In this document: positions 1 to 64,000 of the stretch, piece by piece | How positions within the stretch are numbered: position 1 is the first letter of the stretch | Layout of the letters: every line of letters begins with the position of its first letter | NCBI GenBank assembly: GCA_025362295.1 | Contig: JANYGX010000010.1 | Location: 26,388 to 90,387 of the forward strand | DNA: 64,000 nt | Reading direction: 5' to 3' | Source: Sphingomonadales bacterium | GTDB lineage: Bacteria; Pseudomonadota; Alphaproteobacteria; Sphingomonadales; Sphingomonadaceae | Position numbers and translations under genes: made by a program | The notes under the pieces: generated by a model | The model's input: the letters and a program-made list of their open reading frames with translations, nothing else | Database searches by the model: none | What the model was told of the DNA's origin: nothing

Positions 1-332
1 AATGCGCCCGCAGCCCCCCGTGTTACTGCAAGCACCGGGTGCAGCAGCACATGAATGGCGATACCGTGCGCCGTTAGCGCTGCCGTGATTGAATCAACGA
101 TGAACGGCATATCGTCGTTGACAATCATGATCGCCATGCGGCGACTGAAATCCCCGCTGCCGCGCTTGTGATCGAGGCTTTCAATCGCAACAACGGCCTC
201 GCCTGCCAGACGCGTGGTGCGCACAGCGGCTATGCGGTTGAGAATGGCCGTTGTATCGCTGGTGCGCAGCGCTGCCAGATCATCTGGCAGGGCCTTGGCA
301 AAAAAGACGTCTGCCAATCTGGTATCAGTCAT
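1..332 (-). CDS. NAD-specific glutamate dehydrogenase, N-terminal fragment (gene runs off the window start)
   Basis: Manual minus-strand translation from ATG at 332-330: MTDTRLADVFFAKALPDDL...RRMAIMIVNDDMPFIVDSITAALTAHGIAIHVLLHPVLAV. The VNDDMPF(I/L)VDS block is the recalled N-terminal signature of the large NAD-GDH family. It is not in the ORF track because it is truncated by the window edge. Confidence 0.5.
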   Translation of the reverse strand, partial: MTDTRLADVFFAKALPDDLAALRTSDTTAILNRIAAVRTTRLAGEAVVAIESLDHKRGSGDFSRRMAIMIVNDDMPFIVDSITAALTAHGIAIHVLLHPVLAVTRGAAGA

Positions 333-393
333 GGATTGTCCCTCAACAGTGCTGTGTGACTGCCAAAGCACCAAAGCTTCAAGCGCGTCGATA

Positions 394-1803
394 TCAGTGC
401 TTATTGAGGCGTCTCAACACAGTGTCAACCAGTTGTGCATCGGTCGGCGCAACCGCCACGATATCGGCGGTTTGGCTGCCTGGCTGGCGGCGGGCCACCA
501 GCAACACATAGTCACCCGTCACATCATCCGGAAGCGTGATGGTCGCCATGGCCGTGCGGCTGGCAAGCGCGCCCCGCACAAGGCTCGCCTTATCCACCCG
601 GCTGTTGCCCTTGGCTCTGGCACGCGCCTCACGTTCGGCGGCGACAACGCCTTTGAGGCCACCCTCGAAGCCGTCCAGCCACGCCCGGAAGGCGAGCGAT
701 GAAATATCTTCACGCTCGGCATAGCCAAGCGCTGCGGCATATTCTGTCAGACGGGTTTTATCGTAATCCGTCCCAAAGATCAGCTTGACCGTCGGCGTGT
801 ACGGCGCGCGCGGCTGCTGCACCAGATCGTGGTGAGCGAGCAACGCCTGAAACTGTTCGGGCTCAGCAGCGGCAGCCCCATGAAAGGCATAGGCCTGGGT
901 CAGCGCATCATAAAGGGCAGCGCGGGTGCGGCCATCGGACGAGCGCACCTGTTCAGCGGCAGCCTTGGCATGATCCAAGAGCACCAGCAGCGCTTCATTA
1001 TCTTGATGTACGTAAGGGGAATTTTCCGCTGCCGGTTCGAGCGCTGCTTCTGTTAAATCCAGCGTATCTGTATCACCCTCGTGAGCGGCGGCCTTGTCCC
1101 ACGCCAAACGTGCGTGTTCCGGAAAGCTCGCAACGACAGTTGCCGCACTGACCTCTTCCTTCCACGACAGCACGCCGTAAATGAAATTGATGCTGTCATC
1201 ATCGTCCGACAGCGGCAGCAATATGCCCCGGTACATGAGCGGATGGCCCTGGGCATTGGTGAATTCCGCCTCAAACCCGATGGGTGCGCGGTTGGCAATG
1301 ATTTCAAGATAATGGTCGGTCAGGCGCGACAGCAGGGATTTGCCTGGCACCTCATCGGGTTTGATATCGCTGACACCAAGGCCACACTCTTCGCGGAGGC
1401 CCTTGCCAATGTAACGCAACACGGCATTGTTTGGCCCTTGCGAGAAATCCATCAAAATGGAATGATCGCGAAAGCTTTCAATTGCCTCGGCCTGCAAATC
1501 GTGCACACTGGGAAAATTACGGCTGCCAAGCAGCGAGGCCCAGTAGTTATAAGCCCGCACGCTCACCCGGCGCTCATAGCCTGTAAGCTCCAGCGGCGCG
1601 TCCTCGATTACCGACTGTGTGTCAAGATCTAGAATATCTTCATGAGCATCCGCTGAAGCGGGAGCTTCTGCCAGTGCCGGATCGGCCGGGCTGATGTTCA
1701 ATCCAGCAACACCGAGGTCCAGTGGTTCGGCAGCATGATCAGGAGCAGCGTCATCAGGGTATATCATAGAAGCCAGCGCTCTGGGTTTGGGGGCGAGTGA
1801 CAT
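394..1803 (-). CDS. Hypothetical protein with an acidic N-terminus, a central PAS-like fold and a conserved C-terminal domain of unknown function
   Basis: 469-aa ORF. The central segment YNYWASLLGSRNFPSVHDL...LRYIGKGLREECG...LMYRGILLPLSDD resembles PAS_5/DUF1457-type domains of alphaproteobacteria. No other long ORF competes for this interval. Confidence 0.55.
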   Translation of the reverse strand: MSLAPKPRALASMIYPDDAAPDHAAEPLDLGVAGLNISPADPALAEAPASADAHEDILDLDTQSVIEDAPLELTGYERRVSVRAYNYWASLLGSRNFPSVHDLQAEAIESFRDHSILMDFSQGPNNAVLRYIGKGLREECGLGVSDIKPDEVPGKSLLSRLTDHYLEIIANRAPIGFEAEFTNAQGHPLMYRGILLPLSDDDDSINFIYGVLSWKEEVSAATVVASFPEHARLAWDKAAAHEGDTDTLDLTEAALEPAAENSPYVHQDNEALLVLLDHAKAAAEQVRSSDGRTRAALYDALTQAYAFHGAAAAEPEQFQALLAHHDLVQQPRAPYTPTVKLIFGTDYDKTRLTEYAAALGYAEREDISSLAFRAWLDGFEGGLKGVVAAEREARARAKGNSRVDKASLVRGALASRTAMATITLPDDVTGDYVLLVARRQPGSQTADIVAVAPTDAQLVDTVLRRLNKH

Positions 1804-2043
1804 GCATGGGCCTTTGTATAGACAATCAAGCTATACCCATAACAACAAGATGGTAAACCGACCGTTAACCAAAGGCCAGAGGTTTTTGGGGTCCGCCCAC
1901 TTGTCTGTTGTCGCGAGGAAAAAGGCGGGTACCAACCTTCGCTGGTATGAAGATCAAGATTTTAAACCGTATCCCTGACGCGAAGGCTTACATCCCCGAT
2001 TGCCCAGCCTCTGCCAGGGGTGGTGGGGCAGAAATTTTTACCT

Positions 2044-3342
2044 TCACAAAATATACCGGCTCAAATCTGAATTGCCAGCCAGTGTATCCAGCTGCTTGCG
2101 CACGAACGTGGCATCAATTTTCACCACTGTACCAGGCTTCTCGGAGGCATCAAAACTCACATCATCAACCAATTTTTCCATCACCGTCTGCAACCGCCGC
2201 GCGCCGATGTTCTCAACACTGTCGTTCACCTCAAAAGCAATGCGGGCAATTTCATCAATGCCGTCATCGGCAAATTCAAGCGTCACTTTCTCAGTGCCCA
2301 GCAGCGCTGCATATTGCTTGAGTAACGATGATTCCGTGTCCGCCAGTATGCGCCGGAAGTCGGCCTGATCCAAGCCCTTGAGTTCGACGCGGATGGGCAG
2401 GCGGCCTTGCAACTCGGGGAGCAGATCACTTGGCTTGGCGTTGTGAAAGGCCCCTGAGGCGATGAACAGGATATGGTCGGTTTTCACCGGGCCGTATTTG
2501 GTCGACACTGTCGTACCCTCAATCAGCGGCAGCAAATCCCGCTGCACGCCTTCGCGTGATACGCTGCCGCCCTGCACATTCGACACTGCAATCTTGTCGA
2601 TTTCATCAAGAAACACGATGCCGTTCTGCTCAGCGGATGTGACGGCATCGCGGACAATCTCATCCTGATCAATCAGCTTGTCGCTCTCCTCGGCCACCAG
2701 CACATCATGGGCCTGTTCGACGGTGAGTTTGCGCCGCTTGGTGCGCGTGTTACCAAAAGCTTTTCCCATCATTTCAGAAATATTGATCATGCCCACTTGC
2801 GCGCCGGGGATATCGAAGCTTGGCATTTGCGGACCGCTATCAAGCACTTCAAGCTCGATCTCTTTGTCGTTCAGTTCGTTGCCGCGCAGCTTGGTGCGAA
2901 ACATGTCGCGGGTTGAACTCGATGCGTCCTTGCCGACAAGCGCTTCCAGCACCCGCTCCTCAGCGGCTTTTTCAGCCTGCACTTTCACGGCACTGCGTCG
3001 GCTCTCGCGCGCCAGGCGCAGGGCTTCCTCGACCAGATCGCGGATAATGGAATCCACATCACGGCCCACATAGCCCACTTCCGTAAATTTAGTTGCCTCA
3101 ATCTTGATGAACGGCGCCCCAGCGAGCTTTGCTAGCCGCCGCGAAATTTCAGTTTTGCCGCAACCGGTTGGCCCGATCATCAGGATATTTTTCGGTGTCA
3201 CTTCTTCGCGCATTTGCCCGCTCAGCTGCTGGCGACGCCACCGGTTGCGCATGGCAATGGCGACGGCCCGTTTGGCGTCTCCCTGACCAACAATATAACG
3301 ATCAAGTTCAGCAACAATTTGTTTCGGCGTATAGTTGGTCAT
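2044..3342 (-). CDS. hslU: ATP-dependent protease ATPase subunit HslU
   Basis: 432 aa. N-terminus [37 protein letters not shown], Walker [16 protein letters not shown], Walker B FLDEIDK. Start overlaps the hslV stop. Confidence 0.95.
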
Positions 3343-3905
3343 TATTGTTCAATCATTTCTACAGTCAAATGGGTGTTGGTATAGACGCATATGTCAGACG
3401 CAATTTTGAGCGCCTTGCGGGCAATCGCCTCAGCATCCATATCCATGTCGATGAGCGCTCGCGCTGCCGAGAGCGCATAGTTGCCGCCAGAGCCGATGCC
3501 AATGAGGCCGTCTTCCGGCTCTAGCACATCGCCCGTGCCGGTCAGCACCAGCGAAACGTTCTTGTCCGCCACCGCCATCATCGCCTCCAGCCGCCGCAGA
3601 TAGCGATCTGTGCGCCAGTCCTTGGCGAGCTCAACCGCTGCGCGTGTCAGCTGGCCCGGATAGCGCTCCAGCTTTTGTTCCAGCCGTTCAAACAAGGTGA
3701 AGGCATCGGCTGTGGCTCCGGCAAACCCGCCGATGACTGTGCCATCGCCCAGACGGCGCACTTTTTTGGCATTGCCCTTCATAATGGTCGCTCCCATGCT
3801 CACCTGCCCGTCACCGGCGATCACCACCCGGCCCCCCTTGCGCACAGCAAGAATGGTGGTGCCATGCCAGTTGGCAGAGTCGTAAATAGAAGGCGTTTTG
3901 CTCAT
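3342..3905 (-). CDS. hslV: ATP-dependent protease peptidase subunit HslV
   Basis: 187 aa with [24 protein letters not shown] (catalytic Thr after processing). Lies immediately upstream of hslU. Confidence 0.95.
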
Positions 3906-3932
3906 AATGACCTCTCAATTGCGCTTCTGTCG

Positions 3933-3960
3933 ATATGGGGTAAGTGCAAGGGGATACAAG
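3933..3960 (-). promoter_or_regulatory. RpoH (sigma-32)-type heat-shock promoter for hslVU
   Basis: The minus strand reads CTTGTA-N14-CCCCATAT (-35 at 3960-3955, -10 at 3940-3933), about 28 nt upstream of the hslV ATG. This matches the recalled CTTGAA-N13-15-CCCCATnT consensus. Confidence 0.55.
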
Positions 3961-4077
3961 TGGGAAGTGGCCGTTATGCCATGGTAAAAACATAGGGCCT
4001 GTTGATCACACGCGAAATTAACGCACTTTCTGCTTGCCTGAAACCATAGTAACCCCTAGGACTGTGTTTCCTTTAAA

Positions 4078-4153
4078 GGGCGCTTAGCTCAGTTGGTAGA
4101 GCATCTCGTTTACACCGAGAGGGTCGGCAGTTCGAGCCTGTCAGCGCCCACCA
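4078..4153 (+). tRNA. tRNA-Val: tRNA-Val (anticodon TAC), CCA encoded
   Basis: Hand-folded cloverleaf: acceptor GGGCGCT/AGCGCCC, D arm GCTC..GAGC, anticodon stem TCTCG/CGAGA with loop TTTACAC, T arm GGCAG TTCGAGC CTGTC, 3' ACCA. Total 76 nt. Confidence 0.9.
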
Positions 4154-4158
4154 TGGGT

Positions 4159-4791
4159 TTATTGTCCCTGAAACCCAGCCTCAGTCTTCGCCCTGATCTC
4201 ATCCACCGTCACCCCCGGTGCCACCTCTTTCAGCACCAGCCCTTGCGGCCCGCGCTCGAACACGGCGAGATCTGTGATCACCAGATCAACCACGCCGACC
4301 CCGGTTAGCGGCAACGAGCAACGCTTTTTGAGTTTTGATGAACCATCCTTGGCGCAGTGCTCCATCAGCACCACCACGCGCTTGGCACCGGCGACCAAAT
4401 CCATCGCCCCGCCCATGCCCTTGACCAACTTGCCGGGCACCATCCAGTTGGCGAGGTCGCCGTTCTCGGCGACTTCCATGGCACCCAATATGGTGAGGTT
4501 GACATGGCCACCACGAATCATGGCAAAGCTTTCAGCGCTGCTAAAATAGCTTGAATAGGGAAGTTCAGTGATGGTTTGCTTGCCGGCATTAATAAGGTCC
4601 GCATCCTCCTCGCCGGCATATGGGAACGGCCCCATGCCCAGCATGCCGTTTTCCGATTGCAACACCACATGCATCCCTTCAGGGATGTGGTTGGCAACCA
4701 GTGTCGGGATGCCAATGCCAAGGTTGACATAAAACCCGTCGCGGAGTTCGCGGGCTGCCAGTGCTGCCATGTCGTCGCGTGTCCAGGCCAT
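4159..4791 (-). CDS. scoB: 3-oxoacid CoA-transferase subunit B
   Basis: 210 aa with ...[12 protein letters not shown]... and [12 protein letters not shown] motifs. Adjacent to and overlapping subunit A. Confidence 0.85.
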
Positions 4792-5501
4792 TATGCGGTC
4801 TCCCGCACGCGCGTGGTGCGCTGCTCGATGCGTTTTTCGTACACGGCGCCCTTGATCATCCGCTGCACATAAATGCCGGGAGTGTGCACATGATCGGGAT
4901 CGAAGCTGCCTGGAGGCACGATTTCTTCAACCTCAGCCACGGTCACCTTGCCTGCCGCTGCCATCACCTGATTAAAATTGCGCGCGGTTTTGTTATAGAC
5001 AAGATTGCCTTCGGTATCGGCCTTCCAGGCTTTTATGATGGCGAGATCGGCGACCAGTCCAGTCTCCATAACATATGACCGACCGGCGAAATCTTTATGC
5101 TCCTTACCCTCGGCGATCAGTGTGCCAACGCCAGTGGCTGTATAGAAGGCTGGTATACCCGCCCCGCCAGCGCGGATGCGCTCGGCCAGTGTGCCTTGCG
5201 GGGTGAACTCCAGCACAAGTTCCTTGGCAAGATATTGCCGCTCAAATTCCTTGTTCTCGCCGACATACGAGGCAACCATTGTGCTGATCTGGCGGGTGGT
5301 GAGCAGTTGCCCCAAACCAAAGCCATCAACGCCGGCATTGTTTGAAATAACCGTCAGGTTCTTAACGCCAGAGTCGCGTAAGGCCGCAATCAAGTTTTCC
5401 GGGATGCCGCACAAACCAAAGCCGCCGGACATGATCGTCATGCCGTCAAACAACAAGCCATCAAGTGCCATCAAGGCTGTGTCGTAGATTTTGCCTGCCA
5501 T
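4791..5501 (-). CDS. scoA: 3-oxoacid CoA-transferase subunit A
   Basis: 236 aa with [19 protein letters not shown] and ...[13 protein letters not shown]..., typical of CoA-transferase A subunits. Confidence 0.85.
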
Positions 5502-5564
5502 ATCGAGCCTTTTCTAATCTGCTGCAGTGCATTATAGCCACGTTTAACACAGGATGGAACACGA

Positions 5565-6032
5565 ATGAAATATGCATGCACTGTTTTTATAGGCATTGCC
5601 ATGATCGCGTCACCGGTTTTTGCGCGGGACAGTCTTGGTGTGTTTGGTGATTGGGGGGCCTTCAGGGAGCGCGGCGCGTGCTACGCTATTGCGGCACCTA
5701 CGCGCGCAGATACTGGTAAACGCAGCGACCCCTATATCACCGTCAGCCAGTTCACAGCACAAGGCACGACCCCGCAAGTGATGGTCGCGGCAGGCACGGC
5801 TGTGCGCAGTGTATCGGTGCGCGCTGGCGGTCAGGGGTTTAAGCCGATTGCCAGAAACGATGCCGCGTGGATGCCGGACAGCCGCGGTGACCAGTTGCTG
5901 ATTCAGGCTTTTCAAGTCGGCAATAGCATAAACGTGGATATCACGACAGCACGCGGCAACCGGCTAAGGGACCAATATTCACTGAACGGTTTTGGCGATG
6001 CGTGGAAGGCCGCACAGGTGGCGTGTAAATAA
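5565..6032 (+). CDS. Small exported hypothetical protein
   Basis: 155 aa. N-terminal signal-like segment MKYACTVFIGIAMIASPVFA and paired Cys residues. No family recognised with confidence. Confidence 0.5.
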   Translation: MKYACTVFIGIAMIASPVFARDSLGVFGDWGAFRERGACYAIAAPTRADTGKRSDPYITVSQFTAQGTTPQVMVAAGTAVRSVSVRAGGQGFKPIARNDAAWMPDSRGDQLLIQAFQVGNSINVDITTARGNRLRDQYSLNGFGDAWKAAQVACK

Positions 6033-6135
6033 GCACCATTGCCGTTTCGGCGAAAACCGGCACACACAAAGATGATCCTCAACCTTCGCTGGGGTGATGG
6101 TTCAGTGATACAGTTCATGCATTGAACTGTTCCAC

Positions 6136-7605
6136 TTATTTTGGCTGGGCAGCCCCAATGCCATTTTGGATATGCCCGATATATTGACCGTTGGTGCCAT
6201 CGGTGAAAGATATTGACACCAGAAATGTTTCGACATTGCTGAGTGCATTTGGGCCGCTATTGAAACCAAATCTATAAGTATTGTAATAGAATTGATTCAC
6301 TGTGCGCCTATCATTAGATGCTATGTCGAAAATCTGACCAGTAGCCAATACAGTTTGCAAACTCTGTCCAGCTGAGGACAAAAGCAATTTTCCATCGTTT
6401 GTTAAACCGCTAGTATCACGCTCTATTACGAGAATATCATCATTCCTGTTTATGGCTATAGAGCCCGGTGCCAAATCGGGATTGATCATAAGCTCACTCC
6501 CCAAAACTTCAGTTATTACATGTTTTTTAGCATAAAATAAACCTGCATAGATTTTTTGAGTTGGGTCGTTGTCTAAAGTGTATGACGCGGTGAAGGTAAA
6601 ATTTGCTGAACTTGATACGCGCACTCTGCCAAACCCTAGACCAACAAAAGTTGCTTTTCCAAGGCTGGTATTAATTGACTGTCCAGTTCGGGCAATCGGT
6701 TTCAAGGCTGTCGGCAACCCTCTATACAATACAGTGTTGTTAAGGTCTGTAACACCTGGTCCACTGAGCGTTGCTGTTGAAAAAAAACTGTTACCATGAT
6801 CAATCCAGTATCCGGAATATGTCGCTGTTAAACCCGGATAGCCCGGTGCTGGCACATTAACCGATGGCACCAGTGTCGCATTGCCGAAAGCACCAGCATA
6901 AACCTGATCAACACCGTTGTTGTCAATCAATGTATAATAAATGCTACCTGTTTGATTGAGACTAATGGTTTTATTAGCACCAGAGCCAAGATATTGCGTA
7001 CCAAGCGTTGGTGTAAATGTATAAATTTCTGTGCTGTACAAGCTATAGTCAGCGGAAGAATTGGTGACGTTAACCACAACTTGATCTTTGACGTTAAGCA
7101 TCATGTCAGATAAATAAATATAACTTTGAGTGGCGCTGCCCGGAAATGTCACATGCGTCTGGCCTAATGGCACAATTGTCTGCAAACCACCGCCACCGAG
7201 AAAATAAGCACCGGCTTTGTCTCCGGTTGCATTATTCGTAGAAAACGCAACATGCCCCGCCGTGTTCACAACCACAGCATTGATCGTCTCATCCGGTGCC
7301 AGTGCGAGTGAGGAACCATATTTGCCTTTATCGCCAACCAATATCTTGTCGATGCCATTGTTTGACACAACGATATATTGTTTCGGCTGGCCATCGGCTG
7401 TCGTGTAATTTCCCGCCTGAACCAGCTGACCTGACGGCATCAGATTGCTTACGACTTGCAAGGACACTGTGGCGTTCGCTGGAACGGCAGCAACTGGCAA
7501 GCGCACCGGCGTCCACGTTATTGTTGCCGCGTGCACGGCACCTGTTGTCAGGGCGGACAGTATCGCCAACAACGAGAAAACAATTTTGCCTGGATGGATG
7601 GTCAT
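6136..7605 (-). CDS. Exported repeat protein with an NxxGxxAF-type (choice-of-anchor-like) repeat
   Basis: 489 aa. Signal peptide MTIHPGKIVFSLLAILSALTTGAVHA. Contains N-T-A-G-H-V-A-F, which matches the NxxGxxAF repeat, plus several degenerate copies. The gene is clearly AT-richer than its flanks. No PEP-CTERM tail. Confidence 0.5.
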   Translation of the reverse strand: MTIHPGKIVFSLLAILSALTTGAVHAATITWTPVRLPVAAVPANATVSLQVVSNLMPSGQLVQAGNYTTADGQPKQYIVVSNNGIDKILVGDKGKYGSSLALAPDETINAVVVNTAGHVAFSTNNATGDKAGAYFLGGGGLQTIVPLGQTHVTFPGSATQSYIYLSDMMLNVKDQVVVNVTNSSADYSLYSTEIYTFTPTLGTQYLGSGANKTISLNQTGSIYYTLIDNNGVDQVYAGAFGNATLVPSVNVPAPGYPGLTATYSGYWIDHGNSFFSTATLSGPGVTDLNNTVLYRGLPTALKPIARTGQSINTSLGKATFVGLGFGRVRVSSSANFTFTASYTLDNDPTQKIYAGLFYAKKHVITEVLGSELMINPDLAPGSIAINRNDDILVIERDTSGLTNDGKLLLSSAGQSLQTVLATGQIFDIASNDRRTVNQFYYNTYRFGFNSGPNALSNVETFLVSISFTDGTNGQYIGHIQNGIGAAQPK

Positions 7606-7728
7606 AGACGTTCCCTGAATTGGTTAATTTTCTATATATTATATATGGCGGTTTAGATAGTCAATCATGGTTATGACGGTTAACCAATAATTCACAAAGC
7701 CTATCAACGCACATCATAAACCACACAC

Positions 7729-7759
7729 AAAAACGCCCGACGTTTCCGCCGGGCGTTTT
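7729..7759 (-). terminator. Rho-independent terminator downstream of the OmpA-like gene
   Basis: The minus strand reads GAAAACGCCCGGCGGAAACGTCGGGCGTTTTTGTG: stem ACGCCCG/CGGGCGT followed by T5. Confidence 0.7.
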
Positions 7760-7781
7760 CAATTGTGTCTAACCTGTCCGC

Positions 7782-8912
7782 TTATTTTGGCGGGAAGGCG
7801 ATTTCAACGCGGCGGTTTTGCGGTTCGCGCACACCGTCGGCGGTTTCAACCAGTGGCTTGCTTTCGCCGAAGTGTGATTCTGCAATCACATTCGCTGGCA
7901 CACCAAGGGCCACCATACGCTTCATGGCAGCGTCGGCACGGCGTGCAGACAGGCCATCGTTGTACTTATCGGTGCCTGATTTATCAGCGTGTCCGGCAAG
8001 TTGCAGTGACATCTGGCCTGTATCTTTATAGGCCTTGGCTGCCGCTTGCAGAATTGCATCCGCTTCCTTGGTGATCACAGACTTGTTGAAATCAAAGAAG
8101 ATGATGAACGGACCCGGTGCTGCAGGTGGCGGCGGTGGGGGTGGCGGTGGTGGGGCTGCCTCAACCACTGCAGGCGGCGGTGCTGGCGGTGGCGGTGGTG
8201 GCGGGGCGACAACTTTCGGTGCACCACCAAAATTGTAGGTGAAACCAAGTTGCAAGTTGTGTGTGCGCACTCGGGTGCGCAAGTCTGCACCGCCGGTGGT
8301 CACATAATTAACTTTACCGACATTGAAGAATTTATAGCCAAGGTTCAGATCAACATTGTCTGAAATCGAGCGCTTTAAACCAGCAAGCACTTGCCAAGCA
8401 AAGCCTGAATAGCTGTCGCTCAAGAAAGCCGCGCCGCCGTTTGCAGCAAAATCGGTGTTCTTAACTTGTGCCACACCAACACCCGGGCCGACATAACCGG
8501 TCCACTTGTTGTCACCGCTCGACACGTCAAACAAACCGTTGACCATGAAGCTTAGCACACTGACTTTACCCGTCACATCCGATGCAAAGCCGTTGGCACC
8601 GGTAACCGCAGTACCCGTTGTATCAAGGCCGTTGATGCTTCTCAGCGATGCGCGCTGGTAGCCCAGCTCAAATTCCGGACGAAACAAACCGAAATCATAG
8701 CCCAGAGCGCCGTTGATGTTGTAGCCAGTTTTGGTGGCGGTGCGTACAGATGGATCAGCGTTAACAACACCTGCTGCGACCACTTTGTGATCTTGTTGCT
8801 GAAATATAGATGGGCCGCCAGTGAGGCTGCCGTACCAATAGCCGTCCTTGGCAAACGCCGGCGCTGCAAGCGCGGTCGAAACCAGGAGTGTGGCCATGCA
8901 GAAATTACGCAT
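7782..8912 (-). CDS. Outer-membrane protein: N-terminal beta-barrel, poly-Pro linker, C-terminal OmpA/peptidoglycan-binding domain
   Basis: Start trimmed to MRNFCMATLLVSTALAAPAFA (signal peptide). Two proline tracts (PPPPPPPAPPP, PPPPPPPPPPP). C-terminal OmpA motif LAGHADKSGTDKYNDGLSARRADA...NRRVEI. Confidence 0.85.
   Translation of the reverse strand: MRNFCMATLLVSTALAAPAFAKDGYWYGSLTGGPSIFQQQDHKVVAAGVVNADPSVRTATKTGYNINGALGYDFGLFRPEFELGYQRASLRSINGLDTTGTAVTGANGFASDVTGKVSVLSFMVNGLFDVSSGDNKWTGYVGPGVGVAQVKNTDFAANGGAAFLSDSYSGFAWQVLAGLKRSISDNVDLNLGYKFFNVGKVNYVTTGGADLRTRVRTHNLQLGFTYNFGGAPKVVAPPPPPPPAPPPAVVEAAPPPPPPPPPPAAPGPFIIFFDFNKSVITKEADAILQAAAKAYKDTGQMSLQLAGHADKSGTDKYNDGLSARRADAAMKRMVALGVPANVIAESHFGESKPLVETADGVREPQNRRVEIAFPPK
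8115..8210 (-). repeat. Low-complexity GGT/GGC-rich DNA encoding the poly-proline linker of the OmpA-like protein
   Basis: Runs of ggtggcggtggtgg on the plus strand. Homopolymeric codon repeats are prone to length variation. Confidence 0.8.
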
Positions 8913-9069
8913 GGGGATACCTTTCGTTAGGTTGCAGAGCCCACCAACCATTGGTAGAGGCCTGATGCTGCACTAGCGCAGAGTCTTTTAAGATGCAAGC
9001 CTATGGTGCATTATCCTGTTGTAATAATGCATCACTTTTGCATTAACCATGTCGTTCAGCGTGCATTCA

Positions 9070-9567
9070 TCAAGTGGCAATAAGGCCGTGCCCACGGAGC
9101 GCGGTTAATATTTGGCCAAGGGTGGCGCGCGCCTGACTATCGATGGTTGTGCCACCAGAGGGCGCCGGAATGGCGCCAGACTGCGCCTGCACAACTGTTT
9201 TACCAGCAACACTGAGGCTCGACACCGGCCAATCGCCGTTGTGCCAAAATGTGCCGTCATACCAGACAAACATCAGCTCTAGCCTTGCCCAGGCCAGAAA
9301 GCCCGGCGGCACGCTGAGGTAACGCCAACCGCCGTCGGTCCACAACGCCAGCATACCAGTTTGTGTCGCCCAAGCACCGGTTGCCGCTGCTGGCACCAGC
9401 CAGAGTTGGCCAGATACCGGCGAGGCGGGCGGCGTCGCGAGATAGCGGCTTTCCAGCACGGGATGCGTCAGGCCATCAACACGGAGCAGCGCCTCGTTGT
9501 GAGTAATTTCTTTCTGGGCCTGGCCAGCGGACAGCAGCGGCAGCTGAAGACGGGGGGAGTCAGTCAT
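9070..9567 (-). CDS. DUF2793-type phage/GTA tail-fibre-like protein
   Basis: Start trimmed to MTDSPRLQLPLLSAGQAQKEITHNEAL (recalled DUF2793 signature QAQKEVTHNEAL). C-terminus ...ILTALRGHGLIAT is typical of the family. Sits directly after the g15-like gene. Confidence 0.7.
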   Translation of the reverse strand: MTDSPRLQLPLLSAGQAQKEITHNEALLRVDGLTHPVLESRYLATPPASPVSGQLWLVPAAATGAWATQTGMLALWTDGGWRYLSVPPGFLAWARLELMFVWYDGTFWHNGDWPVSSLSVAGKTVVQAQSGAIPAPSGGTTIDSQARATLGQILTALRGHGLIAT

Positions 9568-9648
9568 GGGGAAAGTCCTTAAGTTGAGAGTGAGACAAAT
9601 TTTTCGTGGTTCCAACTCAAGGCTGGAATGATGCGTTTGCGCCAGCGG

Positions 9649-11889
9649 CTAAAGCGTCACATTCACCGCGCCACCCGGACCGACCGCAGCACTCAGTTGT
9701 TGCACGGTGATCATCACCCCACTGACACTGGCCCCAAAATCCATGCTCTGATCCGCCCGCGCATAGGTCCAGCCCGGCGCAGTAACATCGACAACGCGCC
9801 GGACCACACCGCCAAGCGATACCGTGATCCGGTAGCGCTCACTTTCTTCCGCCAGCGGCACGTCGGTGCCGTCAAGCCAGGCAAAGCCATCGCGGCTGCG
9901 GCGGATCCAGCTGAGAGCGATATCACCGCTGGCACCCGTTGCGGCGTTCAGCCGGACAGGCGAGAGCGGCCGCAAGGCTTTACCCTGCACAAGGGTTGTT
10001 TGCGGTGTTACATCGCCAAGCGCGTTGCCAGGGCTGAGCGCTTTCCAAGTTTGGGTCGTGCCAACCGCCGACAGTGGCAGATTGAGGGCAATATCCGGCA
10101 GCGGACTGAGCAGGACAAACGGTTCACCCACCGCATGGCTGGATAGTGCATTGTCTGTGCCGCGCAAACCGCGCAGCAAGCCGGACAGGCGAAACTGGCC
10201 CGCCGCCAAAACAGTGACCGTGCGAAAGGCCAGCAGCTCTGATCCCAGCACAGCGAGATTGGCACCGGCAAGCACAGCCGCTGCTGAGCTGTTCAGCAGT
10301 GTATCGGTGCCGGCAACCAGTGCCACATCAACGGTGTTGTTCTCGTCCCAAAATCCGCTGGCACCAGCCGATAGCCGTGTCAACGCCGAGCCAAGTGGTG
10401 TTGGCCGCGAGACTGTTGCCGCTTGCGCGTAGCTGGTGCCGCCATCCTGCGACCACCAGACACCCGCCCGCCGCCAGCCAGGCAGCGGGCCGCTTGCCGC
10501 CACATAAAGCCGCGCGGCTTTTGGCACACTGGCCTCAATTGGCGGGAGATCGAGCACGGCCAGCACGGTTGGTCCATTGGGCGCACCAACTTGTGCCACA
10601 CCAGCCCCACCATCCGCGACCGCATTGCTGATGCCGTCCGCCGTTTGCAGCGGCTTCAGGCCAAGTGTCACCCCGCCTTCCTCAATCGCTACAGACGTGA
10701 CTTGCCACAATGCCCCCGGTTGCTCTGCCCAACCCAGAGTGTCCCCGGGCCGCACATCGGACCATGCTGGCCCCAGCCGCATCTCCAGCCGGTCACGCTC
10801 GCGCCAGCTGCGCGCCAGGCTCACCTCGGCCAGATTTTTGGCATCAACAGCTGCAAGCACGGCTGGCACGTCAAAGGTTTTTTTAGAGAGATAGCCGCCG
10901 TCCCGCCGCCGCGCCCGTTGCAGGCCGGTCTGATAATCGCGTGCCGGATCGAGAAAGCGCAACTGCAGCTCGCGCGGCAAAGCCTCGGCCGCTTGCCGGT
11001 CTTTGCGCAAGGCTGGCTTGCTACGATTGCCATCAGGCGGAAAGGCACCAAGATTGGCGACACCTGGCAGCACCCGCGCAGCGCCTTGTGTCACGGCCCG
11101 CACATTGAGCGTGCCGTCGTGCCCGTCGCTCACCATCGGTTTGATGCCACCAACCGCTTCAAGCACCGAGCGTGCCGTTGTATCCTGCGCCACGATAAAA
11201 CCGCTGACACCGCCCTCTGGCCCGCTCACGGCGCGCTTCCGCACATTGCACCTGGCGATCACATCATCAACCAGCGTTGTGAACGCCACTTGCGGGCCAC
11301 TGTCTGCAATCACCTCAAACGTCAGATTGGGAATCCGGTTGGCAAAGTCAGCCAGCGGCAGTTCCTCAAGCACAACATAAGCCATGCCCCGGTGCGCGGG
11401 GGCCTGCGCCATGCCAAGTGCGGCCTGCAGCAGCGCATCCGGCATTTGGTTTTCGCTGCCTGTGTAAAGCCGCAACGAACCACCCGGCATCAGCGTGCTG
11501 CCATCACCTGAAATCAGTTTGCCATCGGCCCAGATGCGCGCAATGCCGGCAATGGCACGGCCACTCAGGCCAACGGCAAAAGAGGCCGCGTAGGTATAGC
11601 TGTTTGTGCTGCCCGCACTTTGCTTGCCGCCTTGCGCCTGATCGGCCCGTCGCTCGATCAACCCCGTTGACCAGATGACATTGCCCGCCACCCGCACACG
11701 ACCATACACACGCGGCACAACTTCACCGTATGTTGCAGCCTGCACAGACAGATCTTTAAGGCGCGGACCATCATTGGATGACCCACCAAGAATGGCATGA
11801 TCAATAGAGGACCCAACAAACGCGCCAATCGCCTGACCAAGTGGACCAGCGACATAGTTGCCGACAGCCGAAAGAATGAGAGTTGCCAT
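9649..11889 (-). CDS. GTA g15-like host-specificity / baseplate 'megatron' homologue (short form)
   Basis: 746 aa. The N-terminus MATLILSAVGNYVAGPLGQAIG...YGRVRVAGNVIWSTGL...IARIWADGKL...LRLYTGSENQMPD...HRGMAYVVLEELPLADFANRIPNLTFEV matches the recalled g15 / lambda-J-like N-terminal module. It continues straight into a Phage-tail_3-like region. Confidence 0.7.
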   Translation of the reverse strand: MATLILSAVGNYVAGPLGQAIGAFVGSSIDHAILGGSSNDGPRLKDLSVQAATYGEVVPRVYGRVRVAGNVIWSTGLIERRADQAQGGKQSAGSTNSYTYAASFAVGLSGRAIAGIARIWADGKLISGDGSTLMPGGSLRLYTGSENQMPDALLQAALGMAQAPAHRGMAYVVLEELPLADFANRIPNLTFEVIADSGPQVAFTTLVDDVIARCNVRKRAVSGPEGGVSGFIVAQDTTARSVLEAVGGIKPMVSDGHDGTLNVRAVTQGAARVLPGVANLGAFPPDGNRSKPALRKDRQAAEALPRELQLRFLDPARDYQTGLQRARRRDGGYLSKKTFDVPAVLAAVDAKNLAEVSLARSWRERDRLEMRLGPAWSDVRPGDTLGWAEQPGALWQVTSVAIEEGGVTLGLKPLQTADGISNAVADGGAGVAQVGAPNGPTVLAVLDLPPIEASVPKAARLYVAASGPLPGWRRAGVWWSQDGGTSYAQAATVSRPTPLGSALTRLSAGASGFWDENNTVDVALVAGTDTLLNSSAAAVLAGANLAVLGSELLAFRTVTVLAAGQFRLSGLLRGLRGTDNALSSHAVGEPFVLLSPLPDIALNLPLSAVGTTQTWKALSPGNALGDVTPQTTLVQGKALRPLSPVRLNAATGASGDIALSWIRRSRDGFAWLDGTDVPLAEESERYRITVSLGGVVRRVVDVTAPGWTYARADQSMDFGASVSGVMITVQQLSAAVGPGGAVNVTL

Positions 11890-11902
11890 AATGTGATCCT
11901 GA

Positions 11903-11935
11903 TAAAAATCCTCCCCTGCTAGGGGAGGATTTTTC
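11903..11935. terminator. Perfect bidirectional intrinsic-terminator hairpin between the g14 and g15 homologues
   Basis: AAAAATCCTCCCC-TGCTA-GGGGAGGATTTTT: 9-10 bp GC-rich stem with A5 upstream and T5 downstream, so a stem plus U-tract forms on either strand. Confidence 0.7.
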
Positions 11936-12029
11936 CTTAACTTAATATCGATGAGTCTGTACTGGGGTAATGTGCTGGCCTATAAACCCATCCACCCGAT
12001 TACTGTGGCAATCTCGACTGAACCCCCGA

Positions 12030-12446
12030 CTAAACTATGGAAAACCGGTAGGCTCCCACCAGCCTTAAACTCCACGTTTCATCCAGATCATGCTCGACCA
12101 CGCGGCGAAACCGGATATCGGCATGAATGACACCAGCCCCAGTGGCAATGCCGAGATGGAGCGGCGTGCCACCAGCCGTGAACCGCAGCACATCCCCCGC
12201 CATAATCTCTGTAAAGCCAAGGGGTATCAGCTGCGCTGCCAGCAGCGCATCATCCAGGCGCGCAGGATTTTCTGTCAGACGGTAGTCTGCGTCTGTATTG
12301 TCGGCAAACCCGACGGCGCGCGCGGCAAACAGCACCAACCCGATACAATCAAGTCCGGTTGCTGGATCACGGCCCTGCAAGCGGAACGGCGCACCAACAC
12401 ACGACCGGGCGGCTTCAACAATTTTTTCACCTGGTATTTTAGCCAT
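12030..12446 (-). CDS. GTA g14-like NlpC/P60 (C40) cell-wall peptidase
   Basis: 138 aa. GRDPATGLDCIGLVLFAARAVG (catalytic Cys context) and ...GAGVIHADI (His). Overlaps the g13-like stop. Confidence 0.8.
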   Translation of the reverse strand: MAKIPGEKIVEAARSCVGAPFRLQGRDPATGLDCIGLVLFAARAVGFADNTDADYRLTENPARLDDALLAAQLIPLGFTEIMAGDVLRFTAGGTPLHLGIATGAGVIHADIRFRRVVEHDLDETWSLRLVGAYRFSIV

Positions 12447-13290
12447 TGGGATATCTCACCAGAGAATCGAGGCCAGGCACAAAAGGCTCGCCGCGAAAAT
12501 TCAACCGATTGTAAAATTTGTTGATGCAGCTGTCCTGTCGCTTGTCACAGCCAGCCGTGATGTCCAGCCGATCACCCACTTGCAGGCCAAGGCGGGGTGG
12601 TGCACGCAAACCAATTTGTATCGACGCCCCTGCCGACCCTGATGTCAGAATTTCGCCTTCATCGCTATCGTTGTTGCCAGACAGCCAGCGCACCCGCCCA
12701 TAAGCCAGATAACCGGCAAGCTGAAAATAACCGCTCACTGGCGCTGTGACCAAAAAGTTTTGCATGTCAATAACACGGGTGATGACCGCCTTGAATTTAT
12801 AAGGTTGCAGGTTAACACGGCACCGCGCATCGCCAAGCTCGGCTCGGCATTCCGGCGAATAGAGTTCCACAACCGGTGCGTCCAAGGCATCGGTAAGGCC
12901 GCGCACTTCAACAGAGAATTTTTTGTCTTCCTCACGCACGGTGCCAAAATGACCGGAAGAGAGCGCCACGCTGCCAGCATCCGGCTGCGACCAATCCACT
13001 AGAAACAAGCGAATTTCCGCACCATCAAAACGCCCAGCGCTAAGATCGCTGGCTTCAATCGCTGCATGGCTGAGCACACCGGCAAGTTCAATGGTATCGA
13101 CGGAAAACCCTGCCGACATGACCAGCGCACTGGGTGAGAACGAGGGTGTGGCCAGATAGCGCTGGCCATCGATGATAATATCGCGGTCGTGGTTGGTAAA
13201 ACCCAACACCACGCCGTCGCGCCGGCCAATACGCCAGCACAAAGCCGTGCTGGTGAGCGGGCCTGCGAGAAGATCAGTGATGGTTGTCAT
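12439..13290 (-). CDS. GTA g13-like hub protein (DUF2163 + BR0599 C-terminal domain)
   Basis: 283 aa. N-terminus LTSTALCWRIGRRDGVVLGFTNHDRDI. C-terminus CDKRQDSCINKFYNRLNFRGEPFVPG matches the recalled Phage_BR0599 motif. Confidence 0.8.
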   Translation of the reverse strand: MTTITDLLAGPLTSTALCWRIGRRDGVVLGFTNHDRDIIIDGQRYLATPSFSPSALVMSAGFSVDTIELAGVLSHAAIEASDLSAGRFDGAEIRLFLVDWSQPDAGSVALSSGHFGTVREEDKKFSVEVRGLTDALDAPVVELYSPECRAELGDARCRVNLQPYKFKAVITRVIDMQNFLVTAPVSGYFQLAGYLAYGRVRWLSGNNDSDEGEILTSGSAGASIQIGLRAPPRLGLQVGDRLDITAGCDKRQDSCINKFYNRLNFRGEPFVPGLDSLVRYPNG

Positions 13291-13378
13291 GATGGTGGCT
13301 CTCTATAATTAATATTTTAAATTTTTTCCTCCCCCCTTGCGGGAGAGAGGCAGAAAAAAACAGAGCGACGCTGGCCAA

Positions 13379-15709
13379 TCATTCCCTGATTTCCACAATC
13401 GGCACAGAAGCACTATCACCTGCCCGAAACGTGCTTGCCGAAACACTCAGCTGATCATCTTGAAACCGCACGGGCACATCGAACTGAAACCCGGCTGTGA
13501 TATTTTTACCGGCTGGAGGCGCCAGCGTAAAACTGATCAACCCGCCTGCGCCGAGCGCCCAGCCTGCATTCATCAGGGCACCGTCAACAGCGACCAGAAC
13601 GCTGGAAGCCACTGGCCGCGTGATGAACCGCACTGCTGCACCGTAATGCTTTGCCAATGGAAACGTTGTTGTGGTACCGTCGCCAAGGCCGATCGTCTGA
13701 TCCAGTGCTGTCACGGGCGCACCAAGGGCTGATGAAGTGTTATCAAGCGGATCGGTATAGCGAAAGCCGCGTGCACGCCCTTGGCGAGCCTCGAAAAAAG
13801 CCAGCAGCACAGCAAGATCAGCGTCTGATCGAATGCCGGGGGCGGCATCATAAACATGCCGCGCTTGCGCCCAGTTGATGTTGCGACTCTCATAGCCTGA
13901 GGTTGTCTCGACCACAGTGGTTGAAAATTGCGGGCCACCGGATGCCTTGCGGCCCAGCGCCAGTGGAAAAAGTATATCATCAAAGCCGTTCATATCTGTC
14001 TCCGTTTTATAAAGGGTAAAGCCATCGCGGTTGATTTGTGGCAGTGCCCAGATATAGCGGTTGCGCGCAAAGCTGGCGTTGGTTGCCACACGATCAATGA
14101 GGCCCCACTGCGCACGGCTGGCAGCATTCAAAACAAACCCGGCAAAATAATCTGTGCGGCTGTTTGGATAGCCCAGCCGTGTCTGCATCAAGGCAACACT
14201 TTGGGCATGGGCCGCAGCGTTGCCACTGGTGACAAACTCATAATCTTCCAGTTGTACCGCGTCGAATGCTGGCCAGGCCCAGCCGGTTGGAATGTTAGCG
14301 GGCAGCAACACAGCCGCTGCATCGGCGATAATTTGCGGGGTATAAATCAGCAGCGTCACCTCAGTGCCTGGCGCCTGCGTTTTAAAAGTGTTTTTAAGCG
14401 CAACCGTGGCCGCCGCCAACTGCGCACCGCACCACGTGACAAACGCCAGCTGGTCGGCGCTCAGGTTTTGCGTGACACTGGTGATGAACGCTGGCACCGG
14501 CTTGCCCGTGGCCGCAGGATACGCCGCCAGCACACTGGCATCGTAAAAACATGGTTTGCGATTTGCGCCAAGGCCAGACCACCACCACGGTTCACCAATC
14601 TGGGCTGTAAAGGTGATCGGAAAACTTTGCGCCAGACTGATAAATTGCAAAAATACTGTCTTGATGTAAGCCATGGCCGCTGTGTTCACTGGCGACAGCA
14701 GTGTTGACGGCGGGGTGTAGCCCGTGAGCGCCGGTGTGTTATCAAAAGCGCTTTGCTTCCACGCCAGCGGTGCCACCGCATCAAACAGTTCGAACGAAAC
14801 GGCAATGCCGACACCAAGACCATGCAGGGCCAGGCTTGCAAAAAAAGCTTGATGCCAGCTCACGCACGCGCCGTTCAGCACCTGCGGTGTGCTTGCCACG
14901 ATATAACGGCTTTCGCTGGCCGACCATTGCAGCGCATAATAATGGCTTTCGCCGACATAGTGATCGACCGCACCACGGTAGCCAAGCGCATGCAGGCCCT
15001 CAACCACACGCTGCGGGTTTTGATTGTACACATCATCGTAACCCGTTGCTGTGCGGTAGCCGTGCGGCGGTATGCGGCCATCGCCCATCGCCAGTCCCGA
15101 CATCGCCCCGACACAGCGCATGTTTGTCAGGGACACCGTCGCAAACGCTGGACCGCCAGCTATTGGCACGTCCATCGTTGCATCATAATCCACCGGCACC
15201 AGCGAGATGAACATGCGGTCGATATCACCGGTATACACTGGATCAGCGTTGCTGATGAGGTTGAAGCCGCCAACCATGGCATCAAAATCTAGCGCTATCG
15301 CTGCACTGGTGTTCGTGCCTGTCGCATAGTTCCAGAGCCGCACATACCAGACATGGGGCACACCGTTTGCATCGCGGCCCTCGATGGTGAGTGTTGGCCC
15401 GTTGATCGCGTCGAGCGGCTTCAGGTTACCGGTCTGGTCCCACTGGAACGACCATTTGAGGCCGCGATAATCCGTGTTTGTGGCATAGGCCAGAAGCGGA
15501 TGATCGATACTGTCAGCCGACCACCAGATCAGCCCAGCGAGATCTTTCTTGCTGACAAACACACACGCCACCTGCAAGGCATCAGCGGCCAGATTGTAAA
15601 CTGCTGCCGACATCGGGCGGGCAAAATCCACCGTCCAGTAGCGCGGATCGAAACGCTCGATTGTGGTCGTGCGCTGCTGGTCGTCAGCCGTTGCAAGCCA
15701 GTAGCTCAT
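13379..15709 (-). CDS. Fusion ORF: N-terminal region of about 560 aa (unassigned, possibly TIM-barrel/glycosidase-like) + C-terminal GTA g12 distal-tail (DUF2460/TIGR02217) domain
   Basis: 776-aa uninterrupted ORF. The last ~215 aa (MNGFDDILFPLALGRKASGGPQFSTTVVETTSGYESRNINW...FFEARQGRARGFRYTDPLD...) are a typical full-length g12. The preceding ~560 aa have no counterpart in canonical g12. Start overlaps the TMP stop. Confidence 0.7.
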   Translation of the reverse strand: MSYWLATADDQQRTTTIERFDPRYWTVDFARPMSAAVYNLAADALQVACVFVSKKDLAGLIWWSADSIDHPLLAYATNTDYRGLKWSFQWDQTGNLKPLDAINGPTLTIEGRDANGVPHVWYVRLWNYATGTNTSAAIALDFDAMVGGFNLISNADPVYTGDIDRMFISLVPVDYDATMDVPIAGGPAFATVSLTNMRCVGAMSGLAMGDGRIPPHGYRTATGYDDVYNQNPQRVVEGLHALGYRGAVDHYVGESHYYALQWSASESRYIVASTPQVLNGACVSWHQAFFASLALHGLGVGIAVSFELFDAVAPLAWKQSAFDNTPALTGYTPPSTLLSPVNTAAMAYIKTVFLQFISLAQSFPITFTAQIGEPWWWSGLGANRKPCFYDASVLAAYPAATGKPVPAFITSVTQNLSADQLAFVTWCGAQLAAATVALKNTFKTQAPGTEVTLLIYTPQIIADAAAVLLPANIPTGWAWPAFDAVQLEDYEFVTSGNAAAHAQSVALMQTRLGYPNSRTDYFAGFVLNAASRAQWGLIDRVATNASFARNRYIWALPQINRDGFTLYKTETDMNGFDDILFPLALGRKASGGPQFSTTVVETTSGYESRNINWAQARHVYDAAPGIRSDADLAVLLAFFEARQGRARGFRYTDPLDNTSSALGAPVTALDQTIGLGDGTTTTFPLAKHYGAAVRFITRPVASSVLVAVDGALMNAGWALGAGGLISFTLAPPAGKNITAGFQFDVPVRFQDDQLSVSASTFRAGDSASVPIVEIRE

Positions 15710-16272
15710 GCGCGTGACCCCGCTTGTTCAAGCGAGCGCCGCACGGCGGCGGCAATCTGCCCAGCACTGCGCGCCATGATGCGCGGCTCAGCCGCACCGC
15801 CCGTCACATTGACCGTGATCGCCACAGTCTGTTTGGCGGCTGCGCCGTTCGGCTGAACGCTGCCAGCGCCTTGCGGGATGAACAGCTCAGGGCCGCGCTC
15901 GCCGACAATATAGGGCTGACCGCTGGTGACTGCACCACCGCCAGTGCGGCCGGGCAAGCCGACAGCGCCAAGCAGCGATGACACCAGACTGCTCCCGACA
16001 CCACCACTGCCAAACAGGCTACCAAGGCCAGACTTCAGCGCGCTTGAGGCAATATCGGCAAGCACGCCAAGGGCTACTTTTTTGAAACTGTCAAAACTCA
16101 GCGAACCGGTTTTGACAAACTGTTCAAAGGCGCTGGTCAGGCGCTTACCAGTCGATTGACCAGCCACATCGAGCAGGTTTAAATCCTCTTTGGCTTTTTT
16201 GAGGTTTTGCGACAGTGCCGTGGTGTCGGCCTTCACCGCCACCACCAGGGTATCAAGGGTTGTTTCAGCCAT
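15706..16272 (-). CDS. GTA g11-like short tail tape measure protein
   Basis: Start trimmed to MAETTLDTLVVAVKADTTALSQNLKKAKEDL. C-terminal block GGGAVTSGQPYIVGERGPELFIPQGAGSVQP is the recalled TMP/g11 motif. Confidence 0.75.
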   Translation of the reverse strand: MAETTLDTLVVAVKADTTALSQNLKKAKEDLNLLDVAGQSTGKRLTSAFEQFVKTGSLSFDSFKKVALGVLADIASSALKSGLGSLFGSGGVGSSLVSSLLGAVGLPGRTGGGAVTSGQPYIVGERGPELFIPQGAGSVQPNGAAAKQTVAITVNVTGGAAEPRIMARSAGQIAAAVRRSLEQAGSRA

Positions 16273-16483
16273 GGGGAGCATCCGGAAAAAGTGTGATGAG
16301 TTTATGAAGATCGGTGCGCGTGACGCCATGCTCAGGCACAATGCCCAAACTCTCGCACCAGCCATGCCAAGCGAGTTGCACCTCGCGTGGTGTCAGTTGC
16401 CAGAAATCAGCTGGTGACCAGCCGCGCACGCCACACGCCCATTTCAAATGATTGTGTGCGTGTTTGCCAAAGCTGTCAGACAC
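16265..16483 (-). CDS. GTA g10.1-like tail assembly chaperone (rcc01693 family)
   Basis: 72 aa with WSPADFWQLTPREVQLAW. GTG start overlaps the g10 stop (GTGTCTGA). Confidence 0.7.
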   Translation of the reverse strand: MSDSFGKHAHNHLKWACGVRGWSPADFWQLTPREVQLAWHGWCESLGIVPEHGVTRTDLHKLITLFPDAPHG

Positions 16484-16781
16484 CGCCGAGCGCCTGTTGC
16501 ATCACTGCACGGAACACGGGCGTGAGCTGTGCAAGGCCAGCCTTCATGCAGGCCTCGCAAAACACATCCTGAAACAGCGTGGCTGATTTGGGTTCAACAC
16601 AGCACCAGAGCACAGTGACAAGCGATTGCAACGACAGCCGTCCATCACTGGCGGCATCAATAACCGCAAACAATGGCCCGACGGATTGCTCGGCGGCAAC
16701 CAGATTCGCATAGCTTGGTATGAGTGTATAGGTGGTGGTACCAAGCACCAGCGCCACCTCACCGCGGCTCATGTTGATCAT
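16476..16781 (-). CDS. GTA g10-like tail assembly chaperone
   Basis: 101 aa. RGEVALVLGTTTYTLIPSYANLVAAEQ...LQSLVTVLWCC is typical of the 'gene transfer agent family protein' found after the tail tube gene. Confidence 0.7.
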   Translation of the reverse strand: MINMSRGEVALVLGTTTYTLIPSYANLVAAEQSVGPLFAVIDAASDGRLSLQSLVTVLWCCVEPKSATLFQDVFCEACMKAGLAQLTPVFRAVMQQALGGV

Positions 16782-17187
16782 GACCCAAAGCTCACAGCAC
16801 CGGTCGATTGCAAAGTCATCGTGTAGGTGCGCTCGCCGTTGTAATCACCGGCAAAATCGAGCTTGGTGATGAAGAATTTACCGCGCAACGTGTCGCTGCT
16901 TTCAAACATCACGCTATAATCATCGACAACACTGCTGAGCGCATTGTTGCGCGCACGCAGTTCGGCCGCAGAATTCATAAATTACCCGAGCCTGTTAACG
17001 TCACACTCTTAAGCCCTGCGCCTGAGAGAATTTCACTCCAGCCGCCAGAGTTTTTGGTCGTGATATCAACCGGATTGGCATTGATGGCAAGCGTTGTGGC
17101 ACGCAAGCCCGCAATGGTCGTGTAGTTGGGTGGCAAGGCCCCATCGCCGATTTTCAAGAGAAAAGCCGAGCCTTTTTCAGCTGACAT
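16778..17187 (-). pseudogene. Major tail (tube) protein, TP901-1/g9 family, split by a 1-nt frameshift
   Basis: ORF 16975-17187 (MSAEKGSAFLLKIGDG...TIAGLRATTLAINANPVDITTKNSGGWSEIL...LTGSGNL*) and ORF 16778-16978 (MNSAAELRARNN...FFITKLDFAGDYNGERTYTMTLQSTGAVSFGS) together make one ~136-aa g9. The frames differ by 1 nt at GGTAATTTATGAATTC. Confidence 0.75.
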
Positions 17188-17229
17188 AGAATGTTCCTTT
17201 ATGTTGGGAGAGTGGTGAGTGGTTTATGG

Positions 17230-17260
17230 AAAAAAGCTAGATACCAGCCGGCTTTGGTAT
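17230..17260 (-). terminator. Terminator-like hairpin between the g8 and g9 homologues
   Basis: The minus strand reads CATACCAAAGCCGGCTGGTATCTAGCTTTTTTCC: 6-7 bp stem, then a 5-nt spacer and T6. Confidence 0.4.
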
Positions 17261-17285
17261 GACGCCTAAATATTAAAGTGCGCAC

Positions 17286-17684
17286 TCAGGTCGCAAAGAT
17301 CCGCACACGAAATTCAATAATGCCGTGGTGTGTCAGCCCGTCAGGATCAACCAGATTGATCGCCTGCAAAAACCGCAGCGAAATCAGTTTGAAACCGGCA
17401 ACCGCAAACGGCGTCGCAAGTGCAGCCTGCACCAGGGCCATCAGTTGCTTGGCCTCTTGCCGACCGGCCTTGCGTGACCAGATGTGCACGCTGATGCGGT
17501 GCTCGCTTGCCGCCACATCCTTGGTCGAATAATCCACCACCACATCATCGCCAATCGACACATAGGGCAAGGCTTGATCCTGCGGCGGCATATCGAACAC
17601 ACCGGTGATTACAGCGCCAAGCGGTGCAGACGCCACCAGCGCCCCATAAACCGCTTGCTGCAAGGCAAGGGATGCAGCGGTCAT
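17286..17684 (-). CDS. GTA g8-like tail terminator (DUF3168)
   Basis: 132 aa. LQQAVYGALVASAPLGAVITGVFDMPPQDQALPYVSIGDD...ISVHIWSR is a typical DUF3168 pattern. Confidence 0.7.
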   Translation of the reverse strand: MTAASLALQQAVYGALVASAPLGAVITGVFDMPPQDQALPYVSIGDDVVVDYSTKDVAASEHRISVHIWSRKAGRQEAKQLMALVQAALATPFAVAGFKLISLRFLQAINLVDPDGLTHHGIIEFRVRIFAT

Positions 17685-17941
17685 AGCACACCGCCGGTGC
17701 GTATAGCGCTGATGGACTGGGTGATCAGCCGCAATTCCGGCTGGTGCACCGTGCCAAATTCGCGCTGCGGCCCGAGTGTGCCGCTGGCCAATACAACATA
17801 ACCATTGCCGCGTTCCTCTATGCTCAGCGCTGCCGCATTGCCACCGCGTGATATCACTTCGCTAACAATACGGTTAGCAAGCGCAAACGCCCTTTTTTTT
17901 GTAGCTTCAACGGCCTTTCGTTCGAGACTGAAATCGATCAT
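17681..17941 (-). CDS. HK97 gp10-like tail-completion protein (not recalled in the canonical RcGTA set)
   Basis: Start trimmed to MIDFSLERKAVEATKK (ATGA overlap with the upstream stop). REFGTVHQPELRLITQSI resembles the EFGT....PFL.PA gp10 motif. Confidence 0.45.
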   Translation of the reverse strand: MIDFSLERKAVEATKKRAFALANRIVSEVISRGGNAAALSIEERGNGYVVLASGTLGPQREFGTVHQPELRLITQSISAIRTGGVL

Positions 17942-18273
17942 TGTTCGCGCTCCTGTTGTGTTATGAGAACAAGCCTGTCGAGCTTCTCGGGCGGGCGGTC
18001 GAGCGACAGGATAGACAGTTTTTTGCCGTTCCACACCACGCGCCAGCGCACATCGATATCGGGCGCATAGCGCAGCGTGATCTGGTAGCGGTTGAGGGTT
18101 GCGACACGACCGGCATAGTTTGTTTCTGCCATCGGGAGGCTTGTGACTGCAGCCCAGCGTGTATCGACACTGACCCAGCTGCGACTTTTGCCGCCGTAGC
18201 CATCTGTTGCATCGATCGCGCGTTCAAAGCGCACCCGCTGCCACATGGTGCCGGAAAATTCTCCATTGCTCAT
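17938..18273 (-). CDS. GTA g7-like head closure / head-tail adaptor protein
   Basis: Start trimmed to MSNGEFSGTMWQRVRFERAIDATDGYGG...WAAV...YQITLRY (SPP1 gp16/HK97 gp9-like). GGGG Shine-Dalgarno 8-9 nt upstream. Confidence 0.7.
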   Translation of the reverse strand: MSNGEFSGTMWQRVRFERAIDATDGYGGKSRSWVSVDTRWAAVTSLPMAETNYAGRVATLNRYQITLRYAPDIDVRWRVVWNGKKLSILSLDRPPEKLDRLVLITQQEREQ

Positions 18274-18284
18274 GTTGAACGCCC

Positions 18285-18830
18285 CTATGCCAGACGCAGG
18301 CGTTTGTAGGGCCGCCACAGCGCTGAGGCAGCAAGCGCAAGCCCCGCCGTTTGCGGCTCGTCGCGGTGGCTGTAAAGATGCACCGCCTGACGAATAATGC
18401 CAAGCCGCAACGCTTCAGCAAGGCCGTTCCAATCGCTGGCCATACCAGCGATGTAGTCAAGGGTGATGCGCGACAACGGCAAGGGTGCCACAGCCAGTTT
18501 CACTGTGGCTTCATCGTTCATATCCGTGCTGACTTGCACAGTTGGCAGTGCAACCGCAGTAGTCACCCCAAGTGGATCGAGCAGGGTGAGAGCCACAAGA
18601 CTGATAAAGGGTGCCTTACCAAGCGCTATGGTCTGCAGGGCAACCCTGTTTTCACGCCACACGCTGGAGAGCAGAACCAGACCCGTAAAATCTTCTGCCT
18701 GGGCAAGGGCTGCACGCAGCAAACCGCTTAACAGGGCATCATCATCGGCCGTGTCGATGCGCAGATAGGCTTTCAGTTCTGACAGCAGCGTGGCTGGCAA
18801 AACCGCTGGCTGTATAAGCGTCATGGTCAT
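18285..18830 (-). CDS. GTA g6-like head-tail connector (gp6 family)
   Basis: Start trimmed to MTMTLIQPAVLPATLLSELKAYLRIDTADDDALLSGLLRAALAQAEDFTG. ATGA overlap with the preceding gene's stop. Confidence 0.75.
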   Translation of the reverse strand: MTMTLIQPAVLPATLLSELKAYLRIDTADDDALLSGLLRAALAQAEDFTGLVLLSSVWRENRVALQTIALGKAPFISLVALTLLDPLGVTTAVALPTVQVSTDMNDEATVKLAVAPLPLSRITLDYIAGMASDWNGLAEALRLGIIRQAVHLYSHRDEPQTAGLALAASALWRPYKRLRLA

Positions 18831-19111
18831 CAGCGTAACTCCACACGCACAGAGAGCGAGCGCGTTTCCGCGCGGCCATCGCTGAACACCACATGATTGG
18901 CAATGTGATACAAATGCCCAGCAACACCGCCGATCATGGTGGCGGTGGTTTTTGTTGTTGTGAAACTTTGTGTTTGCACGGCAAGGCCACCGGGTTCGGT
19001 TGGCATAACACTCCATGCGCTGGTGGTGAGTGTCTGCACATCGAGATACCCCGCTGCCCAGTCAATGGCATAATCCAGCACCGCATCCGGCGCTTTCAGA
19101 TAGGTGGACAT
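18830..19111 (-). CDS. Small phage virion-associated protein (IDW-motif family; function unknown)
   Basis: 93 aa. MSTYLKAPDAVLDYAIDWAAGYL...ANHVVFSDGRAETRSLSVRVELR, translationally coupled to g6. I only vaguely recognise the family as phage fibre/adaptor-like. Confidence 0.5.
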   Translation of the reverse strand: MSTYLKAPDAVLDYAIDWAAGYLDVQTLTTSAWSVMPTEPGGLAVQTQSFTTTKTTATMIGGVAGHLYHIANHVVFSDGRAETRSLSVRVELR

Positions 19112-19186
19112 GTGTGTGGTCCTTTATGTGTTGGGTTGAAAATAATTGAGGGGCTGCAAAAAGCCATAACTGCCATATGGATTGCC

Positions 19187-19561
19187 CTAAACCGGGTTGG
19201 CGATTTCCACATCCCATGCGGTGATGTTGACTGTGCCGCCGGTTGTCAGCGCCTGTGCCGTGCTTGTGGTCACGTAGAGCAACCGTTGCCCGGTGACATC
19301 CAATAGGGCCACGTGCGTGGCAGACCCTGCAGTGAGCACCGGCACGGCTGTTTTTGCCGCTATGGTTGCCCGCCTGCCGCTGGTGACACCAGCTGCCAGT
19401 ATGAAATCAGCCGTTGCCATCACAACCTCGGCAAGCTTCATCGTGGTGTTGGCATCGGTGTAGGTGAGCGGTTGTGCTGAACACACCACCATTTTTGTTA
19501 CATTGGTTTTGAGCACAGTGAGAGCGCCATCGAGCACATCGGTGCTGACTGATTTGGCCAT
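19187..19561 (-). CDS. Hypothetical phage structural-module protein
   Basis: 124 aa, Thr/Ala/Val-rich (likely beta-rich). Same strand and tight spacing with its neighbours. No family recognised. Confidence 0.45.
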   Translation of the reverse strand: MAKSVSTDVLDGALTVLKTNVTKMVVCSAQPLTYTDANTTMKLAEVVMATADFILAAGVTSGRRATIAAKTAVPVLTAGSATHVALLDVTGQRLLYVTTSTAQALTTGGTVNITAWDVEIANPV

Positions 19562-19579
19562 GGGATTTTCCTTTTTGGG

Positions 19580-20110
19580 TTATGAAAATGATACGGGGGT
19601 AACACGGGGTTGGCGCAACACCGGTTGCAGGCGCGGATCAACAGAGGCGATTTGCAGGCGCTGATCCTTACTGGCTGGCGTGACGTGCGCACGCGCTATG
19701 AGTATGAGTGCGACAAGTGCATTGGTCGCACTGCTGGTATGTTTACTGCTGGCAGCATTGAGTGACCACATTGGCAACAGCGCTGTCGATGTGGACATGA
19801 TGCCATGCAGTGCGCTTGATGCTTGCAGGGTATAAACACTATTGAGGACCGGCAATTGAGCCGTTTGGTCGTGCCTGGCAAACGTAACCGTTGTTGTAAC
19901 ACTTGCCGAAAGCGCCGACAGGCCTGCTGCCTGGCTTGCCAGCGTGTGCCGTGCAAAATTTATTGCAAGGCTTGCTGGTGCAACGGCAGCAAGTGTGGCA
20001 GCCTGCGCGCTATGCAGGTGTTTTGCACTGGCACACGTGACAGCCACCGGCAGACCGAGACCGGCAACGCCTGCCTTGTGCGCATGTTTTGCATTGGCAG
20101 CTGTGGGCAT
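19580..20110 (-). CDS. Tandem-repeat protein (about seven repeats of ~18 residues with A-x-(A/S)-(K/R)-H cores)
   Basis: Start trimmed to MPTAANAKHAHKAG (AAGG about 10 nt upstream). Repeat cores: ANAKHAH, ASAKHLH, NFARHTL, FARHDQ, SSALHG, ASSKHT, ARAHVT. Coding status is uncertain because of GC-rich shadow ORFs on the opposite strand. Confidence 0.4.
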   Translation of the reverse strand: MPTAANAKHAHKAGVAGLGLPVAVTCASAKHLHSAQAATLAAVAPASLAINFARHTLASQAAGLSALSASVTTTVTFARHDQTAQLPVLNSVYTLQASSALHGIMSTSTALLPMWSLNAASSKHTSSATNALVALILIARAHVTPASKDQRLQIASVDPRLQPVLRQPRVTPVSFS

Positions 20111-20274
20111 GGAACGTGCCTTTGTGAGGGTGATGCGTGAAAAACGGCTAAACTTTGCTCTCTCCCCCACAAGGGGGAAGAGGCAGAGTCATTCGGTATT
20201 AATGGCACTATCGTGTGCCGCCGTGGCCGGAAGGGGAAACAGCCACGGCGGTACGTTCAACATGTCACGAGGGG

Positions 20275-21475
20275 TTATGACACATCGAATTTCATCAACT
20301 TGATCGCCTCGCTGTTGAGCACTGCGCCGCCGACGCGTTTGGTTGCATAAAACTGCACATAGGGTTTGTTGGTGAACGGATCGCGCAGGATGCGTGTGCC
20401 AACACGGTCCGCAATAATATACCCGTGATAGAAATTACCAAAAGCGATTGACAGGCTGCCGGTACCGACATCCGGCATGTCTTCCGCTTCAACCACATCG
20501 TAACCCAGTAAGGTTGGCGAGCGGCCTTCGGAAAAACTTGGTTGCCAGATGAAATGCCCGGTCGCATCCTTAAATTTACGGATGATCGAGACCGTTTTTG
20601 AATTCATCACCCAGACAGCGCCTTGTCGGTAGGTGGCGCGCAGGCTGTGCAGCAGATCGATCAGCTGTTCGGCTGGTGCTGTCGCCGAAAACCCGCCGGC
20701 AACGCCGGTGGCATTATATTGCAAGGTGCCAAAAGCCCGTGTTGCATCGGGGGTGGCGGCAATCGGGTAGGTCAGAAAACCTTTTGGTTTGGCTGTGCCG
20801 TTGCCATTGATAAACGCCGTGCCTTCCTTCTGGGCAAAGTCGCGGGCAATTTCTTCAGTGAGCCATTGTTCGACATTGAAGAACGCATCATCCAGCATGA
20901 ACTGTGTGGCGGACGGGTTGGCATAAAGATCACCCGCTGGCGGAAATTTGCGTGAACGTGGTCGCCGCTGTTGTTGGCCGTGCATCCTGCTCAGCGGCCC
21001 AGCCGGATGTGAGGCCAGACGATGCGACCAGCTTGCTATAGCCAGATGTGCCAACTTGCACATTTTGCGCGACGGCCCTCAGCGGCGATACAGCCCGCAA
21101 GCGCAATTCGATATTGGCATCGATTTGCGGGGTGACAGTGTAGCCACCTTCTGCCGGCACGCTGATATCGAGCGCTTTGGTTTGTAGCGCCTGCAAACCG
21201 GTTTCATTGCCGCGACGCAGGTATGAACCAAACGCGGCCTTCAGTTCAGGGTCTTCCTCGACAACAGCGGCTGCCGATTGCAAGGGGCGCTGGGCAGCCC
21301 GGCTGATTTTTTCCATGCGCGATTTCACCTGAATTATTTCTGCATCAATGCGGTTCAGTTTTTCATTCAGCAGCACATCGTGCCGAGCCGTATCGATGTC
21401 GTTTACAGTGTCTGCAAACGCCGTGTGCACCGCCTTCATGTCATGCGAGGCGGCTTTTGTTTCATAGGTGGTCAT
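20275..21475 (-). pseudogene. HK97-family major capsid protein (g5), interrupted by a 1-nt frameshift
   Basis: ORF 20930-21475 ends ...ARPTTAATTFTQISASG*. ORF 20275-21063 carries ...PPAGDLYANPSATQFMLDDAFFNVEQWL... to the C-terminus ...AIKLMKFDVS. Skipping one T in CAAATTTCCGCC gives the contiguous ...TFTQIPPAGDLYA... and a capsid of about 398 aa. Confidence 0.8.
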
Positions 21476-21933
21476 TGTGGTTGGTCTCCAGTTGTTGGGG
21501 TTTGTGTTGGCGGGTTTTGCACCATCAGCCGTGCCAGAGGCTGCATGGGAAACGTCACCACCGAGATTTCGACAAGCTCAAGCTCGGTGAGGATACGGAT
21601 TTTACGAAGTCTGTTGAGGCTGAACTGGCGCACTCGGTAGCCGATGGAGAGGCCGTTCAGGGCGCCGTCGCACACAAGGGCATTGGCATCAGAACCAATT
21701 TGTGCACCCGTGGTGAAATGGCCGCTAATTTTTAGGCCGCGCGTGTCTTCAGCAATGCTTTCAATCACCCCGATCGGGTTTTTGATATCATGCTGCCAGA
21801 GCAGTGGCAGAGCCTGCTTTCTGGCAAGCGCTTTTTGAAAAGCGCCAGGCATAATCACATCGCCGCCGCTGTCCGGCATAGAAAATACTGCAGCATAACC
21901 GTCGAAACGGTTTGCCGTTATTGGCATGGTCAT
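21472..21933 (-). CDS. HK97-family prohead protease (g4)
   Basis: 153 aa. FDGYAAVFSMPDSGGDVIMPGAFQKAL...LPLLWQHD...PIGVIESIAEDTRGLKISG. Overlaps the capsid start. Confidence 0.85.
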   Translation of the reverse strand: MTMPITANRFDGYAAVFSMPDSGGDVIMPGAFQKALARKQALPLLWQHDIKNPIGVIESIAEDTRGLKISGHFTTGAQIGSDANALVCDGALNGLSIGYRVRQFSLNRLRKIRILTELELVEISVVTFPMQPLARLMVQNPPTQTPTTGDQPQ

Positions 21934-21955
21934 ACATTTTCCTTGGATTATAAAT

Positions 21956-22270
21956 TCAGTGCAACAACACGTTTGGCAGGGCGCGCCACTTGATCAGCAG
22001 CAGGCAAAACACACCAATGACAGCAAGGCGAAACACCCAGCCGATCAGACTGTGGGTGATCGAGCGTTTGGCATCGCGCCAAGCGTCCAGCAAATCCCGC
22101 ACGTCGCGCAGATCCTGTGCGGCAACGGCATCCTCCAGCCCCAGGCGGGCAAGCGCCCGCGACGCCCCCAGTTCGGCTGCCTCTTCCACCAGCGCATGAA
22201 TTGTCACCACAGCAGCGCCCTCACGCGTTGCCTGATCGGCAAGCGCTGCAAGCAGGCCATGGCTGGTCAT
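21956..22270 (-). CDS. Small C-terminally membrane-anchored protein, g3.5 (rcc01685)-like in position and architecture
   Basis: 104 aa. Helical/acidic N-terminal part, then the TM helix LIGWVFRLAVIGVFCLLLI. Located between portal and protease, as g3.5 is in RcGTA. Confidence 0.5.
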   Translation of the reverse strand: MTSHGLLAALADQATREGAAVVTIHALVEEAAELGASRALARLGLEDAVAAQDLRDVRDLLDAWRDAKRSITHSLIGWVFRLAVIGVFCLLLIKWRALPNVLLH

Positions 22271-22348
22271 GATGGTTATCTTTCAGTGTTTGTAGATGAG
22301 GCTAATTTGCGAAAATGCCATCCCCGCTAAAAATCGGGAGGCATATTT

Positions 22349-22519
22349 TCAAATCGTCAGCACAACCAGCCCGTCATCCGCATCACGGATCACTGTGAAC
22401 TGATACGGCTCTTGCTGTTTTGGTTTGGGCCGGGTGATGGTGACGGTGGGCAACTCAAGTTCGCCTTTTCGCGGTGCATCCTGAACAACAGCAGCAATAC
22501 ATACAGCAATCATCATCAT
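22349..22519 (-). CDS. Possible small membrane/secreted protein
   Basis: Trimmed ORF MMMIAVCIAAVVQDAPRKGELELPTVTITRPKPKQQEPYQFTVIRDADDGLVVLTI. Supported only by position and strand. Confidence 0.3.
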   Translation of the reverse strand: MMMIAVCIAAVVQDAPRKGELELPTVTITRPKPKQQEPYQFTVIRDADDGLVVLTI

Positions 22520-22641
22520 GGCAACATCCTTAACAGAAATTTTACACCTGTTGACACGCAAGCCTTGTGCCACGCAAAATTAGTCTGCAATTTCCGACTT
22601 GAATCAGAGATATTGATTAATCGTACCAATATAATGTCAAG

Positions 22642-23850
22642 TTATCCGTCACTGATGTCTTCACGCAACATGGTTAACCCAAGCAGCTGGCGTTTTTCGG
22701 TGTCGCTGAGAAACGCCGCCGCACTCACCTGCGCCCAGACTTGCGCACGGTCAGTCGCCAGCGCTGGAATAGAATCGAGATCAATGCCGAGTTCAAGCTC
22801 TGGCCAATAGAGTTGCAACCAGCCGGAGAGGCTTGCAAGAATGCGTGTCGATAGCGGCAACAGCGTGGCGCGCCACAGCGCCTTGCTCGCCTCCTGATAG
22901 TTGCTATAGGTGGCGTCCCCCGGAATATTAAGCAGTATCGGCGGCACACCAAACGCCAGCGCAATGTCGCGCGCAGCGGCATGGCGCGAATTGATAAAAT
23001 CCATATCCGCTGGTGTCATCGACAGCGGCTGCCATTTCAGGCCGTCTTCCAGCAACAGTGGCCGCCCGGCATTGTCGGCCCCCTGAAAATGATCGGCCAT
23101 TTCACCCTTAAGCCGCGTGTACTGATCCGCCGTGAGGTTGGTTGCGCCGTCGCCGGGTTCAAACACCAGAGCCCCTGAGGGGCGTGCGGCATTCTGCAAC
23201 AATCCAAGCGTCCACTGCGCTGCAGCGTTGTGCGTTTCTATGGCAAGGGCCGCTGAATCAACCCCGCCTAGCCCGTAATGATCGTCCAGCGGATTGAACG
23301 TTTTCAGGTGCAGCAAGTCGGACCGGCCCGTGAGCGGATCGACAGCAAAATTCACCACTGTGCCCGCCACTTGATATTTGTAGGTGGCCGGCCAGCCGGT
23401 GGAACTCGCGACCACTGTCACCCGCTCTGGTCGCAGCAGATAGAGCTCCGCTGGGGCCCCGTCATGCCCCTCGACAAGTTCAATATAGGCATTGCCGTGC
23501 AACATCAGATAGCTCGCTAACGCTTCCATAAATGCCGGACCGCTTTGCGCAGCGTTGGGCTGGGCCAGCAGTTTGAGCACGGGATGCTGCGGGCTTGCCC
23601 GGCCCTGTTCCGACGCAGTGAGTTCAAGCGAGGCCAGACCGTCACTCAGCATCTGCACCGCGCGTCGCGCCACCGGATTGCGCTGGTAGCCATCGCGTGT
23701 GAGTGCCTCGTAGCCCAGCGCCCCAAAGCGCGGCAGGCCGGTTGTGAGGTAAGCCGCAAATGTCGAGCGGGATATGCTGCCACTGGGCGGCAAATTGGTG
23801 CGACTGGCTTTGGTTGCAAAACGGTGGCGCAAACGCGAGAGCAGGGTCAT
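22642..23850 (-). CDS. HK97-family phage portal protein (g3)
   Basis: 402 aa. ...YLMLHGNAYIELV...FNPLDDHYGL...LLNIPGDATYSNYQEASKALW... is typical of portal proteins. Confidence 0.9.
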   Translation of the reverse strand: MTLLSRLRHRFATKASRTNLPPSGSISRSTFAAYLTTGLPRFGALGYEALTRDGYQRNPVARRAVQMLSDGLASLELTASEQGRASPQHPVLKLLAQPNAAQSGPAFMEALASYLMLHGNAYIELVEGHDGAPAELYLLRPERVTVVASSTGWPATYKYQVAGTVVNFAVDPLTGRSDLLHLKTFNPLDDHYGLGGVDSAALAIETHNAAAQWTLGLLQNAARPSGALVFEPGDGATNLTADQYTRLKGEMADHFQGADNAGRPLLLEDGLKWQPLSMTPADMDFINSRHAAARDIALAFGVPPILLNIPGDATYSNYQEASKALWRATLLPLSTRILASLSGWLQLYWPELELGIDLDSIPALATDRAQVWAQVSAAAFLSDTEKRQLLGLTMLREDISDG

Positions 23851-23953
23851 GAGCGATGGTCCTTTGTGATCAGAAAAGTGATAGTATAGAATTTAGACAA
23901 GTGGCGCTAAGCTTTGCGAGCTCTCCCGCAAGTAGAGAGAAGTAGAAAACGAT

Positions 23954-25273
23954 TTATAATGATCTCAATTGCGGCACGGCGGCCAGTGCACCAAGCGCAA
24001 GTTCAGTCACCGCCCACACGAGCGCGTCAGCGCGGTCTGGCGAGCGCGTGGCACCGGCATAGCCGCCGCCAATCTGCAAGCCGCAAAGCTCATCCTCCAG
24101 TGCTGAAAAGGCCCGGGCATGGTGCACATGGCCGCGCTCATAGAGTGCGGCAACCGGCTCGGCGCGCGCGACCTTGCCGCGTGAGGCCCGCACCAGTTTG
24201 AGAGGCAGCACAGCGTTCTGTGCCCGTAAAACAGACCCCACCAGATCGCCACCATTGTTGACTTCCGCCACAATCCGGTCTGCACCAACGCGGGCAGCAA
24301 CATCAACAGCCACGCGCGCCCAGTGTTCTGGTGAGGCACCCTGAAGGCTTGCATCTGCCAGCACATAAACATGGCCATCGGCGGCAATGCCGGCGGCAAC
24401 AATGCCGCAGGCATCGGCTGTGGCACTGTGCGACACTGGCGGATCGACCGCCACCACAACGCGCATCAGCTCTGGCACGCTGTCCACATGGCAGGCGTCC
24501 ATCAGCGCGCGGCTGAACAGCGCGCCTTCGATATCCTCGATAAAATCACCATCGATTTCCTGGCGCCCCATTCTGGTGCCTGCATAGGCGCGCTCCAGCG
24601 ACAGCACAAAATCGGCCGGAAGCGCTGCCAGATTGTCGTGCATGCGGCCACGCGCCACGATGGTGCGCTCTGCCACCAACATTTTTTTGATAAGACCAAT
24701 CGGGCGCGGTGTGGTGGTGACGCACGCCCGCGGGTGCTTGCCCAGCCGCAAGCCCATTTGTAGGTTCATCCACACAGCCTCTGTATTGGGCCACTTCGCC
24801 AATTCATCACACCAAGCAAAATGGTGTTGCCCGCCGCGCAGGCCGTCTGCATCTTCAGCGGAATACACCAGCGCTTGTGCGCCACTTGGCCACAGCAACC
24901 GCCGACGGGAGATTTCATAGCGGGGCCGCGCATGATCAGGTGCTATGGCCATCAACCCGCTTTCACCTTCGATCATCACCTCGCGCGCTTCGTTGTAGGA
25001 AGCCGCAACCAGGGCAACACGGCAACGCGGATGCTTCGTCACACACGCCCGTATCCACTCCGCTCCCGTGCGAGTTTTGCCAAAGCCGCGACCGGCCAAC
25101 ACCAGCCAGGTGCGCCAGGTGTCATGGGCTGGCGGCAACTGATTGGGTCGTGCCCAGAAGCGCCAGTCTTTGGCCAGCGCTGCAAGCCGCTCCGGGGGCA
25201 GATCGGCAAGCACGGCACGACGCTCCGCCGCCGAAAGTGCCGACAGCTGCTGGGCAAGCGATGTTAGAGACAT
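23954..25273 (-). CDS. Terminase large subunit (g2)
   Basis: Start trimmed to MSLTSLAQQLSALSAAERRAVL (the tracked ORF has a 95-aa implausible extension). LVLAGRGFGKTRTGAEWI Walker-A-like motif. Nuclease half ...VVAVDPPVSHS...DACGIV. Confidence 0.9.
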   Translation of the reverse strand: MSLTSLAQQLSALSAAERRAVLADLPPERLAALAKDWRFWARPNQLPPAHDTWRTWLVLAGRGFGKTRTGAEWIRACVTKHPRCRVALVAASYNEAREVMIEGESGLMAIAPDHARPRYEISRRRLLWPSGAQALVYSAEDADGLRGGQHHFAWCDELAKWPNTEAVWMNLQMGLRLGKHPRACVTTTPRPIGLIKKMLVAERTIVARGRMHDNLAALPADFVLSLERAYAGTRMGRQEIDGDFIEDIEGALFSRALMDACHVDSVPELMRVVVAVDPPVSHSATADACGIVAAGIAADGHVYVLADASLQGASPEHWARVAVDVAARVGADRIVAEVNNGGDLVGSVLRAQNAVLPLKLVRASRGKVARAEPVAALYERGHVHHARAFSALEDELCGLQIGGGYAGATRSPDRADALVWAVTELALGALAAVPQLRSL

Positions 25274-25355
25274 AGTGGATACTCCTGCATGGCGGTGGGC
25301 GGCGGTATGTTCAGACATGTGGCGAACAAACGAGAGCGGAAGAAAAGCTTTGTGT

Positions 25356-25958
25356 TCACTCGCCCAAGTGTTCTGGACCGAGCCTGTTCTCAGTGACACC
25401 ATCACCATCACTCTCGCCGTCCCGTTTTGCAGCTGCCAGCCGTGCCAGTCTTGCCTCAATTTGCGTGCGCACATCGGCGGTTTCATCCACCACACCCGAA
25501 CCCACTTCAGCAAACGCCTCGGGTCGCCGGTTGCGCAGCATGAACATCGCCAGCGCATCGGAATAGTGTTTGTAGGTGCCCTCGCATTTGCCTTTGTAGA
25601 TGAGAGGTTTGTCGAGACCGTGGATCACCCGGTCGAGCAGCACGGCTTCCAGCCCATCGAGCGCCTGATTGATGGCAATGTGCCAGGCTGCAGCAAATGC
25701 CGGATTTTTACGGCGCTCCGCATAGGCATGCCACGGCGCCATGTTCATCTGCAAAGCGCTCTGGCGCACATTGGCGGTATCTGTCAGTCGCACCAGAAAT
25801 TCATGCCGGCGCTTTTCATTCCAGATGAATTTTTTGAGCGGTAGTTTTTTACCGACACGTTTTTTTACTGGTTTGGCGACCGCTGGTGATTTTTTTTTGC
25901 TTCGTATGGGCACAGCGACTTTTGCTGGTGTTTGTGTTTTTTCAGTCAATGGAAGCAC
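25356..25958 (-). CDS. Terminase small subunit-like DNA-binding protein
   Basis: 200 aa. Lys-rich N-terminus, then EKRRHEFLVRLTDTANVRQSALQMNMAPWHAYAERRKNPAFAAAWHIAINQALDGLEAVLLDR...YSDALAMFMLRNRRPEAF, the pattern recalled for alphaproteobacterial phage TerS proteins. The start (GTG 25958 or TTG 25949) is uncertain. Confidence 0.55.
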   Translation of the reverse strand: MLPLTEKTQTPAKVAVPIRSKKKSPAVAKPVKKRVGKKLPLKKFIWNEKRRHEFLVRLTDTANVRQSALQMNMAPWHAYAERRKNPAFAAAWHIAINQALDGLEAVLLDRVIHGLDKPLIYKGKCEGTYKHYSDALAMFMLRNRRPEAFAEVGSGVVDETADVRTQIEARLARLAAAKRDGESDGDGVTENRLGPEHLGE

Positions 25959-26106
25959 TCCTTCTGGTCACGTTATAATTGCGCCAACGCAATATCGATT
26001 CTGTAGCGCATGATTAATATATTGTTATTGGTGCTGTGGTATTTTCAATGAATGGGCTGTGAGGGCTCATGATTTTTTAAAATGAAACCGCACAAAGGAA
26101 CATATC

Positions 26107-26577
26107 ATGACGATCAATCCGGTAACGACACCCTCGGCACCAGCATCCCTATCCCAAACTCAGGCTGCAGACCGCACCGAACGCCAAGCGCTGCTGAAAG
26201 ATTTATTTGCCAGTGCCCAAAAAGGCGATGTGGCACAGGCTAAAATTGATGCCGACAAACTGAAGGCCTATGCCGACGCGCACAATGCCAAAGCCGGACC
26301 GAAGCCAGCGTTTTTCGATTTTCTCAACAAGGTGCTCGATGCCGTTAAAAGTGGCGATGCCGAAAAATTAAAAACGGCTTACACCAGCGGCATCAAGGAT
26401 TTTCGCGCTGACACCGGTGTCACGGCTAAAAACGAGACACGCAAAGCCGCCTTTCTAGCCGAACGCGCTGCTGAAATCGCCAGTGGTGGCAAAGACGCTG
26501 ATGACACCAAGCCCGCTGCCAACAAGCCACCAGTCAATGCATCTGGCCTGCCATCGGCAATCAACATTACGGCTTAG
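26107..26577 (+). CDS. Hypothetical Ala/Lys-rich helical protein, divergent from the GTA-like operon
   Basis: 156 aa. AAGGA Shine-Dalgarno 7 nt upstream. No TM segment, signal peptide or recognised family. Confidence 0.5.
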   Translation: MTINPVTTPSAPASLSQTQAADRTERQALLKDLFASAQKGDVAQAKIDADKLKAYADAHNAKAGPKPAFFDFLNKVLDAVKSGDAEKLKTAYTSGIKDFRADTGVTAKNETRKAAFLAERAAEIASGGKDADDTKPAANKPPVNASGLPSAINITA

Positions 26578-26791
26578 AGGGTTTTGATATACCCTCCCTT
26601 GCGGAAGAGGATAGGCAAACTGGGCGGCGTTCTATAGTCGCCCAGTTGAAGTTAAAGAGGGGGGGCGGAAGGCAGCGGGTTTATCGTCAGCGGCCTATTG
26701 ATTGCCGCTTGGTGGCCTCACCTGATTTCCCACTTTGCTTTAATGTATAACCAATAGCGTAACGCTTGTCAACAGTTATTTTCAAATAAGG

Positions 26792-27529
26792 TTATATTTT
26801 ATAAAAGACCACCAGCCGGTCAAGCGCTAGCGCCAGCACAACCTTGGCGGTTCGCACGGGCCATTGCATGGCTTTTTCCGCCGTTTCCAGCCCTTCCCCC
26901 ATGCAGGCGACGCGCCACAGCACATCTGAGAGGCCGGGGCCTGCAGCGGCGATGGCCGCCTCGAAACGGCGCCTGGCAGCCAGCTGTGCTGTTGTCGGAT
27001 CGAGCGCCTCGGCTGGCCCCCGTGCGGTCTTCCCCATCGGCGGGGCATCCCAGCTCATGGTCACTTTCGGGGCGCGCGCAGCGCTATGAAAATCCGCCCG
27101 CAGCTTTTCGCCAGCCTTGAACTGGGCAGCGGTTATGAGCTTGCGACGGGCAAGCCACGCCAGGGGTGATTCGGCGAGATTGATGTCGGTATAGACCGTG
27201 GTGTCCGGCAGTTTGACCCTGGCCATGACTCGGTTTTGCCGGTCAAAACCTTCAGCCGTGGTGTTTTTTGAGCGCACGGCGAGCTCGCGCTCCAGCCAGC
27301 GTTTGCCGGGCTCGCTGATGACCAGACGGCGCACGCCGTCGGCCATAATCAAATCCGCCGCGCTCAATTGATCAACCACGTGCCGCGCAATATACATTGT
27401 GTCGCAACGGAATTCATCAGCCTCCCGAATCAGCGCCTGGCCAGCCCCGAGTTTGCGCAGCAGGGATTTGGCCAGTGTGCCAAGGCGATTCGCCAGCAGT
27501 GGCAGTGTGGTTATACGGCTTAAAGTCAT
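26792..27529 (-). CDS. GafA/GafZ-like GTA activator candidate (DUF6456-type domain)
   Basis: 245 aa. The central block DINLAESPLAWLARRKLITAAQFKAGEKLRADFHSAARAPKVTMSW matches my recollection of the DUF6456 signature (ESPL.WL.RRK....AQ..AGERLR.DF). AAGGA Shine-Dalgarno. Lies about 800 bp from the GTA-like cluster. Confidence 0.5.
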   Translation of the reverse strand: MTLSRITTLPLLANRLGTLAKSLLRKLGAGQALIREADEFRCDTMYIARHVVDQLSAADLIMADGVRRLVISEPGKRWLERELAVRSKNTTAEGFDRQNRVMARVKLPDTTVYTDINLAESPLAWLARRKLITAAQFKAGEKLRADFHSAARAPKVTMSWDAPPMGKTARGPAEALDPTTAQLAARRRFEAAIAAAGPGLSDVLWRVACMGEGLETAEKAMQWPVRTAKVVLALALDRLVVFYKI

Positions 27530-27640
27530 GCAAAAAATCCTTCATCAAAAGTGATTCGCAAAGGCTAACCGAATTATGGGCTTGTAGGAAAGCTATTTAA
27601 CCGTTACGGTGTTTTCATCAATCATTCTGGAGAGTTACAT

Positions 27641-28207
27641 ATGCACAGTCGTATCCGCGAAGTTCGCCGCGCCAAAGGCCTCACCCTTGCAGACGTTGGG
27701 GCACGCTGCACCCCGCCCACCACTGCCCAAACCATCGGGCGACTCGAAACCGGTATGCGCACCATATCGGTCGATTGGCTGAACCGCATTGCTGGTGCCC
27801 TGCTGGTTGACCCAAGCGATCTGGTCGCCATGACCGACCGGCCCGATGTGCCAGTGGCTGCCATCCTCTCAGCGCGCGGGGCCGAGGCGCCGCGCCACCC
27901 CATGGTGCTGACAGCACCCGCTGCTCAGACCAATCTGGTCGGTATGGTGGTTGAAGATTCGAACGGCGATTACCGTGCTGGCGACCATGTCTGGCTCGCA
28001 CAGCTCGCTGGCCCTGATTTTACAGATGCGCTCAACCGCGATTGCCTGTTGCCGCTGCCCGCCGGTGCCTTTGTGTTTGGCAGGGTGATCGTGGCGACAG
28101 CCGACGGCGATGTCACCATTCTCCCCATCGGCCGTGCCGAGCGCCCGCTTTCCGGTCTAAAGCCCGGCTGGGTTGCCATGGCACAAACGATGATCAGGAA
28201 ACTCTAG
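27641..28207 (+). CDS. XRE-family HTH regulator with a degenerate LexA/CI (S24)-like C-terminal domain
   Basis: 188 aa. N-terminal HTH IREVRRAKGLTLADVGARC...TIGRLETGMRTISVDWLNRIAGAL. The C-terminal part VVEDSNGDYRAGDHVWL...FVFGRVI aligns by eye to V.GDSM.P.i..GD.v.v...KRl, but the Ser-Met and Lys positions are not canonical. Confidence 0.65.
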   Translation: MHSRIREVRRAKGLTLADVGARCTPPTTAQTIGRLETGMRTISVDWLNRIAGALLVDPSDLVAMTDRPDVPVAAILSARGAEAPRHPMVLTAPAAQTNLVGMVVEDSNGDYRAGDHVWLAQLAGPDFTDALNRDCLLPLPAGAFVFGRVIVATADGDVTILPIGRAERPLSGLKPGWVAMAQTMIRKL

Positions 28208-28267
28208 GGGTGACATGTGCTGGAAGCTTCAGCAGATGCGACACCTTCCGCTACAACAATAGATCCA

Positions 28268-30751
28268 TCAAAAACTTTTGTGCAGGCGCAGGGCCACGCC
28301 CACGTCTGGGGAGGCACCCGCGATATGGCCGGGGTTGATGCGGCCAAAGCTGTTGATCTGCAAGGATGTGTTGCCCTGTATACCAATGGTATAATTCAGT
28401 TCGCTGTTAAACTCGCGGCCATCCGGCGCGAGGTTGGCAGTGCGCACGTCGTAACTGGCACGGGCACTTTGATAATTATAGCCTGTTGGCAAGACTAAAT
28501 TTGCTGTGCCGTTTTCCACGCGCAGCGGCTGACTGATCAAAAAGCTTAAACTGTCGCCACCATATATTTGCGTTTTGTCAATTTCAAAACGAAAGGCGCT
28601 GGTGGTAATCGCACCCGCAGGATGAATGAGGCTTTGGCCACGACTGCCCGACACGGTAGACCCGGCATGAAGGGCAAGCGACATTTGCCAGGTATTTGAA
28701 AACGGGAATTTTGCCAGTGCCTCAAAGGCAAATGTTGTGGCACCCTCGCCAAGGCTAAACCCCGGCATGGCATAAGCACCAAGCACACTGCCGTTTTCCC
28801 GAGTCCAGCTTGCCGCAACCATGGTGCCTATTTGGCCAAAGCTGTGGCTGGCGCTGAGCGCTGCATCGTACCGCTGGGTGCGGATGCTGGCGGCAGTCGC
28901 ACTCAGCCTCACCACATCCGTCTGGCTGCCACTGGTGAGGCCAAAGCGCCATGTGCCATGCGTGTGCATGAGCTGTGTTGCAACGGCTGATCTGTCACTG
29001 CCGCCGTCATCAAGCTTGCCCGTTAGGAAATTTCCATCGGCCTTGCCAAATGGTGTGCCAGCTAGCGCACTGACACTGTAACCATGGGCAAAACCGAGCT
29101 GTGTTGCTGGATCAATATCAATCTGCGCCAGGGTTTTCACATCGGTGACAACCGCTGCAAGCCGGTCGTGATCCGGCAGGCTGGCAAACTGGCGGCGCTG
29201 ATCGCGCGCAGAAAAATTGAGATGCAGCCGACCCGAAGTGGCCTGGCTGGAAACCGCCTGGCCAAATTGATCCAGCGCGCCAAACACCACGTGTGGTGCC
29301 GGGCTTCCGTGCACGATGCCAGCAAGATTGACATTGAAGGCACGGCCATAACTGTCGAGCACAATAGTGCCGAGGAGCGCAGAGCCAAGCTGCACACCCG
29401 ATCCAAATGCGGCGCCGAGCTGCAGGCTCGCGCCCGTCGGCGACACGGCTGTCGCCAGTTGCGCCCCCGGCACCGATAACGCGCCTTGCGGTTTGAACGC
29501 ATTTGTCAAGTTGATAAAGCCGTTGCCATACACGGCATCATTTCCGCTGGCACCAAGATCCGTCGCTGTCGTATACAAGATCGATATAGCCTGCGTTGGC
29601 GTGAGGTTTGGAAACGCCTGCAGGATCAGCGCCAGCGCGCCCGCCACATAAGGCGAGGCAAACGATGTACCGTCGTACAAAAGCTCACTGCCGCCTATGC
29701 CGCGCACCCGAATACCAACACCCGGGGCTGTGATGTACGTGCTGGCGTGGGTACCGGCTTTATTGCTTATGCTACCATCATGAAATGTCGCAATGGCTGT
29801 TCCGGCGGCATTGGTCGCGCCGGCTGCAATCACCAGACCATGGCTGACGGCTGCATTGTCAATCAGGCTTGCCGCCAACGGATCAATATCGGCTGATGAA
29901 TGATTGCCTGCGGCAAGCACAATAATGACGCCAGCCGCTGTGGCTTTCTGAATGGCTGTTGCCAGCACAGGTGCCGCCGGTGTGCCGCCAAGAGACAGGT
30001 TGATAATTTTGGCACCACTCGCAACAGCGGCATCGACACCGCCAGCAATATTGCCGTCCAGATAGGTGCAGCCGCTGACAGCCGCGCACGATGATCCTGC
30101 CTGTTCGACAAGCAGCGAGCTTGCATAGGCGATACCGTGACTAACAGCATCATTCTTGTTCGCAGCAACAACGGTTGCAACCGCCGTGCCGTGGCCACTC
30201 AAATCCTGAAGGCTTGCGCCGGGGTTCACAATGTTCTTGCTAGCGGCATCAATGCGACCGGTAAATTCAGGGCTGGCAAGATCGATGCCCGAATCAATAA
30301 TACCAATCTTGATGCCTTCACCATGATAGCCCAGCTGATAGGCCGGCAACGGGTTGACCACCGAGAGCCCAGTCGTGTTTTGAAACTCTGACGTGTTGTA
30401 GTTCACCGGGGGAGGGGTTGGCACTGGCGCAGGGGGTGGTACCGGGACTGGGGTTGGCACCGGAGCAGGAGTTGGCACTGGAGCAGGAGCAGGAGCAGGC
30501 ACTGGCGCAGGAACGGGCACTGGCGCTGGTGGGCTTGGAACTGGCGTCGGCGTAGGAATGGGGGGAATGGGGGTAGGCACTGGCGGCGGTACTGGTTGTG
30601 GCCCACCCACTGTGCCGTTCGTTGTCGGCGCCGGTGGAGCCGATGAAACGCCGCTACCGCCGCCACACGATGCCAGCATCAAACAAGAAGATACCGCCGT
30701 AGCCAGCACCGCCGACCCGTGCGCAAAAACGCCAGACCTCATCCCAAACAC
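28268..30751 (-). CDS. Subtilisin-family (S8) serine protease autotransporter, lipoprotein-type signal
   Basis: 827 aa. Signal/lipobox LMLASCGGG. About 70 aa of P-x-P repeats. Catalytic triad contexts GIIDSGID, SGHGTAVA, GTSFASPYVAGALA. C-terminal ~280-aa beta-barrel ending ...LRLHKSF. Confidence 0.85.
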   Translation of the reverse strand: MFGMRSGVFAHGSAVLATAVSSCLMLASCGGGSGVSSAPPAPTTNGTVGGPQPVPPPVPTPIPPIPTPTPVPSPPAPVPVPAPVPAPAPAPVPTPAPVPTPVPVPPPAPVPTPPPVNYNTSEFQNTTGLSVVNPLPAYQLGYHGEGIKIGIIDSGIDLASPEFTGRIDAASKNIVNPGASLQDLSGHGTAVATVVAANKNDAVSHGIAYASSLLVEQAGSSCAAVSGCTYLDGNIAGGVDAAVASGAKIINLSLGGTPAAPVLATAIQKATAAGVIIVLAAGNHSSADIDPLAASLIDNAAVSHGLVIAAGATNAAGTAIATFHDGSISNKAGTHASTYITAPGVGIRVRGIGGSELLYDGTSFASPYVAGALALILQAFPNLTPTQAISILYTTATDLGASGNDAVYGNGFINLTNAFKPQGALSVPGAQLATAVSPTGASLQLGAAFGSGVQLGSALLGTIVLDSYGRAFNVNLAGIVHGSPAPHVVFGALDQFGQAVSSQATSGRLHLNFSARDQRRQFASLPDHDRLAAVVTDVKTLAQIDIDPATQLGFAHGYSVSALAGTPFGKADGNFLTGKLDDGGSDRSAVATQLMHTHGTWRFGLTSGSQTDVVRLSATAASIRTQRYDAALSASHSFGQIGTMVAASWTRENGSVLGAYAMPGFSLGEGATTFAFEALAKFPFSNTWQMSLALHAGSTVSGSRGQSLIHPAGAITTSAFRFEIDKTQIYGGDSLSFLISQPLRVENGTANLVLPTGYNYQSARASYDVRTANLAPDGREFNSELNYTIGIQGNTSLQINSFGRINPGHIAGASPDVGVALRLHKSF
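30403..30600 (-). repeat. Degenerate tandem DNA repeats encoding the PAPVP/PTPVP linker of the S8 autotransporter
   Basis: Plus-strand ggcactgg/ggagcagg units repeated many times. Encodes PVPPPVPTPIPPIPTPTPVPSPPAPVPVPAPVPAPAPAPVPTPAPVPTPVPVPPPAPVPTPPP. Confidence 0.8.
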
Positions 30752-30984
30752 TCCATAAACCCACAGTAAAGAGTGTTAATATGCTAACATTAACAGGGGC
30801 TGAAGGAATAGGCGAAAATATGGTTAATAAACGAAACTATGATAATTAACGACGCAAAGGCTCACGACAGTTTTGGCAAGTGACAGGCCGGGTGCCCCTC
30901 GAGCTTTGGCTAATAACCCCTGTTGCGATATCACGGCTCGCAGGCTAGTACTGCCTGAACGTGATAAAATCTAGGGAATTGAGC

Positions 30985-32094
30985 ATGAAGGTAACACTTG
31001 AGCGGGCCGCTTTATTAAAGGCTCTGGGGCATGTGCAATCGGTGGTGGAGCGCCGCAACACCATCCCCATTTTGTCAAACGTGTTGCTGGAGGCGACAGA
31101 CGGGACGCTTAAATTCACCGCCACCGACCTTGACCTTGCTATTGTCGAGGCGGCTCCGGCCAACAGTGTGGCGGACGGATCAACCACTGTAGCGGCCCAC
31201 ACCTTGTTTGATATTGCTCGCAAACTTCCGGAAGGGGCCCAGGTTGAGCTGGTTGCAGCGGATGGTCGCCTGGCTCTTAAGGCCGGTCGCTCGCGCTTTC
31301 AACTCTCGACTCTCCCCAAGGATGATTTCCCGGCCATTGCCGACGGCGAACTGCCGTTCAGCTTCATGCTGCCATCGCTGACGCTGAAACAGATGATCGA
31401 TAAAACCCGCTTTGCCATTTCCACCGAAGAAACGCGCTATTACCTGAATGGTATTTTCTTTCACGTCACTGACGAAGCCAAGCCAGCGCTCCGTGCTGTG
31501 GCCACAGACGGCCACCGCCTGGCGCGGGTGGCCATTGCCCGGCCAGACGGCGCCGTTGGCATGCCAGACATCATCATCCCACGCAAGGCGGTGGCCGAAC
31601 TCAGAAAATTGCTCGATGAAAACCAGGGTGATGTGAAAATTGAATTGTCTTCCGCACGCATCCGCTTTTCACTCGATAACGCTGTGCTCTCGGCACGATT
31701 GATCGACGGCACATTCCCGGATTATTCACGGGTGATTCCGACCAATAACGACAAACGCGTGGTGATTGATGCCAGCACATTGGCCGAGTCTGTTGACCGC
31801 GTTTCAACCATCGCAACAGATAAAACCCGCGCTGTCAAACTCGCGATGGATAATGATCGTATCACATTATCGGTTACATCACCAGACAATGGCACAGCAT
31901 CGGAAGAGCTGGCAGCGAGTTACGGTGGTGATGCCCTTGATGTGGGTTACAACAGCCGCTACCTGCTCGACATTCTCGATCAACTCAAATCGTCGCAGGC
32001 TGAATTGCATTTGAGTGACGCGGCCTCACCCACCTTGATCACGGAAGAGGGCGATACATCTGCACTTTATGTCATCATGCCCATGCGGGTCTGA
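30985..32094 (+). CDS. dnaN: DNA polymerase III beta sliding clamp
   Basis: Start trimmed to MKVTLERAALLKALGHVQSVVERRNTIPILSNVLLEA. 369 aa with a C-terminus ...YVIMPMRV typical of DnaN. Confidence 0.95.
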   Translation: MKVTLERAALLKALGHVQSVVERRNTIPILSNVLLEATDGTLKFTATDLDLAIVEAAPANSVADGSTTVAAHTLFDIARKLPEGAQVELVAADGRLALKAGRSRFQLSTLPKDDFPAIADGELPFSFMLPSLTLKQMIDKTRFAISTEETRYYLNGIFFHVTDEAKPALRAVATDGHRLARVAIARPDGAVGMPDIIIPRKAVAELRKLLDENQGDVKIELSSARIRFSLDNAVLSARLIDGTFPDYSRVIPTNNDKRVVIDASTLAESVDRVSTIATDKTRAVKLAMDNDRITLSVTSPDNGTASEELAASYGGDALDVGYNSRYLLDILDQLKSSQAELHLSDAASPTLITEEGDTSALYVIMPMRV

Positions 32095-32101
32095 CAATTC
32101 A

Positions 32102-32524
32102 TTAATTGATTGTCTGCGCGCTGTGCGGGCTGTCTAGGCTGAAGGCCGGGATATCAATTTCAAACGCATCGCCGGTTTCTGAAATCATCTGATAGGTGCC
32201 AACCATAAAGCCGCTTGGTGTGCTAAGCGGGCAGCCGGACATATATTCATAATGCGTGCCGGGCGCCAGCACCGGTTGATCGCCGACCACACCAGCACCA
32301 CGCACATGCTCTTGGCGGCCCATACCATCGGTGATAATCCAGTGTCGGGACACAAGCTGGGCTGTCACATCACCATCGTTATCAATACGGATGCGGTAAG
32401 CCCAGACGTAACGTCCAGCACCGGGATCCGATTGATCACTCAAAAAATAAGACACCACAGACACACCAAAGCCATGCGTCGCAGCAACAAACGGATAAGC
32501 CTCGCGTGATAAAATACTGTTCAC
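32102..32524 (-). CDS. apaG: ApaG protein
   Basis: 140 aa. ...YVWAYRIRIDNDGDVTAQLVSRHWIITDGMGRQEHVRGAGVVGDQPVLAPG..YEYMSGCPLSTPSGFMVGTYQM matches the ApaG (DUF525) pattern. Confidence 0.85.
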   Translation of the reverse strand: MNSILSREAYPFVAATHGFGVSVVSYFLSDQSDPGAGRYVWAYRIRIDNDGDVTAQLVSRHWIITDGMGRQEHVRGAGVVGDQPVLAPGTHYEYMSGCPLSTPSGFMVGTYQMISETGDAFEIDIPAFSLDSPHSAQTIN

Positions 32525-33729
32525 AGGCCTGCGGCTTTCAAGGCAATATCAAGATCATCAATCAAATCCTTTGGATCTTCAAGGCCTACAGACAAGCGCA
32601 ACATGTCTTCGGTTATACCCATGTCCAGCCGCGCCTGTTCCGATAAGGCGCGGTGAGTGGTTGAAGCCGGGTGTGTCATCAGCGAGCGGCTGTCGCCAAC
32701 ATTGTTGGATATGTCGATGAGGTTCAACGCATCGAGCAGCTTGAATGCCGTGTCGCGGGCACCACCGACATAAAACGACAGGATTGTGCCGCCAGAGGCC
32801 ATCTGCTGCATGGCAAGCGCACGTTGCGGAAAACTGGCATGGGCCGGATAGAGCAGGCGGGGCACGCGTGTGCCGAGATAATTTGCAACGGCGTCAGCAT
32901 TCTCCGCCATGCGCGTCACGCGCAACTCCAGAGTTTCAAGACCCTTCAGCAGCACCCAGGCATTGAAGGCCGAAAGCGTTGGCCCGGTATGGCGCAGATA
33001 CATCAGCAAATGATCCTCAAGGAATTTTTCACTGCCACAGATCACCCCGCCGAGCACTCGGCCCTGCCCGTCAATATGTTTTGTCGCCGAGTACGCCACA
33101 ATGTCCGCGCCAAACGCCAGCGGCTTTTGCAAAACCGGTGAGGCAAAGACATTATCGACGATTACCTTTGCTCCGGCATCGTGGGCAAGGTCACACACAG
33201 CTTTTAAATCCGTTATGTCGAGTGTTGGGTTGGCAGGCGTTTCGAGAAAAAACACCTTGGTGTTGGGTTTGCGCGCCTTTGCCCAGGCCTGATTGTCTCT
33301 AGCATCAACAATCGTTACGTCGATGCCGTAACGGGGCAACAGGGTATCAACAATCCAGCGGCACGATCCGAACATGGCTTTGGCCGCCACCAGATGATCG
33401 CCGTGGCTCAGCTGGCACAGCAATGCCGCTGACATCGCCGCCATGCCCGTGGCTGTGGCGCGTGCCATGTCTGTGCCTTCAAGCAAGGCCATGCGTTCCT
33501 CAAACATCGAAACGGTCGGGTTAGCTTGCCGGGTATACGTGAAGCCTTCCCGTTCACCGCGGAACCGGCCAGCCCCCTCTTCAGCGTTATCGTAGGCAAA
33601 ACCGGAAGTTAAAAACAGCGCTTCGGACGTTTCATCCATATTCGAGCGCACAGTACCGCCACGCACCATCTGCGTGGCCAGTCGCCAGCCCTTGGTGATG
33701 GTGCGGTCTTGTCCGGTACGACTTTTCAT
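32521..33729 (-). CDS. metZ: O-succinylhomoserine sulfhydrylase
   Basis: Start trimmed to MKSRTGQDRTITKGWRLATQMVRGG. PLP-dependent Cys/Met metabolism family (YSATKHIDGQGRVLGG contains the PLP lysine). The apaG-metZ pairing is common in alphaproteobacteria. Confidence 0.85.
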   Translation of the reverse strand: MKSRTGQDRTITKGWRLATQMVRGGTVRSNMDETSEALFLTSGFAYDNAEEGAGRFRGEREGFTYTRQANPTVSMFEERMALLEGTDMARATATGMAAMSAALLCQLSHGDHLVAAKAMFGSCRWIVDTLLPRYGIDVTIVDARDNQAWAKARKPNTKVFFLETPANPTLDITDLKAVCDLAHDAGAKVIVDNVFASPVLQKPLAFGADIVAYSATKHIDGQGRVLGGVICGSEKFLEDHLLMYLRHTGPTLSAFNAWVLLKGLETLELRVTRMAENADAVANYLGTRVPRLLYPAHASFPQRALAMQQMASGGTILSFYVGGARDTAFKLLDALNLIDISNNVGDSRSLMTHPASTTHRALSEQARLDMGITEDMLRLSVGLEDPKDLIDDLDIALKAAGL

Positions 33730-33847
33730 CAGATATCCTGTCCTCAAACGAACATACGGGTTACCGGCTGCCAACCCACTTGCCAAGAACTTTGATATGG
33801 GGCAAAATCTGACTTTAGCTATATCATTCAATATTCGGGAGATTAAA

Positions 33848-34279
33848 ATGCGCTTTTCTTTTATTGTTGCTGCTGTGCTGGCCACACTGCCGGTCAGTGG
33901 CTGGGCCATGAACGTCACAGCCTACTGCACACCGGTTAGCGGGACATCCGAAACAAATGGTAAATCTGCCCCCGTCACCAAAACTAGCCTTAAAAACACC
34001 AGCTGGACCTATACCTGGTTTGCCGGCAAAGCCGATGCGAAAATCACCCTGAAATCCGGCGCTGGCAAGAGTGTGACGCAAGACGCCAGTGTGATGGAAA
34101 GCAGCCCTGATCTGGTGACATTTGTCGTTCTGGAAAAAAACAGTTTCTGGTCTCACACCCTGCTGATGAGCAAGGACATGATGCACGCAACCGCCGTCTA
34201 CTCAGAGCATTCCAGCGATGAGGCCGGCAGCAAACTCGGCAGCCAGCAAATGCGATCTGTTTGCAAGGTATCGATGTAA
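33848..34279 (+). CDS. Small exported hypothetical protein
   Basis: Start trimmed to MRFSFIVAAVLATLPVSGWA (signal peptide). 143 aa with two Cys. No family recognised. Confidence 0.5.
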   Translation: MRFSFIVAAVLATLPVSGWAMNVTAYCTPVSGTSETNGKSAPVTKTSLKNTSWTYTWFAGKADAKITLKSGAGKSVTQDASVMESSPDLVTFVVLEKNSFWSHTLLMSKDMMHATAVYSEHSSDEAGSKLGSQQMRSVCKVSM

Positions 34280-34290
34280 CCCCACACCTA

Positions 34291-37242
34291 TCAGAATTTT
34301 GCAGCCACACCTGCCGTGATGGTGCGGCCATAGGCAGTGTAGCCAGCATCAACGGAACTGCCGGTTGGTGTCGCGCCACCGGCCCAGGTCGCGTAAGGAT
34401 TGCCGTTGAGGAAGGTCCTGACGATTGAATTCGTCAGGTTCCGTCCATCCAGATATATTTTGAAATTATCTGTCAGTTGATACGATGCCGTGGCTGTGAC
34501 CCAGTTTGATCGGCTGGCGATAGCATTCTGGTCGGGGATTTCAGTTGTGTTGTTGAAGACAAAAGAGCTTGAGTGATCGATATTGGCGCTGATCGATATT
34601 GGACCCTTCTCGTAGAACACATTGATCGAAACTGTCGTTGGCACAACACCCGCAGCTTTTGAAGTGACGCCATTGACTGTTGATTGGCTCCAGTTGTGGG
34701 TAAACTGCGCGCGGATGCCAAGGCCGTTATCCAGCAAATGCTGCCAGCCAAGTTCTATACCATAGACCTGGCCACTGGAGCCGTTCAGTGGCTTGATCAC
34801 ACTGAACAGCTGCGGCACACACGGATTGCCATTATAGCACCCCACCGCACCGATATCGACATTATCGAGTTGAACGGTTGTGATATCATCGCGCAGCCAT
34901 TTCTTAAAGACACCCACCGACACTAAATCGCGCGGCGCATAATACCATTCAAGCGACGCATCGGCTTGCCACGCCTTGATCGGCTTGAGACCCGTGTTAC
35001 CGCTATAGTTCAGCACAAAGACCCTGTTGATAGCGTTGTTTGTTGAGGTCGGTGCAAGCTGGTTCAGGCTTGGTCGTGAGAGCACCTTGGCGACGGCCAG
35101 GCGAAATTGCAGATTTTGCATCACTTCATAATTCAGATTGACTGATGGCAGAGGCAGAAAATAACTGTTGCTGTCACTGATTGGTTTGGCGGGTGTGATG
35201 ATCACCGTACCTGGGTTGGTTGGCACCGAGGTATCAGCAACAGTGATGGAATTGATAGCATCAACAGCTGTTGATGCAGTCGTTCGTGTATAGACCAGCC
35301 GCACGCCAATATTGCCTGACAATTTTTGCGTCTTGAACCGTGCTTCCAGGTAGCTTGAGAATGTTTGCTCGCTGACCAAATAGGAGTTGGTTGCATTCAA
35401 TGCAGGTAACGTATTGGCAAATAGGTAGGTGCCATTGCCTGCAGTATAATTTGGTGTACCGTCCAATTTTTTCAGAGCATTTAGTAAAGCTGGCGCATTA
35501 AGTAAGACCGAGGTGGTTGGAACATTGCCGCCAGCACCCTGTAAATAATTTGGGAAATTAAAAGTAGAGATAATGCCGCCACCGAGTGTCGCAAACGTGA
35601 TGGGGGTTGACTGAATAAGCGGCTGATTATCTGTTCGTGTGGTAAGCGTATTATAGAGGGAGCCATACTGGTTTGAGCCGTTGTTCCAGTCGTTGCTGAT
35701 GTCGTTGCGGGTTTTGCCGCGCTTGGTATAGCCGACACCAAAATCGATGCCTGAGAGAAAGCCGCTGTCTACTGCAAACGTGCCATCAATCTTGCCGCTG
35801 GTGACAACATCGCGAATGGAATAGCCACCAAGCCCAACATAATGCGTGCTCCATCGGCTTTGATCATTGAGTTGGCCGGAGGCAAGCGCGTGTGCGTAAT
35901 CAGTGCCGTCTGGCAAGGTTACACTGATATTCGGCAGGGCATTTGGATTGGCTGATACGGAAATTGTGTTCTGGTTATACGGCGTATTTGAGACCAGTCC
36001 GGCTGTTACAAAATTATCCTTGCCACCTTCAGGGCGATTGGCCAGCGAGCGATAGACATCCGCCTTCAGCGTCAGTCGCGAGTTTACCTCCCACGTAGCA
36101 TTTAGGCCGAACAGATAGGTGTTCACCACCCGGTCAATGGTCTGGTTGATCACTTCCGGTGTAAAATTATTACCGGTAAACGATGTGATAAGACCATTTT
36201 TAACAGTGACATTCGACCATTCAGGCAGCCCATTATGATCATAGGTAAAATCTGGAAAATAACCCTGGTTGTATGCAACCTGCGGATCATTCAACCGTGT
36301 ATACATCGCGTCAGCCACAATATGCAGGGTCGGTGTTGGTCGCCACTCCACAGTGCTGGTCAGTGCAATGCGTTTTTTCTGGTCTACCACAGAGCCAAAC
36401 GACAGGCAGCATAGCGCCACCACCGGTTTGGCATCAACCGGAACCGGATCACCCTGCGTTGGCGCAAATGGATAAACGCCAGGATTGTTGGCATCGTAAG
36501 TCTGGTAATTCAACGCATCGGTGCGGGTTTTGATATTGGAATAGACAGCGCCGACCAAAATGCCGAGTGTTTTGCCACTGTTTGCATAACTGAGAAAGCC
36601 AGAGACTTTGCCGCCCTTGTTATGCGACATATCGTTATAATTGCCCTCCAGCCGCGCTGCACCCGTGAAGCCAGCGTGATCAAACGCCCTCGCCGATCGC
36701 AAGTTCACCGTGCCACCGATGCTCCCTTCAATAGCAGATGCCTCGGATGATTTGATTACATCGGCACCCGAAATCACATCAGACGGCAAAATATCAAAGG
36801 CAAAATCCCGACCGTCATCATCGGTTGCCAAAATACGCTCATTTAGAGTTACAATATTGTAACTTGAGTTTAGGCCGCGAATTGTCACATGCTGGCCATC
36901 ACCGCCGGTGGTCCGGTTGATTGTAATCCCGTTCAGGTGACTAAGAGAATCAGCAACGTCGCTGTCAGGAAAGCGCCCCAACTCAGTGGCATTGATTGAT
37001 TCAAGCACAATGTTTGCATTACGTTTTGTGCGTATAGATTTGGTGAGACTCCCCCGCACGCCAGTCACCACAATTTCGTCAAGTGTTAACTCGGAAGGCG
37101 TGGCTTTCTTATCAGTTGTTTTAACGGTCGCTGACGCGTTATCGTTTATGTTTTGGCCATGGACACCCGTGGTGAACGGTATCAGAGCGATGATATTAAT
37201 CGCACAACTGGTGTGCAATGATTTTAATATTTTGGATTTCAT
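34291..37242 (-). CDS. TonB-dependent outer-membrane receptor (probable oligosaccharide/aminosugar uptake)
   Basis: 983 aa. Signal peptide, TonB-box/plug DEIVVTGVRGSL...LNGITINR, long beta-barrel, C-terminal ...TAGVAAKF. Heads the sugar-utilisation locus. Confidence 0.9.
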   Translation of the reverse strand: MKSKILKSLHTSCAINIIALIPFTTGVHGQNINDNASATVKTTDKKATPSELTLDEIVVTGVRGSLTKSIRTKRNANIVLESINATELGRFPDSDVADSLSHLNGITINRTTGGDGQHVTIRGLNSSYNIVTLNERILATDDDGRDFAFDILPSDVISGADVIKSSEASAIEGSIGGTVNLRSARAFDHAGFTGAARLEGNYNDMSHNKGGKVSGFLSYANSGKTLGILVGAVYSNIKTRTDALNYQTYDANNPGVYPFAPTQGDPVPVDAKPVVALCCLSFGSVVDQKKRIALTSTVEWRPTPTLHIVADAMYTRLNDPQVAYNQGYFPDFTYDHNGLPEWSNVTVKNGLITSFTGNNFTPEVINQTIDRVVNTYLFGLNATWEVNSRLTLKADVYRSLANRPEGGKDNFVTAGLVSNTPYNQNTISVSANPNALPNISVTLPDGTDYAHALASGQLNDQSRWSTHYVGLGGYSIRDVVTSGKIDGTFAVDSGFLSGIDFGVGYTKRGKTRNDISNDWNNGSNQYGSLYNTLTTRTDNQPLIQSTPITFATLGGGIISTFNFPNYLQGAGGNVPTTSVLLNAPALLNALKKLDGTPNYTAGNGTYLFANTLPALNATNSYLVSEQTFSSYLEARFKTQKLSGNIGVRLVYTRTTASTAVDAINSITVADTSVPTNPGTVIITPAKPISDSNSYFLPLPSVNLNYEVMQNLQFRLAVAKVLSRPSLNQLAPTSTNNAINRVFVLNYSGNTGLKPIKAWQADASLEWYYAPRDLVSVGVFKKWLRDDITTVQLDNVDIGAVGCYNGNPCVPQLFSVIKPLNGSSGQVYGIELGWQHLLDNGLGIRAQFTHNWSQSTVNGVTSKAAGVVPTTVSINVFYEKGPISISANIDHSSSFVFNNTTEIPDQNAIASRSNWVTATASYQLTDNFKIYLDGRNLTNSIVRTFLNGNPYATWAGGATPTGSSVDAGYTAYGRTITAGVAAKF

Positions 37243-37452
37243 ATACCATCCCTTACGAACACGCCTGTGCAGGCATCAGATTTCTTTTATAGTTTTGAAA
37301 CTTAAATTATGTATCACAAGTTTCAATTAGCATTGTTTAACACGTGATAGTTTCGTTGCCAAGCATGATTTTAATTTAACGCCTTAAATCGTCGCTTTTC
37401 TACTTTGTGTTGCATTATTACACGATTAAGGAGAAGTAGACCTGTTCAACCT

Positions 37453-38235
37453 ATGGAATTTTTTATGCGCGATACCAGCAATCGTCGTCAGCGGATCAGC
37501 GCCATGCTGCAAGAAAATGGCAGTGTGCAGGTTTTGCCGCTGTCCGACATGTTTGGTGTTTCAACGCAAACAATACGCAAAGACTTATTTTATCTCGAAG
37601 GCAGAGGCATTGCGACCCGTTCCTATGGCGGCGCCATATCATCTTCTGTGGTTGGCTTGGCGACCGAAACGGCCGTTGAAGCCAAACGCACAATCCATAC
37701 GATTGAAAAGGAGCGGATTGGAAAACACGCGGCAGGGCTTGTGATGCCGGGTGAGTCCATTGTGCTGGATTCCGGCACCACCACGGCATTGATTGCGCGT
37801 TATTTGCCGGACAGCGAGGATATCACAGTAGTCACCAATGATTTTGGCGTGCTGAGTGAACTTGTGAATAAAGCGCACATTAAAATTGTCATGCTTGGCG
37901 GCGGCCTGCGCCGTAAAAACATGGCATTTTACGGCGCGCAAACCGAAGCTGCGATGAGCGGCCTGTTTGTTGACAAATTGTTTCTGGGTGTTGATGGTTT
38001 CGACATGGAAAAAGGCATCACCACGCACCACGAAAGTGAGGCCTTGCTCAACCGCACCATGGCTAATATGGCACGGCAGATTATTGCTGTCACTGACAGC
38101 TCAAAATTTGGCCGTATGTGTTTGCACAAAATTGTTGGCATCGATGAACTTGATATGCTGATCACCGACAAGGCGGCGGACGCCAGCCTTGTCGATGGCA
38201 CCCGGGCGCTTGGTGTGGATGTTGTTATTACTTGA
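37453..38235 (+). CDS. DeoR-family transcriptional repressor (AgaR-like by context)
   Basis: HTH RRQRISAMLQENGSVQVLPLSDMFGVSTQTIRKDLFYLEGRGIATRSYGGA and a DeoR C-terminal sugar-phosphate sensor domain. The start (37453 or 37465) is uncertain. Confidence 0.85.
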   Translation: MEFFMRDTSNRRQRISAMLQENGSVQVLPLSDMFGVSTQTIRKDLFYLEGRGIATRSYGGAISSSVVGLATETAVEAKRTIHTIEKERIGKHAAGLVMPGESIVLDSGTTTALIARYLPDSEDITVVTNDFGVLSELVNKAHIKIVMLGGGLRRKNMAFYGAQTEAAMSGLFVDKLFLGVDGFDMEKGITTHHESEALLNRTMANMARQIIAVTDSSKFGRMCLHKIVGIDELDMLITDKAADASLVDGTRALGVDVVIT

Positions 38236-39337
38236 GTGTGTGCATTGTTTGGCTGAAAAATTCCTGCTGCGCATTATTCCAGTAGATTTTATCGATAACT
38301 TTTTTAGGTAAATGCAAACCCTGAATATTATTTTTTAGATCACCGATATATTGTGTTTTGCCAGTTGCCAGATATCGCCAGTCTGATGCCCATTGATGAT
38401 GCGCTTCACGGGAAAAGGCAACAGGCTTTACATTTTCTTCCATCGTAATGTCGCTGCCATAGATAATGCGATCAGCATAGATAATAAAAAAATTTCTGAC
38501 TTTGTTGCGCTCAGTTCGTGATTGATACTGCACCTGTGTCATCCGCGCGGCCAAGTCTATGTTAGCGTGTGGATAACGATCAAGAAACGTTTTCAGCTTG
38601 TCAATGCTCCACTCCAGACTGGCCATGTGTGCGCCGACGAAAGAGAGCGTTGGATGACGATCTAGAAATCGATCTCGCGCCGCCATCTGTTCGTCGTAGC
38701 TTGGCAGTTCAGGATGCAGATACATGTGATATTGCGGATGAGCCTTGAAATAACTGCGATCATTTTCCGTGGTCATCTCATCAAGCGACACCCAGCAATT
38801 GTGCGGCTCGCCCATATGGCCAATGAGCGGCACGCCAAGCGATTCCACTTTTGCCATAACAGCATCAAAATCCGGGTTATCAATCATCACCAGCTTGCCA
38901 TCCGCACCGCGCAAACTCATTCCAATATTTTTCCATACCTTTATAGCGACCGCTCCACCTTTCACGGCTTGCGATATAGAGGCGATGACATCTTGCGGCC
39001 ACGCTGGCTTTCCCCAGTCTTTCACGGAAAAGCTTGCCGCAAAGTGAAACCGGTCTGGTGCCGTTGCTTGAAACCCCTGAGCCAAATCATATTGGCGCGC
39101 TAGCGGTGGAAAATCAGGGTAGTCCACGTTGATCGACAACAATTCGAAATTGTCTTGCTGCGCCAGCTTTATAAAAGCCGGATTGCTGCTGTTGATGTGA
39201 ACATGCGCATCGAATTTCCGGATCTTTTGAAAATCCGCAAGACCATAAAATTTTTCTAAAACAGGTTTTGCATCAGCTGGCACCGCAGAACCAACCACAA
39301 CCAGCAGCCAAACGAACAAATAAACAAATAATTTCAT
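38228..39337 (-). CDS. Exported metal-dependent amidohydrolase-superfamily protein
   Basis: Start trimmed to MKLFVYLFVWLLVVVGSAVPADA (signal peptide). HxH motif in FDAHVHINS. TIM-barrel amidohydrolase-like spacing of His/Asp residues. Confidence 0.65.
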   Translation of the reverse strand: MKLFVYLFVWLLVVVGSAVPADAKPVLEKFYGLADFQKIRKFDAHVHINSSNPAFIKLAQQDNFELLSINVDYPDFPPLARQYDLAQGFQATAPDRFHFAASFSVKDWGKPAWPQDVIASISQAVKGGAVAIKVWKNIGMSLRGADGKLVMIDNPDFDAVMAKVESLGVPLIGHMGEPHNCWVSLDEMTTENDRSYFKAHPQYHMYLHPELPSYDEQMAARDRFLDRHPTLSFVGAHMASLEWSIDKLKTFLDRYPHANIDLAARMTQVQYQSRTERNKVRNFFIIYADRIIYGSDITMEENVKPVAFSREAHHQWASDWRYLATGKTQYIGDLKNNIQGLHLPKKVIDKIYWNNAQQEFFSQTMHTLK

Positions 39338-39494
39338 GGGTCTATCCTTAAAAATTACATTCAATTGCTAATATGGCAAAAAAACAATCATAATGGAAGT
39401 ATCTTTTTCATTGTTTTAATATCATCTCTTGCGCTCGATGAGTTTTGAATGATATGCTTAATTATCTACAATAGATCAAATGCGATGGTATTTT

Positions 39495-41567
39495 ATGTCA
39501 ATTTTTTGCAGTGTCGTGTTCAGGTCAGTTTGCACACTATGCGTTTTAGCTGTTGCAAGCCTTACGGCGCTCGCGGTCACCGCTGGCTCTGCCGATACCC
39601 TGCACACATTACGTGGCAATGGCATCAGCCTGCAGTTCGACAGCGCCATGCACAGCCGTGTGATATCCACATTGGATGCCGCACCCTTGAATGTGACCGA
39701 TATCAATGCCAGCGATTACCTGCTGGATGCACACAATGCAATTGTCGATCAATTTACATTACAGACCGAAACTTCGGAGACGCTAACCGATGCACATGGG
39801 AATGGGAGACATCATACGTTGACGGGAAGCGCAAAATCCGGCCTTCAGAAGCGTGTGAACATAACATTTTATGATCGTTATCCAGGTTTGGCGGTGCTGA
39901 AAGTAGAGTATAAAAACCTTTCTGCAGCACCGATGATTTTCAGCAAGTGGGTCAACAGCCAGTATACTCTAAAAGCGAGCCCGTCGGGGTTTTGGGCTTA
40001 TCAGGGTGCGTCGTTTTCCGATCGGCGTGACTGGCTACACATGATACCTGTCGGCTTTCAACAGCAAAATTTCATGGGCATGAACGCATCTGATTATGGC
40101 AGTGGTACACCCGTTCTTGATGTCTGGCGGCGTGATATTGGTTTGGCCATCGGCCATATTGAAACTGCACCGCATCTTGTTTCCCTGCCTGTTGCCGTCA
40201 CACCAGCGGGGGCTGCACTCCACATCGAAATGGAAACAGCCATAAAACTTTTGCCTGCGCAAAATTTCTCGACCCTGGAAACATTTGTTTATGTGCATCA
40301 GCGTGATCATTATGCCACGCTAAAAACATTTCGGCATATTATGGCCGAAAATGGATTGGAACATAAGGCTTTTCCCGCATCGTCCTACGAGCCAATATGG
40401 TGTGCCTGGGGCTATGAGCGCGATTTCTCGGTTGATAAGGTCCGAGCGACTCTACCGGTCGCAAAACGTCTTGGCTTTGTTTGGGCCGGTGTTGATGATG
40501 GCTGGCAAAACAATGTGGGCGACTGGGCACTGGATTCCAAAAAATTTCCACGTGGCGATGCTGATATGGTTACTTTGGTGCAAGACATCAAACGTGCTGG
40601 CCTGAAACCCAAATTATGGATATCCCCGCTTGGCGTTTCGCCAGGTAGCGATATGCTGCACGACCATGCGGATATGCTGCTGCTCGATAAAGATGGTGCT
40701 GTCCAGAATATTACCTGGTGGAACAGTTTTTACCTGTGTCCAGCGTATCCAAAAACTATTGAAAATATCAAAATGCTTGTTACGCACATTATGAAAGACT
40801 GGGGTTTTGAGGGCCTGAAAATTGATGGCCAGCATTTGAACGGTGTGGCCCCCTGCTATAATCCGGCGCATCATCACACGAGGCCCGAAGAATCTATCGA
40901 GAAGTTGCAGGCATTCTACAAAGCCATTTACGAAACAGCCTTGGCAATCAATCCAGATGCCGTGATTGAAATTTGCCCGTGCGGCACGTCACAATCTTTT
41001 TATAACACGCTTTATCAAAACCAGGCGGTTGCGTCCGATCCTGAATCCTCCTGGCAAGTGCGCCTGAAAGGTAAAACCATGAAAGGCCTCATGGGCGACG
41101 ATGCACCGTATGCCGGAGATCATGTCGAATTGAGTGATAAAGCGGCTGATTTTGCCTCGACTGTCGGCATCGGTGGTATTATCAGCACAAAATTTACCAC
41201 TGCCATCGATGCACATCCTGAAAAAGGCTTTGTATTGACCAATGAAAAAGAGGCTGTCTGGAAAAAATGGTCGGCCATTTATAGTGATTTGATGTTGTCC
41301 AAAGCTGTGTATCGCGGCGAGCTTTATGACATCGGTTTTGATAAACCGGAAACTCATGCCATTACAAAAAATAACACCATGTTCTATGCTTTTTATGCCA
41401 AGGACTGGAATGGCACAATAGCCTTACGCGGGCTTTCACAAAAAGCTTATCGTCTTACGGATTATGTTAACGGTCGGGATCTTGGCATAGTCAAAGGCTC
41501 ATCAGCAACACTTGCAACGTCTTTCAAGGGCTCATTGCTCATCAAAGCTGAGCCTGCCAGCCACTGA
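39495..41567 (+). CDS. Exported clan-D (GH36/GH27-like) alpha-galactosidase / alpha-N-acetylgalactosaminidase candidate
   Basis: N-terminal signal (MSIFCSVVFRSVCTLCVLAVASLTALAVTAGSA). FVWAGVDDGWQ (DDGW motif), LKIDGQH (K-x-D motif) and IEICPCGTS (CxxG motif) recall GH36-type catalytic domains. Confidence 0.6.
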   Translation: MSIFCSVVFRSVCTLCVLAVASLTALAVTAGSADTLHTLRGNGISLQFDSAMHSRVISTLDAAPLNVTDINASDYLLDAHNAIVDQFTLQTETSETLTDAHGNGRHHTLTGSAKSGLQKRVNITFYDRYPGLAVLKVEYKNLSAAPMIFSKWVNSQYTLKASPSGFWAYQGASFSDRRDWLHMIPVGFQQQNFMGMNASDYGSGTPVLDVWRRDIGLAIGHIETAPHLVSLPVAVTPAGAALHIEMETAIKLLPAQNFSTLETFVYVHQRDHYATLKTFRHIMAENGLEHKAFPASSYEPIWCAWGYERDFSVDKVRATLPVAKRLGFVWAGVDDGWQNNVGDWALDSKKFPRGDADMVTLVQDIKRAGLKPKLWISPLGVSPGSDMLHDHADMLLLDKDGAVQNITWWNSFYLCPAYPKTIENIKMLVTHIMKDWGFEGLKIDGQHLNGVAPCYNPAHHHTRPEESIEKLQAFYKAIYETALAINPDAVIEICPCGTSQSFYNTLYQNQAVASDPESSWQVRLKGKTMKGLMGDDAPYAGDHVELSDKAADFASTVGIGGIISTKFTTAIDAHPEKGFVLTNEKEAVWKKWSAIYSDLMLSKAVYRGELYDIGFDKPETHAITKNNTMFYAFYAKDWNGTIALRGLSQKAYRLTDYVNGRDLGIVKGSSATLATSFKGSLLIKAEPASH

Positions 41568-41568
41568 T

Positions 41569-42111
41569 ATGCAAACAAAAAAATTTCTTGCCTTGTTACC
41601 GCTCATTTGTTTTTTCAGCAATGCAAAGGCTTTTGCGGATGTGCCGCACAGTTTACCCGAATTGACACTGCCAATGCTGGACGGTGTGCATCAGCTCAAG
41701 TTGAACGGCCACATAGGCAAAGTGATCTATCTTGATATCTGGGCATCAAGCTGTGCAGCGTGCACGCTGGCTTTGCCGGATCTTGAGACCATGCACTCTG
41801 AGATAGCTTCTGATGATTTTGAAGTGCTATCAATTACTGTTGATCGAACTTCAAGCGATGCAAATCGCTTCCTCCAAAAACTTCATTTAAATATACCGTC
41901 TGCTCTTGATGCTGACAGTAAAACACTGGCGTTACTGTCAGTTACAGGTTTACCCGCCGGGTTTCTGGTGGATGCGACTGGTAAAATAAGATTGATCCAC
42001 CAAGGCTACAGACCCAGGCAATCTGAGTTTTTAAAAGCTTATATAGACAAACTATTACAAGAGCATGCTGTTGCATTGGATGATGCGCGCAAAACCAAGA
42101 ACAGGAATTAA
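41569..42111 (+). CDS. Exported TlpA/ResA-like thioredoxin-fold thiol-disulfide oxidoreductase
   Basis: Start trimmed to MQTKKFLALLPLICFFSNAKAFA. Redox motif WASSCAAC (CxxC). About 180 aa. Confidence 0.65.
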   Translation: MQTKKFLALLPLICFFSNAKAFADVPHSLPELTLPMLDGVHQLKLNGHIGKVIYLDIWASSCAACTLALPDLETMHSEIASDDFEVLSITVDRTSSDANRFLQKLHLNIPSALDADSKTLALLSVTGLPAGFLVDATGKIRLIHQGYRPRQSEFLKAYIDKLLQEHAVALDDARKTKNRN

Positions 42112-42113
42112 AC

Positions 42114-43019
42114 ATGGGCCGTAAACCGTGGCTGAGTTACGCTTTGATCACAACAATACTCTGGGGCATCTGGGGGGCTTTTACCGGTATCTCTACGGCG
42201 CACAAATTCCCTGAGACGTTGGTATATTGTGTCTGGTCCGTGACCATGATTGGACCGGCAGTTGTCGTTTTATCCCGCAATGGCTGGCATATTGAAACCG
42301 ACCTTAAATCGGTTCTCTATGGTTTGATAATAGGATTTCTTGGTGCTGGCGGGCAGATGGTGTTGTTTTACGCTGTTACAAAAGGCCCTGCCTATCTTAT
42401 TTTTCCCATCATCTCGCTATCGCCACTTGTTACAATTATTTTGTCGTTCATCATTTTACAGGAACGCACCAACTGGATGGGTGTGGTCGGCATTCTGCTT
42501 GCGCTTGTAGCATTACCGATGTTTGATTTTACCACAGAAGGTTTTCATACAAAAATTGATGGCGGCTGGTTCACGCTCTCCGTGCTCATAATGCTGTGCT
42601 GGGGTTTGCAAGCTTTTTTCATGAAGTTTGCCAGTGCCAAAATGTCAGCTGATTCTATTTTCTTTTATATGACTGTCACAGGGTTGCTGCTGGCACCCAT
42701 TGCATGGATGATGACAGACCATACAAAAGCGATCAACACCGGCCTTGATGGCCCATGGCTGGCGGCGGGCATTCAAGTGCTGAATGCCATAGGGGCACTC
42801 ACTCTGGTCTACGCTTTTCGCTACGGCAAAGCGATTGTCGTGTCACCGCTAACAAACGCAGGTGCACCGCTTATAACGGCTGTTATATCCTTGGCTGCGC
42901 TGGGCACCATGCCAGGCCAGCTTAAATTATTGGGCATAGCGATTTCAGCTCTCGCAGCCGTTTTGCTGGCCATGTCTCCAGAAGACGATACCAAAGTGGA
43001 GTCGGCACCTCAGGTTTAA
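42114..43019 (+). CDS. DMT-superfamily (EamA/GRP-like) 10-TM permease, candidate sugar transporter
   Basis: 301 aa with about 10 hydrophobic helices in two similar halves. Positioned between the glycosidase and the cytoplasmic Aga enzymes. Confidence 0.65.
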   Translation: MGRKPWLSYALITTILWGIWGAFTGISTAHKFPETLVYCVWSVTMIGPAVVVLSRNGWHIETDLKSVLYGLIIGFLGAGGQMVLFYAVTKGPAYLIFPIISLSPLVTIILSFIILQERTNWMGVVGILLALVALPMFDFTTEGFHTKIDGGWFTLSVLIMLCWGLQAFFMKFASAKMSADSIFFYMTVTGLLLAPIAWMMTDHTKAINTGLDGPWLAAGIQVLNAIGALTLVYAFRYGKAIVVSPLTNAGAPLITAVISLAALGTMPGQLKLLGIAISALAAVLLAMSPEDDTKVESAPQV

Positions 43020-43102
43020 CTGAAGTTTCATTTTACATCTTTTATTATCTACAGTATAGTATAAATTAATACTGAAACTTTTTAACTGGTTGCGGAAACT
43101 AT

Positions 43103-44401
43103 ATGAAGGCGATTTTGGATATATTGGCAAGGCACAAGTCTGGTGAGCCTGCTGGCATTGTCTCTGTGTGCTCAGCCCACCCGGATGTTATAGAGGCCAC
43201 GTTGCGCCAGACACAGCTGTCAGGCGACGGCTTTGCGCTCATTGAAGCCACATCCAATCAAGTCAATCAAGATGGTGGTTATACGGGCATGACACCCCAT
43301 GATTTTTGTCATTTTGTCTACGCAATTGCTGATCGCGTTGGGTTGCCGCACAACCGCATTGTGCTGGGGGGCGATCACATGGGCCCCAATGCCTGGCAAG
43401 CTCTGTCGGCCAGCGAGGCAATGGCTAAGGCCGGAGCAATGATAGCAGCCTATATCGCAGCTGGTTTTCGTAAAATTCACCTCGACTGCTCTATGTCTTG
43501 TGCCGATGATCCAAGCCTGCTGCCTGATGCAATAGTTGCCGAGCGCGCCGCGCAGCTTTGCGCTGTGGCTGAAGCTGCCTATGCCGACGTTGGTGGTGAC
43601 GCTCCGGTTTACGTGATTGGCACGGAAGTGCCGGTTCCGGGCGGCGCCCACGAAGATCTGGCTACCCTGTCTGTCACAAAACCGGAAGCCGTTGCGGCTA
43701 CAATCGATATTCACAAAAGCGTGTTCAGAACCGCAGGCCTTGCGCATGTCTGGCCACGCATTATTGCGATTGTAGTTCAACCTGGGGTGGAGTTTGATCA
43801 TGACAAGGTGGTTGATTATGTACCTGAGCTGGCCATCGCCTTAAAGCAATATATCGAAACCGATCCACAGCTGGTCTATGAAGCGCATTCAACAGACTAT
43901 CAGAAAAATACTGCTCTTGCCTCACTTGTAAAGGATCATTTTGCCATATTGAAAGTGGGGCCTGGGGTTACGTTTGCACTGCGTGAAGCGCTATGGGCAT
44001 TGGCTTCAATGGAAAATGATATGCTTGGTATATCCCATGCATCGCAATTCAAAACAGTCGTGTTAAATGTCATGAAAGCAGACAACCGCCATTGGCGGTC
44101 CTATTATAACAGCCAAGGTGAACGCCTCGATTATGACTTGCAGTATAGCCTGAGTGACAGGATCCGCTATTACTGGCCGAATGCAACAATTGAAGCGGCA
44201 AAAGCAACCATGTTTGCAAACCTGACAGCGAACCCGCCACCGCTGCCCTTGATTAGCCAATATATGCCAAGCCTTTATGAGGCTGTGCGCAACGGTCAGC
44301 TGAGTGTTCAACCGCATCATCTGGTGATGGCTTATATTGGTAGGGTGCTTGATGGCTATCAATCCGCCTGTTTGCCGCAAAGGACAAAAAATCATGTATA
44401 A
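43103..44401 (+). CDS. agaZ: GatZ/KbaZ/AgaZ-family tagatose-(bis)phosphate pathway protein
   Basis: 432 aa. LDILARHKSGEPAGIVSVCSAHPDVIEATL...LIEATSNQVNQDGGYTGMTP is characteristic of the AgaZ/GatZ family. Confidence 0.8.
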   Translation: MKAILDILARHKSGEPAGIVSVCSAHPDVIEATLRQTQLSGDGFALIEATSNQVNQDGGYTGMTPHDFCHFVYAIADRVGLPHNRIVLGGDHMGPNAWQALSASEAMAKAGAMIAAYIAAGFRKIHLDCSMSCADDPSLLPDAIVAERAAQLCAVAEAAYADVGGDAPVYVIGTEVPVPGGAHEDLATLSVTKPEAVAATIDIHKSVFRTAGLAHVWPRIIAIVVQPGVEFDHDKVVDYVPELAIALKQYIETDPQLVYEAHSTDYQKNTALASLVKDHFAILKVGPGVTFALREALWALASMENDMLGISHASQFKTVVLNVMKADNRHWRSYYNSQGERLDYDLQYSLSDRIRYYWPNATIEAAKATMFANLTANPPPLPLISQYMPSLYEAVRNGQLSVQPHHLVMAYIGRVLDGYQSACLPQRTKNHV

Positions 44402-45551
44402 ACTTGGCTACGAAGAGGATTATCTAAAACTGAAAGATGGCTTATGGACGGCTCGTGAAATTGAGCAGCAACCTGAAATGCTGCGCCAGACACAAGCTCT
44501 TCTGGAATACGGCAAAGCTGATATAAACGGTTTTCTAGCACCTTTACTGGACAACAAGGCAACTCGCATAGTGCTGATTGGTGCTGGCACATCGGCTTTT
44601 ATTGGTGACATTCTGGCACCTTTGCTATCTCGCACACTCATGCGCCGGGTGGATGCGATTGCAACGACTGATCTTGCCTCCGCGCCGTTATACTATTTTG
44701 AAAAAACAACACCGACACTTTTTGTGTCGTTTGGCCGTTCCGGCAACAGCCCGGAAAGTGTTGCAGCCGTTGCCCTGGCAGAGCGTTTGGTTGCTCAACC
44801 CTCCCATCTTATTATAACCTGTAACAGGGATGGAGCCTTGTTCAAGCAAGCGCAGCACCTGCGACTTGCACACACATTTGTACTGCCGGAAGCAACACAT
44901 GACCAGGGTTTTGCCATGACATCAAGCTTCAGCAGCATGCTTTATGCCGCTGTTGCTATGTTTTACGGCATCGACAAAATGGCGCTTGAACTTGATGCAA
45001 TCTGCACGGCCATGCGAGCCGTTATCGATATTCACACCACCACCATGCGTGGACTTGCCAATAAACATTATGACAGGGTAGTGTATCTTGGCAGCTACAT
45101 TTTCAAGGGACTGGCAAGAGAAGCATCGCTGAAGCTTCTTGAGCTTAGTGATGGTGCTGTTATTGGCACCAGCGATACCCCTATGGGGTTTCGTCATGGC
45201 CCAAAGACAATAGTGACAGCCTCGACTTTGGTTGTAATATTCCTTTCGAATGACCCTTATACCCGTTCTTATGACATTGATCTTCTCGACGAGTTGAGAA
45301 AAGACAACCGTGCTGCAGAAATAATGGTTATATCGGCACAGGACTATATAGAAAAAGATCGGGAAACTGGCATTGTGATCAAAGGCCTAGAAACTGCTGA
45401 AGATTTTCAATTACTGTTTCCTTACATCATTGCGCCACAAATGTTGGCCTTTCATCAGTCTGTTGCCCTCGGCCTTACGCCTGACAATCCCAACAACTCC
45501 GGTGCTGTCAACCGTGTTGTGCAAGGTGTCCGCATTCATGCCCACGCCTGA
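44394..45551 (+). CDS. agaS: SIS-domain galactosamine-6-phosphate deaminase/isomerase
   Basis: Start trimmed to MYKLGYEEDYLKLKDGLWTAREIEQQPEML (AGGA Shine-Dalgarno, 8-nt overlap with agaZ). Two SIS domains (GAGTSAFIG...; SFGRSGNSPES). Confidence 0.8.
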   Translation: MYKLGYEEDYLKLKDGLWTAREIEQQPEMLRQTQALLEYGKADINGFLAPLLDNKATRIVLIGAGTSAFIGDILAPLLSRTLMRRVDAIATTDLASAPLYYFEKTTPTLFVSFGRSGNSPESVAAVALAERLVAQPSHLIITCNRDGALFKQAQHLRLAHTFVLPEATHDQGFAMTSSFSSMLYAAVAMFYGIDKMALELDAICTAMRAVIDIHTTTMRGLANKHYDRVVYLGSYIFKGLAREASLKLLELSDGAVIGTSDTPMGFRHGPKTIVTASTLVVIFLSNDPYTRSYDIDLLDELRKDNRAAEIMVISAQDYIEKDRETGIVIKGLETAEDFQLLFPYIIAPQMLAFHQSVALGLTPDNPNNSGAVNRVVQGVRIHAHA

Positions 45552-45568
45552 ATAATTTTTACTGTTGT

Positions 45569-46513
45569 ATGTCACAGAAAATATTTCTCGGCGTTGATGG
45601 TGGTGGTACCAAAACTGCCTTTACACTTATAGATGAACAGGTGAGAGTTATAAGTGCGTTTGAGCACACGACATCTTACCACGTGCAAATTGGTCTTGAT
45701 GGCTTGCGGCAATTATGTGTGGAAGGCGTGAATGCTGTGCTGGCGCAAGCACAGTTGAACACCTCTGATATCACACATGCTTTTTTTGGGCTGCCTGCCT
45801 ATGGTGAGGACAGTCGCGTTACATCAGCGCTCGATGCCATTCCGGAATTTTCTCTTGGTCATCGTCGTTATACGTGTGGCAATGACATGATCAGTGGCTG
45901 GGCCGGATCACTGGCCTGCGCAGACGGTATTAATATAACCGCTGGCACTGGATCGATTGGTTACGGTGAACATAAATCTCGTGTCGCACGTGCCGGTGGC
46001 TGGGGCGAGCTTTTCAGCGATGAAGGCTCGGCCTACTGGATTGCCGTGCAAGGCTTGAAAACCTTTTCACACATGAGCGACGGGCGCATCCCAAAAGGCC
46101 CGCTACATGCTGTTTTTATGACTGCCTTTGATTTGAAAAGCGAGCTCGACCTCTCTGGCATTTTAATGGCTGACCATGCAACAGACCGTGATAAAGTAGC
46201 CGCTTTGTCACGGCTGGTGGCTGATGCGGCTCACAAGGGTGATCGTGCAGCGCAGGCAATTTTTAATCAGGCGGCTGTTGAGCTTGTTTCAATTGCAGAT
46301 GCAATAGCCAGCGCACTCGATTTTTCGCAACATCAAACTGTAAACGTGTCTTATTCTGGCGGCGTGTTTAATGCCGGTGATCTTATTTTGTTACCTTTTA
46401 AGACGTGTTTGGACGATTCCGGATATGCCTATAAAATAGTGTCGCCACAACACCCACCGCAGATTGGCGCTGCGCTCTACGCGATGAAATGTGGGAAAAT
46501 GTTCCAAAACTAA
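45569..46513 (+). CDS. BadF/BadG/BcrA/BcrD-type ATPase, N-acetylhexosamine kinase candidate (AgaK-like by context)
   Basis: 314 aa. N-terminal ASKHA phosphate-1 motif LGVDGGGTKT. GWGELFSDEGSAYWIA is typical of GlcNAc-kinase-like proteins. Confidence 0.7.
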   Translation: MSQKIFLGVDGGGTKTAFTLIDEQVRVISAFEHTTSYHVQIGLDGLRQLCVEGVNAVLAQAQLNTSDITHAFFGLPAYGEDSRVTSALDAIPEFSLGHRRYTCGNDMISGWAGSLACADGINITAGTGSIGYGEHKSRVARAGGWGELFSDEGSAYWIAVQGLKTFSHMSDGRIPKGPLHAVFMTAFDLKSELDLSGILMADHATDRDKVAALSRLVADAAHKGDRAAQAIFNQAAVELVSIADAIASALDFSQHQTVNVSYSGGVFNAGDLILLPFKTCLDDSGYAYKIVSPQHPPQIGAALYAMKCGKMFQN

Positions 46514-46910
46514 TAAAATATCATGCTATTCAGCATGTTAACAGTAGCGCGGGTGCAAAGTACACCGTTAACTTGTCTGTACGGGGTTTGGCACCTATAT
46601 CTTATAGGTAAAGCAACTGATTTTGGTGAGCTCAATGTCAAACTTCCAGATTGAAGAAGATTTTGTAACAATCACTGCAGATGGTAAGTTCCCGTTTGGC
46701 GCTGTCAGGCGCGTGTGACACGAAGGGCGAGATGAAATTATGGTTTATATTGAAAACACTGGGGGCTTCATTATGCCCTATGCAGCAATTAAGGGCGCGC
46801 ACGCACAAAAAGTCGTACTCGATCAAAATCGTCTGACGATAGATGTTCAGAATGCCATTCTCTCTTCCCATGTTGCTGAGCAACCAAACTAAAGCATTGC
46901 TCCAGATATT

Positions 46911-48143
46911 ATGAACACTCTACCCTCAATCGAGCATACACAGCGAGTAGAGAATAACGAAGCTTTGTATCACAAATTTAGCGAAATACGCCAGCACACT
47001 GTTAATCTGGCAACGCCCCTCTCAGCCGAAGATATGGTTGTGCAAGCCAATGACGAATGCAGCCCAACCAAGTGGCACTTGGCTCACACCACATGGTTTT
47101 TCGAAACATTTGTCCTGAAAAAATATGCTAAAAATTATAGTGTTTTTGATGAGCGCTACGACTACTGCTTCAATTCATATTATGAATCGATTGGTGATCG
47201 TCACCCCAAAGCCTTTCGTGGTCTGTTAACCCGACCAACCTGCGATCAAATTTTTTCCTATCGCCAGCACGTGGATGCGGCGATTTATAAACTGATGCTC
47301 TCCAACCATTGTGAGCGGTCAACCACCGCGGCTGTCATAGAACTGGGCCTTCAGCACGAGCAGCAACATCAGGAATTGCTGCTGATGGACATTCTGGCGC
47401 TGTTTGCCGTAAATCCTCTGCGACCGCATTATAAATCTGTACAATCAACGCCTGAAATAATTTACGATACAGGGTTAAATTGGAACAGTTTTGAGGGCGG
47501 TGTGCATCATATAGGCCATACTGGGTCAGGCTTTGCATGGGATAACGAGAGTCCATCGCACGATGTGCTTCTTCAGCCGTTTCGCATGGCCGACAGATTG
47601 GTGAATAACGCGGATTGGTTAGAGTTCATGAATGACAGCGGTTATGAAACGGCGACGCTGTGGCTTGCCGACGGCTGGAGCAAAATATGCCAACATAATA
47701 TAAAGGCACCACTTTATTGGCACTATGAAAACACTATGTGGTCCAGCATGACACTGGCAGGTGTGCACCCTATTGACCCCAAAAGTCCGGTTATTCATGT
47801 GAGCTTTTACGAGGCTGACGCCTTTGCACGTTGGAGTGGTCAACGTTTGCCAACAGAATTTGAATGGGAAGTGGCAGCACGCTCGACATCCAATGTTCCA
47901 AAACAAATGTTTGGCAAGGTCTGGCAATGGATGCAAAGCGCCTATCAACCTTATCCGGGTTATAAACCACCGCTTGGTGCTATTGGAGAGTATAATGGAA
48001 AATTTATGATCAACCAGCAGACACTCAGAGGCTCATCGTTTGCAACACCGCATAACCACTCGCGAGCAACATACCGGAATTTTTTCTATCCGCATCAACG
48101 CTGGCAATTTTCTGGCGTGCGGCTGGCACAAAACGTGTCGTGA
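46911..48143 (+). CDS. egtB: Ergothioneine biosynthesis sulfoxide synthase EgtB (DinB-like + FGE-sulfatase domains)
   Basis: 410 aa. SPTKWHLAHTTWFFETFVL (DinB_2 His motif), ELGLQHEQQHQELLLMD, and the C-terminal FGE-type fold ...GKVWQWMQSAYQPYPGY...LRGSSFATP.... Confidence 0.8.
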   Translation: MNTLPSIEHTQRVENNEALYHKFSEIRQHTVNLATPLSAEDMVVQANDECSPTKWHLAHTTWFFETFVLKKYAKNYSVFDERYDYCFNSYYESIGDRHPKAFRGLLTRPTCDQIFSYRQHVDAAIYKLMLSNHCERSTTAAVIELGLQHEQQHQELLLMDILALFAVNPLRPHYKSVQSTPEIIYDTGLNWNSFEGGVHHIGHTGSGFAWDNESPSHDVLLQPFRMADRLVNNADWLEFMNDSGYETATLWLADGWSKICQHNIKAPLYWHYENTMWSSMTLAGVHPIDPKSPVIHVSFYEADAFARWSGQRLPTEFEWEVAARSTSNVPKQMFGKVWQWMQSAYQPYPGYKPPLGAIGEYNGKFMINQQTLRGSSFATPHNHSRATYRNFFYPHQRWQFSGVRLAQNVS

Positions 48144-49132
48144 TGTCAGGCGTTCAATCAAAAAATACTGCACTTAATAACGCAGTCAACATGACATTTG
48201 CGGACGATGTGATCAAAGGATTATCGTTACCGCAAAAAATGCTGCCGTCGCGTTATTTTTACGATGCAGAGGGCAGCCGACTGTTTGAAGACATTACACA
48301 ATTACCCGAATATTATCTCACACGCATTGAGACCGAAATATTACGTGCCCACAGCCGTGATATAACAAAAGATGTTGCTGCAGAAAGTGTGCTGGTTGAA
48401 TTCGGATCAGGCTCCAGCCTTAAAACTGAATTGTTACTCAACACTTTACCAATGCTTTCAGCCTATGTTTCTGTTGATGTATCGAACGCAGCTTTGCAAG
48501 AGGCTGCAGACCGGCTGGCGAGGCACTTTCCTGATCTTGTAGTCCGACCTGTTTTGGGGGATTTTTGGCAGCCTCTCTCTTTTCCACCTGATATTGCCAA
48601 GCATCCCCGCATAGGATTTTTTCCTGGTTCCACAATAGGCAATTTTACCCACAACGAAGCGGCAAAATTACTGACAAAATTTGCCAGTCATCTATCTTTG
48701 GGCGGGCGCTTGATCATCGGGGTTGATATGAAAAAAGACGTTCAAACATTGCTAAACGCTTATGATGATTCCGCAGGCGTGACGGCGGAGTTTAATCTTA
48801 ATCTGCTGACGCATATTAATCGTGAGCTTGGTGGATTATTTGAGCTTGCTAAGTTTCGGCATAAAGTGGTTTACAATGCAGATGAGGGACGCATTGAAAT
48901 GCATCTGCTTAGTCTTGTTGACCAGAACGTCAGCGTCTGTGGGCATGATTTTTCGTTTGTGAAAGGGGAAACCATCCATACAGAAAATTCCTATAAGTAC
49001 AGTATAGATCAGTTTCAAACGCTGGCGCGTTCTGCAGGGTGGCACCCCCATGCTGTGTGGACAGATGAACTGCACCAATTTAGTATTCACGAGTTGAGGT
49101 TGAATACAATCAGTCATACAAATCAGCTTTAG
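48140..49132 (+). CDS. egtD: L-histidine N-alpha-methyltransferase EgtD
   Basis: 330 aa. LPSRYFYDAEGSRLFEDITQLPEYYLTRIETEIL and EFGSGSSLKT (SAM-binding site) are typical EgtD motifs. 4-nt overlap with egtB. Confidence 0.85.
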   Translation: MMSGVQSKNTALNNAVNMTFADDVIKGLSLPQKMLPSRYFYDAEGSRLFEDITQLPEYYLTRIETEILRAHSRDITKDVAAESVLVEFGSGSSLKTELLLNTLPMLSAYVSVDVSNAALQEAADRLARHFPDLVVRPVLGDFWQPLSFPPDIAKHPRIGFFPGSTIGNFTHNEAAKLLTKFASHLSLGGRLIIGVDMKKDVQTLLNAYDDSAGVTAEFNLNLLTHINRELGGLFELAKFRHKVVYNADEGRIEMHLLSLVDQNVSVCGHDFSFVKGETIHTENSYKYSIDQFQTLARSAGWHPHAVWTDELHQFSIHELRLNTISHTNQL

Positions 49133-49163
49133 TGCCATAAATTATTGCATAAGCTTTCCGGTA

Positions 49164-50453
49164 TTACCCAAGATTTGCCGATTGAATAACACCGCTACAC
49201 GGACCAAAACCGATAGAAATCATATCATCTGCAATTGCTTTTGCTGTAAAAACCATCTCATCACCATCCTCGAGAAAAGTCCGTGTTTCGCCGTTAGGAA
49301 GTGTGAGTGGGCGTTTGCCGCCAATGGTGATTTCCAGCAGGCTACCATAGCCGTCTGATGTCGATGCTGAAATTGTGCCACTGCCAAGCAAATCTCCAGC
49401 GCTCAAGTTGCAGCCGTTCGAGGCATGGTGCGTGACAAGCTGCGCCACTGTCCAATACAATGTATTCGCAGAGCCATGGCTTAAACGATAGGCCGCCAAA
49501 CCGGACGCGCGCATCTGCGGTGTGAGCAGAAAAACTTCCAGTTCAAGGGACAGAGCACCGTGCTGTTGATCATCATCATCCCATAAATACGGAAGGGGCT
49601 GTGGATCACCTTTCGGTCTTGGCGGTTGGGCAATGCGGAACGGCGCCAGTGCTTCCGCGGTTATAACCCAGGACGATATGGTGGTGAGAAAACTTTTAGC
49701 AAGAAACGGGCCGAGAGGCTGATATTCCCACGCCTGCAAATCCCGCGCTGACCAATCATTCAGCAAGCAAAAGCCGACGATATGATTCGCCGCCTTGGCA
49801 ATGGGGATAGGCTCCCCGAGTGCATTGCCCTGGCCAATCCAGACGCCAAGCTCCAGCTCATAGTCCAGACGACGGCTGGGGCCAAAGGATGGCACATCGG
49901 CATCAACGGGTTTACGTTGGCCGTTTGGCCGTGTCACGCGTGTGCCAGAAGGCCTGACCGACGATGCACGACCATGATAGCCAATGGGCACATATTTATA
50001 ATTTGGCATGAGCGGTTGATCGGGCCGGAACTGACGCCCAACATTGTTTGCGTGATGAATACCAGCATAAAAATCGGTATAATCACCTATAGCCATTGGC
50101 ACATGCATCGTGCAGCCATCCGCTGCGTGCAGCAAAGATTCAATAGCTGACCGATGCGTATCCTTACTGAGTAAATCGAAGAGGCAATGGCGCAGTTCCA
50201 GGCGAGCCGACGCAGACGACGCAAACAATGCATTCAGTGTTGTGCCGACCAAGCATGCCTTGCTGGAGGCTGGCAACAGAAACTCAGCTGCTTTGAGGTC
50301 AAGAATATAATCCCCGATGGCAACACCGGCACGGGGCACATCCTGCGCCGGGCTGAATATACCAAAGGGTAAATTCTGAATGGGAAAATCCACATGGCCA
50401 TTGGCACTGGCTATCCAACTGACACGCTTGGGGTCATGCGTATGATCAATCAT
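49164..50453 (-). CDS. fahA: Fumarylacetoacetase
   Basis: Start trimmed to [34 protein letters not shown]...[12 protein letters not shown], the classic FAH N-terminus. 8-nt overlap with hmgA. Confidence 0.9.
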
Positions 50454-51729
50454 GTGTAACCCTGGCTTTTTTAAATTGAGACCAGCAGTTGTCGTAGTCC
50501 GGCTGACAAAGCGGCGATTCCATAGCATAGCGTGTTGGGCACAAAACATACCGGCTTTCAAACATAAAGGCCATGCTTTCTATAATTTTATATGGTTTGA
50601 GATCGGCTGCAATGGCACTTTCATAACTTGATCTGTCAGGCCCATGGCTCGACATCTGGTTGTGCAGGGATGCGCCACCCGGTGCAAAGCCGCCTGACTT
50701 TGCATCATAGCGTCCCTCAATAAGCCCCATAAATTCACTCATCACATTACGGTGAAACCATGGTGGGCGAAATGTCTGTTCAGCCACAATCCAGCGCGGC
50801 GGGAAAATAACAAAATCGATGTTTGCTGTGCCCGCCGTATCGCTTGGCGCGGTGAGTACAGTAAAAATAGAAGGGTCAGGGTGATCATAACTCACGGTGT
50901 TCATCGTATTAAAGCGTCGCAAATCATATCGGTAAGGCGTGAGGTTGCCATGCCATGCAACGACATCCAATGGGCTGTGATCAAGCGTGGTTGTCCAGAG
51001 CCTGCCCTGAAACTTCTGGATCAACTCATGTGGTTCATCGCTGTCTTCAAACCACGCAACAGGTGTTTCAAAATCCCGCTGGTTGGCAAGCCCGTTGGAT
51101 CCGATTGGTCCAAGCTCTGGCAAACAAAACGGTGCCCCGTGGTTTTCACACACATAGCCGCGCACGGGGCCGTCCAGCACCTCAACACGAAACCGGATAC
51201 CGCGTGGTATAACGGCAATGTGCAATGGATCGACATGAAGCACGCCCATTTCGGTGACCAGCTTTAAACTGCCCTGTTGCGGCACGATGAGCAGCTCGCC
51301 ATCTGCATTAAAAAAAATCCGATTGATCATCGATTGATTGGCGACATAAAGATGAATGCAGATACCTGTGCCCACCGCCACATCACCGTTGCTTGCATAC
51401 GTGACAAGGCCATTAATAAAATCTGTTGGCACATCTGGAATTAGTAAAGGATCCCAACGCAAGCGATTTGGCGACGCTGGCACATCGCTGCACCTAAGCA
51501 GGGGGTTCCCGTTATAAGGTTTATAGGGGCTGTGGCAGGCACTTGGGCGCAAACGGTAGAACCAGCTTCGTTTGTTGTCCGCACGCGGTGCTGTAAATGC
51601 CGTGCCGGAAAGTTGCTCGGCAAAAAGCCCGAACGGCACATGCTGGGGGGAGTTGCAGCCAACCGGCAAGGCGCCGATAATCGCTTCAGTCGAGAAGTGA
51701 TTGCCAAAACCGTTGAGCATGTCAGCCAT
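50446..51729 (-). CDS. hmgA: Homogentisate 1,2-dioxygenase
   Basis: Start trimmed to [49 protein letters not shown] (an alternative ATG lies at 51720). Overlaps the hppD stop. Confidence 0.9.
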
Positions 51730-52789
51730 CGACAGCAACCACACCACGCCGGATTTGATCGAGCTCGATTGATTCAAACAGAGCTTTAAAATTACCTTCA
51801 CCAAACCCGTCATTGCCCTTGCGCTGAATAACCTCAAAGAAAATCGGACCAACCATATTTTCGGTGAATATCTGCAATAATATACCGCCGCCGGTTTCTG
51901 GCGCACCGTCTATCAAAATACGTCGCGTGCGCATGGCCGCCACATCATGGCCATGCCCCGGCAGGCGTTTGTCGATCAGTTCAAAATAACTTTCTGGTGT
52001 ATCCTGAAAACGGATGCCATTGGCGCGCAATTTATCAACAGTTGCAAAAATATCATCTGTCGCTAGCGCAATGTGCTGGATACCCTCGCCCTTGTAGGCG
52101 CGCAAAAATTCCTCAATTTGGCTGTGCTCGTCCTGGCTTTCATTGAGCGGTATTCTGATTTTACCATCAGGCGCGGTCATTGCCCGGCTGGTAAGACCGG
52201 TGGCTTGCCCTTCGATATCAAAATATCGGATTTCTCGAAAGTTGAAAATACGTTCATAAAACTGCGCCCAGTGCAGCATACGACCACGATTCACATTATG
52301 GGTGAGATGGTCAAGTGTGTGCAAGCCGACAGCACGCGCATTGCGCTCAGCACCAACAACAGGCACAAAATCGATATCATAAATTTCCTGCGCACCATAG
52401 CGATCCAACAGATACAGGTAAGAACCACCGATGCCCTCGATGGCGGGTATATTGAGCTCCATCGGCCCGACCGGTCCGGTAACGGGCATCGCCCCGCGCT
52501 CAATCGCCGCCTCAAATGCCGCCTTAGCATCGTGCACCCGAAATGCCATGGCATTGGCAGACGGCCCGTGCGCGTTACGAAATGCCGCCGCTTGGCCTTT
52601 AGTGTCCATGTTCAATAAAAAACTAATATCACCCTGTGCATAGCGGCGGACGTTTTTGGAGCGGTGGCTGGCAAGATGGGTGAAACCCATCGCTTCAAAC
52701 AAAAGCGCCAGTGCGTCTGGCTCCGGGCTGGTGAATTCAACAAACTCAAAACCATCGAGGCCAAGTGGATTTTCATGAGGCTGTGACAC
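51722..52789 (-). CDS. hppD: 4-hydroxyphenylpyruvate dioxygenase
   Basis: Proposed GTG start at 52789, preceded by GGAGA with 6-nt spacing. Sequence (M)[23 protein letters not shown]...[12 protein letters not shown]...FFEVIQRKG. The tracked ORF start (52858) would collide with the divergent MarR promoter. Confidence 0.85.
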
Positions 52790-52873
52790 GACAGTTCTCC
52801 AGAATGTGAAAATAGTATCAATTGTTACCAGTATGATCTCTTGATCGGTTGGTGTCAAGCGTTACTGTACCTC

Positions 52874-53338
52874 ATGACTAAGTCCGTTCTCGTCCTTGAT
52901 GATTTTCTCCCATATCGGCTGTCGTTCACCTCGAATCTGGTCAGCGATGCCATTGCCAGTGCCTATGAAACCCTGTTCGGCCTGTCGATACCGGAGTGGC
53001 GACTGGTTGCCGTGATTGCTGAAAATAATGGCATCACCCAACAGATGATCGGTGCGCGCACGCGCATGGATAAAGTCACAGTCAGTCGGGCGGCGATTGC
53101 GCTAACGGGGCGTGGGCTGCTCAAACGATCCGTTAATCCAGCCGATCGCCGGTCGCAACTGTTGGTGCTAAGCCGTCAGGGGCGTGAGCTATACGGACAA
53201 ATCGCTCCGAAAGCACTGGCGCTGGAAAAACAGATATTTGGTGCCCTTGATAAAAAGGCGCTGGCTGCATTTGTCGCAACGTTAAAGCGTATCGAGGCAG
53301 TTGTTGGCACAGCACATTTTTTACCCGCTGCGGAATGA
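52874..53338 (+). CDS. MarR-family transcriptional regulator, divergent from hppD
   Basis: Start trimmed to MTKSVLVLDDFLPYRLS. Winged-helix segment LSIPEWRLVAVIAENNGITQQMIGARTRMDKVTVSRAAIALTGRGLL. Confidence 0.8.
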   Translation: MTKSVLVLDDFLPYRLSFTSNLVSDAIASAYETLFGLSIPEWRLVAVIAENNGITQQMIGARTRMDKVTVSRAAIALTGRGLLKRSVNPADRRSQLLVLSRQGRELYGQIAPKALALEKQIFGALDKKALAAFVATLKRIEAVVGTAHFLPAAE

Positions 53339-53369
53339 TCAGAACATTATTCGCAGGTGTGAATTTCAC

Positions 53370-53417
53370 CCACAGTCATTCTGGCCTTTGAGCCAGAATG
53401 ACTGTGGTTTGTTTCTT
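53370..53417 (+). terminator. Rho-independent terminator after the MarR gene
   Basis: Perfect 16-bp stem CCACAGTCATTCTGGC / GCCAGAATGACTGTGG with a CTTTGA loop, followed by TTTGTTTCTT. Confidence 0.8.
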
Positions 53418-53448
53418 CGAAAGAAAAAACAAATGGTGGCTTTGGTCT

Positions 53449-55650
53449 CTACAAACCGCAAGCCGCCGCCTGAAGCGCTAACCCATAAAACGTCTCGCCC
53501 TTAGCGGCCATGTCGCGCAGCACCTGTGGCGGGGCGAAACGTGCGCCATGTTTTTGCGCGAGTGCTTCCAGCTGCTGCACAAGTGTTGCGAGGCCAATGG
53601 TGTCCATCATTGAGAACGGCCCGCCGGTGAAGGGCGCGAAGCCCCAGCCGAAGATGGCACCGATGTCGCCGTCTTCCGGTGTCACCAGCACATGTTCTTC
53701 ATAACAGCGGGCGCATTCGACCAGCTGGCGGTAGATCAGCCGCTGTTTGACATCAGCGGCTGATGGTTGCTCAGCATCTGATAGACGAGCAAATTCTTTG
53801 GCAAGATCAGGCCACAAATATTTCTTGCCGCCGTCTGCCGGATATTCATAAAATCCCTTGGCGGTTTTGCGGCCATATCTGCCAAGCGCATACATGCGGT
53901 CTACCACTGTATCCGCCGGGCTGGACTTGTAGGCATCACCCATATCCTTGATGGTTTGCAGCTTGACCTTGTAGCTCAAATCAATCGCCACTTCATCTCC
54001 TACAGCGAGCGGGCCGACCGGCATCCCGGCTTGCTTACCGCAATTGTCGATGAGCGCCGGGGTGATGCCCTCACCGACCATAGCATAACCTTCCATCACA
54101 TAGGTGCCAAAACAGCGCGAGGTGTAAAAGCCGCGCGAATCGTTGACCACAATCGGTGTTTTTCTGATCTGACTAACATAATCGAGCGCTTTGGCAATCG
54201 CCGCGTCGCCGGTGTGTTTGCCAGTGATGATTTCCACCAACGGCATTTTTTCAACCGGTGAGAAGAAGTGAATGCCGATGAAATTCTCTGCTTTGCTCCA
54301 CGCTTCGGCGAGCCCGGTTATCGGCAATGTTGAGGTGTTGGAACCGAAAATCGTGTCGGCCCCTAGCACCGCTTCGGTTTTCTTGGTGATATCCGCTTTC
54401 AGCGCACGGTCTTCAAACACTGCCTCAATCACTAAGTCGCAGCCTTTAAGATCATTGTAATCAGCGGTTGGATGAATACGTGCCAGAATTTCATCCGCTT
54501 TGGCTTGTGTAGTTTTGCCGCGAGACACGTCCTTTGCCAACCGATCAGCCGAGTAGGCCTTGCCTTTTTCAGCAGCCGCCATGTCGCGGTCGAGCAGCAC
54601 CACCTCCATGCCTGCTTTTGCCGAAACCATGGCAATGCCAGCGCCCATCAATCCAGCACCCAGCATAGCGAGTTTTTTCGTTGGGGCCTTCGCCACACCG
54701 GCAGGCCGACGCGCCCCTTTTTCAGCCGCTTGTTTTGAAACAAACAGCGAGCGGATCATGTTGCCCGATTGTGGATCAAGGAATAGCTTGGTGAAATATT
54801 TGCTTTCAATGCGAATGGCCTTGTCCATCGGCAGTTGCGAGCCTTCATAAACACAGCTTAAAATCGCTTTCGGCGCATTCATGTTGCCTTGAGTTTCCTT
54901 CATCACCATACCGTTGGCACCAATGAAGGTTTGGACAAAGCCCGGGTTGAACTGGCCTACACCGCCGGGAAATTTGAAGCCCTTGATGTCCCATGGTTGC
55001 TGGGCTTTCGGGTTGGCCTTCACCCAGGCTTTGGCTTTGGATACGAGCTCTGCATCCGGCGCGATCTCATGCATCACACCAAAACCCTTGGCCTCCTGCG
55101 GGCTCATGTTTTTGCCTTGCAGAATATACATGAGCGAGGCTTGCACACCCATCAGGCGCGGCAGACGCTGGGTGCCACCACCTCCAGGGAGCAACCCCAC
55201 CATCACCTCCGGCAAACCGAACACCACCTTTGGGTTGTCGCTCGCCACACGGTAATGACAGGCCAAACAAATTTCCAGACCGCCGCCCAGTGCCAGACCA
55301 TTGATAGCCGCTGCAAAAGGTTTGCCGCAGGTTTCCATACGGCGCAAAAAACCGTTCATATTGAAAACGGCTGCAAATATTTTGGCCGCGCGCGAGTGCG
55401 AGGCATCTTCACGGATCGCTGCAATGGCTGACATACCCTTAAGATCAGCACCCGCCATAAAACCGCTGGCCTTGCCGGAGGTGATGACAGCACCCTTGAT
55501 GCTGTCATCCGTGGCAATTTTTTCAATGAGCGCTGCCATGTTGGCGGAAAACGCAGGCGTGATGACATTCATGGTCTGCTCCGGCACATCGATGGTGAGC
55601 AGGGCAATGCCATCGGCATCAAGGTCAAATTGTATGGTTTCCGTGTTCAT
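53449..55650 (-). CDS. Multifunctional fatty-acid oxidation protein (enoyl-CoA hydratase / 3-hydroxyacyl-CoA dehydrogenase), FadB/FadJ-like
   Basis: 733 aa. Crotonase N-terminus (AVITSGKASGFMAGADL). Rossmann motif KKLAMLGAGLMGAGIA. Confidence 0.9.
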   Translation of the reverse strand: MNTETIQFDLDADGIALLTIDVPEQTMNVITPAFSANMAALIEKIATDDSIKGAVITSGKASGFMAGADLKGMSAIAAIREDASHSRAAKIFAAVFNMNGFLRRMETCGKPFAAAINGLALGGGLEICLACHYRVASDNPKVVFGLPEVMVGLLPGGGGTQRLPRLMGVQASLMYILQGKNMSPQEAKGFGVMHEIAPDAELVSKAKAWVKANPKAQQPWDIKGFKFPGGVGQFNPGFVQTFIGANGMVMKETQGNMNAPKAILSCVYEGSQLPMDKAIRIESKYFTKLFLDPQSGNMIRSLFVSKQAAEKGARRPAGVAKAPTKKLAMLGAGLMGAGIAMVSAKAGMEVVLLDRDMAAAEKGKAYSADRLAKDVSRGKTTQAKADEILARIHPTADYNDLKGCDLVIEAVFEDRALKADITKKTEAVLGADTIFGSNTSTLPITGLAEAWSKAENFIGIHFFSPVEKMPLVEIITGKHTGDAAIAKALDYVSQIRKTPIVVNDSRGFYTSRCFGTYVMEGYAMVGEGITPALIDNCGKQAGMPVGPLAVGDEVAIDLSYKVKLQTIKDMGDAYKSSPADTVVDRMYALGRYGRKTAKGFYEYPADGGKKYLWPDLAKEFARLSDAEQPSAADVKQRLIYRQLVECARCYEEHVLVTPEDGDIGAIFGWGFAPFTGGPFSMMDTIGLATLVQQLEALAQKHGARFAPPQVLRDMAAKGETFYGLALQAAACGL

Positions 55651-55668
55651 CTGTTTTCTCCGCTAAAA

Positions 55669-56880
55669 TTATACGCGTTCAATAATCGTTGCCGTGCCCA
55701 TGCCAGCACCGACACAGAGATTTGCAAGTCCCGTTGTTTTGCCAGTGCGCTCCAGTTCATCCAGCAAAATGCCAAGCACCATCGCGCCCGTAGCGCCAAG
55801 CGGATGGCCCATGGCGATGGCACCGCCGTTAACGTTGAGCTTGTCGTGCGAAATATTGAGCGCCTGCATATAGCGCAGCACTACCGAGGCAAAGGCTTCG
55901 TTCAGCTCGTAGAGATCAATATCATCCACTGACATGCCCGCGCGTTTCAGCACCTTGGCCGTCACCAGCGACGGGCCGGTGAGCATGATGGTCGGCTCCG
56001 AGCCGATCGAAGCCATGGCACGAATGCGGGCGCGTGGCTTCAGGCCATATTTCTCACCCATGGCCTTGTTGCCGATAAGTATACCGGCAGCGCCGTCCAC
56101 AATGCCGGATGAGTTGCCTGCATGATGGACATGATTGATCTTTTCGACTTCTGGATATTTCAGCAGTGCCACGGCATCAAAGCCCGGCATATTTTCGCCC
56201 ATGTCGGTGAACGCAGGCTTCAAACCAGCGAGTGACTGCATATCAGTTTTGGGTTTCATGTGCTCATCATGATCAAGCACAATTTCACCGATGATATCCC
56301 GAACGGCCAGAACGGATTTCTTGAAGCGACCCTCGGCCCATGCTGTGGCGGCGCGTTTCTGGCTTTCCACTGCATAGGCATCAACATCATCACGCGAGAA
56401 GCCGTATTTTGTCGCAATCAAATCGGCGCCAATGCCTTGCGGAGCAAAATAGGCTTTGGTGGCAACCGCCGGATCCGTTGGCCATGATCCGCCGTCAGCG
56501 CCCATCGGCACGCGGCTCATGCTTTCGACACCGCCACCGATAGCAAACATAGCTTCCCCGGCCATCACCTTTGCAGCGGCCATATTGACGGCTTCAAGGC
56601 CAGATGCACAGAAGCGGTTGATCTGCACACCGCCAGTGTTCTCAGCATAATCCGCATTGATGACCGCCGTGCGAGCAATCACGGCCCCCTGTTCACCGAC
56701 CGGCGACACACAGCCCAGCACCACATCATCAACATCGGCTGTGTCGATATGGGTACGGTCGCGCAGCGCCTGCAACACTTGTGTGGCAAGATGCGTCGGG
56801 GTGATTTCATGCAGTGCCCCGTCCGGCTTGCCGCGACCGCGCGCGGTGCGCACGGCATCATAAATGAAAGCGTCGGTCAT
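55669..56880 (-). CDS. Acetyl-CoA C-acyltransferase (3-ketoacyl-CoA thiolase)
   Basis: 403 aa. Active-site Cys context [12 protein letters not shown]-terminal [17 protein letters not shown] and CVGAGMG. Confidence 0.9.
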
Positions 56881-56931
56881 AAATTATCCTTTCCAAGTGC
56901 TAAAAACAGCGTATCATTTTGCTTTAAATTC

Positions 56932-58725
56932 CTAAAACTGGTTTGCCGCCATGGCCATGATTGTTTTTGATCCCGCTTCGACCTTGTGGCGCAGGGATGA
57001 TGTTTCAACAAGATGACGCTCGGTAAAATACTGCGCGACAATCAGCTTGTTGGCGTAAAAGTCAGGGTCATCAGTCCCGCCAGCAAGAGCTGTTTGGGCC
57101 GCTTTTGCCGTTTGCGCCCAGAGATAGCCCAAGCACACTAAGCCCATAATGTGCATGTAGGGATAGGCAGCGGCACCGGCATCATCAGGGTTTGCCAATC
57201 CATTCTGCATCAGCCACATCGTCGAGGCTTGCAAATGACCCAGTGACTTTTCCAGAGGCGCTATGAACGGCTTCATGGTATCGTCGGACTTGTGATCGTT
57301 GCAATAAGTAGCGATCAATTCAAAAAACGACCGCACGGCACGGCCACCATTTTGCGCCAACTTGCGGCCGACCAAGTCCATCGCCTGTATGCCGTTGGCG
57401 CCTTCATAAATCATCGCTATGCGCGCATCACGGACAAACTGCGACATGCCCCACTCTTCAATATAGCCATGCCCACCGAGCACTTGCTGACAGGTGGTTG
57501 AATACTCATAGCCCTTGTCGGTGATAAAACCTTTGATCACCGGTGTGAGCAGAGACACCAGATCATCGGCATCCTGACGCTCCTGTTCGGTCATGGCCTT
57601 GTGTGCGAGATCGACCAGCAACCCACCCCATAGCGTAAAGGCCCGCGCCCCTTCATTGAAAGAGCGTGCATCAAGCAACATGCGGCGCACGTCAGGGTGT
57701 ACAATAATCGGATCGGCTTTTTGCTCTGGCGCTTTTGCACCAGTGAGCGCACGGCCCTGAATGCGGTCTTTGGCATAGTGGGCAGCGTTCTGATAGGCCA
57801 CCTCACTCATCGCCATGCCCTGCTGGCCAACTCCAAGCCGCGCTGCATTCATCATAATGAACATGGCTTGCAAGCCTTTTTCGCGTTCACCCACCAGATA
57901 ACCTGTGGCACCATCATAATTCATCACGCATGTGGCGCTGCCCTTGATACCCATTTTATGCTCAATAGAACCACACGACACACCGTTTTTAGCACCAAGC
58001 GTTCCATCAGCATTGACCAAAAACTTCGGCACGATGAACAGTGAAATGCCTTTTACGGTATCTGGCGCTCCAGTGGCTTTTGCGAGTACAAGATGAATGA
58101 TGTTTTCTGCCAGATCGTTATCACCGGAGGAAATGAAAATTTTTGTGCCGGTGAGCTTGTAGCTGCCATCGGGCTGCGGTTCAGCCCGGGTGCGAATCAG
58201 TCCCAAATCCGTGCCGCAATGAGGCTCGGTTAAATTCATAGTGCCAAGCCATTTGCCACTCACCATGTTTGGCAGATAGGTTTGCTTTTGCTCATCAGAC
58301 CCGCGCACCAATATCGACGAAATTGCCCCGTGTGTGAGACCTGGATACATGGCAAAGGCCATGTTGGCCGAAATCAGATACTCATTGAAGGCCGTGCCAA
58401 TCACATGCGGCATGTTCTGGCCGCCATATTCACGCGGTGCGGATAGGGTGCCCCAGCCGCCATCGACAAATTGCCTGTACGCCTCCTTGTAGCCGGTCGG
58501 TGTAGAGACGCTGCCATCGGCATGGCGTGTGCACCCTTCCCTGTCACCACTCAAATTGATCGGCTGAAGCACCTGCTCGACAAATTTCGCACCCTCCTCC
58601 AGCACCGCGTTGATCACATCGGGTGTTGCATCCGCAAACCCAGGCAAATTGGCATATTTATCGAGGTTAAGAATATGTTTGAGAACAAATTGGGTGTCCT
58701 TAATGGGAGCAGCATAAATCGGCAT
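56932..58725 (-). CDS. Long-form acyl-CoA dehydrogenase (with extra C-terminal domain)
   Basis: 597 aa. ...GTMNLTEPHCGTDLG...KIFISSGDND...YEGANGIQAMDLVGRKL is typical of the ~600-aa ACAD subfamily. Confidence 0.9.
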   Translation of the reverse strand: MPIYAAPIKDTQFVLKHILNLDKYANLPGFADATPDVINAVLEEGAKFVEQVLQPINLSGDREGCTRHADGSVSTPTGYKEAYRQFVDGGWGTLSAPREYGGQNMPHVIGTAFNEYLISANMAFAMYPGLTHGAISSILVRGSDEQKQTYLPNMVSGKWLGTMNLTEPHCGTDLGLIRTRAEPQPDGSYKLTGTKIFISSGDNDLAENIIHLVLAKATGAPDTVKGISLFIVPKFLVNADGTLGAKNGVSCGSIEHKMGIKGSATCVMNYDGATGYLVGEREKGLQAMFIMMNAARLGVGQQGMAMSEVAYQNAAHYAKDRIQGRALTGAKAPEQKADPIIVHPDVRRMLLDARSFNEGARAFTLWGGLLVDLAHKAMTEQERQDADDLVSLLTPVIKGFITDKGYEYSTTCQQVLGGHGYIEEWGMSQFVRDARIAMIYEGANGIQAMDLVGRKLAQNGGRAVRSFFELIATYCNDHKSDDTMKPFIAPLEKSLGHLQASTMWLMQNGLANPDDAGAAAYPYMHIMGLVCLGYLWAQTAKAAQTALAGGTDDPDFYANKLIVAQYFTERHLVETSSLRHKVEAGSKTIMAMAANQF

Positions 58726-58749
58726 GGTTCACCTCATTCTTTAAATGGT

Positions 58750-59202
58750 TTAATCTGCAATGGTTGTGGGCATCATGGCTGATACAATGTTGCAAAACTG
58801 CTCAAGCTCTTCGATCATGTGGTCGATATCCTGGCGCTGCTCGGCTAAAATGCGGGTGCGCTCCTGACATTTTTCGAGCGTGATCAGGCGCTGTTTGGTG
58901 CGTCCGTCATCTGCATCGTAAAGATCGAGCATTTCACCAATTTCAGCCAGACTGAAGCCGACGCGTTTGCCGCGCAGCACCCAGGCCAGGCGCGCATAAT
59001 CGCGCCGACTGTAAATGCGGTTTTGGCCCCGTCGCATAGGCTTGAGCAAACCGTGATCCTCATAAAAGCGAATAGCCCGCGCAGTGACGCCAAAGGCCTC
59101 GGCAAGCTCAGTTATATTGAAGGACTGATTGTCCGTGGGCACAACAATGCCCACAGATATCGACAAGGGTTCATCACGAGGTTCATAACTTGAATCGACC
59201 AT
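58750..59202 (-). CDS. MerR-family transcriptional regulator (LiuR-like by context), first gene of the beta-oxidation operon
   Basis: 150 aa. HTH FNITELAEAFGVTARAIRFYEDHGLLKPMRRGQNRIYSRRD. Confidence 0.85.
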   Translation of the reverse strand: MVDSSYEPRDEPLSISVGIVVPTDNQSFNITELAEAFGVTARAIRFYEDHGLLKPMRRGQNRIYSRRDYARLAWVLRGKRVGFSLAEIGEMLDLYDADDGRTKQRLITLEKCQERTRILAEQRQDIDHMIEELEQFCNIVSAMMPTTIAD

Positions 59203-59210
59203 GGAGCCCT

Positions 59211-59244
59211 CACTACTTAACGTTTACGTAAACGTCAAGTAGTG
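59211..59244. promoter_or_regulatory. 34-bp near-perfect palindrome, candidate MerR/LiuR operator in the divergent promoter region
   Basis: CACTACTTAACGTTTACGTAAACGTCAAGTAGTG is its own reverse complement except for one position pair. ACGT-rich core TTTACGTAAA. It lies 9 nt upstream of the MerR start. Confidence 0.65.
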
Positions 59245-59302
59245 ATGACTATTTTAGTAGAACGATATTGGAATTTTGGCTGGCTGTCCCTATCTAGGAA
59301 CT

Positions 59303-61114
59303 ATGGCAGGCCCAGTCGATCGTTCGCAGCTCCCACCCGCACCGCAGGATGCTCGCAAGAATCTGGGGCGGCTCAAAATTATCTGGAATTTTGTCAAGCG
59401 CTATCCAGTGCAGTTGATCGGGGCCAACCTGGCGCTGTTTGTCGCTGCCGGGGCAACGCTTGCATTGCCGCAAGGTTTGAAGCGGGTTATCGATAACGGC
59501 TTCAGCGCTGGCCATGCCGCATCGATCAACCAGTCTTTCCTGTTTCTTGGCGCCGTTGTTGTCATCATGGGACTGGCAACGGCTGTGCGCTTTTATTTTG
59601 TCACCTGGATTGGCGAGCGCGTTGTTGCCGATGTGCGCACAGCTGTCCACAGCCACCTGCTCACTCTTAGCCCGGAATTCTTCGAGGAGAATCGGCCAGC
59701 TGAAATCGCCGCACGCCTCACTGGTGATACGACGGTGATTGAAACTGTGGTCGGATCGGCAATGTCGATTGCGCTCCGCAACATCATCATGATCAGCGGC
59801 GGGCTGGTGCTGATGCTGTTCGTCTCGGCCAAGCTCACCGGCATGATGCTGCTGATCATCCCGTGCGTTATCATTCCGATCACTGTCATGGGGAGGCGGG
59901 TGCGCAGTTTATCGCGCAGCAGCCAGGACCGCATTGCGGCCATAGGGGCCATGGCGGATGAAACCCTTGGTGCCATCCGCATCGTGCAGGGGTTCACCCA
60001 GGAACCTTTCGAACGCACGCGGTTTGTGAAAACTGTTGAGAATGCTTTCAACGCTGGTCGCCGGCGGGTCGCCATGCGGGCGATCATGACAGCTGTGGTT
60101 ATGGTGCTCGCTATGGGCGGCATTGTGCTCGTGCTGTGGAACGGTGCGCATGACGTCATCAGTGGCCGCATGAGTGGCGGCGATATCGCTAAGTTTGTGT
60201 TCTATGCCATCATGGTCGGCGGCGGTGTTGGTGCCCTTGTTGAGGTCTACGGTGATGTGCTGCGGGCCGTTGGTGCGGCCGGGCGGCTGGATGAGTTATT
60301 GCGCACCGAGCCACTGGTCAAAGCCCCGCAGCATCCGCAAGCGCTCCCGAAAACTGCTCAAGGCACTGTGGTGTTTGAGCACGTGGTGTTCAACTATCCC
60401 TCACGCCCAGATCAATCCGCGCTTCATGATTTTTCCCTAACGGTCGATGCTGGCGAAACAGTTGCGCTTGTCGGGCCATCAGGGGCTGGTAAATCCACTT
60501 TGTTTCAACTCATCCAGCGGTTTTATGATCCAGCAGAGGGCCGCATTCTGATCGACGGGGTCGCCCTCACCAACGCAGATCCGCATACCATCCGCAAGCG
60601 GCTCGCCATTGTGCCGCAAGAAACGGTTATTTTTGCAGCCTCCGCCTATGATAACATCCTTTATGGCAGACCAGGGGCCACAGAAGCGGACGTGTGGCAG
60701 GCGGCCGAGGCGGCTTCTGCTGCCAATTTTTTGCGCACCCTGCCAGATGGCATCAACACCTATTTGGGTGAGGGCGGTGCACGACTTTCCGGCGGCCAGC
60801 GCCAGCGTATTGCCATTGCGCGCGCCGTGCTGCGCAACGCGCCGATATTGTTACTCGATGAGGCGACATCAGCGCTTGATGCAGAATCAGAGCAAGCTGT
60901 GCAATCGGCACTTGAACATCTCATGCAGGGCCGCACCACTTTGGTCATTGCGCATCGACTTGCCACAGTGGTGAATGCCGACCGGATTGTGGTGATCGAC
61001 GAGGGTCGCATTGTGTCCCAAGGCACCCATCATCAACTCATGGCACAACAGGGCCTATACGCACGGCTCGCAGCACTACAGTTTCAGGCGGCTGTGCCGC
61101 AAGCAGCGGAATAA
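59303..61114 (+). CDS. ABC exporter, fused transmembrane + ATP-binding protein (MsbA/ABCB-type)
   Basis: Six-TM N-terminal half. Walker A GPSGAGKST, signature LSGGQRQRIAIARA, Walker B ILLLDEATSALD. Start (59276 or 59303) is uncertain. Confidence 0.9.
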   Translation: MAGPVDRSQLPPAPQDARKNLGRLKIIWNFVKRYPVQLIGANLALFVAAGATLALPQGLKRVIDNGFSAGHAASINQSFLFLGAVVVIMGLATAVRFYFVTWIGERVVADVRTAVHSHLLTLSPEFFEENRPAEIAARLTGDTTVIETVVGSAMSIALRNIIMISGGLVLMLFVSAKLTGMMLLIIPCVIIPITVMGRRVRSLSRSSQDRIAAIGAMADETLGAIRIVQGFTQEPFERTRFVKTVENAFNAGRRRVAMRAIMTAVVMVLAMGGIVLVLWNGAHDVISGRMSGGDIAKFVFYAIMVGGGVGALVEVYGDVLRAVGAAGRLDELLRTEPLVKAPQHPQALPKTAQGTVVFEHVVFNYPSRPDQSALHDFSLTVDAGETVALVGPSGAGKSTLFQLIQRFYDPAEGRILIDGVALTNADPHTIRKRLAIVPQETVIFAASAYDNILYGRPGATEADVWQAAEAASAANFLRTLPDGINTYLGEGGARLSGGQRQRIAIARAVLRNAPILLLDEATSALDAESEQAVQSALEHLMQGRTTLVIAHRLATVVNADRIVVIDEGRIVSQGTHHQLMAQQGLYARLAALQFQAAVPQAAE

Positions 61115-61128
61115 TGAGCGCAACCTGA

Positions 61129-62382
61129 TTAGCCGGGCCGCACCTGCCCGGTGCCACGCAGTACATATTTAAACGTGGTCAGTTGTTCCACACCCACCGG
61201 ACCCCGCGCGTGCATCCGGCCGGTTGAAATGCCGATCTCGGCACCAAAACCGAATTCGCCACCATCAGCAAACTGGGTGGAGGCGTTGTGCAGAACAATG
61301 GCAGAATCCACTTCACGCAAAAAGCGCTCGGCTGTGGTTGTATTATCCGTGATAATAGCATCCGTATGATGCGAGCTGTGGGCATTGATATGCGCAATCG
61401 CGCCGTCCACACCGTCCACCCGTTTGACGGCAATAATGCTGTCGAGATATTCCGTATCCCAATCAGCGTCTGTGGCCCTGTGCAAGCGCTTATCAAGCGA
61501 CACAAGATCAGCGCAGGCGCGCACCTCACAGCCCGCCGCCAGCAAATCATCAAACAGCGGCATAGCGAATGTATCACACACAGCACTATCGATAAGCAGC
61601 GTTTCGGTTGCGCCGCACACACCCGTGCGACGCATTTTTGCATTGAGCACAATACTGCGCGCCATAGCAAGATCAGCATCCTTGTCCACATAGGTGTGAC
61701 AAATCCCGTCAAGATGCGCGAACACTGGTACCCGCGCCTCGGCTTGCACCAACGCCACCAGCGATTTACCGCCGCGCGGCACAATCACATCAATCAGGCC
61801 AGTGGCGGTGAGCATGGCACCGACGGCCGCACGATCTTGTGTTGACATCAATTGTATGGCTGTCTCTGGCAGACCAGCGCTGCGTAAGCCTGCCATCAGA
61901 CACGCATGAATGGCTTTCGTGGAATGAACTGATTCCGAACCGCCGCGTAAAATCACAGCATTACCGGCTTTCAAAGTGAGCGCACCGGCATCGGCTGTCA
62001 CATTCGGGCGACTTTCATAAATCACCCCGATCACCCCGAGCGGCACCCGCACCCGTGCGATGTTGAGCCCGTTGGGTCTGGTCCATGCGTCTATCACCTG
62101 ACCAACCGGGTCCGGCAAATCCGCGACCATCGCCACGCCGTTGGCCATTGCTGTAATGCGTTTGGGGTTGAGTTCGAGGCGATCAAGCAGTGCAGCCGTG
62201 AGATTTTTTTCTTGCGCTGCGGCCATGTCGCGTTGATTGGCCATTTGGATCGTGTTTTCAGCGTCACGCATGGCATTTGCTGCCGCATGAAGGGCTGCTG
62301 ATTTTTGTGCCGCTGTTGCAAGGCTGAGTGTTTGCACGGCCGAACGCGCTGATTGCGCCATGTTTTCGATAAGGATTTTCAT
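61129..62382 (-). CDS. proA: Glutamate-5-semialdehyde dehydrogenase
   Basis: 417 aa. ...[13 protein letters not shown]...ILRGG... and CNA-equivalent ...[23 protein letters not shown] are typical of ProA. Confidence 0.95.
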
Positions 62383-62437
62383 GTGAGATGTCCTTCTATC
62401 AAATGCAAGGAGGCACTATGACGAGTCGCAGTTTTGT

Positions 62438-63568
62438 TCACACCATCACCAGATCATCGCGGTGGATCATCGCTGCGCGCGGTGCGTATCCAAGCACGGT
62501 TTCAATATCAGTGGTTTTTAAGCCGACGATGCGGGCAGCATCATCACTCGCGTACGACACAAGCCCGCGCGCAATGGGCTTGCCACCATCATTAACAATA
62601 TCAACCGCATCACCGCGCTCAAAATCTCCAGTGATATGTATCACCCCGGCTGACAGGAGTGATTTGCCAGACGCTAGGGCTTTCGCAGCCCCCGCATCGA
62701 CCGTGATTGTGCCCGCCACAGTCAACCGCCCGGCCAGCCAGCGTTTGCGGGCAGCCGGCGCTGACTCTCGCGCCATAAACACCGTGCTGACACCGCTCGC
62801 CTCAAACACGCCTAGCGGATCATCGTGCTTGCCATTGATAATGGCGAGATGCGCACCGCCACTCACAGCAATTCTGGCGGCTTGAATTTTCGATATCATA
62901 CCGCCGGAGCCCATGCCACTGGCACCCACACCGCCTGCCATCGCCTCAATCTCTGGCGTGATCTGCTCAACCGTTGCAATCAGCATTGCTGCACGATCTA
63001 CATGCGGGTTGGCCGTATAAAGCCCATCAATATCCGACAGCAAAATCACTCCGGCAGCCAGTGCTGCCTGCGCCACCCGCGCTGCCAGTCGGTCGTTGTC
63101 ACCGAAGCGGATTTCCTCGGTCGCCACTGTATCATTTTCGTTGAGCACCGGCACAGCGCCGGCTTCCAGCAGGCGGTTGATCGTCGCCGAGACATTCAGA
63201 TAACGCCGCCGGTTCTCAAGGTCATCCAGTGTGAGCAGCACTTGCGCTGCCTGAATATCATGGGTAGCAAACAGCTCGGCCCAGACACCGGCAAGTTCAA
63301 TTTGGCCAACCGCCGCTGCCGCCTGACTGTCTTCGAGTGCAGCCCGTCCACCCTTGGCAAAATCCAGCCGCCGCGCACCCAGCGCAATAGCACCGGACGA
63401 CACGACAATCACCTGCTGTCCGGTTTTTCGCCGTACAGCAATATTCGCGACCACCGCTGCCAGCCAGTCGCGGCGCACACCGCCATTGGGCGCGATCAGC
63501 AACGACGAACCAACCTTGATGACCACGCGCGGGCAGTGCGGCATCGTGAAGAGTGATGGCGCGCTCAT
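62438..63568 (-). CDS. proB: Glutamate 5-kinase (with PUA domain)
   Basis: Start trimmed to MSAPSLFTMPHCPRVVIKVGSSLL. VSSGAIALG, NENDTVATEEIRFGDND. C-terminal PUA GRLTVAGTITVDAGA. Confidence 0.95.
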   Translation of the reverse strand: MSAPSLFTMPHCPRVVIKVGSSLLIAPNGGVRRDWLAAVVANIAVRRKTGQQVIVVSSGAIALGARRLDFAKGGRAALEDSQAAAAVGQIELAGVWAELFATHDIQAAQVLLTLDDLENRRRYLNVSATINRLLEAGAVPVLNENDTVATEEIRFGDNDRLAARVAQAALAAGVILLSDIDGLYTANPHVDRAAMLIATVEQITPEIEAMAGGVGASGMGSGGMISKIQAARIAVSGGAHLAIINGKHDDPLGVFEASGVSTVFMARESAPAARKRWLAGRLTVAGTITVDAGAAKALASGKSLLSAGVIHITGDFERGDAVDIVNDGGKPIARGLVSYASDDAARIVGLKTTDIETVLGYAPRAAMIHRDDLVMV

Positions 63569-63576
63569 AGCATGTA

Positions 63577-64000
63577 TCACAGCGGCGACCAGACAGCCGC
63601 CGCCTTTTCAGGCGCCGTTTTGGCACTAAGGCCGATCAGCTGATCGAGCAGCGCCTCAAGCCCATCGCCCGTCAAACTTGAAAGCATATACACTGGCTTG
63701 CCGATCGCCCGCTCCAACGCGGAGCGCCGCCGCGACGCCTGGCCAGGGTCGAGTGCATCCGACTTGCTGAGCACCACAAGTTCGGCTTTGTCTTTTAAGT
63801 TGGCACCATAGCTTTCCAGCTCTTCACGCACCGTACGATAGGCGGTTGTCGGGCTATCGGCTGTGCCATCAACTAGGTGCACCAGTATCCGGCAGCGCTC
63901 GATATGGCCAAGAAAACGGTCGCCAATGCCAACCCCATCAGCGGCACCGGCAATCAGCCCGGGAATGTCGGCAATGACAACTTCCGTACCCTTGTGGCGC
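63577..64000 (-). CDS. obg: GTPase Obg/CgtA, C-terminal part (gene continues beyond the window end)
   Basis: Manual translation gives ...HKGTEVVIADIPGLIAGAADGVGIGDRFLGHIERCRILVHLVDG...VVLSKSDAL... (G3/G4 motifs). Canonical obg-proB-proA order. Confidence 0.9.
   Translation of the reverse strand, partial: RHKGTEVVIADIPGLIAGAADGVGIGDRFLGHIERCRILVHLVDGTADSPTTAYRTVREELESYGANLKDKAELVVLSKSDALDPGQASRRRSALERAIGKPVYMLSSLTGDGLEALLDQLIGLSAKTAPEKAAAVWSPL

Follow-up and report, generated by a model that had tools for sequence, protein, structure and literature searches.

The window, as we call the whole 64-kb stretch of DNA that was analyzed, contains on its minus strand, between positions 9070 and 25958, 23 co-linear genes of the RcGTA head-tail type, which run from the small terminase (TerS) to the megatron (g15) and a DUF2793 protein (Table 1). 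Gene identities were established by Pfam, NCBIfam and PHROGs profile searches, and these bear out the RcGTA-like head-tail cluster that a preliminary description had proposed for this strand. Its placement between an OmpA-like gene and dnaN was also confirmed, and the G+C content of the cluster is that of the core flanks. No integrase, replication or lysis genes were found within the cluster or its flanks, and a search for att-like direct repeats revealed none. The preliminary description, which had named such genes and sites alongside the block as evidence against a GTA, was thus right to report no integrase, replication or lysis module; it also reported no repressor switch, and here it missed a regulator pair located upstream, outside the region it covered.

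Table 1. Coordinates of genes and other features of the cluster and its surroundings
Feature	Position	Strand	Evidence and remarks
OmpA-like gene	7782-8951		Flank of cluster
DUF2793 protein, tail-fibre-type N domain	9070..9567	-	Pfam E = 8e-28; PHROG tail-fibre families
Short megatron g15	9649..11889	-	746 aa; NF048004 GTA_megatron
Intrinsic-terminator-like palindrome, g14-g15 gap	11902..11934	-	Perfect 14-bp stem then UUUUUAU; z = -2.1
NlpC/P60 peptidase g14	12030..12446	-	Pfam E = 8e-5
Baseplate hub g13	12439..13290	-	TIGR02218, E = 2e-68
Hairpin after g12	13321..13361	-	U- and A-tracts on its sides
g12 fusion	13379..15709	-	776 aa; Pfam (NCTSP_N + TIM barrel + DUF2460); TIGR02217
Short tape measure	15706..16275	-	189 aa; weak tape-measure matches
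Second chaperone ORF, g10.1-type	16265..16483	-	Phage_TAC_6, E = 3e-8
Tail assembly chaperone, g10-type	16476..16781	-	Phage_TAC_11, E = 9e-12
Tail tube gene, broken	16778..17187	-	Phage_tail_2 in two halves
Tail completion protein, g8-type	17286..17684	-	Tail_completion_gp17, E = 1e-30
87-aa ORF, no assigned function	17681..17944	-	dN/dS 0.11
Head completion/closure protein, g7-type	17938..18273	-	Phage_HCP E = 7e-17; TIGR01563
Head-tail adaptor, g6-type (gp6-like)	18285..18830	-	TIGR02215, E = 8e-23
Gp77-like adaptor	18830..19111	-	Pfam PF23148 (podophage GP4 fibre-tail adaptor), E = 4e-25
orf124	19187..19561	-	Conserved 124-aa protein; dN/dS 0.066
orf176	19580..20110	-	Hypervariable, His-rich repeats
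Two G+C-rich stem-loops directly 3′ of capsid gene	20160..20251 (20218-20251 and 20160-20182)	-	Fold z = -3.2; second by palindrome search
HK97-fold major capsid gene, broken	20275..21475	-	Pfam match in two frames
Prohead serine protease (S78)	21472..21933	-	Pfam E = 8e-30
DUF6127 protein	21956..22270	-	Pfam E = 2e-24
Small 57-aa ORF, g3.5-position	22349..22522	-	dN/dS 0.18
Portal, HK97-type	22642..23850	-	Phage_portal E = 5e-81; TIGR01537 portal_HK97
Large terminase TerL	23954..25273	-	439 aa; Terminase_6N + Terminase_6C
Small terminase TerS	25356..25949	-	197 aa; phrog_4044 terminase small subunit, E = 3e-21
156-aa ORF between gafA and TerS	26107..26577	+	Opposite strand; ribosome-binding site before ATG
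GafA-family activator	26792..27529	-	245 aa; DUF6456 at residues 116-244, Pfam E = 7e-40
Putative divergent promoter/operator region	27530..27640	.	Between repressor gene and gafA; conserved element GGTTAAAT..CTTTCCTACAAG
RogA-like repressor candidate	27641..28207	+	XRE HTH + LexA/cI-fold C-terminal domain; divergent from gafA
dnaN	30961-32094		Other flank of cluster

About 580 stretches of species-representative genomes, mostly of Sphingomonadales, encode the g12 fusion at full length. The best 80 of these were taken for locus comparison and were found to be alike in gene order; they also have DUF6127 (50/80), the short g15 and DUF2793 (65/80), and the OmpA gene is present 3′ of the cluster in 62 of them. 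The closest relatives (L081, L082, L087 and L088) have the gene set of the cluster. Individual genes are likewise called in relatives: TerL of 439-440 aa in L081 and L087, the 57-aa ORF as 56-57 aa in L081, L085 and L086, an 86-aa gene at the position of the 87-aa ORF in L081, L087, L083 and L084, and a 188-189-aa gene at that of the tape measure. Most of what had been listed as departures from the canonical layout, including the remodelled g12 and g15, is therefore standard Sphingomonadales-type architecture in the loci compared, and the supposed extra gp10-like gene belongs to the usual TAC_11/TAC_6 chaperone pair.

Nor are the three genes following the capsid gene a peculiarity of this locus, as had been suggested: orf176, orf124 and the Gp77-like gene form an accessory fibre-like module found in 22 of 57 relatives. 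The orf176 product shares 42% amino acid identity with that of L081, while other genes share 65-90%. It is the counterpart of the C-terminal part of fibre-like proteins of 300-1000 aa in relatives; jackhmmer connected it with the C-terminal ends of 25 larger proteins encoded at the same position, one of them with a Laminin_G_3 domain. Homologues of orf124 are carried by 29 loci and number 1234 cluster representatives at E <= 0.001, and one of them adjoins the tailspike gene in Octadecabacter virus DB2.

Sequence analysis of g12 identified a non-contractile-tail-sheath N domain and a TIM barrel fused to a distal tail protein of the Rcc01695 type, with matches to PDB 6tba, 9lc0 and 8gtc. Residues 15-196 of g15 match residues 27-204 of chain 8A in PDB 6tba. 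The g15 protein aligns with NF048004 at profile positions 760-1298 only, with 500 bits against a cut-off of 800, and this was counted against the GTA reading. The same applies to TerS, which at 197 aa belongs to a phage TerS family; the GTA-type protein has been proposed to be defined by a missing N-terminal DNA-binding domain. The start codon of TerS is TTG, preceded by GAAGGAG, and L087 has a gene call of 197 aa at the corresponding place.

Two structural genes are frameshifted, as the preliminary description had stated, and comparison with relatives allowed us to map both lesions. The capsid gene consists of ORFs 20930-21475 and 20275-21063, which lie in different frames and match Pfam profile positions 1-72 and 74-280, respectively. 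A 2-nt deletion is located between 20946 and 20945 (CAAAT--TTCC in the window, CAAATCAT(T/C)CC in L081, L087 and L088) and a premature TGA at 20930-20932. In the tube gene, ORFs 16975-17187 and 16778-16978 match Phage_tail_2 positions 2-66 and 71-132; at 16982 TT is changed to A, with a net loss of 1 nt and a stop at 16975-16977. Contigs L083 and L084, which share 99.5% identity with the window, are intact at this site and read GGTATTTTTATG. In related genome loci with a hit, the capsid (58/58) and the tube (70/70) are unsplit and give a single match. Both frameshifts are real, private to the strain and very recent. The capsid product is predicted to be cut after about 180 residues and the tube product after 70.

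The split genes could also be explained by sequencing or assembly errors in the record of a functional GTA, which we regard as unlikely. The tube lesion does lie within a T-run (TATTTTTA -> TAATTTA), near-identical environmental contigs have an intact tube gene, and the rest of the cluster is intact and strongly constrained. However, for each of the truncated products (capsid-N, tube-N and tube-C) there are records from two contigs and two sources (NCBI and Logan), behind which a shared read-level error may stand. The capsid deletion lies outside any homopolymer, and the tube lesion combines a substitution with a deletion and is no simple run-length error. About 30 other genes of the window were checked and all had full domain coverage with none split, so errors would need to have hit only the two most abundant structural genes. 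Production of full-length capsid and tube by programmed ribosomal frameshifting is hardly credible. The stop of the upstream frame does overlap an ATG of the downstream frame at the tube site (AAT TTA TGA), but neither site has a canonical slippery heptamer, the capsid would require a +1 shift five codons 5′ of the stop, each particle takes hundreds of copies of both proteins, and conspecific and congeneric sequences encode each of them in one frame.

Upstream of TerS, a 156-aa ORF on the opposite strand, for which family searches gave no match, is called at the matching place in L087 and L088. Beyond it lies the regulator pair. GafA homologues carry the DUF6456 annotation (PMC9638019, PMC9765227). 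The divergent gene encodes a protein with Pfam HTH_3/HTH_31 at residues 4-61, and its AF2 model (pLDDT 89.7) has the lambda-186 repressor, LexA and lambda cI as best full-length Foldseek matches. The catalytic Ser/Lys dyad is absent, with GDYR in place of the LexA GDSM. It is a conserved gene of the host lineage, 55-60% identical across genera, and together with the DUF6456 gene it is located upstream of the cluster in four relatives: L082, L087, Pedomonas L089 and Sphingomonas L091. An alignment of five loci revealed the element GGTTAAAT..CTTTCCTACAAG to be conserved in the window, L087, L082 and Sphingomonas L091. As modelled, the pair matches the RogA architecture and would fit GTA regulation of the RogA/GafYZ kind (PMC9632790, PMC11150451, PMC9638019), not a prophage lysogeny module.

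Values of dN/dS against L081 were 0.04-0.3 in the 16 genes where they could be estimated, including the repaired capsid and tube with 0.058 and 0.043, respectively. All 80 IMG/VR contigs with this g12 were cluster-sized (<= 20.5 kb) and never phage-sized. These data bear on the proposal that the block is a defective prophage, the remnant of an ordinary temperate HK97-like siphophage and not a domesticated GTA. Every structural gene has phage homologues, with the capsid sharing up to 47% identity with those of Pseudomonas phages; TerS and the NCTSP domain are of phage families, a cI/LexA-fold repressor is nearby and two structural genes are broken. Nevertheless, the proposal is very improbable because of order-wide synteny, with OmpA downstream and the repressor and GafA pair upstream, and because no full-length phage with this gene set was found among the IMG/VR hits. 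Selection on the genes is also unlike that on a decaying remnant, the genes and sites of a prophage are missing as described above, and the repressor is a host-lineage gene without the autocleavage dyad. The comparison with relatives that the preliminary description had called for points to vertical conservation at the locus.

Hairpins had been noted in the intergenic gaps, and they are strong in three of them: after the capsid gene, after g12 and between g14 and g15. Folding of the remaining gaps is no more stable than that of shuffled sequence. The post-capsid hairpin is more stable than all four control windows from the capsid gene of the same locus in 40 of 64 relatives. The other two hairpins are not conserved in L082, which lacks the g14-g15 gap, and across the block as a whole a simple scan for terminators showed no enrichment (30 found, 23.5 +/- 5.2 expected); both results were counted against the GTA reading.

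Overall, we consider it probable that this is an RcGTA-like GTA head-tail cluster with the layout that is typical of Sphingomonadales and neighbouring groups, vertically inherited at a conserved position and inactivated very recently in this strain. The GTA label is a prediction from homology, synteny and gene content. Among the options originally offered (active GTA, decaying GTA or defective prophage) a decaying GTA fits best, at the earliest stage only, because apart from two private lesions everything is intact and evolves under purifying selection. On the model of RcGTA and CcGTA, the non-cleavable repressor would hold gafA off and, once it is relieved, GafA would switch on a promoter upstream of TerS. 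GafA may also aid read-through of the three stem-loops by RNA polymerase. TerS and TerL would pack host DNA by the headful into small HK97-fold heads, and the short tail would be built from the tape measure, the g12-g15 baseplate, the DUF2793 fibre protein and the accessory fibre/adaptor trio. In the sequenced strain, truncation of capsid and tube is predicted to have left this particle machine dead.

The gene order is that of RcGTA of Rhodobacter capsulatus (rcc01682-rcc01698; 6TBA/6TEH) from TerS to g15: first TerS, TerL, portal, protease, HK97 capsid, adaptor, head completion, tail completion and tube, and then two chaperones, a short tape measure, the g12 distal tail protein, g13 hub, g14 peptidase and g15 megatron. 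A GafA-family activator is also shared. In contrast to RcGTA, g12 has a 575-aa N-terminal sheath-like and TIM-barrel extension, about 555 central residues are missing from g15, which falls under the equivalog cut-off, TerS has roughly double the length and matches a phage TerS family, and DUF6127, the 87-aa ORF and the post-capsid module are added. The gafA gene adjoins the cluster, whereas in R. capsulatus it is at a locus distant from the head-tail genes. Over its first 565 residues g12 matches NCTSP_N and the TIM barrel of the non-contractile tail sheath proteins of phages (PDB 9lc0/9yf4; Acinetobacter and phAPEC8-like phages). These are separate proteins in most of the phages listed; fusion to a distal tail protein occurs also in one Pseudomonas phage, at 27% identity.

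With CcGTA of Caulobacter crescentus (PMC9632790, PMC11150451) the likeness, by fold and architecture, is to RogA (HTH and S24-like domain without catalytic residues); the GafA/GafZ-family activator (DUF6456) and stem-loops within the cluster that would require read-through are further common features. The activator of the window is a single protein and not a GafY and GafZ pair, the genes for repressor and activator are divergent neighbours that border the cluster, and terGTA-like 150-bp repeats were looked for after the first gene of the cluster and not found. Also among the closest systems are the Sphingomonadales-type RcGTA-like clusters (Shakya et al. 2017; Kogay et al. 2019, 2020, 2022), whose architecture is practically the same gene for gene, at about 45-60% amino acid identity; surveys of these describe extra conserved ORFs without assigned function and a variable g7 locus (PMC5721377, PMC6821227, PMC7360931, PMC9765227). 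The lineage of the window is only distant kin of the named genera, the nearest being Pedomonas, Parapedomonas and Sphingosinicella with 74-75% HslU identity. The GTA is of an already known kind, and the broken capsid and tube genes belong to this strain alone.

The window carries 23 co-linear ORFs on the minus strand between 9070 and 25958, as identified with Pfam, NCBIfam and PHROGs (Table). The block consists of homologues of the head-tail genes of the Rhodobacter capsulatus gene transfer agent (RcGTA), whose order is conserved. In PDB sequence searches the distal tail protein and the megatron of RcGTA (6tba) were matched directly.

Genes and stem-loops of the RcGTA-like cluster, with the number of the best 80 of 580 g12-bearing loci in which a match was counted
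Feature	Window position	Strand	Annotation	Loci (of 80)	Remarks
TerS, phrog_4044	25356-25949	-	Pfam/NCBIfam/PHROGs		
TerL	23954-25273	-	Pfam/NCBIfam/PHROGs		
Portal, HK97-type	22642-23850	-	Pfam/NCBIfam/PHROGs		
57-aa ORF	22349-22522	-			
DUF6127	21956-22270	-	Pfam/NCBIfam/PHROGs	50	undercounted
Prohead protease, S78	21472-21933	-	Pfam/NCBIfam/PHROGs		
HK97 capsid	20275-21475	-	Pfam/NCBIfam/PHROGs		split
Two stem-loops	20160-20251				after capsid gene; G+C-rich; z = -3.2
orf176	19580-20110	-			
orf124	19187-19561	-			
Gp77-like protein	18830-19111	-	Pfam/NCBIfam/PHROGs		
Adaptor, gp6-type	18285-18830	-	Pfam/NCBIfam/PHROGs		
Head completion protein	17938-18273	-	Pfam/NCBIfam/PHROGs		
87-aa ORF	17681-17944	-			
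Tail completion protein	17286-17684	-	Pfam/NCBIfam/PHROGs		
Tail tube	16778-17187	-	Pfam/NCBIfam/PHROGs		split
TAC_11 chaperone	16476-16781	-	Pfam/NCBIfam/PHROGs		
TAC_6 chaperone	16265-16483	-	Pfam/NCBIfam/PHROGs		
Tape measure	15706-16275	-	Pfam/NCBIfam/PHROGs		189 aa
g12	13379-15709	-	Pfam/NCBIfam/PHROGs		
Hairpin	13321-13361				after g12; U- and A-tracts on its flanks
g13 hub	12439-13290	-	Pfam/NCBIfam/PHROGs	78	
g14 NlpC/P60	12030-12446	-	Pfam/NCBIfam/PHROGs		
Hairpin	11902-11934				between g14 and g15; perfect 14-bp stem, then UUUUUAU; z = -2.1
g15 megatron	9649-11889	-	Pfam/NCBIfam/PHROGs	74	
DUF2793	9070-9567	-	Pfam/NCBIfam/PHROGs	65	
OmpA-like gene	7782-8951			62	immediately downstream of DUF2793

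A survey with the 776-aa g12 protein, in which one genome per species was scanned, revealed full-length relatives in 580 stretches, nearly all from Sphingomonadales and their neighbours. The window proteins recur in the same order in the best 80 of these loci. Because the loci end 10 kb upstream of g12, DUF6127 and other far-upstream genes are undercounted. Remodelled g12 and g15 genes, a long TerS and an extra gp10-like gene, listed in the preliminary description as departures from the RcGTA layout, proved to be typical of the lineage in the 580 stretches, the 80 loci and the close relatives L081, L082 and L087. The N-terminal 565 residues of g12 comprise a non-contractile-tail-sheath N domain and a TIM barrel, a widespread phage module, here fused to an Rcc01695-type distal tail protein. 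Both ends of g15 match the RcGTA megatron (residues 27-204; profile positions 760-1298), whereas the middle is absent; its score of 500 bits is under the NCBIfam cut-off of 800 bits. The supposed extra gp10 is an ordinary TAC_11 and TAC_6 pair, which was also called in the relatives L081 and L082. TerS has 197 aa, as in L087, and 166-258 aa in other relatives. Its residues 37-157 match the phage TerS family phrog_4044, and no Pfam or PDB match covers the N-terminus; GTA-type TerS proteins are described as being without an N-terminal sequence-specific DNA-binding domain (PMC6854486).

In L082, positions 4603-6289 hold three more genes between gafA and TerL. One encodes 165 aa, one an SLT lytic transglycosylase and one 166 aa, the last probably being TerS. 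The first two are missing from the window, indicating that accessory content upstream of the cluster varies. In the Pedomonas mirosovicensis loci L089 and L090 (~6045-8485) TerL carries an in-frame insertion of ~560 nt at a site that, in window TerL numbering, lies between residues 79 and 85. The insertion may encode an intein or an additional domain; L090 has a 629-aa product, and in L089 no gene is called. A 5.4-kb GenBank entry from human faecal samples, MT840053.1 ('Bacteriophage sp.'), encodes a g12 fusion, aligned over residues 1-776 with 91% of the query covered and 47% identity. Rather than a phage, this entry probably represents part of a Sphingomonadales-type GTA cluster.

With the repaired capsid as query, proteins at 87% (L081) and 69% (L082) identity were found. 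L087 is a MAG contig (GCA_965193485.1) with ~80% DNA identity to the window. All three have the same genes one for one, and their capsid genes (400-405 aa) and tube genes (136 aa) are intact; L087 has the upstream flank of the window as well (S8 peptidase, HTH gene, DUF6456 gene and opposite-strand 156-aa ORF). By HslU the host is nearest to Pedomonas, Parapedomonas and Sphingosinicella, at only 74-75% identity; its lineage is poorly sampled. Against L081 the Nei-Gojobori dN/dS was 0.04-0.3 in the 16 genes with an estimate; synonymous sites of orf176 and the adaptor were saturated and gave no ratio. The three most constrained genes were the portal (0.041), the repaired tube (0.043) and the repaired capsid (0.058).

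A temperate siphophage prophage would carry an integrase, attL/attR, replication and lysis genes beside its structural module, and these were not seen. No integrase, replication or lysis genes are contiguous with the structural genes among the cluster and flanking ORFs, and the search for att-type direct repeats flanking the cluster gave chance matches only, none longer than chance. The flanks consist of an OmpA-like porin, DUF7453, an IalB-like gene, scoAB-type CoA transferases, tRNA-Val and hslVU on one side, and of an S8 peptidase, dnaN, apaG and an O-acetylhomoserine sulfhydrylase-type gene on the other. These all-host flanks, together with the lack of phage modules and long repeats, confirmed the earlier observation of an RcGTA-like block embedded among host genes. 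Rfam and tRNA scans of the window detected only the tRNA-Val (4078-4153), 5 kb off with host genes between, and PADLOC gave only generic subtilase and HTH matches on the flanking genes. The G+C content of the cluster is 55-61%, like that of the core flanks. All 80 contigs found by scanning IMG/VR with g12 are cluster-sized (4.7-20.5 kb) and none is phage-sized. The best match of the capsid was 47% among cultured phages versus 50-60% for Sphingomonadales clusters. Synteny is conserved across an order, with the OmpA-like gene downstream in 62 of the best 80 loci and the repressor and GafA genes upstream in all 4 loci inspected. Together with strong purifying selection and host-like composition, this favours an element that is domesticated and inherited vertically over a prophage. 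The OmpA-like gene holds its place in loci from Sphingomonas to Emcibacter; this could be ancient synteny, or the gene could be functionally linked to the GTA, e.g. through a role in the envelope or as a receptor.

A gene immediately upstream of TerS, beyond the block as first delimited, encodes a 245-aa DUF6456 protein (26792-27529; Pfam E = 7e-40). GafA homologues, activators of GTA genes, are annotated as DUF6456 (PMC9638019, PMC9765227), and the gene is predicted from its sequence to encode a GafA-type activator. A PDB sequence search with it returned nothing useful. Divergent from it is a gene for a 188-aa HTH_3 protein (27641-28207). Its AlphaFold model, built with a 35-sequence alignment (pLDDT 89.7), has as best full-length Foldseek matches in PDB the lambda-186 hybrid repressor, LexA and lambda cI, and the C-terminal domain matches the fold of the cI and LexA C-terminal domains. 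An alignment of the family revealed invariant GDYR, plus FGR. We take GDYR to be at the site of LexA GDSM and FGR at the position of the catalytic Lys. RogA, which represses gafYZ in Caulobacter, is reported to have this architecture (PMC9632790), and on its model the protein is a putative RogA-like repressor. The divergent repressor/gafA pair also precedes the cluster in L082, L087, Pedomonas mirosovicensis (L089) and Sphingomonas sp. LT1P40 (L091). Its intergenic region (27530-27640) contains an element, GGTTAAAT..CTTTCCTACAAG, which is conserved in L087, L082 and L091 and is a candidate operator or promoter element. The CtrA box TTAA-N7-TTAA had no match in the window.

Between gafA and TerS an Ala/Lys-rich ORF of 156 aa is present on the opposite strand (26107-26577, plus); it is conserved in L087 and in another close relative, L088, and has no family match. 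The subtilase (S8 peptidase, 28268-30751) adjoins the repressor gene in L087 too, and in the window contains an 18-nt tandem array encoding a Gly-rich repeat (30404-30529).

The three additional genes after the capsid gene (orf176, orf124 and the Gp77-like gene) are indeed present but are not unique to this cluster. Among 57 related loci containing both capsid and adaptor genes, orf124 and Gp77 were found in 22, Gp77 only in 10 and neither in 25, and this uneven presence indicates an accessory module. The gene preceding orf124 varies in length from 176 to ~1090 aa across loci. orf176 has 42% identity to its L081 counterpart, compared with 65-90% for other genes, and was aligned by jackhmmer to the C-terminal His-rich repeat region of larger proteins; Pfam analysis of four large homologues gave a single match, to the Laminin_G_3 lectin domain. 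orf124 has no Pfam family and matched 1234 cluster representatives at E <= 0.001; one homologue adjoins the tailspike gene of Octadecabacter virus DB2. The Gp77 family is, by Pfam naming, the fibre-tail adaptor of podophage GP4. PDB sequence searches with orf124, orf176 and TerS, and a profile search with orf124, yielded nothing useful, and a single-sequence structure model of orf124 was unusable (pLDDT 44). We infer that the trio comprises a fibre and two adaptors. Rather doubtfully, it may be a cassette for host recognition in Sphingomonadales-type GTAs that can be swapped and has so far gone undescribed. The fibre protein would be anchored to the particle by its conserved C-terminal His-rich repeats (motif A-x-H-x-H-x-A) and its N-terminal lectin or beta-helix head would be exchanged between lineages, with orf124 (1200+ clusters, no Pfam match) and the Gp77-like protein as the two small adaptors; in this genus the fibre would have been cut down to the anchor alone.

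Two structural genes had been described as frameshifted, and mapping against L081, L087 and L088 and against two near-identical Logan contigs, L083 and L084, located the lesions in the capsid and tube genes. In the capsid gene the window reads CAAAT--TTCC versus CAAATCAT(T/C)CC in L081, L087 and L088. Here 2 nt are deleted between 20946 and 20945, outside a homopolymer, with a TGA resulting at 20930-20932. In the tube gene an A replaces TT at 16982: the window reads GGTA-ATTTATG, and L083 and L084, which come from other runs and are 99.5% identical to the window over ~430 nt, read GGTATTTTTATG, in frame. Since near-identical and congeneric sequences are in frame, programmed frameshifting is very unlikely. 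The capsid match is single and unsplit in all 58 related genome loci that have one, as is the tube match in 70 of 70. Each of the truncated products (181, 70 and 66 aa) is on record from two contigs and two sources (NCBI, Logan), which argues against an assembly artefact. Genome-wide sequencing error was rejected because the other window genes are intact, about 30 of them having full-length domain matches. Exact-sequence look-ups of the portal, g12, orf124, orf176 and the truncated capsid fragment gave no match, and found no conspecific contig spanning the capsid lesion. The set of structural genes is not fully intact in this strain, with capsid and tube frameshifted here and intact in all relatives. 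Most simply read, both mutations are genuine, very recent and private to the strain; they abolish the two structural proteins that are most abundant and are predicted to have inactivated the cluster in this strain very recently. That the double knock-out reflects selection to escape lethal GTA production is a weaker reading than that of the fibre cassette.

Hairpins had also been reported in the intergenic gaps. Folding of 11 such gaps bore this out for the three places listed in the Table; the other gaps do not stand out. Of the three, the post-capsid hairpin alone is conserved. It was compared at each locus with four control windows from within the capsid gene, and in 40 of 64 relatives it was more stable than all four (~13 expected by chance). 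The hairpins after g12 and between g14 and g15 are absent from L082. A canonical U-tract is found on one of the three stem-loops. Across the clade (64 related loci) the post-capsid stem-loop is kept in position, not in sequence; possible roles are to set the ratio of capsid to downstream products or to make the transcript more stable. In Caulobacter RNA polymerase passes an intra-cluster terminator with the help of GafZ (PMC11150451), and by analogy a similar requirement is plausible here. A simple terminator and promoter scan was not enriched, and a tandem-repeat search detected no array resembling the 150-bp terGTA repeats of Caulobacter. A REP-like origin of the hairpins was rejected, the palindrome motif occurring in the window only at 13329 and 20160.

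Elsewhere in the window, G+C content is 46-49% at 34000-50000 compared with 55-58% in the remainder. This region, which may be an acquired island, encodes a TonB-dependent receptor, a DeoR regulator, melibiase-like, GatZ and SIS proteins and a BadF-type ATPase. It also holds EgtB-like (46911-48143; DinB_2 and FGE-sulfatase) and EgtD-like (48140-49132; Methyltransf_33) genes, a pair that suggests ergothioneine synthesis. The 489-aa DUF7453 gene (6136-7605), in a stretch of 46.6% G+C between the IalB-like and OmpA-like genes, was not matched in any of the 80 related loci.

The compact layout, with repressor, activator and cluster side by side, is conserved across genera and makes these convenient organisms for tests of the RogA/GafA model outside Caulobacter and Rhodobacter. 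Very recent in origin, the capsid and tube lesions form a natural loss-of-function pair, for which near-identical populations have the intact alleles; the pair could be used to ask what GTA production costs or brings the cell. Overall, this is a Sphingomonadales-type RcGTA-like GTA cluster with an adjacent RogA-like/GafA regulatory pair, and a known kind of element. It adds to the RcGTA-like clusters on record an example from a poorly sampled Sphingomonadales relative and leaves current understanding unchanged. Its features that are odd against RcGTA are the norm for a large clade.

Follow-up and report, generated by a model that had tools for sequence, protein, structure and literature searches.

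Passage of RNA polymerase through terminators inside GTA clusters, with anti-termination as the means, is already a published theme. GafA homologues are annotated as DUF6456 proteins (PMC9638019), and the Caulobacter protein GafZ is homologous to the C-terminal domain of GafA (PMC11150451). In Caulobacter, GafZ lets the polymerase pass the terminator terGTA and also rrnB T1 (Tran and Le 2024, PMC11150451). In Bartonella, BrrG is the processive antiterminator of the GTA of that genus (BaGTA), where it serves the bgtA-K operon, and Korotaev et al. propose that anti-termination is general across alphaproteobacterial GTAs (bioRxiv 10.1101/2024.11.20.624540). The first-pass annotation of the DNA studied here drew attention to a hairpin between the g14 and g15 homologues of a GTA cluster, and pointed in this connection to anti-termination by GafYZ in the Caulobacter crescentus GTA, which the published work bears out (PMC11150451). 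We regard this locus as a modest, putative example of the published theme, in a new position and in a new family, and not a new mechanism.

The window, that is, the whole 64,000-nt stretch of DNA analysed, carries an RcGTA-type head-tail cluster on its minus strand, as assigned with Pfam and NCBIfam. The cluster comprises genes for the terminase (23954-25558), the portal (22642-23850), a DUF6127 protein (21956-22270), the prohead protease (21472-21933), the capsid (g5, in two pieces at 20930-21475 and 20275-21063), a Gp77-like adaptor, a head-tail connector (gp6-like) and a head completion protein (together 17938-19111), a g10-like chaperone (16476-16781), the tape measure (15706-16365), a fusion of a sheath domain with DUF2460 (g12; 13379-15709) and g13 (12439-13290), all on the minus strand. 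Upstream of the hairpin lies the g14 homologue, an NlpC/P60 peptidase of 138 aa (12030-12446, minus; PF00877, TIGR02219). Downstream, also on the minus strand, are a g15 ('megatron')-like baseplate protein of 746 aa (9649-11889; PF13550 (Phage-tail_3) and PF23666 (Rcc01698_C)) and, last of the block, a DUF2793 gene (9070-9615; PF10983, E 8e-28). The g15 homologue matches the NCBIfam model GTA_megatron with an E value of 1e-149, which is below the cut-off of that model because the protein is short.

The spacer between g14 and g15 (11890-12029, minus) is exactly 140 nt long, as the first-pass annotation had given it. In the direction of the genes it consists of about 95 nt without assignment, then the hairpin and then 14 nt (AUCAGGAUCACAUU) up to the g15 AUG. 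No second copy of the spacer was found in the genome with blastn, and a search against Rfam returned sub-threshold chance matches only. The hairpin itself is a 31-nt perfect palindrome at 11904-11934, composed of AAAAATCCTCCCC (11904-11916), TGCTA (11917-11921) and GGGGAGGATTTTT (11922-11934). This is the sequence originally reported, whose limits of 11903-11935 add one base on either side. On the gene strand (minus) it reads as an A5 tract, a stem of UCCUCCCC / GGGGAGGA, the loop UAGCA and a U5 tail UUUUUAUC, and the strand continues through to the start of g15 as GGAAAAAUCCUCCCC-UAGCA-GGGGAGGAUUUUUAUCAGGAUCACAUU-AUG. On the plus strand the U-tail is UUUUUCCU; thus a U-tract lies directly 3′ of the stem on either strand, and the terminator anatomy that had been described for both strands (stem, loop and U-tract) is found in either direction. 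RNAfold, which had been put forward for terminator prediction at this site, folds either strand into a stem of 14 bp capped by a 3-nt loop. The stem has an 8-bp GC-rich core, with 6 G-C pairs, that is lengthened to 14 bp by A-U pairs, the loop being 3-5 nt, and the core hairpin has a dG of -15.8 kcal/mol on both strands. In 60 dinucleotide-shuffled versions of the window, stems of at least 13 bp turned up 3 times, or about 0.05 per window, and the g14/g15 hairpin is therefore more than a product of chance. The exact palindrome is present as a single copy in the 2.59-Mb genome.

Hairpins with a U-tract behind them were searched for genome-wide, against a crude gene call of 2180 genes that makes 89% of the genome coding. 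The core stem falls within the dG range of the strongest intergenic terminators of this genome. A stricter class, defined by an A-tract, a hairpin and a U-tract that score as a terminator on both strands, yielded 21 matches at about 18 distinct sites, all of which are intergenic, with none in the coding 89% of the genome. As all sites are intergenic, this anatomy is highly specific for real terminators in this genome. The g14/g15 hairpin lies outside coding sequence and 3′ of g14, as expected of an intrinsic terminator, and it is the sole strong gene-strand terminator within the intergenic gaps of this GTA cluster. In anatomy it is identical to an ordinary bidirectional intrinsic terminator and cannot be told from the roughly 18 other such motifs of the genome. 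The palindrome is thus very probably a two-way intrinsic (Rho-independent) terminator, a reading that its sequence supports well, and we infer that it stops transcription in vivo. Its position, however, is somewhat atypical. The ordinary terminators of the genome usually lie 15-45 nt 3′ of a stop codon, at the ends of genes or operons, whereas this one lies 101 nt past the g14 stop, with only 20 nt between it and the start codon of the next gene, in a place that would normally be internal to one operon. As a terminator for a plus-strand gene it has no obvious role, the nearest likely upstream gene on that strand being ORF 5565-6032.

The genome also contains a dispersed family of hairpin repeats. 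Hairpins of the form CTCCC-loop-GGGAG number 23, against 3 for a mirror control, and many of them share a longer module of about 90-180 nt, which reads GGAGAGGGG...CCCCTCTCTCAGC...GCTAAGCG...GCTATCTCTCCC-GCAA-GGGGAGAGAGGAAGG. Copies are often located directly upstream of start codons and often in head-to-head pairs. A covariance model, R1, built from ten copies recovers at least 45 in the genome at E < 0.01 (for example G000:C21:3677-3766, C2:96492-96584 and C3:199570-199740), and in an Rfam search 12 of the copies had no match above threshold, only chance ones below it. Four of the copies are in the GTA cluster or next to it: in the TerL/portal gap (23895-23951), the post-capsid gap (20107-20192) and the g12/g13 gap (13317-13348), with one past the cluster end (26580-26672). 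Such a REP-like family could supply a reading in which the palindrome is not a terminator at all but a repeat copy, or else a palindromic operator for a DNA-binding protein. The palindrome core, CTCCCC...GGGGAG, does resemble the stem of the family, as both pair a C/U-rich 5′ arm with a 3′ arm of GGGAG; copies of the family are also found in other intergenic gaps of the cluster, and REP-like insertions are present at the g14/g15 junction in three other genomes. Nevertheless, we consider this reading very improbable. With filters off, R1 scores the g14/g15 hairpin at only 4.6 bits (E ~1.1), whereas the copies located in other gaps of the cluster reach 23-30 bits, and the hairpin is therefore not a recognisable member of the family. 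Moreover, the family lacks the A5/U5 flanks, and the hairpin lacks the upstream module of the family. The roughly 18 motifs of the same architecture have unrelated stem sequences, which fits terminators and not one operator. A dispersed-repeat origin of the spacer as a whole was likewise rejected, there being no second copy and no claim on the hairpin by the covariance model.

Two further hairpins were observed in gaps of the cluster. In the g12/g13 gap (13291-13378, minus) the hairpin CCUCUCUCCC-GCAA-GGGGGGAGG has U7 upstream and A6 downstream on both strands, which is the reverse of the terminator layout. A hairpin is also present in this gap in the closest relative, and there is no gap in a relative with 66% g14 identity. 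Directly 3′ of the capsid gene (20171-20274, minus) is a GC-rich hairpin of 10-13 bp without a U-tract. The closest relative, L058, has kept this hairpin (L058:2212-2317), with a single compensatory change in which a C-G pair becomes A-U.

That g14 and g15 are normally adjacent, as the first-pass annotation had it, is borne out by the relatives. Read base by base, the two genes are coupled in 27/29 members of the family and order (-13 to +10 nt, or a start a few bases past the stop), and one of the 29 has instead a 695-nt insert built of three direct repeats. Across the order we surveyed 300 genomes, in which 136 g14-g15 pairs were measurable with gaps estimated from match coordinates. By this estimate 118 of the 136 pairs lie within 30 nt of coupling, and the gap exceeds 80 nt in four, this genome included; the remaining long gaps are filled by REP-like repeats or by a 2.3-kb insert. 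Among closer relatives in the protein collection, the gap is 49 nt at 83% g14 identity, 52 nt at 79% and 2 nt at both 66% and 64%. The 49-nt and 52-nt gaps each hold a hairpin without a U-tract, CCUCUCCC-GUAAG-CGGAGAG and CCCACUGCCG-CAAG-CGGAGUGGG; in both of these the 5′ arm is C/U-rich and the 3′ arm contains GGAG. As the closest relatives also have hairpins at g14/g15, an intercistronic hairpin in this place is characteristic of the sub-clade. Beyond the gene ends no alignment of the relatives' spacers was possible, and homology between their hairpins and the present one (ATCCTC[T]CCC ... GGAG) is only suggestive. The terminating version, with its A5/U5 flanks and approximately 90 extra nt, is private to this genome among the sequences compared. 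An exact-pattern scan of metagenome contigs for same-species copies gave 0 matches, and protein-guided scans for such copies gave one distant match in genome contigs and none in metagenome contigs.

The same junction takes other forms elsewhere. In one genome of the order (L014, G028:C1) the GC-rich gap of 695 nt between g14 and g15 is made up of three direct repeats, each about 200 nt long and containing palindromes, and in another (L051, G257:C7) a GC-rich gap of about 400 nt contains tandem 21-mers and inverted repeats. Both arrays bring to mind the terGTA repeats of Caulobacter. In L052, from another genus of the family, a two-hairpin element akin to R1 fills the gap. Lastly, on a metagenome contig (L049) a g14 that is 72% identical, and also 138 aa long, has 139 nt of AT-rich DNA behind it, and the ORF that comes next is something other than g15, which makes the g14/g15 junction a breakpoint in this clade.

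The position of the hairpin bears directly on how g15 could be expressed. The g15 AUG follows the U-tract after just 14 nt, which carry nothing but the Shine-Dalgarno sequence AGGA (11897-11900). There is therefore no room for a promoter downstream of the hairpin, and g15 and the DUF2793 gene would thus depend on read-through. A consensus scan of the spacer likewise found no sigma-70-like site, and we rejected a separate g15 promoter. An attenuator or riboswitch was also rejected: RNAfold found no structure competing for the terminator arms, and the spacer has a fold z-score of only -1.9. Nor is there a leader peptide, the sole ORF being M-G-L-stop. Measured against the closest full-length relative, dN/dS is 0.11 for g15, 0.05 for the DUF2793 gene and 0.06-0.14 for g12-g14. 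By this measure g15 and the DUF2793 gene are under strong purifying selection and as constrained as g12-g14, which shows long-term function of the two genes but does not date the hairpin.

Twenty GTA clusters of the same family were fetched, 16 of them full-length. At least one strong gene-strand terminator-like hairpin (dG -11 to -26) lies between GTA genes in 10 of the 16. Most of these hairpins precede the portal gene or flank the capsid gene, and none is at g14/g15. In the clusters with internal terminators the homologues of terL, portal, capsid, g12, g13 and g15 are all still detected. Internal terminators are therefore not avoided in the clusters of this family, which speaks for either read-through or internal promoters as a trait of the family. 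As comparative support for anti-termination, these clusters are more informative than the single g14/g15 site.

In three of the 20 sampled family genomes (L062, L069 and L072; G257, G098 and G261), just 1.5-4 kb lie between the terminase homologue and g15. These genomes have therefore lost most of the GTA cluster, and GTA decay is frequent in the family. In the genome studied here, the capsid gene (g5; overlap at 20930-21063) and the tail-tube gene (g9; approximately 16970-16990) are each split by a single-base frameshift in the assembly sequence. The genome has no second copy of either g5 or g9, and both are intact in L058 (405 aa and 136 aa, respectively). The gene density of the genome gives no sign of pervasive assembly frameshifts. 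The first-pass annotation had overlooked these two frameshifts, and a neutral or degenerative origin of the arrangement must therefore be treated as a serious rival.

The gene that had been called GafA/GafZ-like lies beside the cluster (ORF 26792-27529, minus) and does encode a DUF6456 protein, the domain spanning residues 116-244 (PF20057, E 7e-40), which makes it a candidate regulator of the GafA/GafZ type. Residues 1-115 matched no Pfam or NCBIfam model. A candidate GTA promoter was noted by eye at 25972-25993 (minus), where a palindrome, ATTGCGTTGGCGCAAT (25978-25993), abuts a TATAAC hexamer (25972-25977) some 20 nt ahead of the first gene's ribosome-binding site. This layout recalls the GafZ-binding element of Caulobacter, which lies between -35 and -10. 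No terminator-like hairpin was found on the gene strand from the leader to the terminase gene, the sole one being that which precedes g15.

Taken together, we favour the explanation that the terminator is tolerated because GTA transcription is anti-terminated, and we give this a probability of about 45%. A genuine two-way Rho-independent terminator would have arisen in this lineage inside an intercistronic spacer. Most transcripts made by ordinary polymerase on the GTA operon would end past g14, at a point 14 nt short of the g15 start codon. Polymerase from the GTA promoter would be made terminator-resistant by the adjacent GafA/GafZ-type protein, such that g15 and the DUF2793 gene would still be made upon switch-on of the cluster and stray transcription would be stopped. 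The mechanism is the one shown for Caulobacter GafZ and Bartonella BrrG. The terminator anatomy, its restriction to intergenic sites and its standing as the only strong gap terminator in the cluster all favour this explanation; the missing promoter space of g15, together with constraint on g15 and the DUF2793 gene in line with g12-g14 (dN/dS 0.05-0.14), favours dependence on read-through; and the neighbouring DUF6456 gene, the internal terminators of 10/16 relatives and the GafZ and BrrG precedents favour anti-termination. On these grounds we infer both termination and its bypass in the living cell. Set against them, the terminator appears to be private to this genome, the leader carries none, unlike the Caulobacter layout, and anti-termination by a DUF6456 protein has been shown in Caulobacter only. 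Moreover, the cluster may already be dead, with g5 and g9 frameshifted, and a bypass would then not be needed. A bolder version makes the hairpin a selected second gate, a late GafZ-dependent checkpoint on the baseplate/host-contact module of g15 and DUF2793, and takes the internal terminators of Acetobacteraceae GTA clusters to mean that processive anti-termination is ancestral to, and universal for, RcGTA-type clusters. We hold this to be quite unlikely.

If the cluster was recently inactivated, the hairpin may be a neutral or degenerative accident that terminates transcription and is polar on g15 and DUF2793, with selection no longer acting against it. An imperfect hairpin could have become a perfect palindrome with A5/T5 flanks through, for example, a template-switch ('quasipalindrome correction') or a small insertion. 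A single template-switch can perfect an imperfect hairpin, A/T flanks included, so selection need not be invoked. The single-base frameshifts in the capsid (20930-21475 / 20275-21063) and tail-tube (~16975) genes speak for such a history, as do the lack of other g5 and g9 copies, their intact state in L058 and the heavy truncation of 3/20 sampled family clusters. The two closest relatives have at the same junction hairpins without a U-tract, and the perfection of the palindrome over 31 nt would point to one recent event more than to long maintenance. Yet g15 and the DUF2793 gene remain open and have been under strong purifying selection over a measurable divergence, even though this does not date the hairpin. 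Internal terminators are, moreover, common in apparently intact related clusters, such that a terminator need not mean decay, and the frameshifts themselves are taken from the assembly sequence. We regard an accident as possible but doubtful.

Intercistronic hairpins set dose in other polycistronic operons, and the element might similarly be a leaky terminator or an RNA-stability element without dedicated anti-termination. Some polymerases would stop and the rest pass, and the hairpin would shield the message upstream of it at its 3′ end or, once processing has taken place, the g15 message at its 5′ end; the outcome would be a lower dose of g15 and DUF2793. The three closest genomes all have a hairpin at g14/g15, and two of these have one at g12/g13 as well, the post-capsid hairpin is conserved with its compensatory pair change, and the present hairpin lies directly 5′ of the g15 ribosome-binding site. 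In related clusters, too, the terminators often flank the capsid gene, where dosage control makes sense. By general terminator rules, however, a perfect 14-bp stem with A5/U5 flanks would be an efficient terminator and not a weak one. The hairpins of the relatives have no U-tract, and the terminating version is thus not what is conserved; furthermore, we know of nothing in the RcGTA baseplate to suggest lower amounts of g15 than of g13. Partial termination or message stabilisation is therefore, in our view, an unlikely account of the element.

Should the hairpin terminate and be bypassed, as the anti-termination explanation has it, this would be a natural canonical terminator in an RcGTA-type cluster outside Caulobacter. 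It would offer a simple handle on whether DUF6456 (GafA/GafZ) proteins antiterminate processively in other alphaproteobacterial families, as two recent papers propose. Should it be a mere accident in a dying cluster, it would illustrate the decay of GTA clusters, with no wider consequence.

Of the described systems, bgtA-K of Bartonella is, like the case proposed here, a GTA structural operon that needs read-through of a termination site. There, however, the antiterminator BrrG is Q21-like and not a DUF6456 protein, and the termination site lies in a long leader and not late in the operon. [quoted passage not shown] In both Caulobacter and the present genome the terminator lies within a co-directional head-tail cluster that is adjoined by a DUF6456-type gene. 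Moreover, the GafZ-modified polymerase of Caulobacter passes a canonical hairpin, rrnB T1, and the hairpin between g14 and g15 is also canonical.

Follow-up and report, generated by a model that had tools for sequence, protein, structure and literature searches.

Why should the g12 gene, which in the gene transfer agent of Rhodobacter (RcGTA) encodes a distal tail protein of 210 aa, run over 776 codons in a Sphingomonadales bacterium, and what might the protein do with an N-terminal extension of 572 aa? Our picture of gene transfer agent (GTA) biology rests almost wholly on the Rhodobacter model with its solved baseplate, and the length of g12 is not discussed in the GTA comparative-genomics papers. 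We analysed the gene and its surroundings in a window of 64,000 nucleotides, that is, the whole stretch of DNA under study (assembly GCA_025362295.1, contig JANYGX010000010.1, positions 26,388 to 90,387); all features are listed in Table 1 with positions counted from the first nucleotide of this window.

Table 1. Features of the g12 gene and of its neighbours in the GTA cluster
Feature	Position	Strand	Remarks
g11, short tape-measure-like protein, 219 aa	15706..16365	minus	directly upstream of g12
g12 long ORF, 776 aa	13379..15709	minus	NCTSP_N + TIM-barrel_NCTSP + DUF2460 distal tail protein domain; ATG start, internal stops absent
NCTSP_N beta-sandwich, residues 17-209	15083..15661	minus	Pfam PF23844, E 3e-78; PDB 9lc0_I match
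TIM-barrel_NCTSP, residues 214-564	14018..15070	minus	Pfam PF23845, E 6e-115; N4 gp64, E 1.6e-42; Foldseek E 1e-23
Acidic linker TLYKTETD, residues 565-572	13994..14017	minus	leads from the module to the distal tail protein domain
Shine-Dalgarno core GGAG	14000..14003	minus	lies 6 nt before the internal ATG
Internal start codon ATG (M573)	13991..13993	minus	ATG/GTG here in 76/79 related genes
Predicted nested short product, 204 aa, M573-E776	13379..13993	minus	would equal the canonical g12 distal tail protein
g13, baseplate hub	12439..13290	minus	Phage_phiJL001_Gp84_N + BR0599
g14, NlpC/P60 peptidase	12030..12446	minus
g15, short megatron, 746 aa	9649..11889	minus	aligns to RcGTA Rcc01698 residues 27-204 + 767-1301

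The gene and its N-terminal module

The long ORF is flanked by the tape-measure gene and the hub gene in a head-tail cluster whose collinear g2-g15, short (~200 aa) tape-measure gene and DUF6127 (g3.5) characterise it as RcGTA-type, and its ATG overlaps the stop codon of g11 (ATGA). DUF2460 (PF09343) occupies residues 577-775 and thereby the last ~200 codons, with the profile covered completely (1-205/205; E 6e-72, 241.8 bits against a cut-off of 30.4). In a PDB sequence search this domain matched the solved distal tail proteins of RcGTA (Rcc01695, E 3e-44) and R4C (E 1e-39), and Foldseek recovered the distal tail protein fold in R4C (8gtc_G, E 6e-18, TM(target) 0.75) as well as in PhiJL001 gp83 (TM 0.76). 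A full-length C-terminal DUF2460 of 200 aa is thus what g12 shares with RcGTA g12/Rcc01695 (PDB 6TBA, 6TEB, 6TEH) and roseophage R4C (8GTC), and the RcGTA gene also takes the same position, with the short tape-measure gene g11 on one side and the hub gene g13 on the other; it lacks the extension, however, and its canonical start corresponds to an internal start here. Judged by its sequence, the ORF encodes the distal tail protein (g12) in a gene transfer agent that is RcGTA-type and belongs to the Sphingomonadales-type lineage.

The N-terminal ~565 residues are matched over their full length by two curated Pfam families, NCTSP_N (PF23844; 261.8 bits, profile 1-191/191) and TIM-barrel_NCTSP (PF23845; 384.4 bits, 1-348/348; cut-off 27), for which structures from phage N4 have been solved. 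The AlphaFold model of g12 (pLDDT 88.9, pTM 0.86) displays the alternating strand-helix pattern of a (beta/alpha)8 barrel, and Foldseek superposed it on the N4 sheath proteins gp64 (9yf5/9lc0; TM(target) 0.66, rmsd 2.8 A) and gp65 (E 7e-17) and, over the whole module, on a tail protein of Goslar (rmsd 2.6 A over 577 columns). The non-phage neighbours are glycoside hydrolases (GH66, GH50, GH31, GH36, GH14, GH10) and the C-terminal domain of PgaB. An Asp/Glu/Trp/Tyr cluster remains invariant from the GTAs to myophages, siphophages and podophages at ~28% identity; the residues invariant throughout the family (among them D225, D226, S255, E307, G372-E373-P374-W375, W377 and E488) are all retained in g12, as are the motifs YDD, GxSHY, GEPWW and E-x-Y. 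The motif around S255 reads GESHY in this protein; among 39 relatives it is GMSHY in 21 and GMSHF in 13, the rest having other variants.

A sequence-only reading of the locus had recognised the complete g12-like domain at the end of the ORF and given correct places for M573 (MNGFDDILFPLALGRK), the internal Met, and for the motifs IGEPWWW (E373) and AVQLEDYEF (E488). Its suspicion of a TIM barrel in the N-terminal part is borne out by Pfam and by the model with its glycoside hydrolase neighbours, and each of the two motifs holds a Glu that is invariant even in phage homologues of ~28% identity and follows a predicted strand of the AlphaFold model, the candidate strand pairs being 4/7, 4/6 and 5/7. 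The same reading erred in calling the region unassigned, and its placement of the two Glu residues at beta4 and beta7 of a clan GH-A glycosidase found no confirmation: the barrel matched no Pfam/CAZy GH family even at E<=10, and the motif is GEP, not NEP.

The module occurs in many different tail-fibre-like contexts, as a census revealed. The non-contractile tail sheath of phage N4 (PDB 9LC0, 9YF4, 9YF5) is made from the same two Pfam families, with the motifs GEPWWW, Q-I/L-E-D-Y and G-x-SHY conserved in gp64/gp65. In N4, however, the module is split over gp65 (the major, receptor-binding protein; residues 50-129 and 363-416 match g12 residues 11-90 and 208-259) and gp64 (the minor one; residues 107-408 match 272-564), whereas g12 has one contiguous chain; moreover, ~970 further gp65 residues follow the module, and the N4 proteins surround a podovirus tail tube, whereas here the partner is a siphovirus-type distal tail protein. 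The fibres annotated as 'glycan deacetylase' in phi92 (gp142) and rV5-like phages (Vequintavirinae) comprise the whole module (28-30% identity over 97-98% of the query, E ~1e-61) and share the invariant residues of g12, but they are free-standing fibres of E. coli myophages without a distal tail protein domain; gp142 is not mentioned in the phi92 structure paper. In Lokivirus LOKI_17 and its Halfdan homologue (phrog_6040), the module is found in a siphophage tail-tip gene adjoining the distal tail protein gene, and Foldseek aligned the whole g12 query to the IMEAB3 homologue; there, the distal tail protein is nevertheless a separate upstream gene, and the module forms the N-terminus of the next (hub-like) protein. 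Census candidates for a module within the megatron (P0372, P0373) had no similarity to g15, and the candidate P0361 had none to the hub.

Conservation of the fusion and state of the cluster

A missed stop, a frameshift or an assembly error could have joined a separate module gene to g12, as might be suspected from the two frameshifted GTA genes nearby in the same genome and from a Shine-Dalgarno (SD) sequence and an ATG lying exactly where a separate g12 should begin. This is contradicted by the in-frame succession of PF23844, PF23845 and PF09343 in 120/120 best database homologues (48-100% identity, ~100% coverage), whose lengths range from 755 to 794 aa with the exception of one 728-aa entry (94% coverage), and by the uninterrupted long ORF in 78 of 80 fetched loci from many genera. 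The two remaining loci (L019, L066), both from MAGs, were considered as natural split variants, but their in-frame stops lie away from the junction and both look like errors; a lineage split at the module/DUF2460 junction was not found among the 80 loci. Because the fusion is conserved across homologues and loci, we reject the artefact as wholly improbable and regard the single 776-codon ORF as genuine, in agreement with the sequence-only reading.

A relative is encoded in at least 580 species-level genomes, and the order g11, long g12, g13, g14, short g15 and DUF2793 is kept in 80/80 loci where the contig extends that far. In the sequences compared, the long fused g12 is the standard form of the Sphingomonadales-type GTA lineage, whose distal tail protein may be called 'evolved'; in NCBI, proteins of this kind already go by the name 'phage distal tail protein, Rcc01695 family'. 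In evolved distal tail proteins (evoDits), the Dit galectin domain contains small inserted CBMs. In siphophages, the carbohydrate-recognition module of evolved Dit aids adsorption to exopolysaccharide-bearing hosts (PMC10688798, PMC7291167). The g12 protein resembles them in being a distal tail protein decorated with a putative carbohydrate-recognition module, but differs in that a 565-aa module stands at the N-terminus of a DUF2460-type GTA protein and in its predicted internal start. The earlier description as an undescribed baseplate architecture was thus overstated: the arrangement is the norm in a large clade, Pfam and NCBI already list the fusion itself, and decorated distal tail proteins, including the carbohydrate-binding evolved Dit, are well known from phages, so that we are dealing with an instructive variant rather than with a new kind of system.

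Whether this particular genome still makes use of its cluster is another matter. A frameshift interrupts each of two structural genes, g5 (major capsid) and g9 (tail tube), in neither case within a long homopolymer, and because of these lesions the GTA particle may not be made here; we are not aware that GTA activity has been demonstrated in Sphingomonadales. The cluster could accordingly be decaying, with g12 a non-functional remnant in this genome, whatever the family does elsewhere, and the deviation from the usual GMSHY to GESHY as well as an unusual 88-nt AT-rich gap separating g12 from g13 would fit such a process. On the other side, g12, g13, g14, g15, portal, terminase and protease are intact full-length ORFs, g12 keeps every family-invariant residue, and the two frameshifts could be assembly errors. 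Taking both sides together, we consider decay somewhat unlikely, albeit a serious candidate.

An internal start signal and predicted nested products

M573 had been noticed from the letters alone, but its meaning as a conserved start signal had been missed. A start-capable codon stands 2-3 codons ahead of a conserved Phe in all of the 79 related genes inspected (ATG or GTG in 78, TTG in one), counts which, the genes being mutually related, do not represent independent events. At the canonical g12 start position (F-3), 30 genes have ATG and 46 have GTG, and the other three start one codon later. An SD core precedes the site in 97.5% of the genes vs 8.6% of control positions, with a duplex energy of -9.0 vs -1.0 kcal/mol at the controls (p = 3e-47) and a spacing to the start of 4-8 nt in 70/79 genes. 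For the short product, the median predicted length is 208 aa, with an N-terminus at most one residue from that of stand-alone distal tail proteins. The ATG of the long form is conserved in 78/79 genes, but its SD is weaker. Because start codon and SD are both conserved at the internal site, the pattern suggests that the gene also makes an ordinary short protein, and nested long and short products are predicted.

SD-like sequences within genes can pause ribosomes, and it may be asked whether the long protein is the sole product, the internal signal being left over from the ancestral start of g12 or serving another end, such as a translational pause that lets each half fold on its own. The acidic linker, whose GAG/GAA/GAT codons by themselves yield purine-rich, SD-like runs, speaks for such an interpretation, and part of the SD enrichment could indeed be a by-product of it. 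These codons leave unexplained, however, why Val at the start position is encoded by GTG in 46/46 cases, compared with 53% GTG among Val codons overall. A relic would hardly be expected to retain a start-capable codon in all 79 genes at 45-55% protein identity, nor a residue that is only Met or Val (GTG), bar the three genes with the start shifted by one codon; a pause, in turn, needs no start codon, and the spacing is canonical. We consider production of the long protein alone quite unlikely. The preferred reading is that g12 very probably yields two proteins, a long form of 776 aa beginning at the first ATG and a canonical one of ~204 aa translated from the internal SD and ATG/GTG.

In RcGTA, odd subunits of the distal tail protein are unlike the even ones, and the N-terminus of the protein (Ala2) touches hub and megatron (PMC7296036). 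With two products, the tail-tip ring of the Sphingomonadales-type particle could mix decorated and plain g12 subunits. More specifically, one may imagine a mixed ring with, say, three subunits of each kind on a three-fold baseplate, the decorated ones bearing an active polysaccharide-binding or depolymerising module drawn from the pool of N4 sheaths and phi92 fibres and replacing GTA_TIM in recipient recognition; we put this forward tentatively, as a possibility that may well turn out otherwise.

The short megatron and a probable role in glycan recognition

The g15 protein lacks the ~560-aa peripheral (GTA_TIM) domain of the RcGTA megatron, and its homologues are short and devoid of PF13547 in 120/120 cases. 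A Rhodobacterales locus has the reciprocal architecture, a 210-aa g12 and a GTA_TIM-bearing megatron; GTA_TIM is present in exactly the lineage without the g12 module and absent where g12 carries it. GTA_TIM of g15/Rcc01698 (PF13547) resembles the g12 module in being a glycosidase-like TIM-barrel module of similar size at the baseplate periphery, but it belongs to a different Pfam family without detectable homology, and it lies within g15 (three copies per RcGTA particle) instead of at the N-terminus of g12.

Such reciprocity invites the idea that recombination carried GTA_TIM itself out of g15 and into g12, where it now forms the module: ~560 aa are missing in the one and ~565 aa are extra in the other, ~200 aa precede the TIM barrel in both, and the sums of g12 and g15 are nearly equal in the two lineages (776+746 vs 210+~1300). 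Profile and structure comparisons speak against it. PF13547 did not match g12 in the Pfam search, also when relaxed to E<=10; the g12 family profile did not retrieve Rcc01698 from the PDB even at E<=10, and hhalign gave it a probability of 0.2% against the GTA_TIM megatron of Rhodobacterales HTCC2150; the megatron is absent from the top 50 Foldseek PDB matches to the g12 model, though generic glycoside hydrolases are among them; and the weak GH113 signal of GTA_TIM is missing from the NCTSP barrel. These searches detected no homology of the module to the peripheral domain, and we hold relocation to be very unlikely. In the phage megatrons PhiJL001 gp86, DSS3P8 gp052 and RcKickapoo gp52, GTA_TIM was not found, and other, unassigned inserts are present. 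By an analogy confined to position and fold class, the g12 module may nonetheless fill a role equivalent to that of megatron GTA_TIM.

What this role might be is indicated by the phage relatives. The homologous domain tracks the use of the NGR exopolysaccharide receptor, a ManNAc-derived surface glycan, in phi92 and rV5-like phages, and a perfectly conserved GMSHY k-mer is reported to predict NGR use (bioRxiv 10.64898/2026.04.02.716166). This literature supports the link to surface polysaccharides that had been proposed from the sequence, while the GESHY of the present g12 deviates from the k-mer defined for NGR-binding tail proteins. In the papers on N4, gp64/gp65 figure as a sheath that binds the receptor, and no enzymatic role is assigned to them. 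By analogy with these homologues, the module may bind, and possibly cleave or modify, the surface polysaccharide of the recipient.

Alternatively, the module could be purely architectural, a collar- or sheath-like scaffold of the tail tip that neither binds glycans nor acts as an enzyme. The only homologues with solved structures are described as sheath subunits, a GH family is undetectable by sequence, and TIM barrels often are non-catalytic, as in the noncatalytic beta-amylase-like Foldseek match 7upv. However, an Asp/Glu/Trp/Tyr cluster that stays invariant at ~28% identity fits a conserved ligand pocket better than differing contacts of a scaffold; the homologous domain is the common determinant of NGR-dependent phages of different morphologies; and the variety of tail-fibre-like contexts in the census likewise argues against a mere scaffold, which we regard as rather unlikely.

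We favour glycan recognition, within an explanation that we judge, as a whole, to be reasonably probable: an evolved g12 with two nested products, which displays an N4-type module at the tail tip for the polysaccharide of the recipient in place of GTA_TIM. The DUF2460 part would insert into the hexameric ring at the tail tip, so that the modules would be displayed around the baseplate, where they could act on the recipient surface and take over the role of the 'peripheral' domain missing from g15 of this lineage.

For GTA biology, these findings mean that the Sphingomonadales-type branch, for which the strongest selection on GTA genes has been reported (PMC9765227), appears to build a different tail tip, with a glycosidase-like module on the distal tail protein and not on the megatron. 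As the module belongs to the family that N4, phi92 and rV5 use against an exopolysaccharide receptor, it is a concrete candidate for how GTAs of this type select their recipient cells, and, taken together with hub and megatron, the distal tail protein offers a clean example of module exchange among three baseplate proteins. The internal start further predicts a two-isoform structural gene, which current annotation pipelines miss. If the mixed-ring reading with an active module in place of GTA_TIM is true, it would represent a second, previously undescribed GTA adsorption architecture, in which the ratio of the isoforms would set the valency.

The fused g12 gene and its locus

The g12 gene (13379-15709, minus strand) is one single ORF of 776 codons, whose product is divided by Pfam into three domains (see table). 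The DUF2460 domain, which the sequence-only reading had placed at the C-terminal end, is indeed found there (residues 577-775), and this part of the protein belongs to the Rcc01695 family of distal tail proteins, named after the g12 of RcGTA. The N-terminal part had been called unassigned; this was wrong, as two Pfam families, NCTSP_N and TIM-barrel_NCTSP, match it from end to end and place it in the NCTSP module family. The motifs IGEPWWW, AVQLEDYEF and MNGFDDILFP were found at the positions reported for them.

Searching a collection of 5.8 billion proteins and examining the best 120 matches (48-100% identity, essentially full coverage), we found the same three Pfam domains in 120/120, the N-terminal module being fused to DUF2460 in each of them, with a length of 755-794 aa in all but one of these homologues; some carry the NCBI name 'phage distal tail protein, Rcc01695 family'. 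A scan with one genome per species yielded at least 580 relatives, mostly in Sphingomonadales (Sphingomonas, Sphingosinicella, Polymorphobacter, Sphingorhabdus, Parasphingopyxis and others), with further ones beyond this main group in Pedomonas, Emcibacter and Rhodothalassiaceae. The order g10, g11 (~190 aa), g12 (~775 aa), g13, g14, g15 (~725-790 aa) and DUF2793 is kept in 80/80 fetched loci, judged as far as each contig reaches. Only two of the 80 loci, both from MAGs, contain an interrupted g12, with in-frame stops inside the TIM barrel or DUF2460 and none at the junction. These two genes (L019, 81-2432; L066, 9998-12361; positions local to each locus) have a single in-frame stop each, in the contexts FH*VR just past the internal start and YF*GF within the barrel, and the stops probably are sequencing errors or pseudogenes. 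A missed stop or frameshift as origin of the long ORF is therefore excluded: the same fusion recurs in all of the best 120 homologues and in conserved loci, and a comparison of these 120 homologues and 80 loci revealed no such error at the junction. The long fused g12 is the rule in a large clade.

In the window, g12 is part of a collinear RcGTA-type head-tail cluster, in which two genes are frameshifted, neither in a long homopolymer. In g5, residues 1-164 of a homologous capsid align at 21475-20990 and residues 185-400 in another frame at 20931-20278, the frame switch lying near 20945-21075 and not within a homopolymer run of 6 or more; in g9, the frame likewise changes between residues 1-68 (17187-16984) and 68-134 (16987-16787). 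With two high-copy structural genes broken, either the assembly contains errors or the GTA of this genome is decaying. The family-level conclusions stay intact, but it becomes less certain that g12 is still used in this genome. Between g12 and g13 lies an 88-nt AT-rich gap (13291-13378) with A/T runs and a hairpin-like CTCTCCC...GGGGGGAG element; the two genes abut or lie only a few bases apart in related loci. G+C content is 55-61% over the GTA cluster versus 46-49% at ~36-50 kb (34000-50000 compared with 8000-34000), which would fit either the GC elevation reported for GTA genes or a neighbouring region of distinct composition. Downstream of the cluster, an OmpA-family outer-membrane protein (beta-barrel and OmpA domain; 7782-8951, minus) and a DUF7453 protein (6136-7605, minus) are encoded.

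Features of the GTA cluster, domains of the g12 protein and signals of the internal start
Feature	Position	Strand	Remarks
Terminase	23954-25558
Portal	22642-23850
DUF6127	21956-22270
Prohead protease	21472-21933
Capsid g5	20275-21475	minus	frameshifted
Head-tail connector-like gene	18285-19016		weak Phage_connect_1 match
Tail completion	17286-17684
Tail tube g9	16787-17187	minus	frameshifted
g10 chaperone	16476-16781
g11 tape-measure-like protein	15706-16365	minus	219 aa
NCTSP_N	residues 17-209 of g12		Pfam, E 3e-78, end-to-end match
TIM-barrel_NCTSP	residues 214-564 of g12		Pfam, E 6e-115, end-to-end match
DUF2460	residues 577-775 of g12		Pfam, E 6e-72, end-to-end match
GGAG (SD core)	14000-14003	minus	window sequence
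Internal ATG	13991-13993	minus	window sequence
g13 hub	12439-13290	minus
g14 NlpC/P60	12030-12446	minus
g15 short form	9649-11889	minus
DUF2793 protein	9070-9615

Kinship and putative glycan role of the N-terminal module

A sequence search of the PDB related g12 residues 272-564 to N4 gp64 (417 aa; E 1.6e-42) and residues 11-90, with a second stretch at 208-259, to N4 gp65 (1382 aa). These two proteins form a heterodimer, which builds a six-fold sheath round the tail tube, gp65 being the receptor-binding protein (PMC13434306). Since the g12 matches divide between them, the module is split over two polypeptides in N4, whereas it is contiguous in one chain in g12. Escherichia phage PMBT57, of the N4 species, illustrates the two adjoining genes of N4-type phages (locus L090, 502-5936): the beta-sandwich begins in gp65 (50-129), which also holds the first segment of the barrel, including GMSHY (363-416), and the remainder of the barrel is in gp64 (107-408). 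As these parts are complementary, the gp64-gp65 heterodimer may reconstitute one module.

The AlphaFold2 model of g12, built from 39 homologues, is confident (pLDDT 88.9, pTM 0.86). Foldseek against the PDB returned N4 gp64 (E 1e-23, TM 0.66) and also gp65, the distal tail protein of R4C for the C-terminal domain, and next beta-sandwich plus TIM-barrel glycoside hydrolases (GH66 dextranase, GH50 agarase, GH31, GH36, GH14, GH10) as well as the C-terminal domain of PgaB. That the N-terminal region contains a TIM barrel, as proposed from its motifs, is thus borne out by Pfam and by the glycoside-hydrolase neighbours of the model. Against a viral structure library, the whole module superimposes on a Goslar tail protein (rmsd 2.6 A over 577 columns), with further matches to Loki-type, uligo and N4-like proteins. 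By tblastn it was found in 326 phage records among 50,697 phage genomes, including phi92 gp142, rV5-like 'tail fibre' proteins, Goslar, Lokivirus siphophages and N4-like podophages. An exhaustive HMMER census gave 534 cluster representatives at 50% identity, proteins of 205-2953 aa, in which the module is N-terminal, internal or C-terminal and in two cases comes after a Phage-tail_3 domain. The module is a widely shuffled building block of tail proteins.

Aligned with phage homologues at ~28-30% identity, g12 shares an invariant set of residues (D225, D226, R234, S255, E307, W317, P333-P334-S335, Q370, G372-E373-P374-W375, W377, D390, N472, E488, Y490, G524-F525, W554, D562). In the model, E307, E373 and E488 each come straight after a predicted strand, a pattern such as one would see in a conserved pocket for sugar binding or catalysis. 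Dependence on the NGR exopolysaccharide is common to N4, Vequintavirinae and phi92-like phages, which 'encode homologous glycan deacetylase tailspikes' (PMC8669472). NGR specificity has been assigned to a short domain common to N4 gp65 and phi92 gp142, with a conserved GMSHY motif (2026 preprint, bioRxiv 10.64898/2026.04.02.716166); the corresponding residues 253-257 of g12 read GESHY in the window, most relatives having GMSHY or GMSHF instead. A glycan role of the module is hence supported by independent literature. The earlier interpretation therefore holds in part: the idea of carbohydrate recognition is well founded on the pocket-like residues and the NGR work on the homologous phage domain, but the assignment to clan GH-A is not established, as a sequence profile search detected no GH family for the barrel even at E<=10 and the motif reads GEP instead of NEP. 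We found no demonstrated enzymatic activity for any member of the module family in the papers examined.

Peripheral modules of the baseplate

The RcGTA megatron (g15, 1304 aa) consists of five domains, namely iris, adhesin-like, peripheral (230-744), central and fibre-binding (PMC7296036). The 746-aa g15 of the window aligns to megatron residues 27-204 and 767-1301 only, and therefore lacks the ~560-aa peripheral domain (GTA_TIM, PF13547) of RcGTA; its best 120 homologues are equally short and without PF13547 (120/120). The opposite arrangement was seen in a Rhodobacterales locus, where a g12 of 210 aa accompanies a megatron containing GTA_TIM (weak GH113 signal). Two GTA lineages thus place a ~560-aa TIM-barrel module on different baseplate proteins. 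Relocation of one domain from g15 to g12 was considered and set aside: homology between the module and GTA_TIM was undetectable with the family profile against the PDB and by hhalign (probability 0.2%), and the megatron was not among the top Foldseek matches to the g12 model. Because the two barrels are without detectable homology, we read the long g12 and short g15 as a functional substitution at the baseplate periphery.

In the phages Loki and Halfdan, the module is located on the protein following a separate distal tail protein, whereas in g12 it is fused to the latter. Laminin_G_3 (concanavalin-like lectin) domains occur in the hubs of two phages, internally in PhiJL001 gp84 (L082, 3731-5500) and N-terminally in virus S20 (L083, 4980-6479), and PhiJL001 gp86, DSS3P8 gp052 and RcKickapoo gp52 are megatrons with other, large and unassigned inserts where RcGTA has GTA_TIM. 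Each peripheral position of this baseplate type seems to accept different glycan-type modules. The record of Tetraselmis viridis virus S20 names an alga as host; given its typical RcGTA-like siphophage tail module (DUF2460 distal tail protein, hub, short megatron) and Caudoviricetes taxonomy, the virus probably infects bacteria.

The architecture had been regarded as undescribed. Conceptually, it falls under the 'evolved Dit' proteins, which are well described from siphophages of Gram-positive hosts, and it is already implicit in Pfam and NCBI annotations. In the literature we did not find descriptions of the long g12 of Sphingomonadales-type GTAs, the reciprocal long g12/short megatron relation, the kinship of the g12 module with the N4, phi92 and NGR module, or the internal start of g12.

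The conserved putative internal start

A short, acidic linker connects the barrel with DUF2460, and position 573 within g12 is Met or Val in most relatives. At codon level (the window and 78 loci, giving 79 genes that are related and do not count as independent events), 79/79 genes have a start-capable codon 2-3 codons before the conserved Phe opening DUF2460: 30 have ATG and 46 GTG at F-3, three others ATG, GTG or TTG at F-2. GTG encodes all 46 valines at F-3, although it makes up only 53% of the valine codons of these genes (0.53^46 ~2e-13). A Shine-Dalgarno (SD) core is found 4-18 nt upstream in 97.5% of the genes versus 8.6% of in-frame control positions, an enrichment to be read with the preference of an acidic linker for purine-rich codons; the mean anti-SD duplex energy is -9.0 versus -1.0 kcal/mol at controls (Mann-Whitney p = 3e-47), and the SD-start spacing is 4-8 nt in 70/79. 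The predicted short product (median 208 aa) would start at most one residue away from where the stand-alone distal tail proteins of Rhodobacterales GTAs and of phage PhiJL001 begin. For the long form, the upstream ATG, which overlaps the g11 stop codon in the window, is conserved in 78/79 genes, but the SD in front of it is weaker (-6.7 kcal/mol; 61% have the motif).

It is difficult to account for a codon choice restricted to possible starts other than by initiation, and the simplest reading of the codon pattern is that g12 would yield both a decorated 776-aa form and a canonical form of ~204 aa. In RcGTA, the distal tail protein touches both hub and megatron with its N-terminus, and the conformation alternates from subunit to subunit round its hexamer, which bridges six-fold to three-fold symmetry (PMC7296036). 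This offers a structural rationale for two forms, and a mixed ring of decorated and plain subunits, perhaps three plus three, is an attractive hypothesis.

g12 is neither an artefact nor a new class of system. We consider it fairly probable that it is a lineage-typical decorated distal tail protein, which would present a TIM-barrel module for polysaccharide recognition at the tip of the GTA tail, the same gene probably also producing the plain distal tail protein from its conserved internal start.

Follow-up and report, generated by a model that had tools for sequence, protein, structure and literature searches.

A divergent RogA-like and GafZ-type regulator pair as candidate master switch of an adjacent RcGTA-like GTA cluster in Sphingomonadales

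Within the window, i.e., the whole stretch of 64,000 nucleotides of Sphingomonadales DNA that was analysed, two divergent genes adjoin an RcGTA-like gene transfer agent (GTA, a domesticated phage) cluster (Table 1) and probably act as its master switch, where a RogA-like repressor would gate a GafZ-type antiterminator. This reading builds on domain identities, a protein fold, the loss of catalytic residues, an order-wide synteny, conserved DNA elements and the absence of GafY, all of which are observed. Only for Rhodobacter and Caulobacter is the regulation of GTAs understood; there, the regulator genes are dispersed over the chromosome and control is dependent on GafA or GafY. Strong selection for efficient GTA expression has been highlighted in sphingomonads (PMC9765227), and no description of the control of their GTAs was found in the literature searched.

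Table 1. Features of the regulator pair and of the adjacent GTA cluster (positions in the window).
Feature	Position	Strand	Description
RcGTA-like head-tail cluster	9070..25958	-	Pfam matches; presumed target of the switch; 17 kb
156-aa gene	26107..26577	+	Antisense, between cluster promoter and g1; specific to a small clade
Predicted transcript leader	26578..26737	-	Hairpins at ~26700 and 26620-26647; weak terminator candidate only
GTA cluster promoter	26744..26772	-	TTGACA (26772-26767), 17 nt, TATACA (26749-26744)
Spacer palindrome AGCGTTACGCT	26756..26766		In the -35/-10 spacer; GafZ-binding element candidate
Degenerate box copy TAACCTTATTTGAAA (minus strand)	26780..26794		Overlaps DUF6456 stop codon, upstream of cluster-promoter -35
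GafZ-type regulator	26792..27529	-	Winged-helix-like N-domain (~residues 18-86) and DUF6456 (residues 116-244)
Shared control region	27530..27640		111 bp; almost invariant versus relatives with diverged coding DNA
Conserved T(G/T)TCCTACA element, here TTTCCTACA	27583..27591	-	Likely alphaproteobacterial-type -10 of DUF6456 promoter
Palindromic box TAACCGTTACGGTGT	27598..27612		Family consensus TAACC-N5-GGTTA; candidate operator over DUF6456-promoter -35 region
XRE-HTH repressor candidate, RogA-like architecture	27641..28207	+	LexA/CI-like C-terminal domain without Ser/Lys dyad or Ala-Gly site

The first gene of the pair (ORF 26792-27529, minus strand) encodes a protein of 245 aa and is present in a single copy in the source genome (2.59 Mb). 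Residues 116-244 match PF20057 (DUF6456) with an E-value of 7.2e-40 and 136.7 bits, far above the gathering cut-off of 26.3 bits, which confirms the domain proposed in the preliminary description. There, the product was regarded as a GafA/GafZ-like activator, of which only the GafZ part holds. The DnaA-domain-IV module (PF08299) was absent from the product in the Pfam search, with a model sensitive enough to recover a GafY-type control at an E-value of 1.2e-17, and in the whole source genome PF08299 matched DnaA only, GafY not being found. Lacking this N-terminal module, the protein is not of the fused GafA type. As to the word activator, GafZ is now known to work by antitermination and not simply as an activator (PMC11150451). 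The N-domain has homologues at the N-termini of the long DUF6456 proteins that other alphaproteobacterial families encode (E-values of 1e-5 to 1e-11). The predicted model of the protein (pLDDT 77) gave weak matches to winged-helix and to sigma-region-4 folds, the latter in Foldseek over ~60 residues with a TM of 0.65-0.84 and a prob of 0.8-0.9, every E-value being above 0.3. A phage origin of the pair was rejected, since 50,697 phage records contained no true DUF6456 homologue and the sole match was a bacterial-looking contig.

The facing gene (ORF 27641-28207, plus strand) encodes a protein of 188 aa, and for both genes the coordinates initially given were reproduced. Residues 4-61 match HTH_31 (E-value of 2.8e-7) and HTH_3 (E-value of 5e-6). 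Beyond this domain, Peptidase_S24 (PF00717) gave no match in the protein even at E-values up to 1, an hhalign comparison of the C-terminal half with the LexA of the same genome returned a probability of 0.1, and a search of the PDB by sequence matched nothing further. With sequence-level tests negative, the kinship with S24 proteins is seen by fold comparison only, where the AlphaFold model (pLDDT 90.9) matched in the PDB the full-length lambda-186 repressor, LexA and the C-domains of lambda cI and M. tuberculosis LexA (E-values of 2e-5 to 1e-2, prob of 1.00), and in BFVD 36 phage CI/LexA-type repressors (best E-value of 1.9e-9). Across 47 homologues, the serine of the "DSN" context (S107) varies between S, A and G, the position of the LexA lysine (I150) is occupied by I, L or V, and VAA(I/V/L)L replaces Ala-Gly on the cleavage-site strand. 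The domain can thus be described as LexA/CI-like, degenerate and presumably incapable of self-cleavage, so that the resemblance to LexA/CI with an altered active site and the possible non-cleavability, both proposed from the letters of the DNA, are supported by the fold matches and by the missing Ser/Lys dyad and Ala-Gly site. When 301 alphaproteobacterial genomes were searched with a profile, full-length relatives were recovered in few lineages only, namely, outside the order, Parvibaculales, Futiania and MAGs, Caulobacterales not being among them. A weak match beside gcrA in a high-GC genome retains the GDS/K residues and was set aside as a different protein.

The association of the two genes was followed in 68 sampled DUF6456-carrying genomes of the order. 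In 67 of the 68, the XRE gene is adjacent and divergent to the DUF6456 gene; the layout, first considered unusual, is therefore the rule in the order, the models from R. capsulatus and C. crescentus being arranged otherwise. Among culturable sphingomonads, Polymorphobacter multimanifer and Pedomonas mirosovicensis have the two genes on a single contig. The GTA terminase (TerL) lies within 3 kb of the pair in 30 of 34 genomes outside the family of the window, and homologues of TerL with 50-58% identity occur throughout the order. Farther afield, in Parvibaculales, Futiania and other lineages, 10 of 11 full-length matches to the XRE family are encoded opposite gafZ or the gafY-gafZ pair. A second DnaA-domain-IV gene above the Pfam cut-off was found in none of the 68 genomes, two genomes showing sub-threshold matches and one a stop-interrupted duplicate, whereas in all five Parvibaculales controls such a gene sits between the XRE and DUF6456 genes. 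With regard to the partner of the XRE protein, the small clade of the window always carries an S8 peptidase gene 3' of the XRE gene, and it could be envisaged that the protein does not repress the DUF6456 gene at all, being instead a co-activator or the regulator of, e.g., this downstream peptidase. This appears very improbable, as the constant neighbour across the order and beyond is DUF6456 and not the peptidase, and a palindrome resembling an operator lies across the -35 region of that gene's promoter.

The spacer separating the divergent genes (27530-27640) measures 111 bp, as previously stated. The box it contains is found with at most one mismatch in the shared intergenic region of 15 of 23 loci, against 33 matches in 108,745 nt outside this region, i.e., an enrichment of ~20-fold. 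The operator motif of RogA (GGAA-N4-TTCC) was not found here, the conserved palindrome being instead AACC-N5-GGTT. Next to the box, the T(G/T)TCCTACA element is kept at loci L007, L008, L009, L010, L023, L025 and L027. The -10 consensus of Caulobacter is GCTANAWC, and likeness to it is what suggests that TTTCCTACA serves as the -10 of the DUF6456 promoter. At the position equivalent to TAACCTTATTTGAAA, an intact TAACC-N5-GGTTA box is present in L011, L013, L016, L018 and L019. A genome-wide scan for further copies of the box or of the cluster promoter produced none convincing, C14:16697-16713 being a loose match only. The recognition helix of the XRE family is nearly identical between Sphingomonadales and Parvibaculales although the boxes differ, so that covariation of helix and box across lineages was not decisive. 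The DUF6456 protein, rather than the XRE protein, could be what binds the box.

Downstream of the DUF6456 gene, the cluster promoter begins 19 bp past the stop codon, and a TTGAC(A/T)-N16-18-TAnnnn promoter sharing the spacer motif occurs between the DUF6456 stop and TerL at 20 of 21 linked loci, which belong to several families, as well as in L050. The preliminary description had directed binding assays to 25959-26106; the conserved cluster promoter lies instead at 26744-26772, straight after the DUF6456 gene. Generic promoter and terminator scans left the proposed promoter and leader sites unflagged, the promoter being missed because the rule demands a T at position 6 of the -10. An (A)GCGTnACGCT motif is conserved in the spacer across loci, and AGCGTTACGCT occupies the same promoter position as the ZBE of Caulobacter, a palindrome (GCGCCCG-CTGGCGC) between -10 and -35 (PMC11150451) at which the antiterminator GafZ is loaded (PMC11150451). 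Canonical terminators were found in the leaders of L005, L050, L008, L012, L013, L016, L017 and L021, and altogether in about half of the linked loci, the two closest relatives included. In the window, the leader has a fold z-score of -1.2 and a 9-bp stem followed by UUUGCC, and an Rfam search of it found no known RNAs.

From the same elements, the DUF6456 protein could be regarded as a classical GafA-like activator recruiting RNA polymerase both to its own promoter and to that of the cluster, without any role in termination, the winged-helix-like N-domain perhaps binding the TAACC-N5-GGTTA boxes. The C-terminal domain of GafA does bind and activate the RcGTA promoter (PMC9638019), the box occurs at both the regulator and the cluster promoters as expected of an auto-activating factor, and about half of the loci have no leader terminator, that of the window being weak. 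Such a role is nonetheless rather unlikely: with a consensus -35 and a usable -10, the cluster promoter should not need recruitment; the box persists in the shared region even where the DUF6456 protein is of the short form devoid of the N-domain; and a perfect palindrome with a 10-bp centre spacing would be a more suitable site for a dimeric HTH repressor than for a sigma-region-4-like domain. In Caulobacter, once PgtaT is given a consensus -35, GafY is no longer needed. Since the -35 is of consensus type and the order is devoid of GafY, initiation probably proceeds without an activator, leaving control to repression plus antitermination.

The cluster itself, placed next to the pair in the preliminary description, was recognised on the minus strand from 25958 as a set of RcGTA-like genes, namely terminase, portal, DUF6127, S78 protease, capsid, GTA-gp10, gp17, DUF2460, Gp84/BR0599, NlpC/P60, Phage-tail_3/Rcc01698_C and DUF2793, with TerL 1.6 kb from the DUF6456 gene. 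The intervening antisense gene matched nothing in Pfam and NCBIfam; compared with L005, it shows 56 synonymous versus 23 non-synonymous codon changes and 70 of 98 differences at third positions. In the source genome, a frameshift (in the region 20900-21100) interrupts the capsid gene, so that the GTA of this genome may be decaying. Taken to its end, this would make the switch and the GTA a relic producing no particles, with regulators conserved on other grounds or still awaiting loss. Both the second box copy and the leader terminator are indeed degenerate compared with relatives. In the family of the window, moreover, the pair frequently lies apart from the cluster, and of 34 genomes that retain the pair, 10 have a truncated TerL or none. 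Decay to that point is nevertheless improbable. The draft assembly comprises 37 contigs, and the frameshift may be an error of assembly; the remaining genes of the cluster are open. Only ~8 changes separate the 111-bp control region from those of L005 and L006, and the DUF6456 and XRE proteins are 90% and 98% identical, respectively, to those of L005, which points to purifying selection on the proteins and on their nearly invariant control region.

Returning to the switch in which repressor gates antiterminator, the following course of events can be proposed. The XRE protein would be a repressor of the lambda-CI/RogA kind, dimeric and no longer able to cleave itself, and would bind the TAACC-N5-GGTTA-type box of the 111-bp region; bound there, it would block access to the -35 region of the DUF6456 promoter, so that the divergent gene stayed off. 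Once some signal relieved the repressor, the GafZ-type DUF6456 protein would be produced, and would load onto RNA polymerase at the cluster promoter via the palindrome between -35 and -10; the polymerase could thereby continue past the leader and along the 17-kb cluster, in the manner of lambda Q at PR'/tR'. The pairing of each protein with its DNA element, antitermination itself and the inducing signal are what we infer. As in the lambda Q/PR'/tR' arrangement, the regulator gene lies immediately 5' of a strong late promoter with an internal binding element (here a candidate), a terminator (in relatives) is located in a short leader before packaging, head and tail genes, and a CI-type repressor stands upstream in the cascade. 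Differences are also apparent, since the DUF6456 protein has neither sequence nor fold similarity to Q, the repressor would here act directly on the antiterminator gene and, unlike lambda CI, it would not be cleavable by the RecA pathway.

The closest known system is the RogA/GafY-GafZ circuit of Caulobacter crescentus (Gozzi et al., 2022, PMC9632790; Tran et al., 2024, PMC11150451), in which RogA, combining an HTH and a dead S24 domain, represses gafYZ (PMC9632790); a non-cleavable HTH/S24-like GTA repressor is thus already known (PMC9632790). Both systems have in common (i) an XRE HTH joined to a LexA/cI-like domain without catalytic residues, the likeness being one of architecture, (ii) a DUF6456 (GafZ) regulator with an RcGTA-like structural cluster as its target, here a presumed one, (iii) a palindrome between the -35 and -10 of the cluster promoter, and (iv) terminators needing bypass, clear ones being present here in relatives. 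On the other hand, Caulobacter has GafY whereas the window and the whole order do not, the three parts are contiguous here but dispersed over three distant loci there (CCNA_00080, 01111-2 and 02880-61), the -35 of the cluster promoter is the consensus TTGACA and not the degenerate AATCAT, and the candidate operator AACC-N5-GGTT differs from that of RogA. With GafA of Rhodobacter capsulatus and the split gafA of Hyphomicrobiales (PMC6363796, PMC9638019), the window protein shares the C-terminal DUF6456, and its N-domain probably corresponds to the central region of GafA; in Hyphomicrobiales, a helix-turn-helix gene is likewise found upstream of gafA (Fogg, 2019, PMC6363796; Sherlock and Fogg, 2022, PMC9638019). 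GafA differs in its N-terminal DnaA-domain-IV DNA-binding module, in being encoded away from the cluster and in working via the omega subunit of RNA polymerase.

The order thus displays a compact, GafY-less version of GTA control, with repressor, regulator, promoter plus candidate binding element, in many relatives a leader terminator, and structural genes following one another in a single stretch. This compact version offers a minimal system for studying GafZ-type action and whether antitermination alone can control a GTA, the conserved DNA sites being now identified as targets for mutation. More tentatively, it is possible that Sphingomonadales and some other alphaproteobacteria run a GafY-free, lambda-like two-step circuit fused to the structural cluster, where a CI-like repressor incapable of cleavage would gate a GafZ antiterminator, and the latter alone would decide whether transcription from a constitutive consensus promoter reads through past the leader terminator. 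If true, this fused circuit would be both ancestral and the simplest among GTA controls, and the Caulobacter and Rhodobacter circuits would be dispersed derivatives of it.

At the head of the gene transfer agent (GTA) cluster, the divergent XRE and DUF6456 genes and the 111-bp gap between them lie as first described (see table), and the DUF6456 call holds, PF20057 being matched at residues 116-244 of the protein (E 7.2e-40, 136.7 bits for a cut-off of 26.3 bits). This is the single DUF6456 gene of the genome (2.59 Mb, 37 contigs searched). The GafA-like reading in the preliminary description had to be abandoned, GafA identity being ruled out by the missing DnaA-domain-IV module; across the genome, DnaA is the sole match to PF08299, which as a control recovered the GafY-type protein of a Parvibaculaceae locus at E 1.2e-17. 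A small alpha/beta domain at residues 18-86 shows weak winged-helix similarity, and the C-terminal part bears a weak likeness to sigma region 4. When the first 112 residues were used as a profile in a small local search, the matches (E 1e-5 to 1e-11) were to N-terminal regions of long DUF6456 proteins from other alphaproteobacterial families, including lineages in which GafY is also present; the N-domain is therefore an ancient component of GafZ-type proteins. In the window's own family, most members lack it and have a short form, about 165 aa long.

Features of the proposed switch region and GTA cluster in the window
Feature	Position	Strand	Description
XRE gene	27641-28207	+	188 aa
Shared control region	27530-27640		111 bp
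Box	27598-27612		TAACCGTTACGGTGT; family consensus TAACC-N5-GGTTA
DUF6456 (GafZ-type) gene	26792-27529	-	245 aa
Cluster promoter	26772-26744		TTGACA-17 nt-TATACA; 19 bp past degenerate second box / DUF6456 stop
Antisense gene	26107-26577	+	156 aa; between cluster promoter and g1
ATTGCGTTGGCGCAAT and adjacent TATAAC	25959-26010	-	within 25959-26106; palindrome about 25 nt upstream of g1 start
RcGTA-like head-tail cluster	25958 down to about 9070	-	
Cluster genes		-	TerS-like gene, TerL, portal, DUF6127, S78 protease, capsid
Cluster genes, continued		-	head-tail connector, gp17 tail completion, GTA-gp10, short tape-measure-like ORF
Cluster genes, continued		-	DUF2460, Gp84_N/BR0599, NlpC/P60, Phage-tail_3/Rcc01698_C, DUF2793
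Major capsid gene	20275-21475	-	split by frameshift, two overlapping ORFs
Capsid ORF	20930-21475	-	capsid profile positions 1-72
Capsid ORF	20275-21063	-	capsid profile positions 74-280
g12 (DUF2460) homologue	13379-15709	-	560-aa N-terminal extension

In sequence profile searches, the XRE protein gave an HTH_31/HTH_3 match (residues 4-61) and no other, its LexA/CI relationship being invisible at this level. With the AlphaFold model (47 homologues as input; pLDDT 90.9), the top PDB match is the full-length lambda-186 hybrid repressor (E 2.4e-5), Thermotoga LexA (E 9e-5) and the C-terminal domains of lambda cI and M. tuberculosis LexA being matched as well, all with a probability of 1.00, and HTH-cupin enzymes scoring lower. 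In a viral structure library, 36 proteins match the model at E up to 1e-3 (best 1.9e-9), many of them annotated as CI or LexA-type repressors. The predicted structure supports a LexA/CI fold for the C-terminal part, with key residues replaced or variable in the family, in agreement with the degenerate S24/CI-like half initially suspected. Because S107 (the serine of 'DSN') is S, A or G in the family alignment, I150 (FGRVI), aligned to the LexA lysine, is always I, L or V, and the strand at the cleavage-site position reads VAA(I/V/L)L, not Ala-Gly, self-cleavage is very unlikely. The same genome also encodes, elsewhere, a normal LexA as well as one intact CI-like HTH-S24 protein. The architecture is that reported for RogA, the 213-aa Caulobacter repressor of gafYZ, i.e., an HTH plus a LexA/cI-like domain without the key residues (PMC9632790). 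In other alphaproteobacterial families (loci L039, L040, L041, and L045), DUF6456-like genes (weak matches, E 1e-6 to 1e-10) are faced by genes for XRE proteins whose GDSM...K S24 domain is intact, and these loci resemble a cleavable counterpart of the switch.

Homologues of gafA were reported in 196 of 208 GTA-bearing genomes, Sphingomonadales included, with no description of their context (Kogay et al., PMC9765227), and an HTH or mucR gene is found upstream in Hyphomicrobiales (Sherlock and Fogg, PMC9638019); among the papers listed in our literature search, DUF6456 is mentioned in just two and none links GafZ to a sphingomonad genus. DUF6456 exceeds the cut-off in 68 of 151 genomes sampled across the order (named homologues in Sphingomonas, Polymorphobacter, Sandarakinorhabdus, Allosphingosinicella, and Pedomonas). 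An XRE homologue is divergent on the same contig, within about 0.1-1.5 kb, in 67/68, the single exception having the two genes on separate contigs. Outside the window's family, TerL lies at most 3 kb from DUF6456 in 30/34 genomes, the other four showing contig breaks or no TerL match. Within the family, linkage is tight in 2/34 (the window's genome and one other), TerL being 3.7-14 kb off in four genomes and far off or on another contig in the rest; ten of these 34 retain the pair with TerL missing or truncated to about 130 aa (G122, G128, G134, G137, G140, G143, G007, G044, G074, and G089). Its function may thus extend past the head-tail genes in the case of this pair. A second DnaA-domain-IV match above the Pfam cut-off was found in none of the 68 order genomes (two have sub-threshold matches only and one a stop-interrupted duplicate) and in all five Parvibaculales controls. 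In a class-wide profile search of 301 genomes, full-length XRE relatives occur in a few lineages outside the order (names recovered: Phaeomarinobacter/Pyruvatibacter, Parvibaculaceae, and Futiania), facing a DUF6456 gene in 10 of 11 such loci, with a GafY gene in between in Parvibaculales. From the synteny counts and the GafY survey, the pair is ancient, cluster linkage is the rule within the order, and GafY absence is order-wide; the local-activator layout, first considered unusual, is thus typical for the clade. No DUF6456 was found in true phage records; the sole 'phage' match, L049 (MW462191.1, 'Bacteriophage sp.'), was rejected as resembling a bacterial chromosome fragment and, given its gafY-gafZ-sufE synteny, protease II and EvgS, is probably misclassified.

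The shared control region hardly differs between the window and relatives with a DUF6456 protein of only 90% identity. It contains the box, a palindromic candidate operator, with a T(G/T)TCCTACA element about 10 nt beyond. Allowing one mismatch, the box occurs in this region in 15/23 loci and has 33 matches in 108,745 nt outside it; several families have a pair of boxes spaced about 21-24 bp. With TCCTACAAG read as an alphaproteobacterial -10 of the GCTANAWC type, the box centre would lie near -31, the position of a repressor operator. At locus L020 (G006:C32), the control region is interrupted by about 1.1 kb of inserted DNA that separates boxes and DUF6456 gene. The second box copy, degenerate in the window, contains the DUF6456 stop codon and precedes the cluster promoter, whose spacer holds the palindrome AGCGTTACGCT. 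In 20/21 linked loci, a promoter of the same form, spacer motif included, is found between DUF6456 and TerL, and it remains beside the structural genes where others are inserted. Between promoter and g1, a canonical intrinsic terminator is present in L005, L050, L008, L012, L013, L016, L017, and L021, and just a weak hairpin is left in the window. Generic promoter and terminator scans flagged neither the cluster promoter nor the leader terminator sites because their rules are fixed. In Caulobacter, the GafZ-binding element is similarly a palindrome between -35 and -10, GafZ forms an antitermination complex, the native -35 (AATCAT) depends on GafY, and a swap to a consensus -35 renders initiation independent of GafYZ (PMC11150451).

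The antisense gene between cluster promoter and g1 is limited to the three closest relatives and is under purifying selection, with 56 synonymous vs 23 non-synonymous codon changes relative to L005. The ATTGCGTTGGCGCAAT/TATAAC site, identical in L005 and absent in L050, is a possible second start point, promoter or operator for the cluster. The capsid gene is intact in the closest relative, L005 (405 aa), and its split here is explained either by an error in the assembly or by incipient decay. The g12 extension comprises the domains NCTSP_N and TIM-barrel_NCTSP ('non-contractile tail sheath'). At 36000-50000, G+C is 0.46-0.49 vs 0.55-0.61 elsewhere in the window, and this stretch may be an acquired island.

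In the proposed circuit, the XRE protein would act at the box to keep the GafZ-type gene repressed, and the product of that gene would load at the spacer palindrome of an otherwise constitutive cluster promoter directly behind its own gene, carrying polymerase through leader and cluster; protein-to-site assignment, antitermination and inducing signal are all what we infer. Such a circuit would follow the logic of lambda Q/PR'/tR', except that its CI-like repressor would not be RecA-cleavable. The regulator pair itself is real, correctly identified and typical for the clade, and the module is best classed with the RogA/GafZ circuit, as a cluster-fused variant that lacks GafY.
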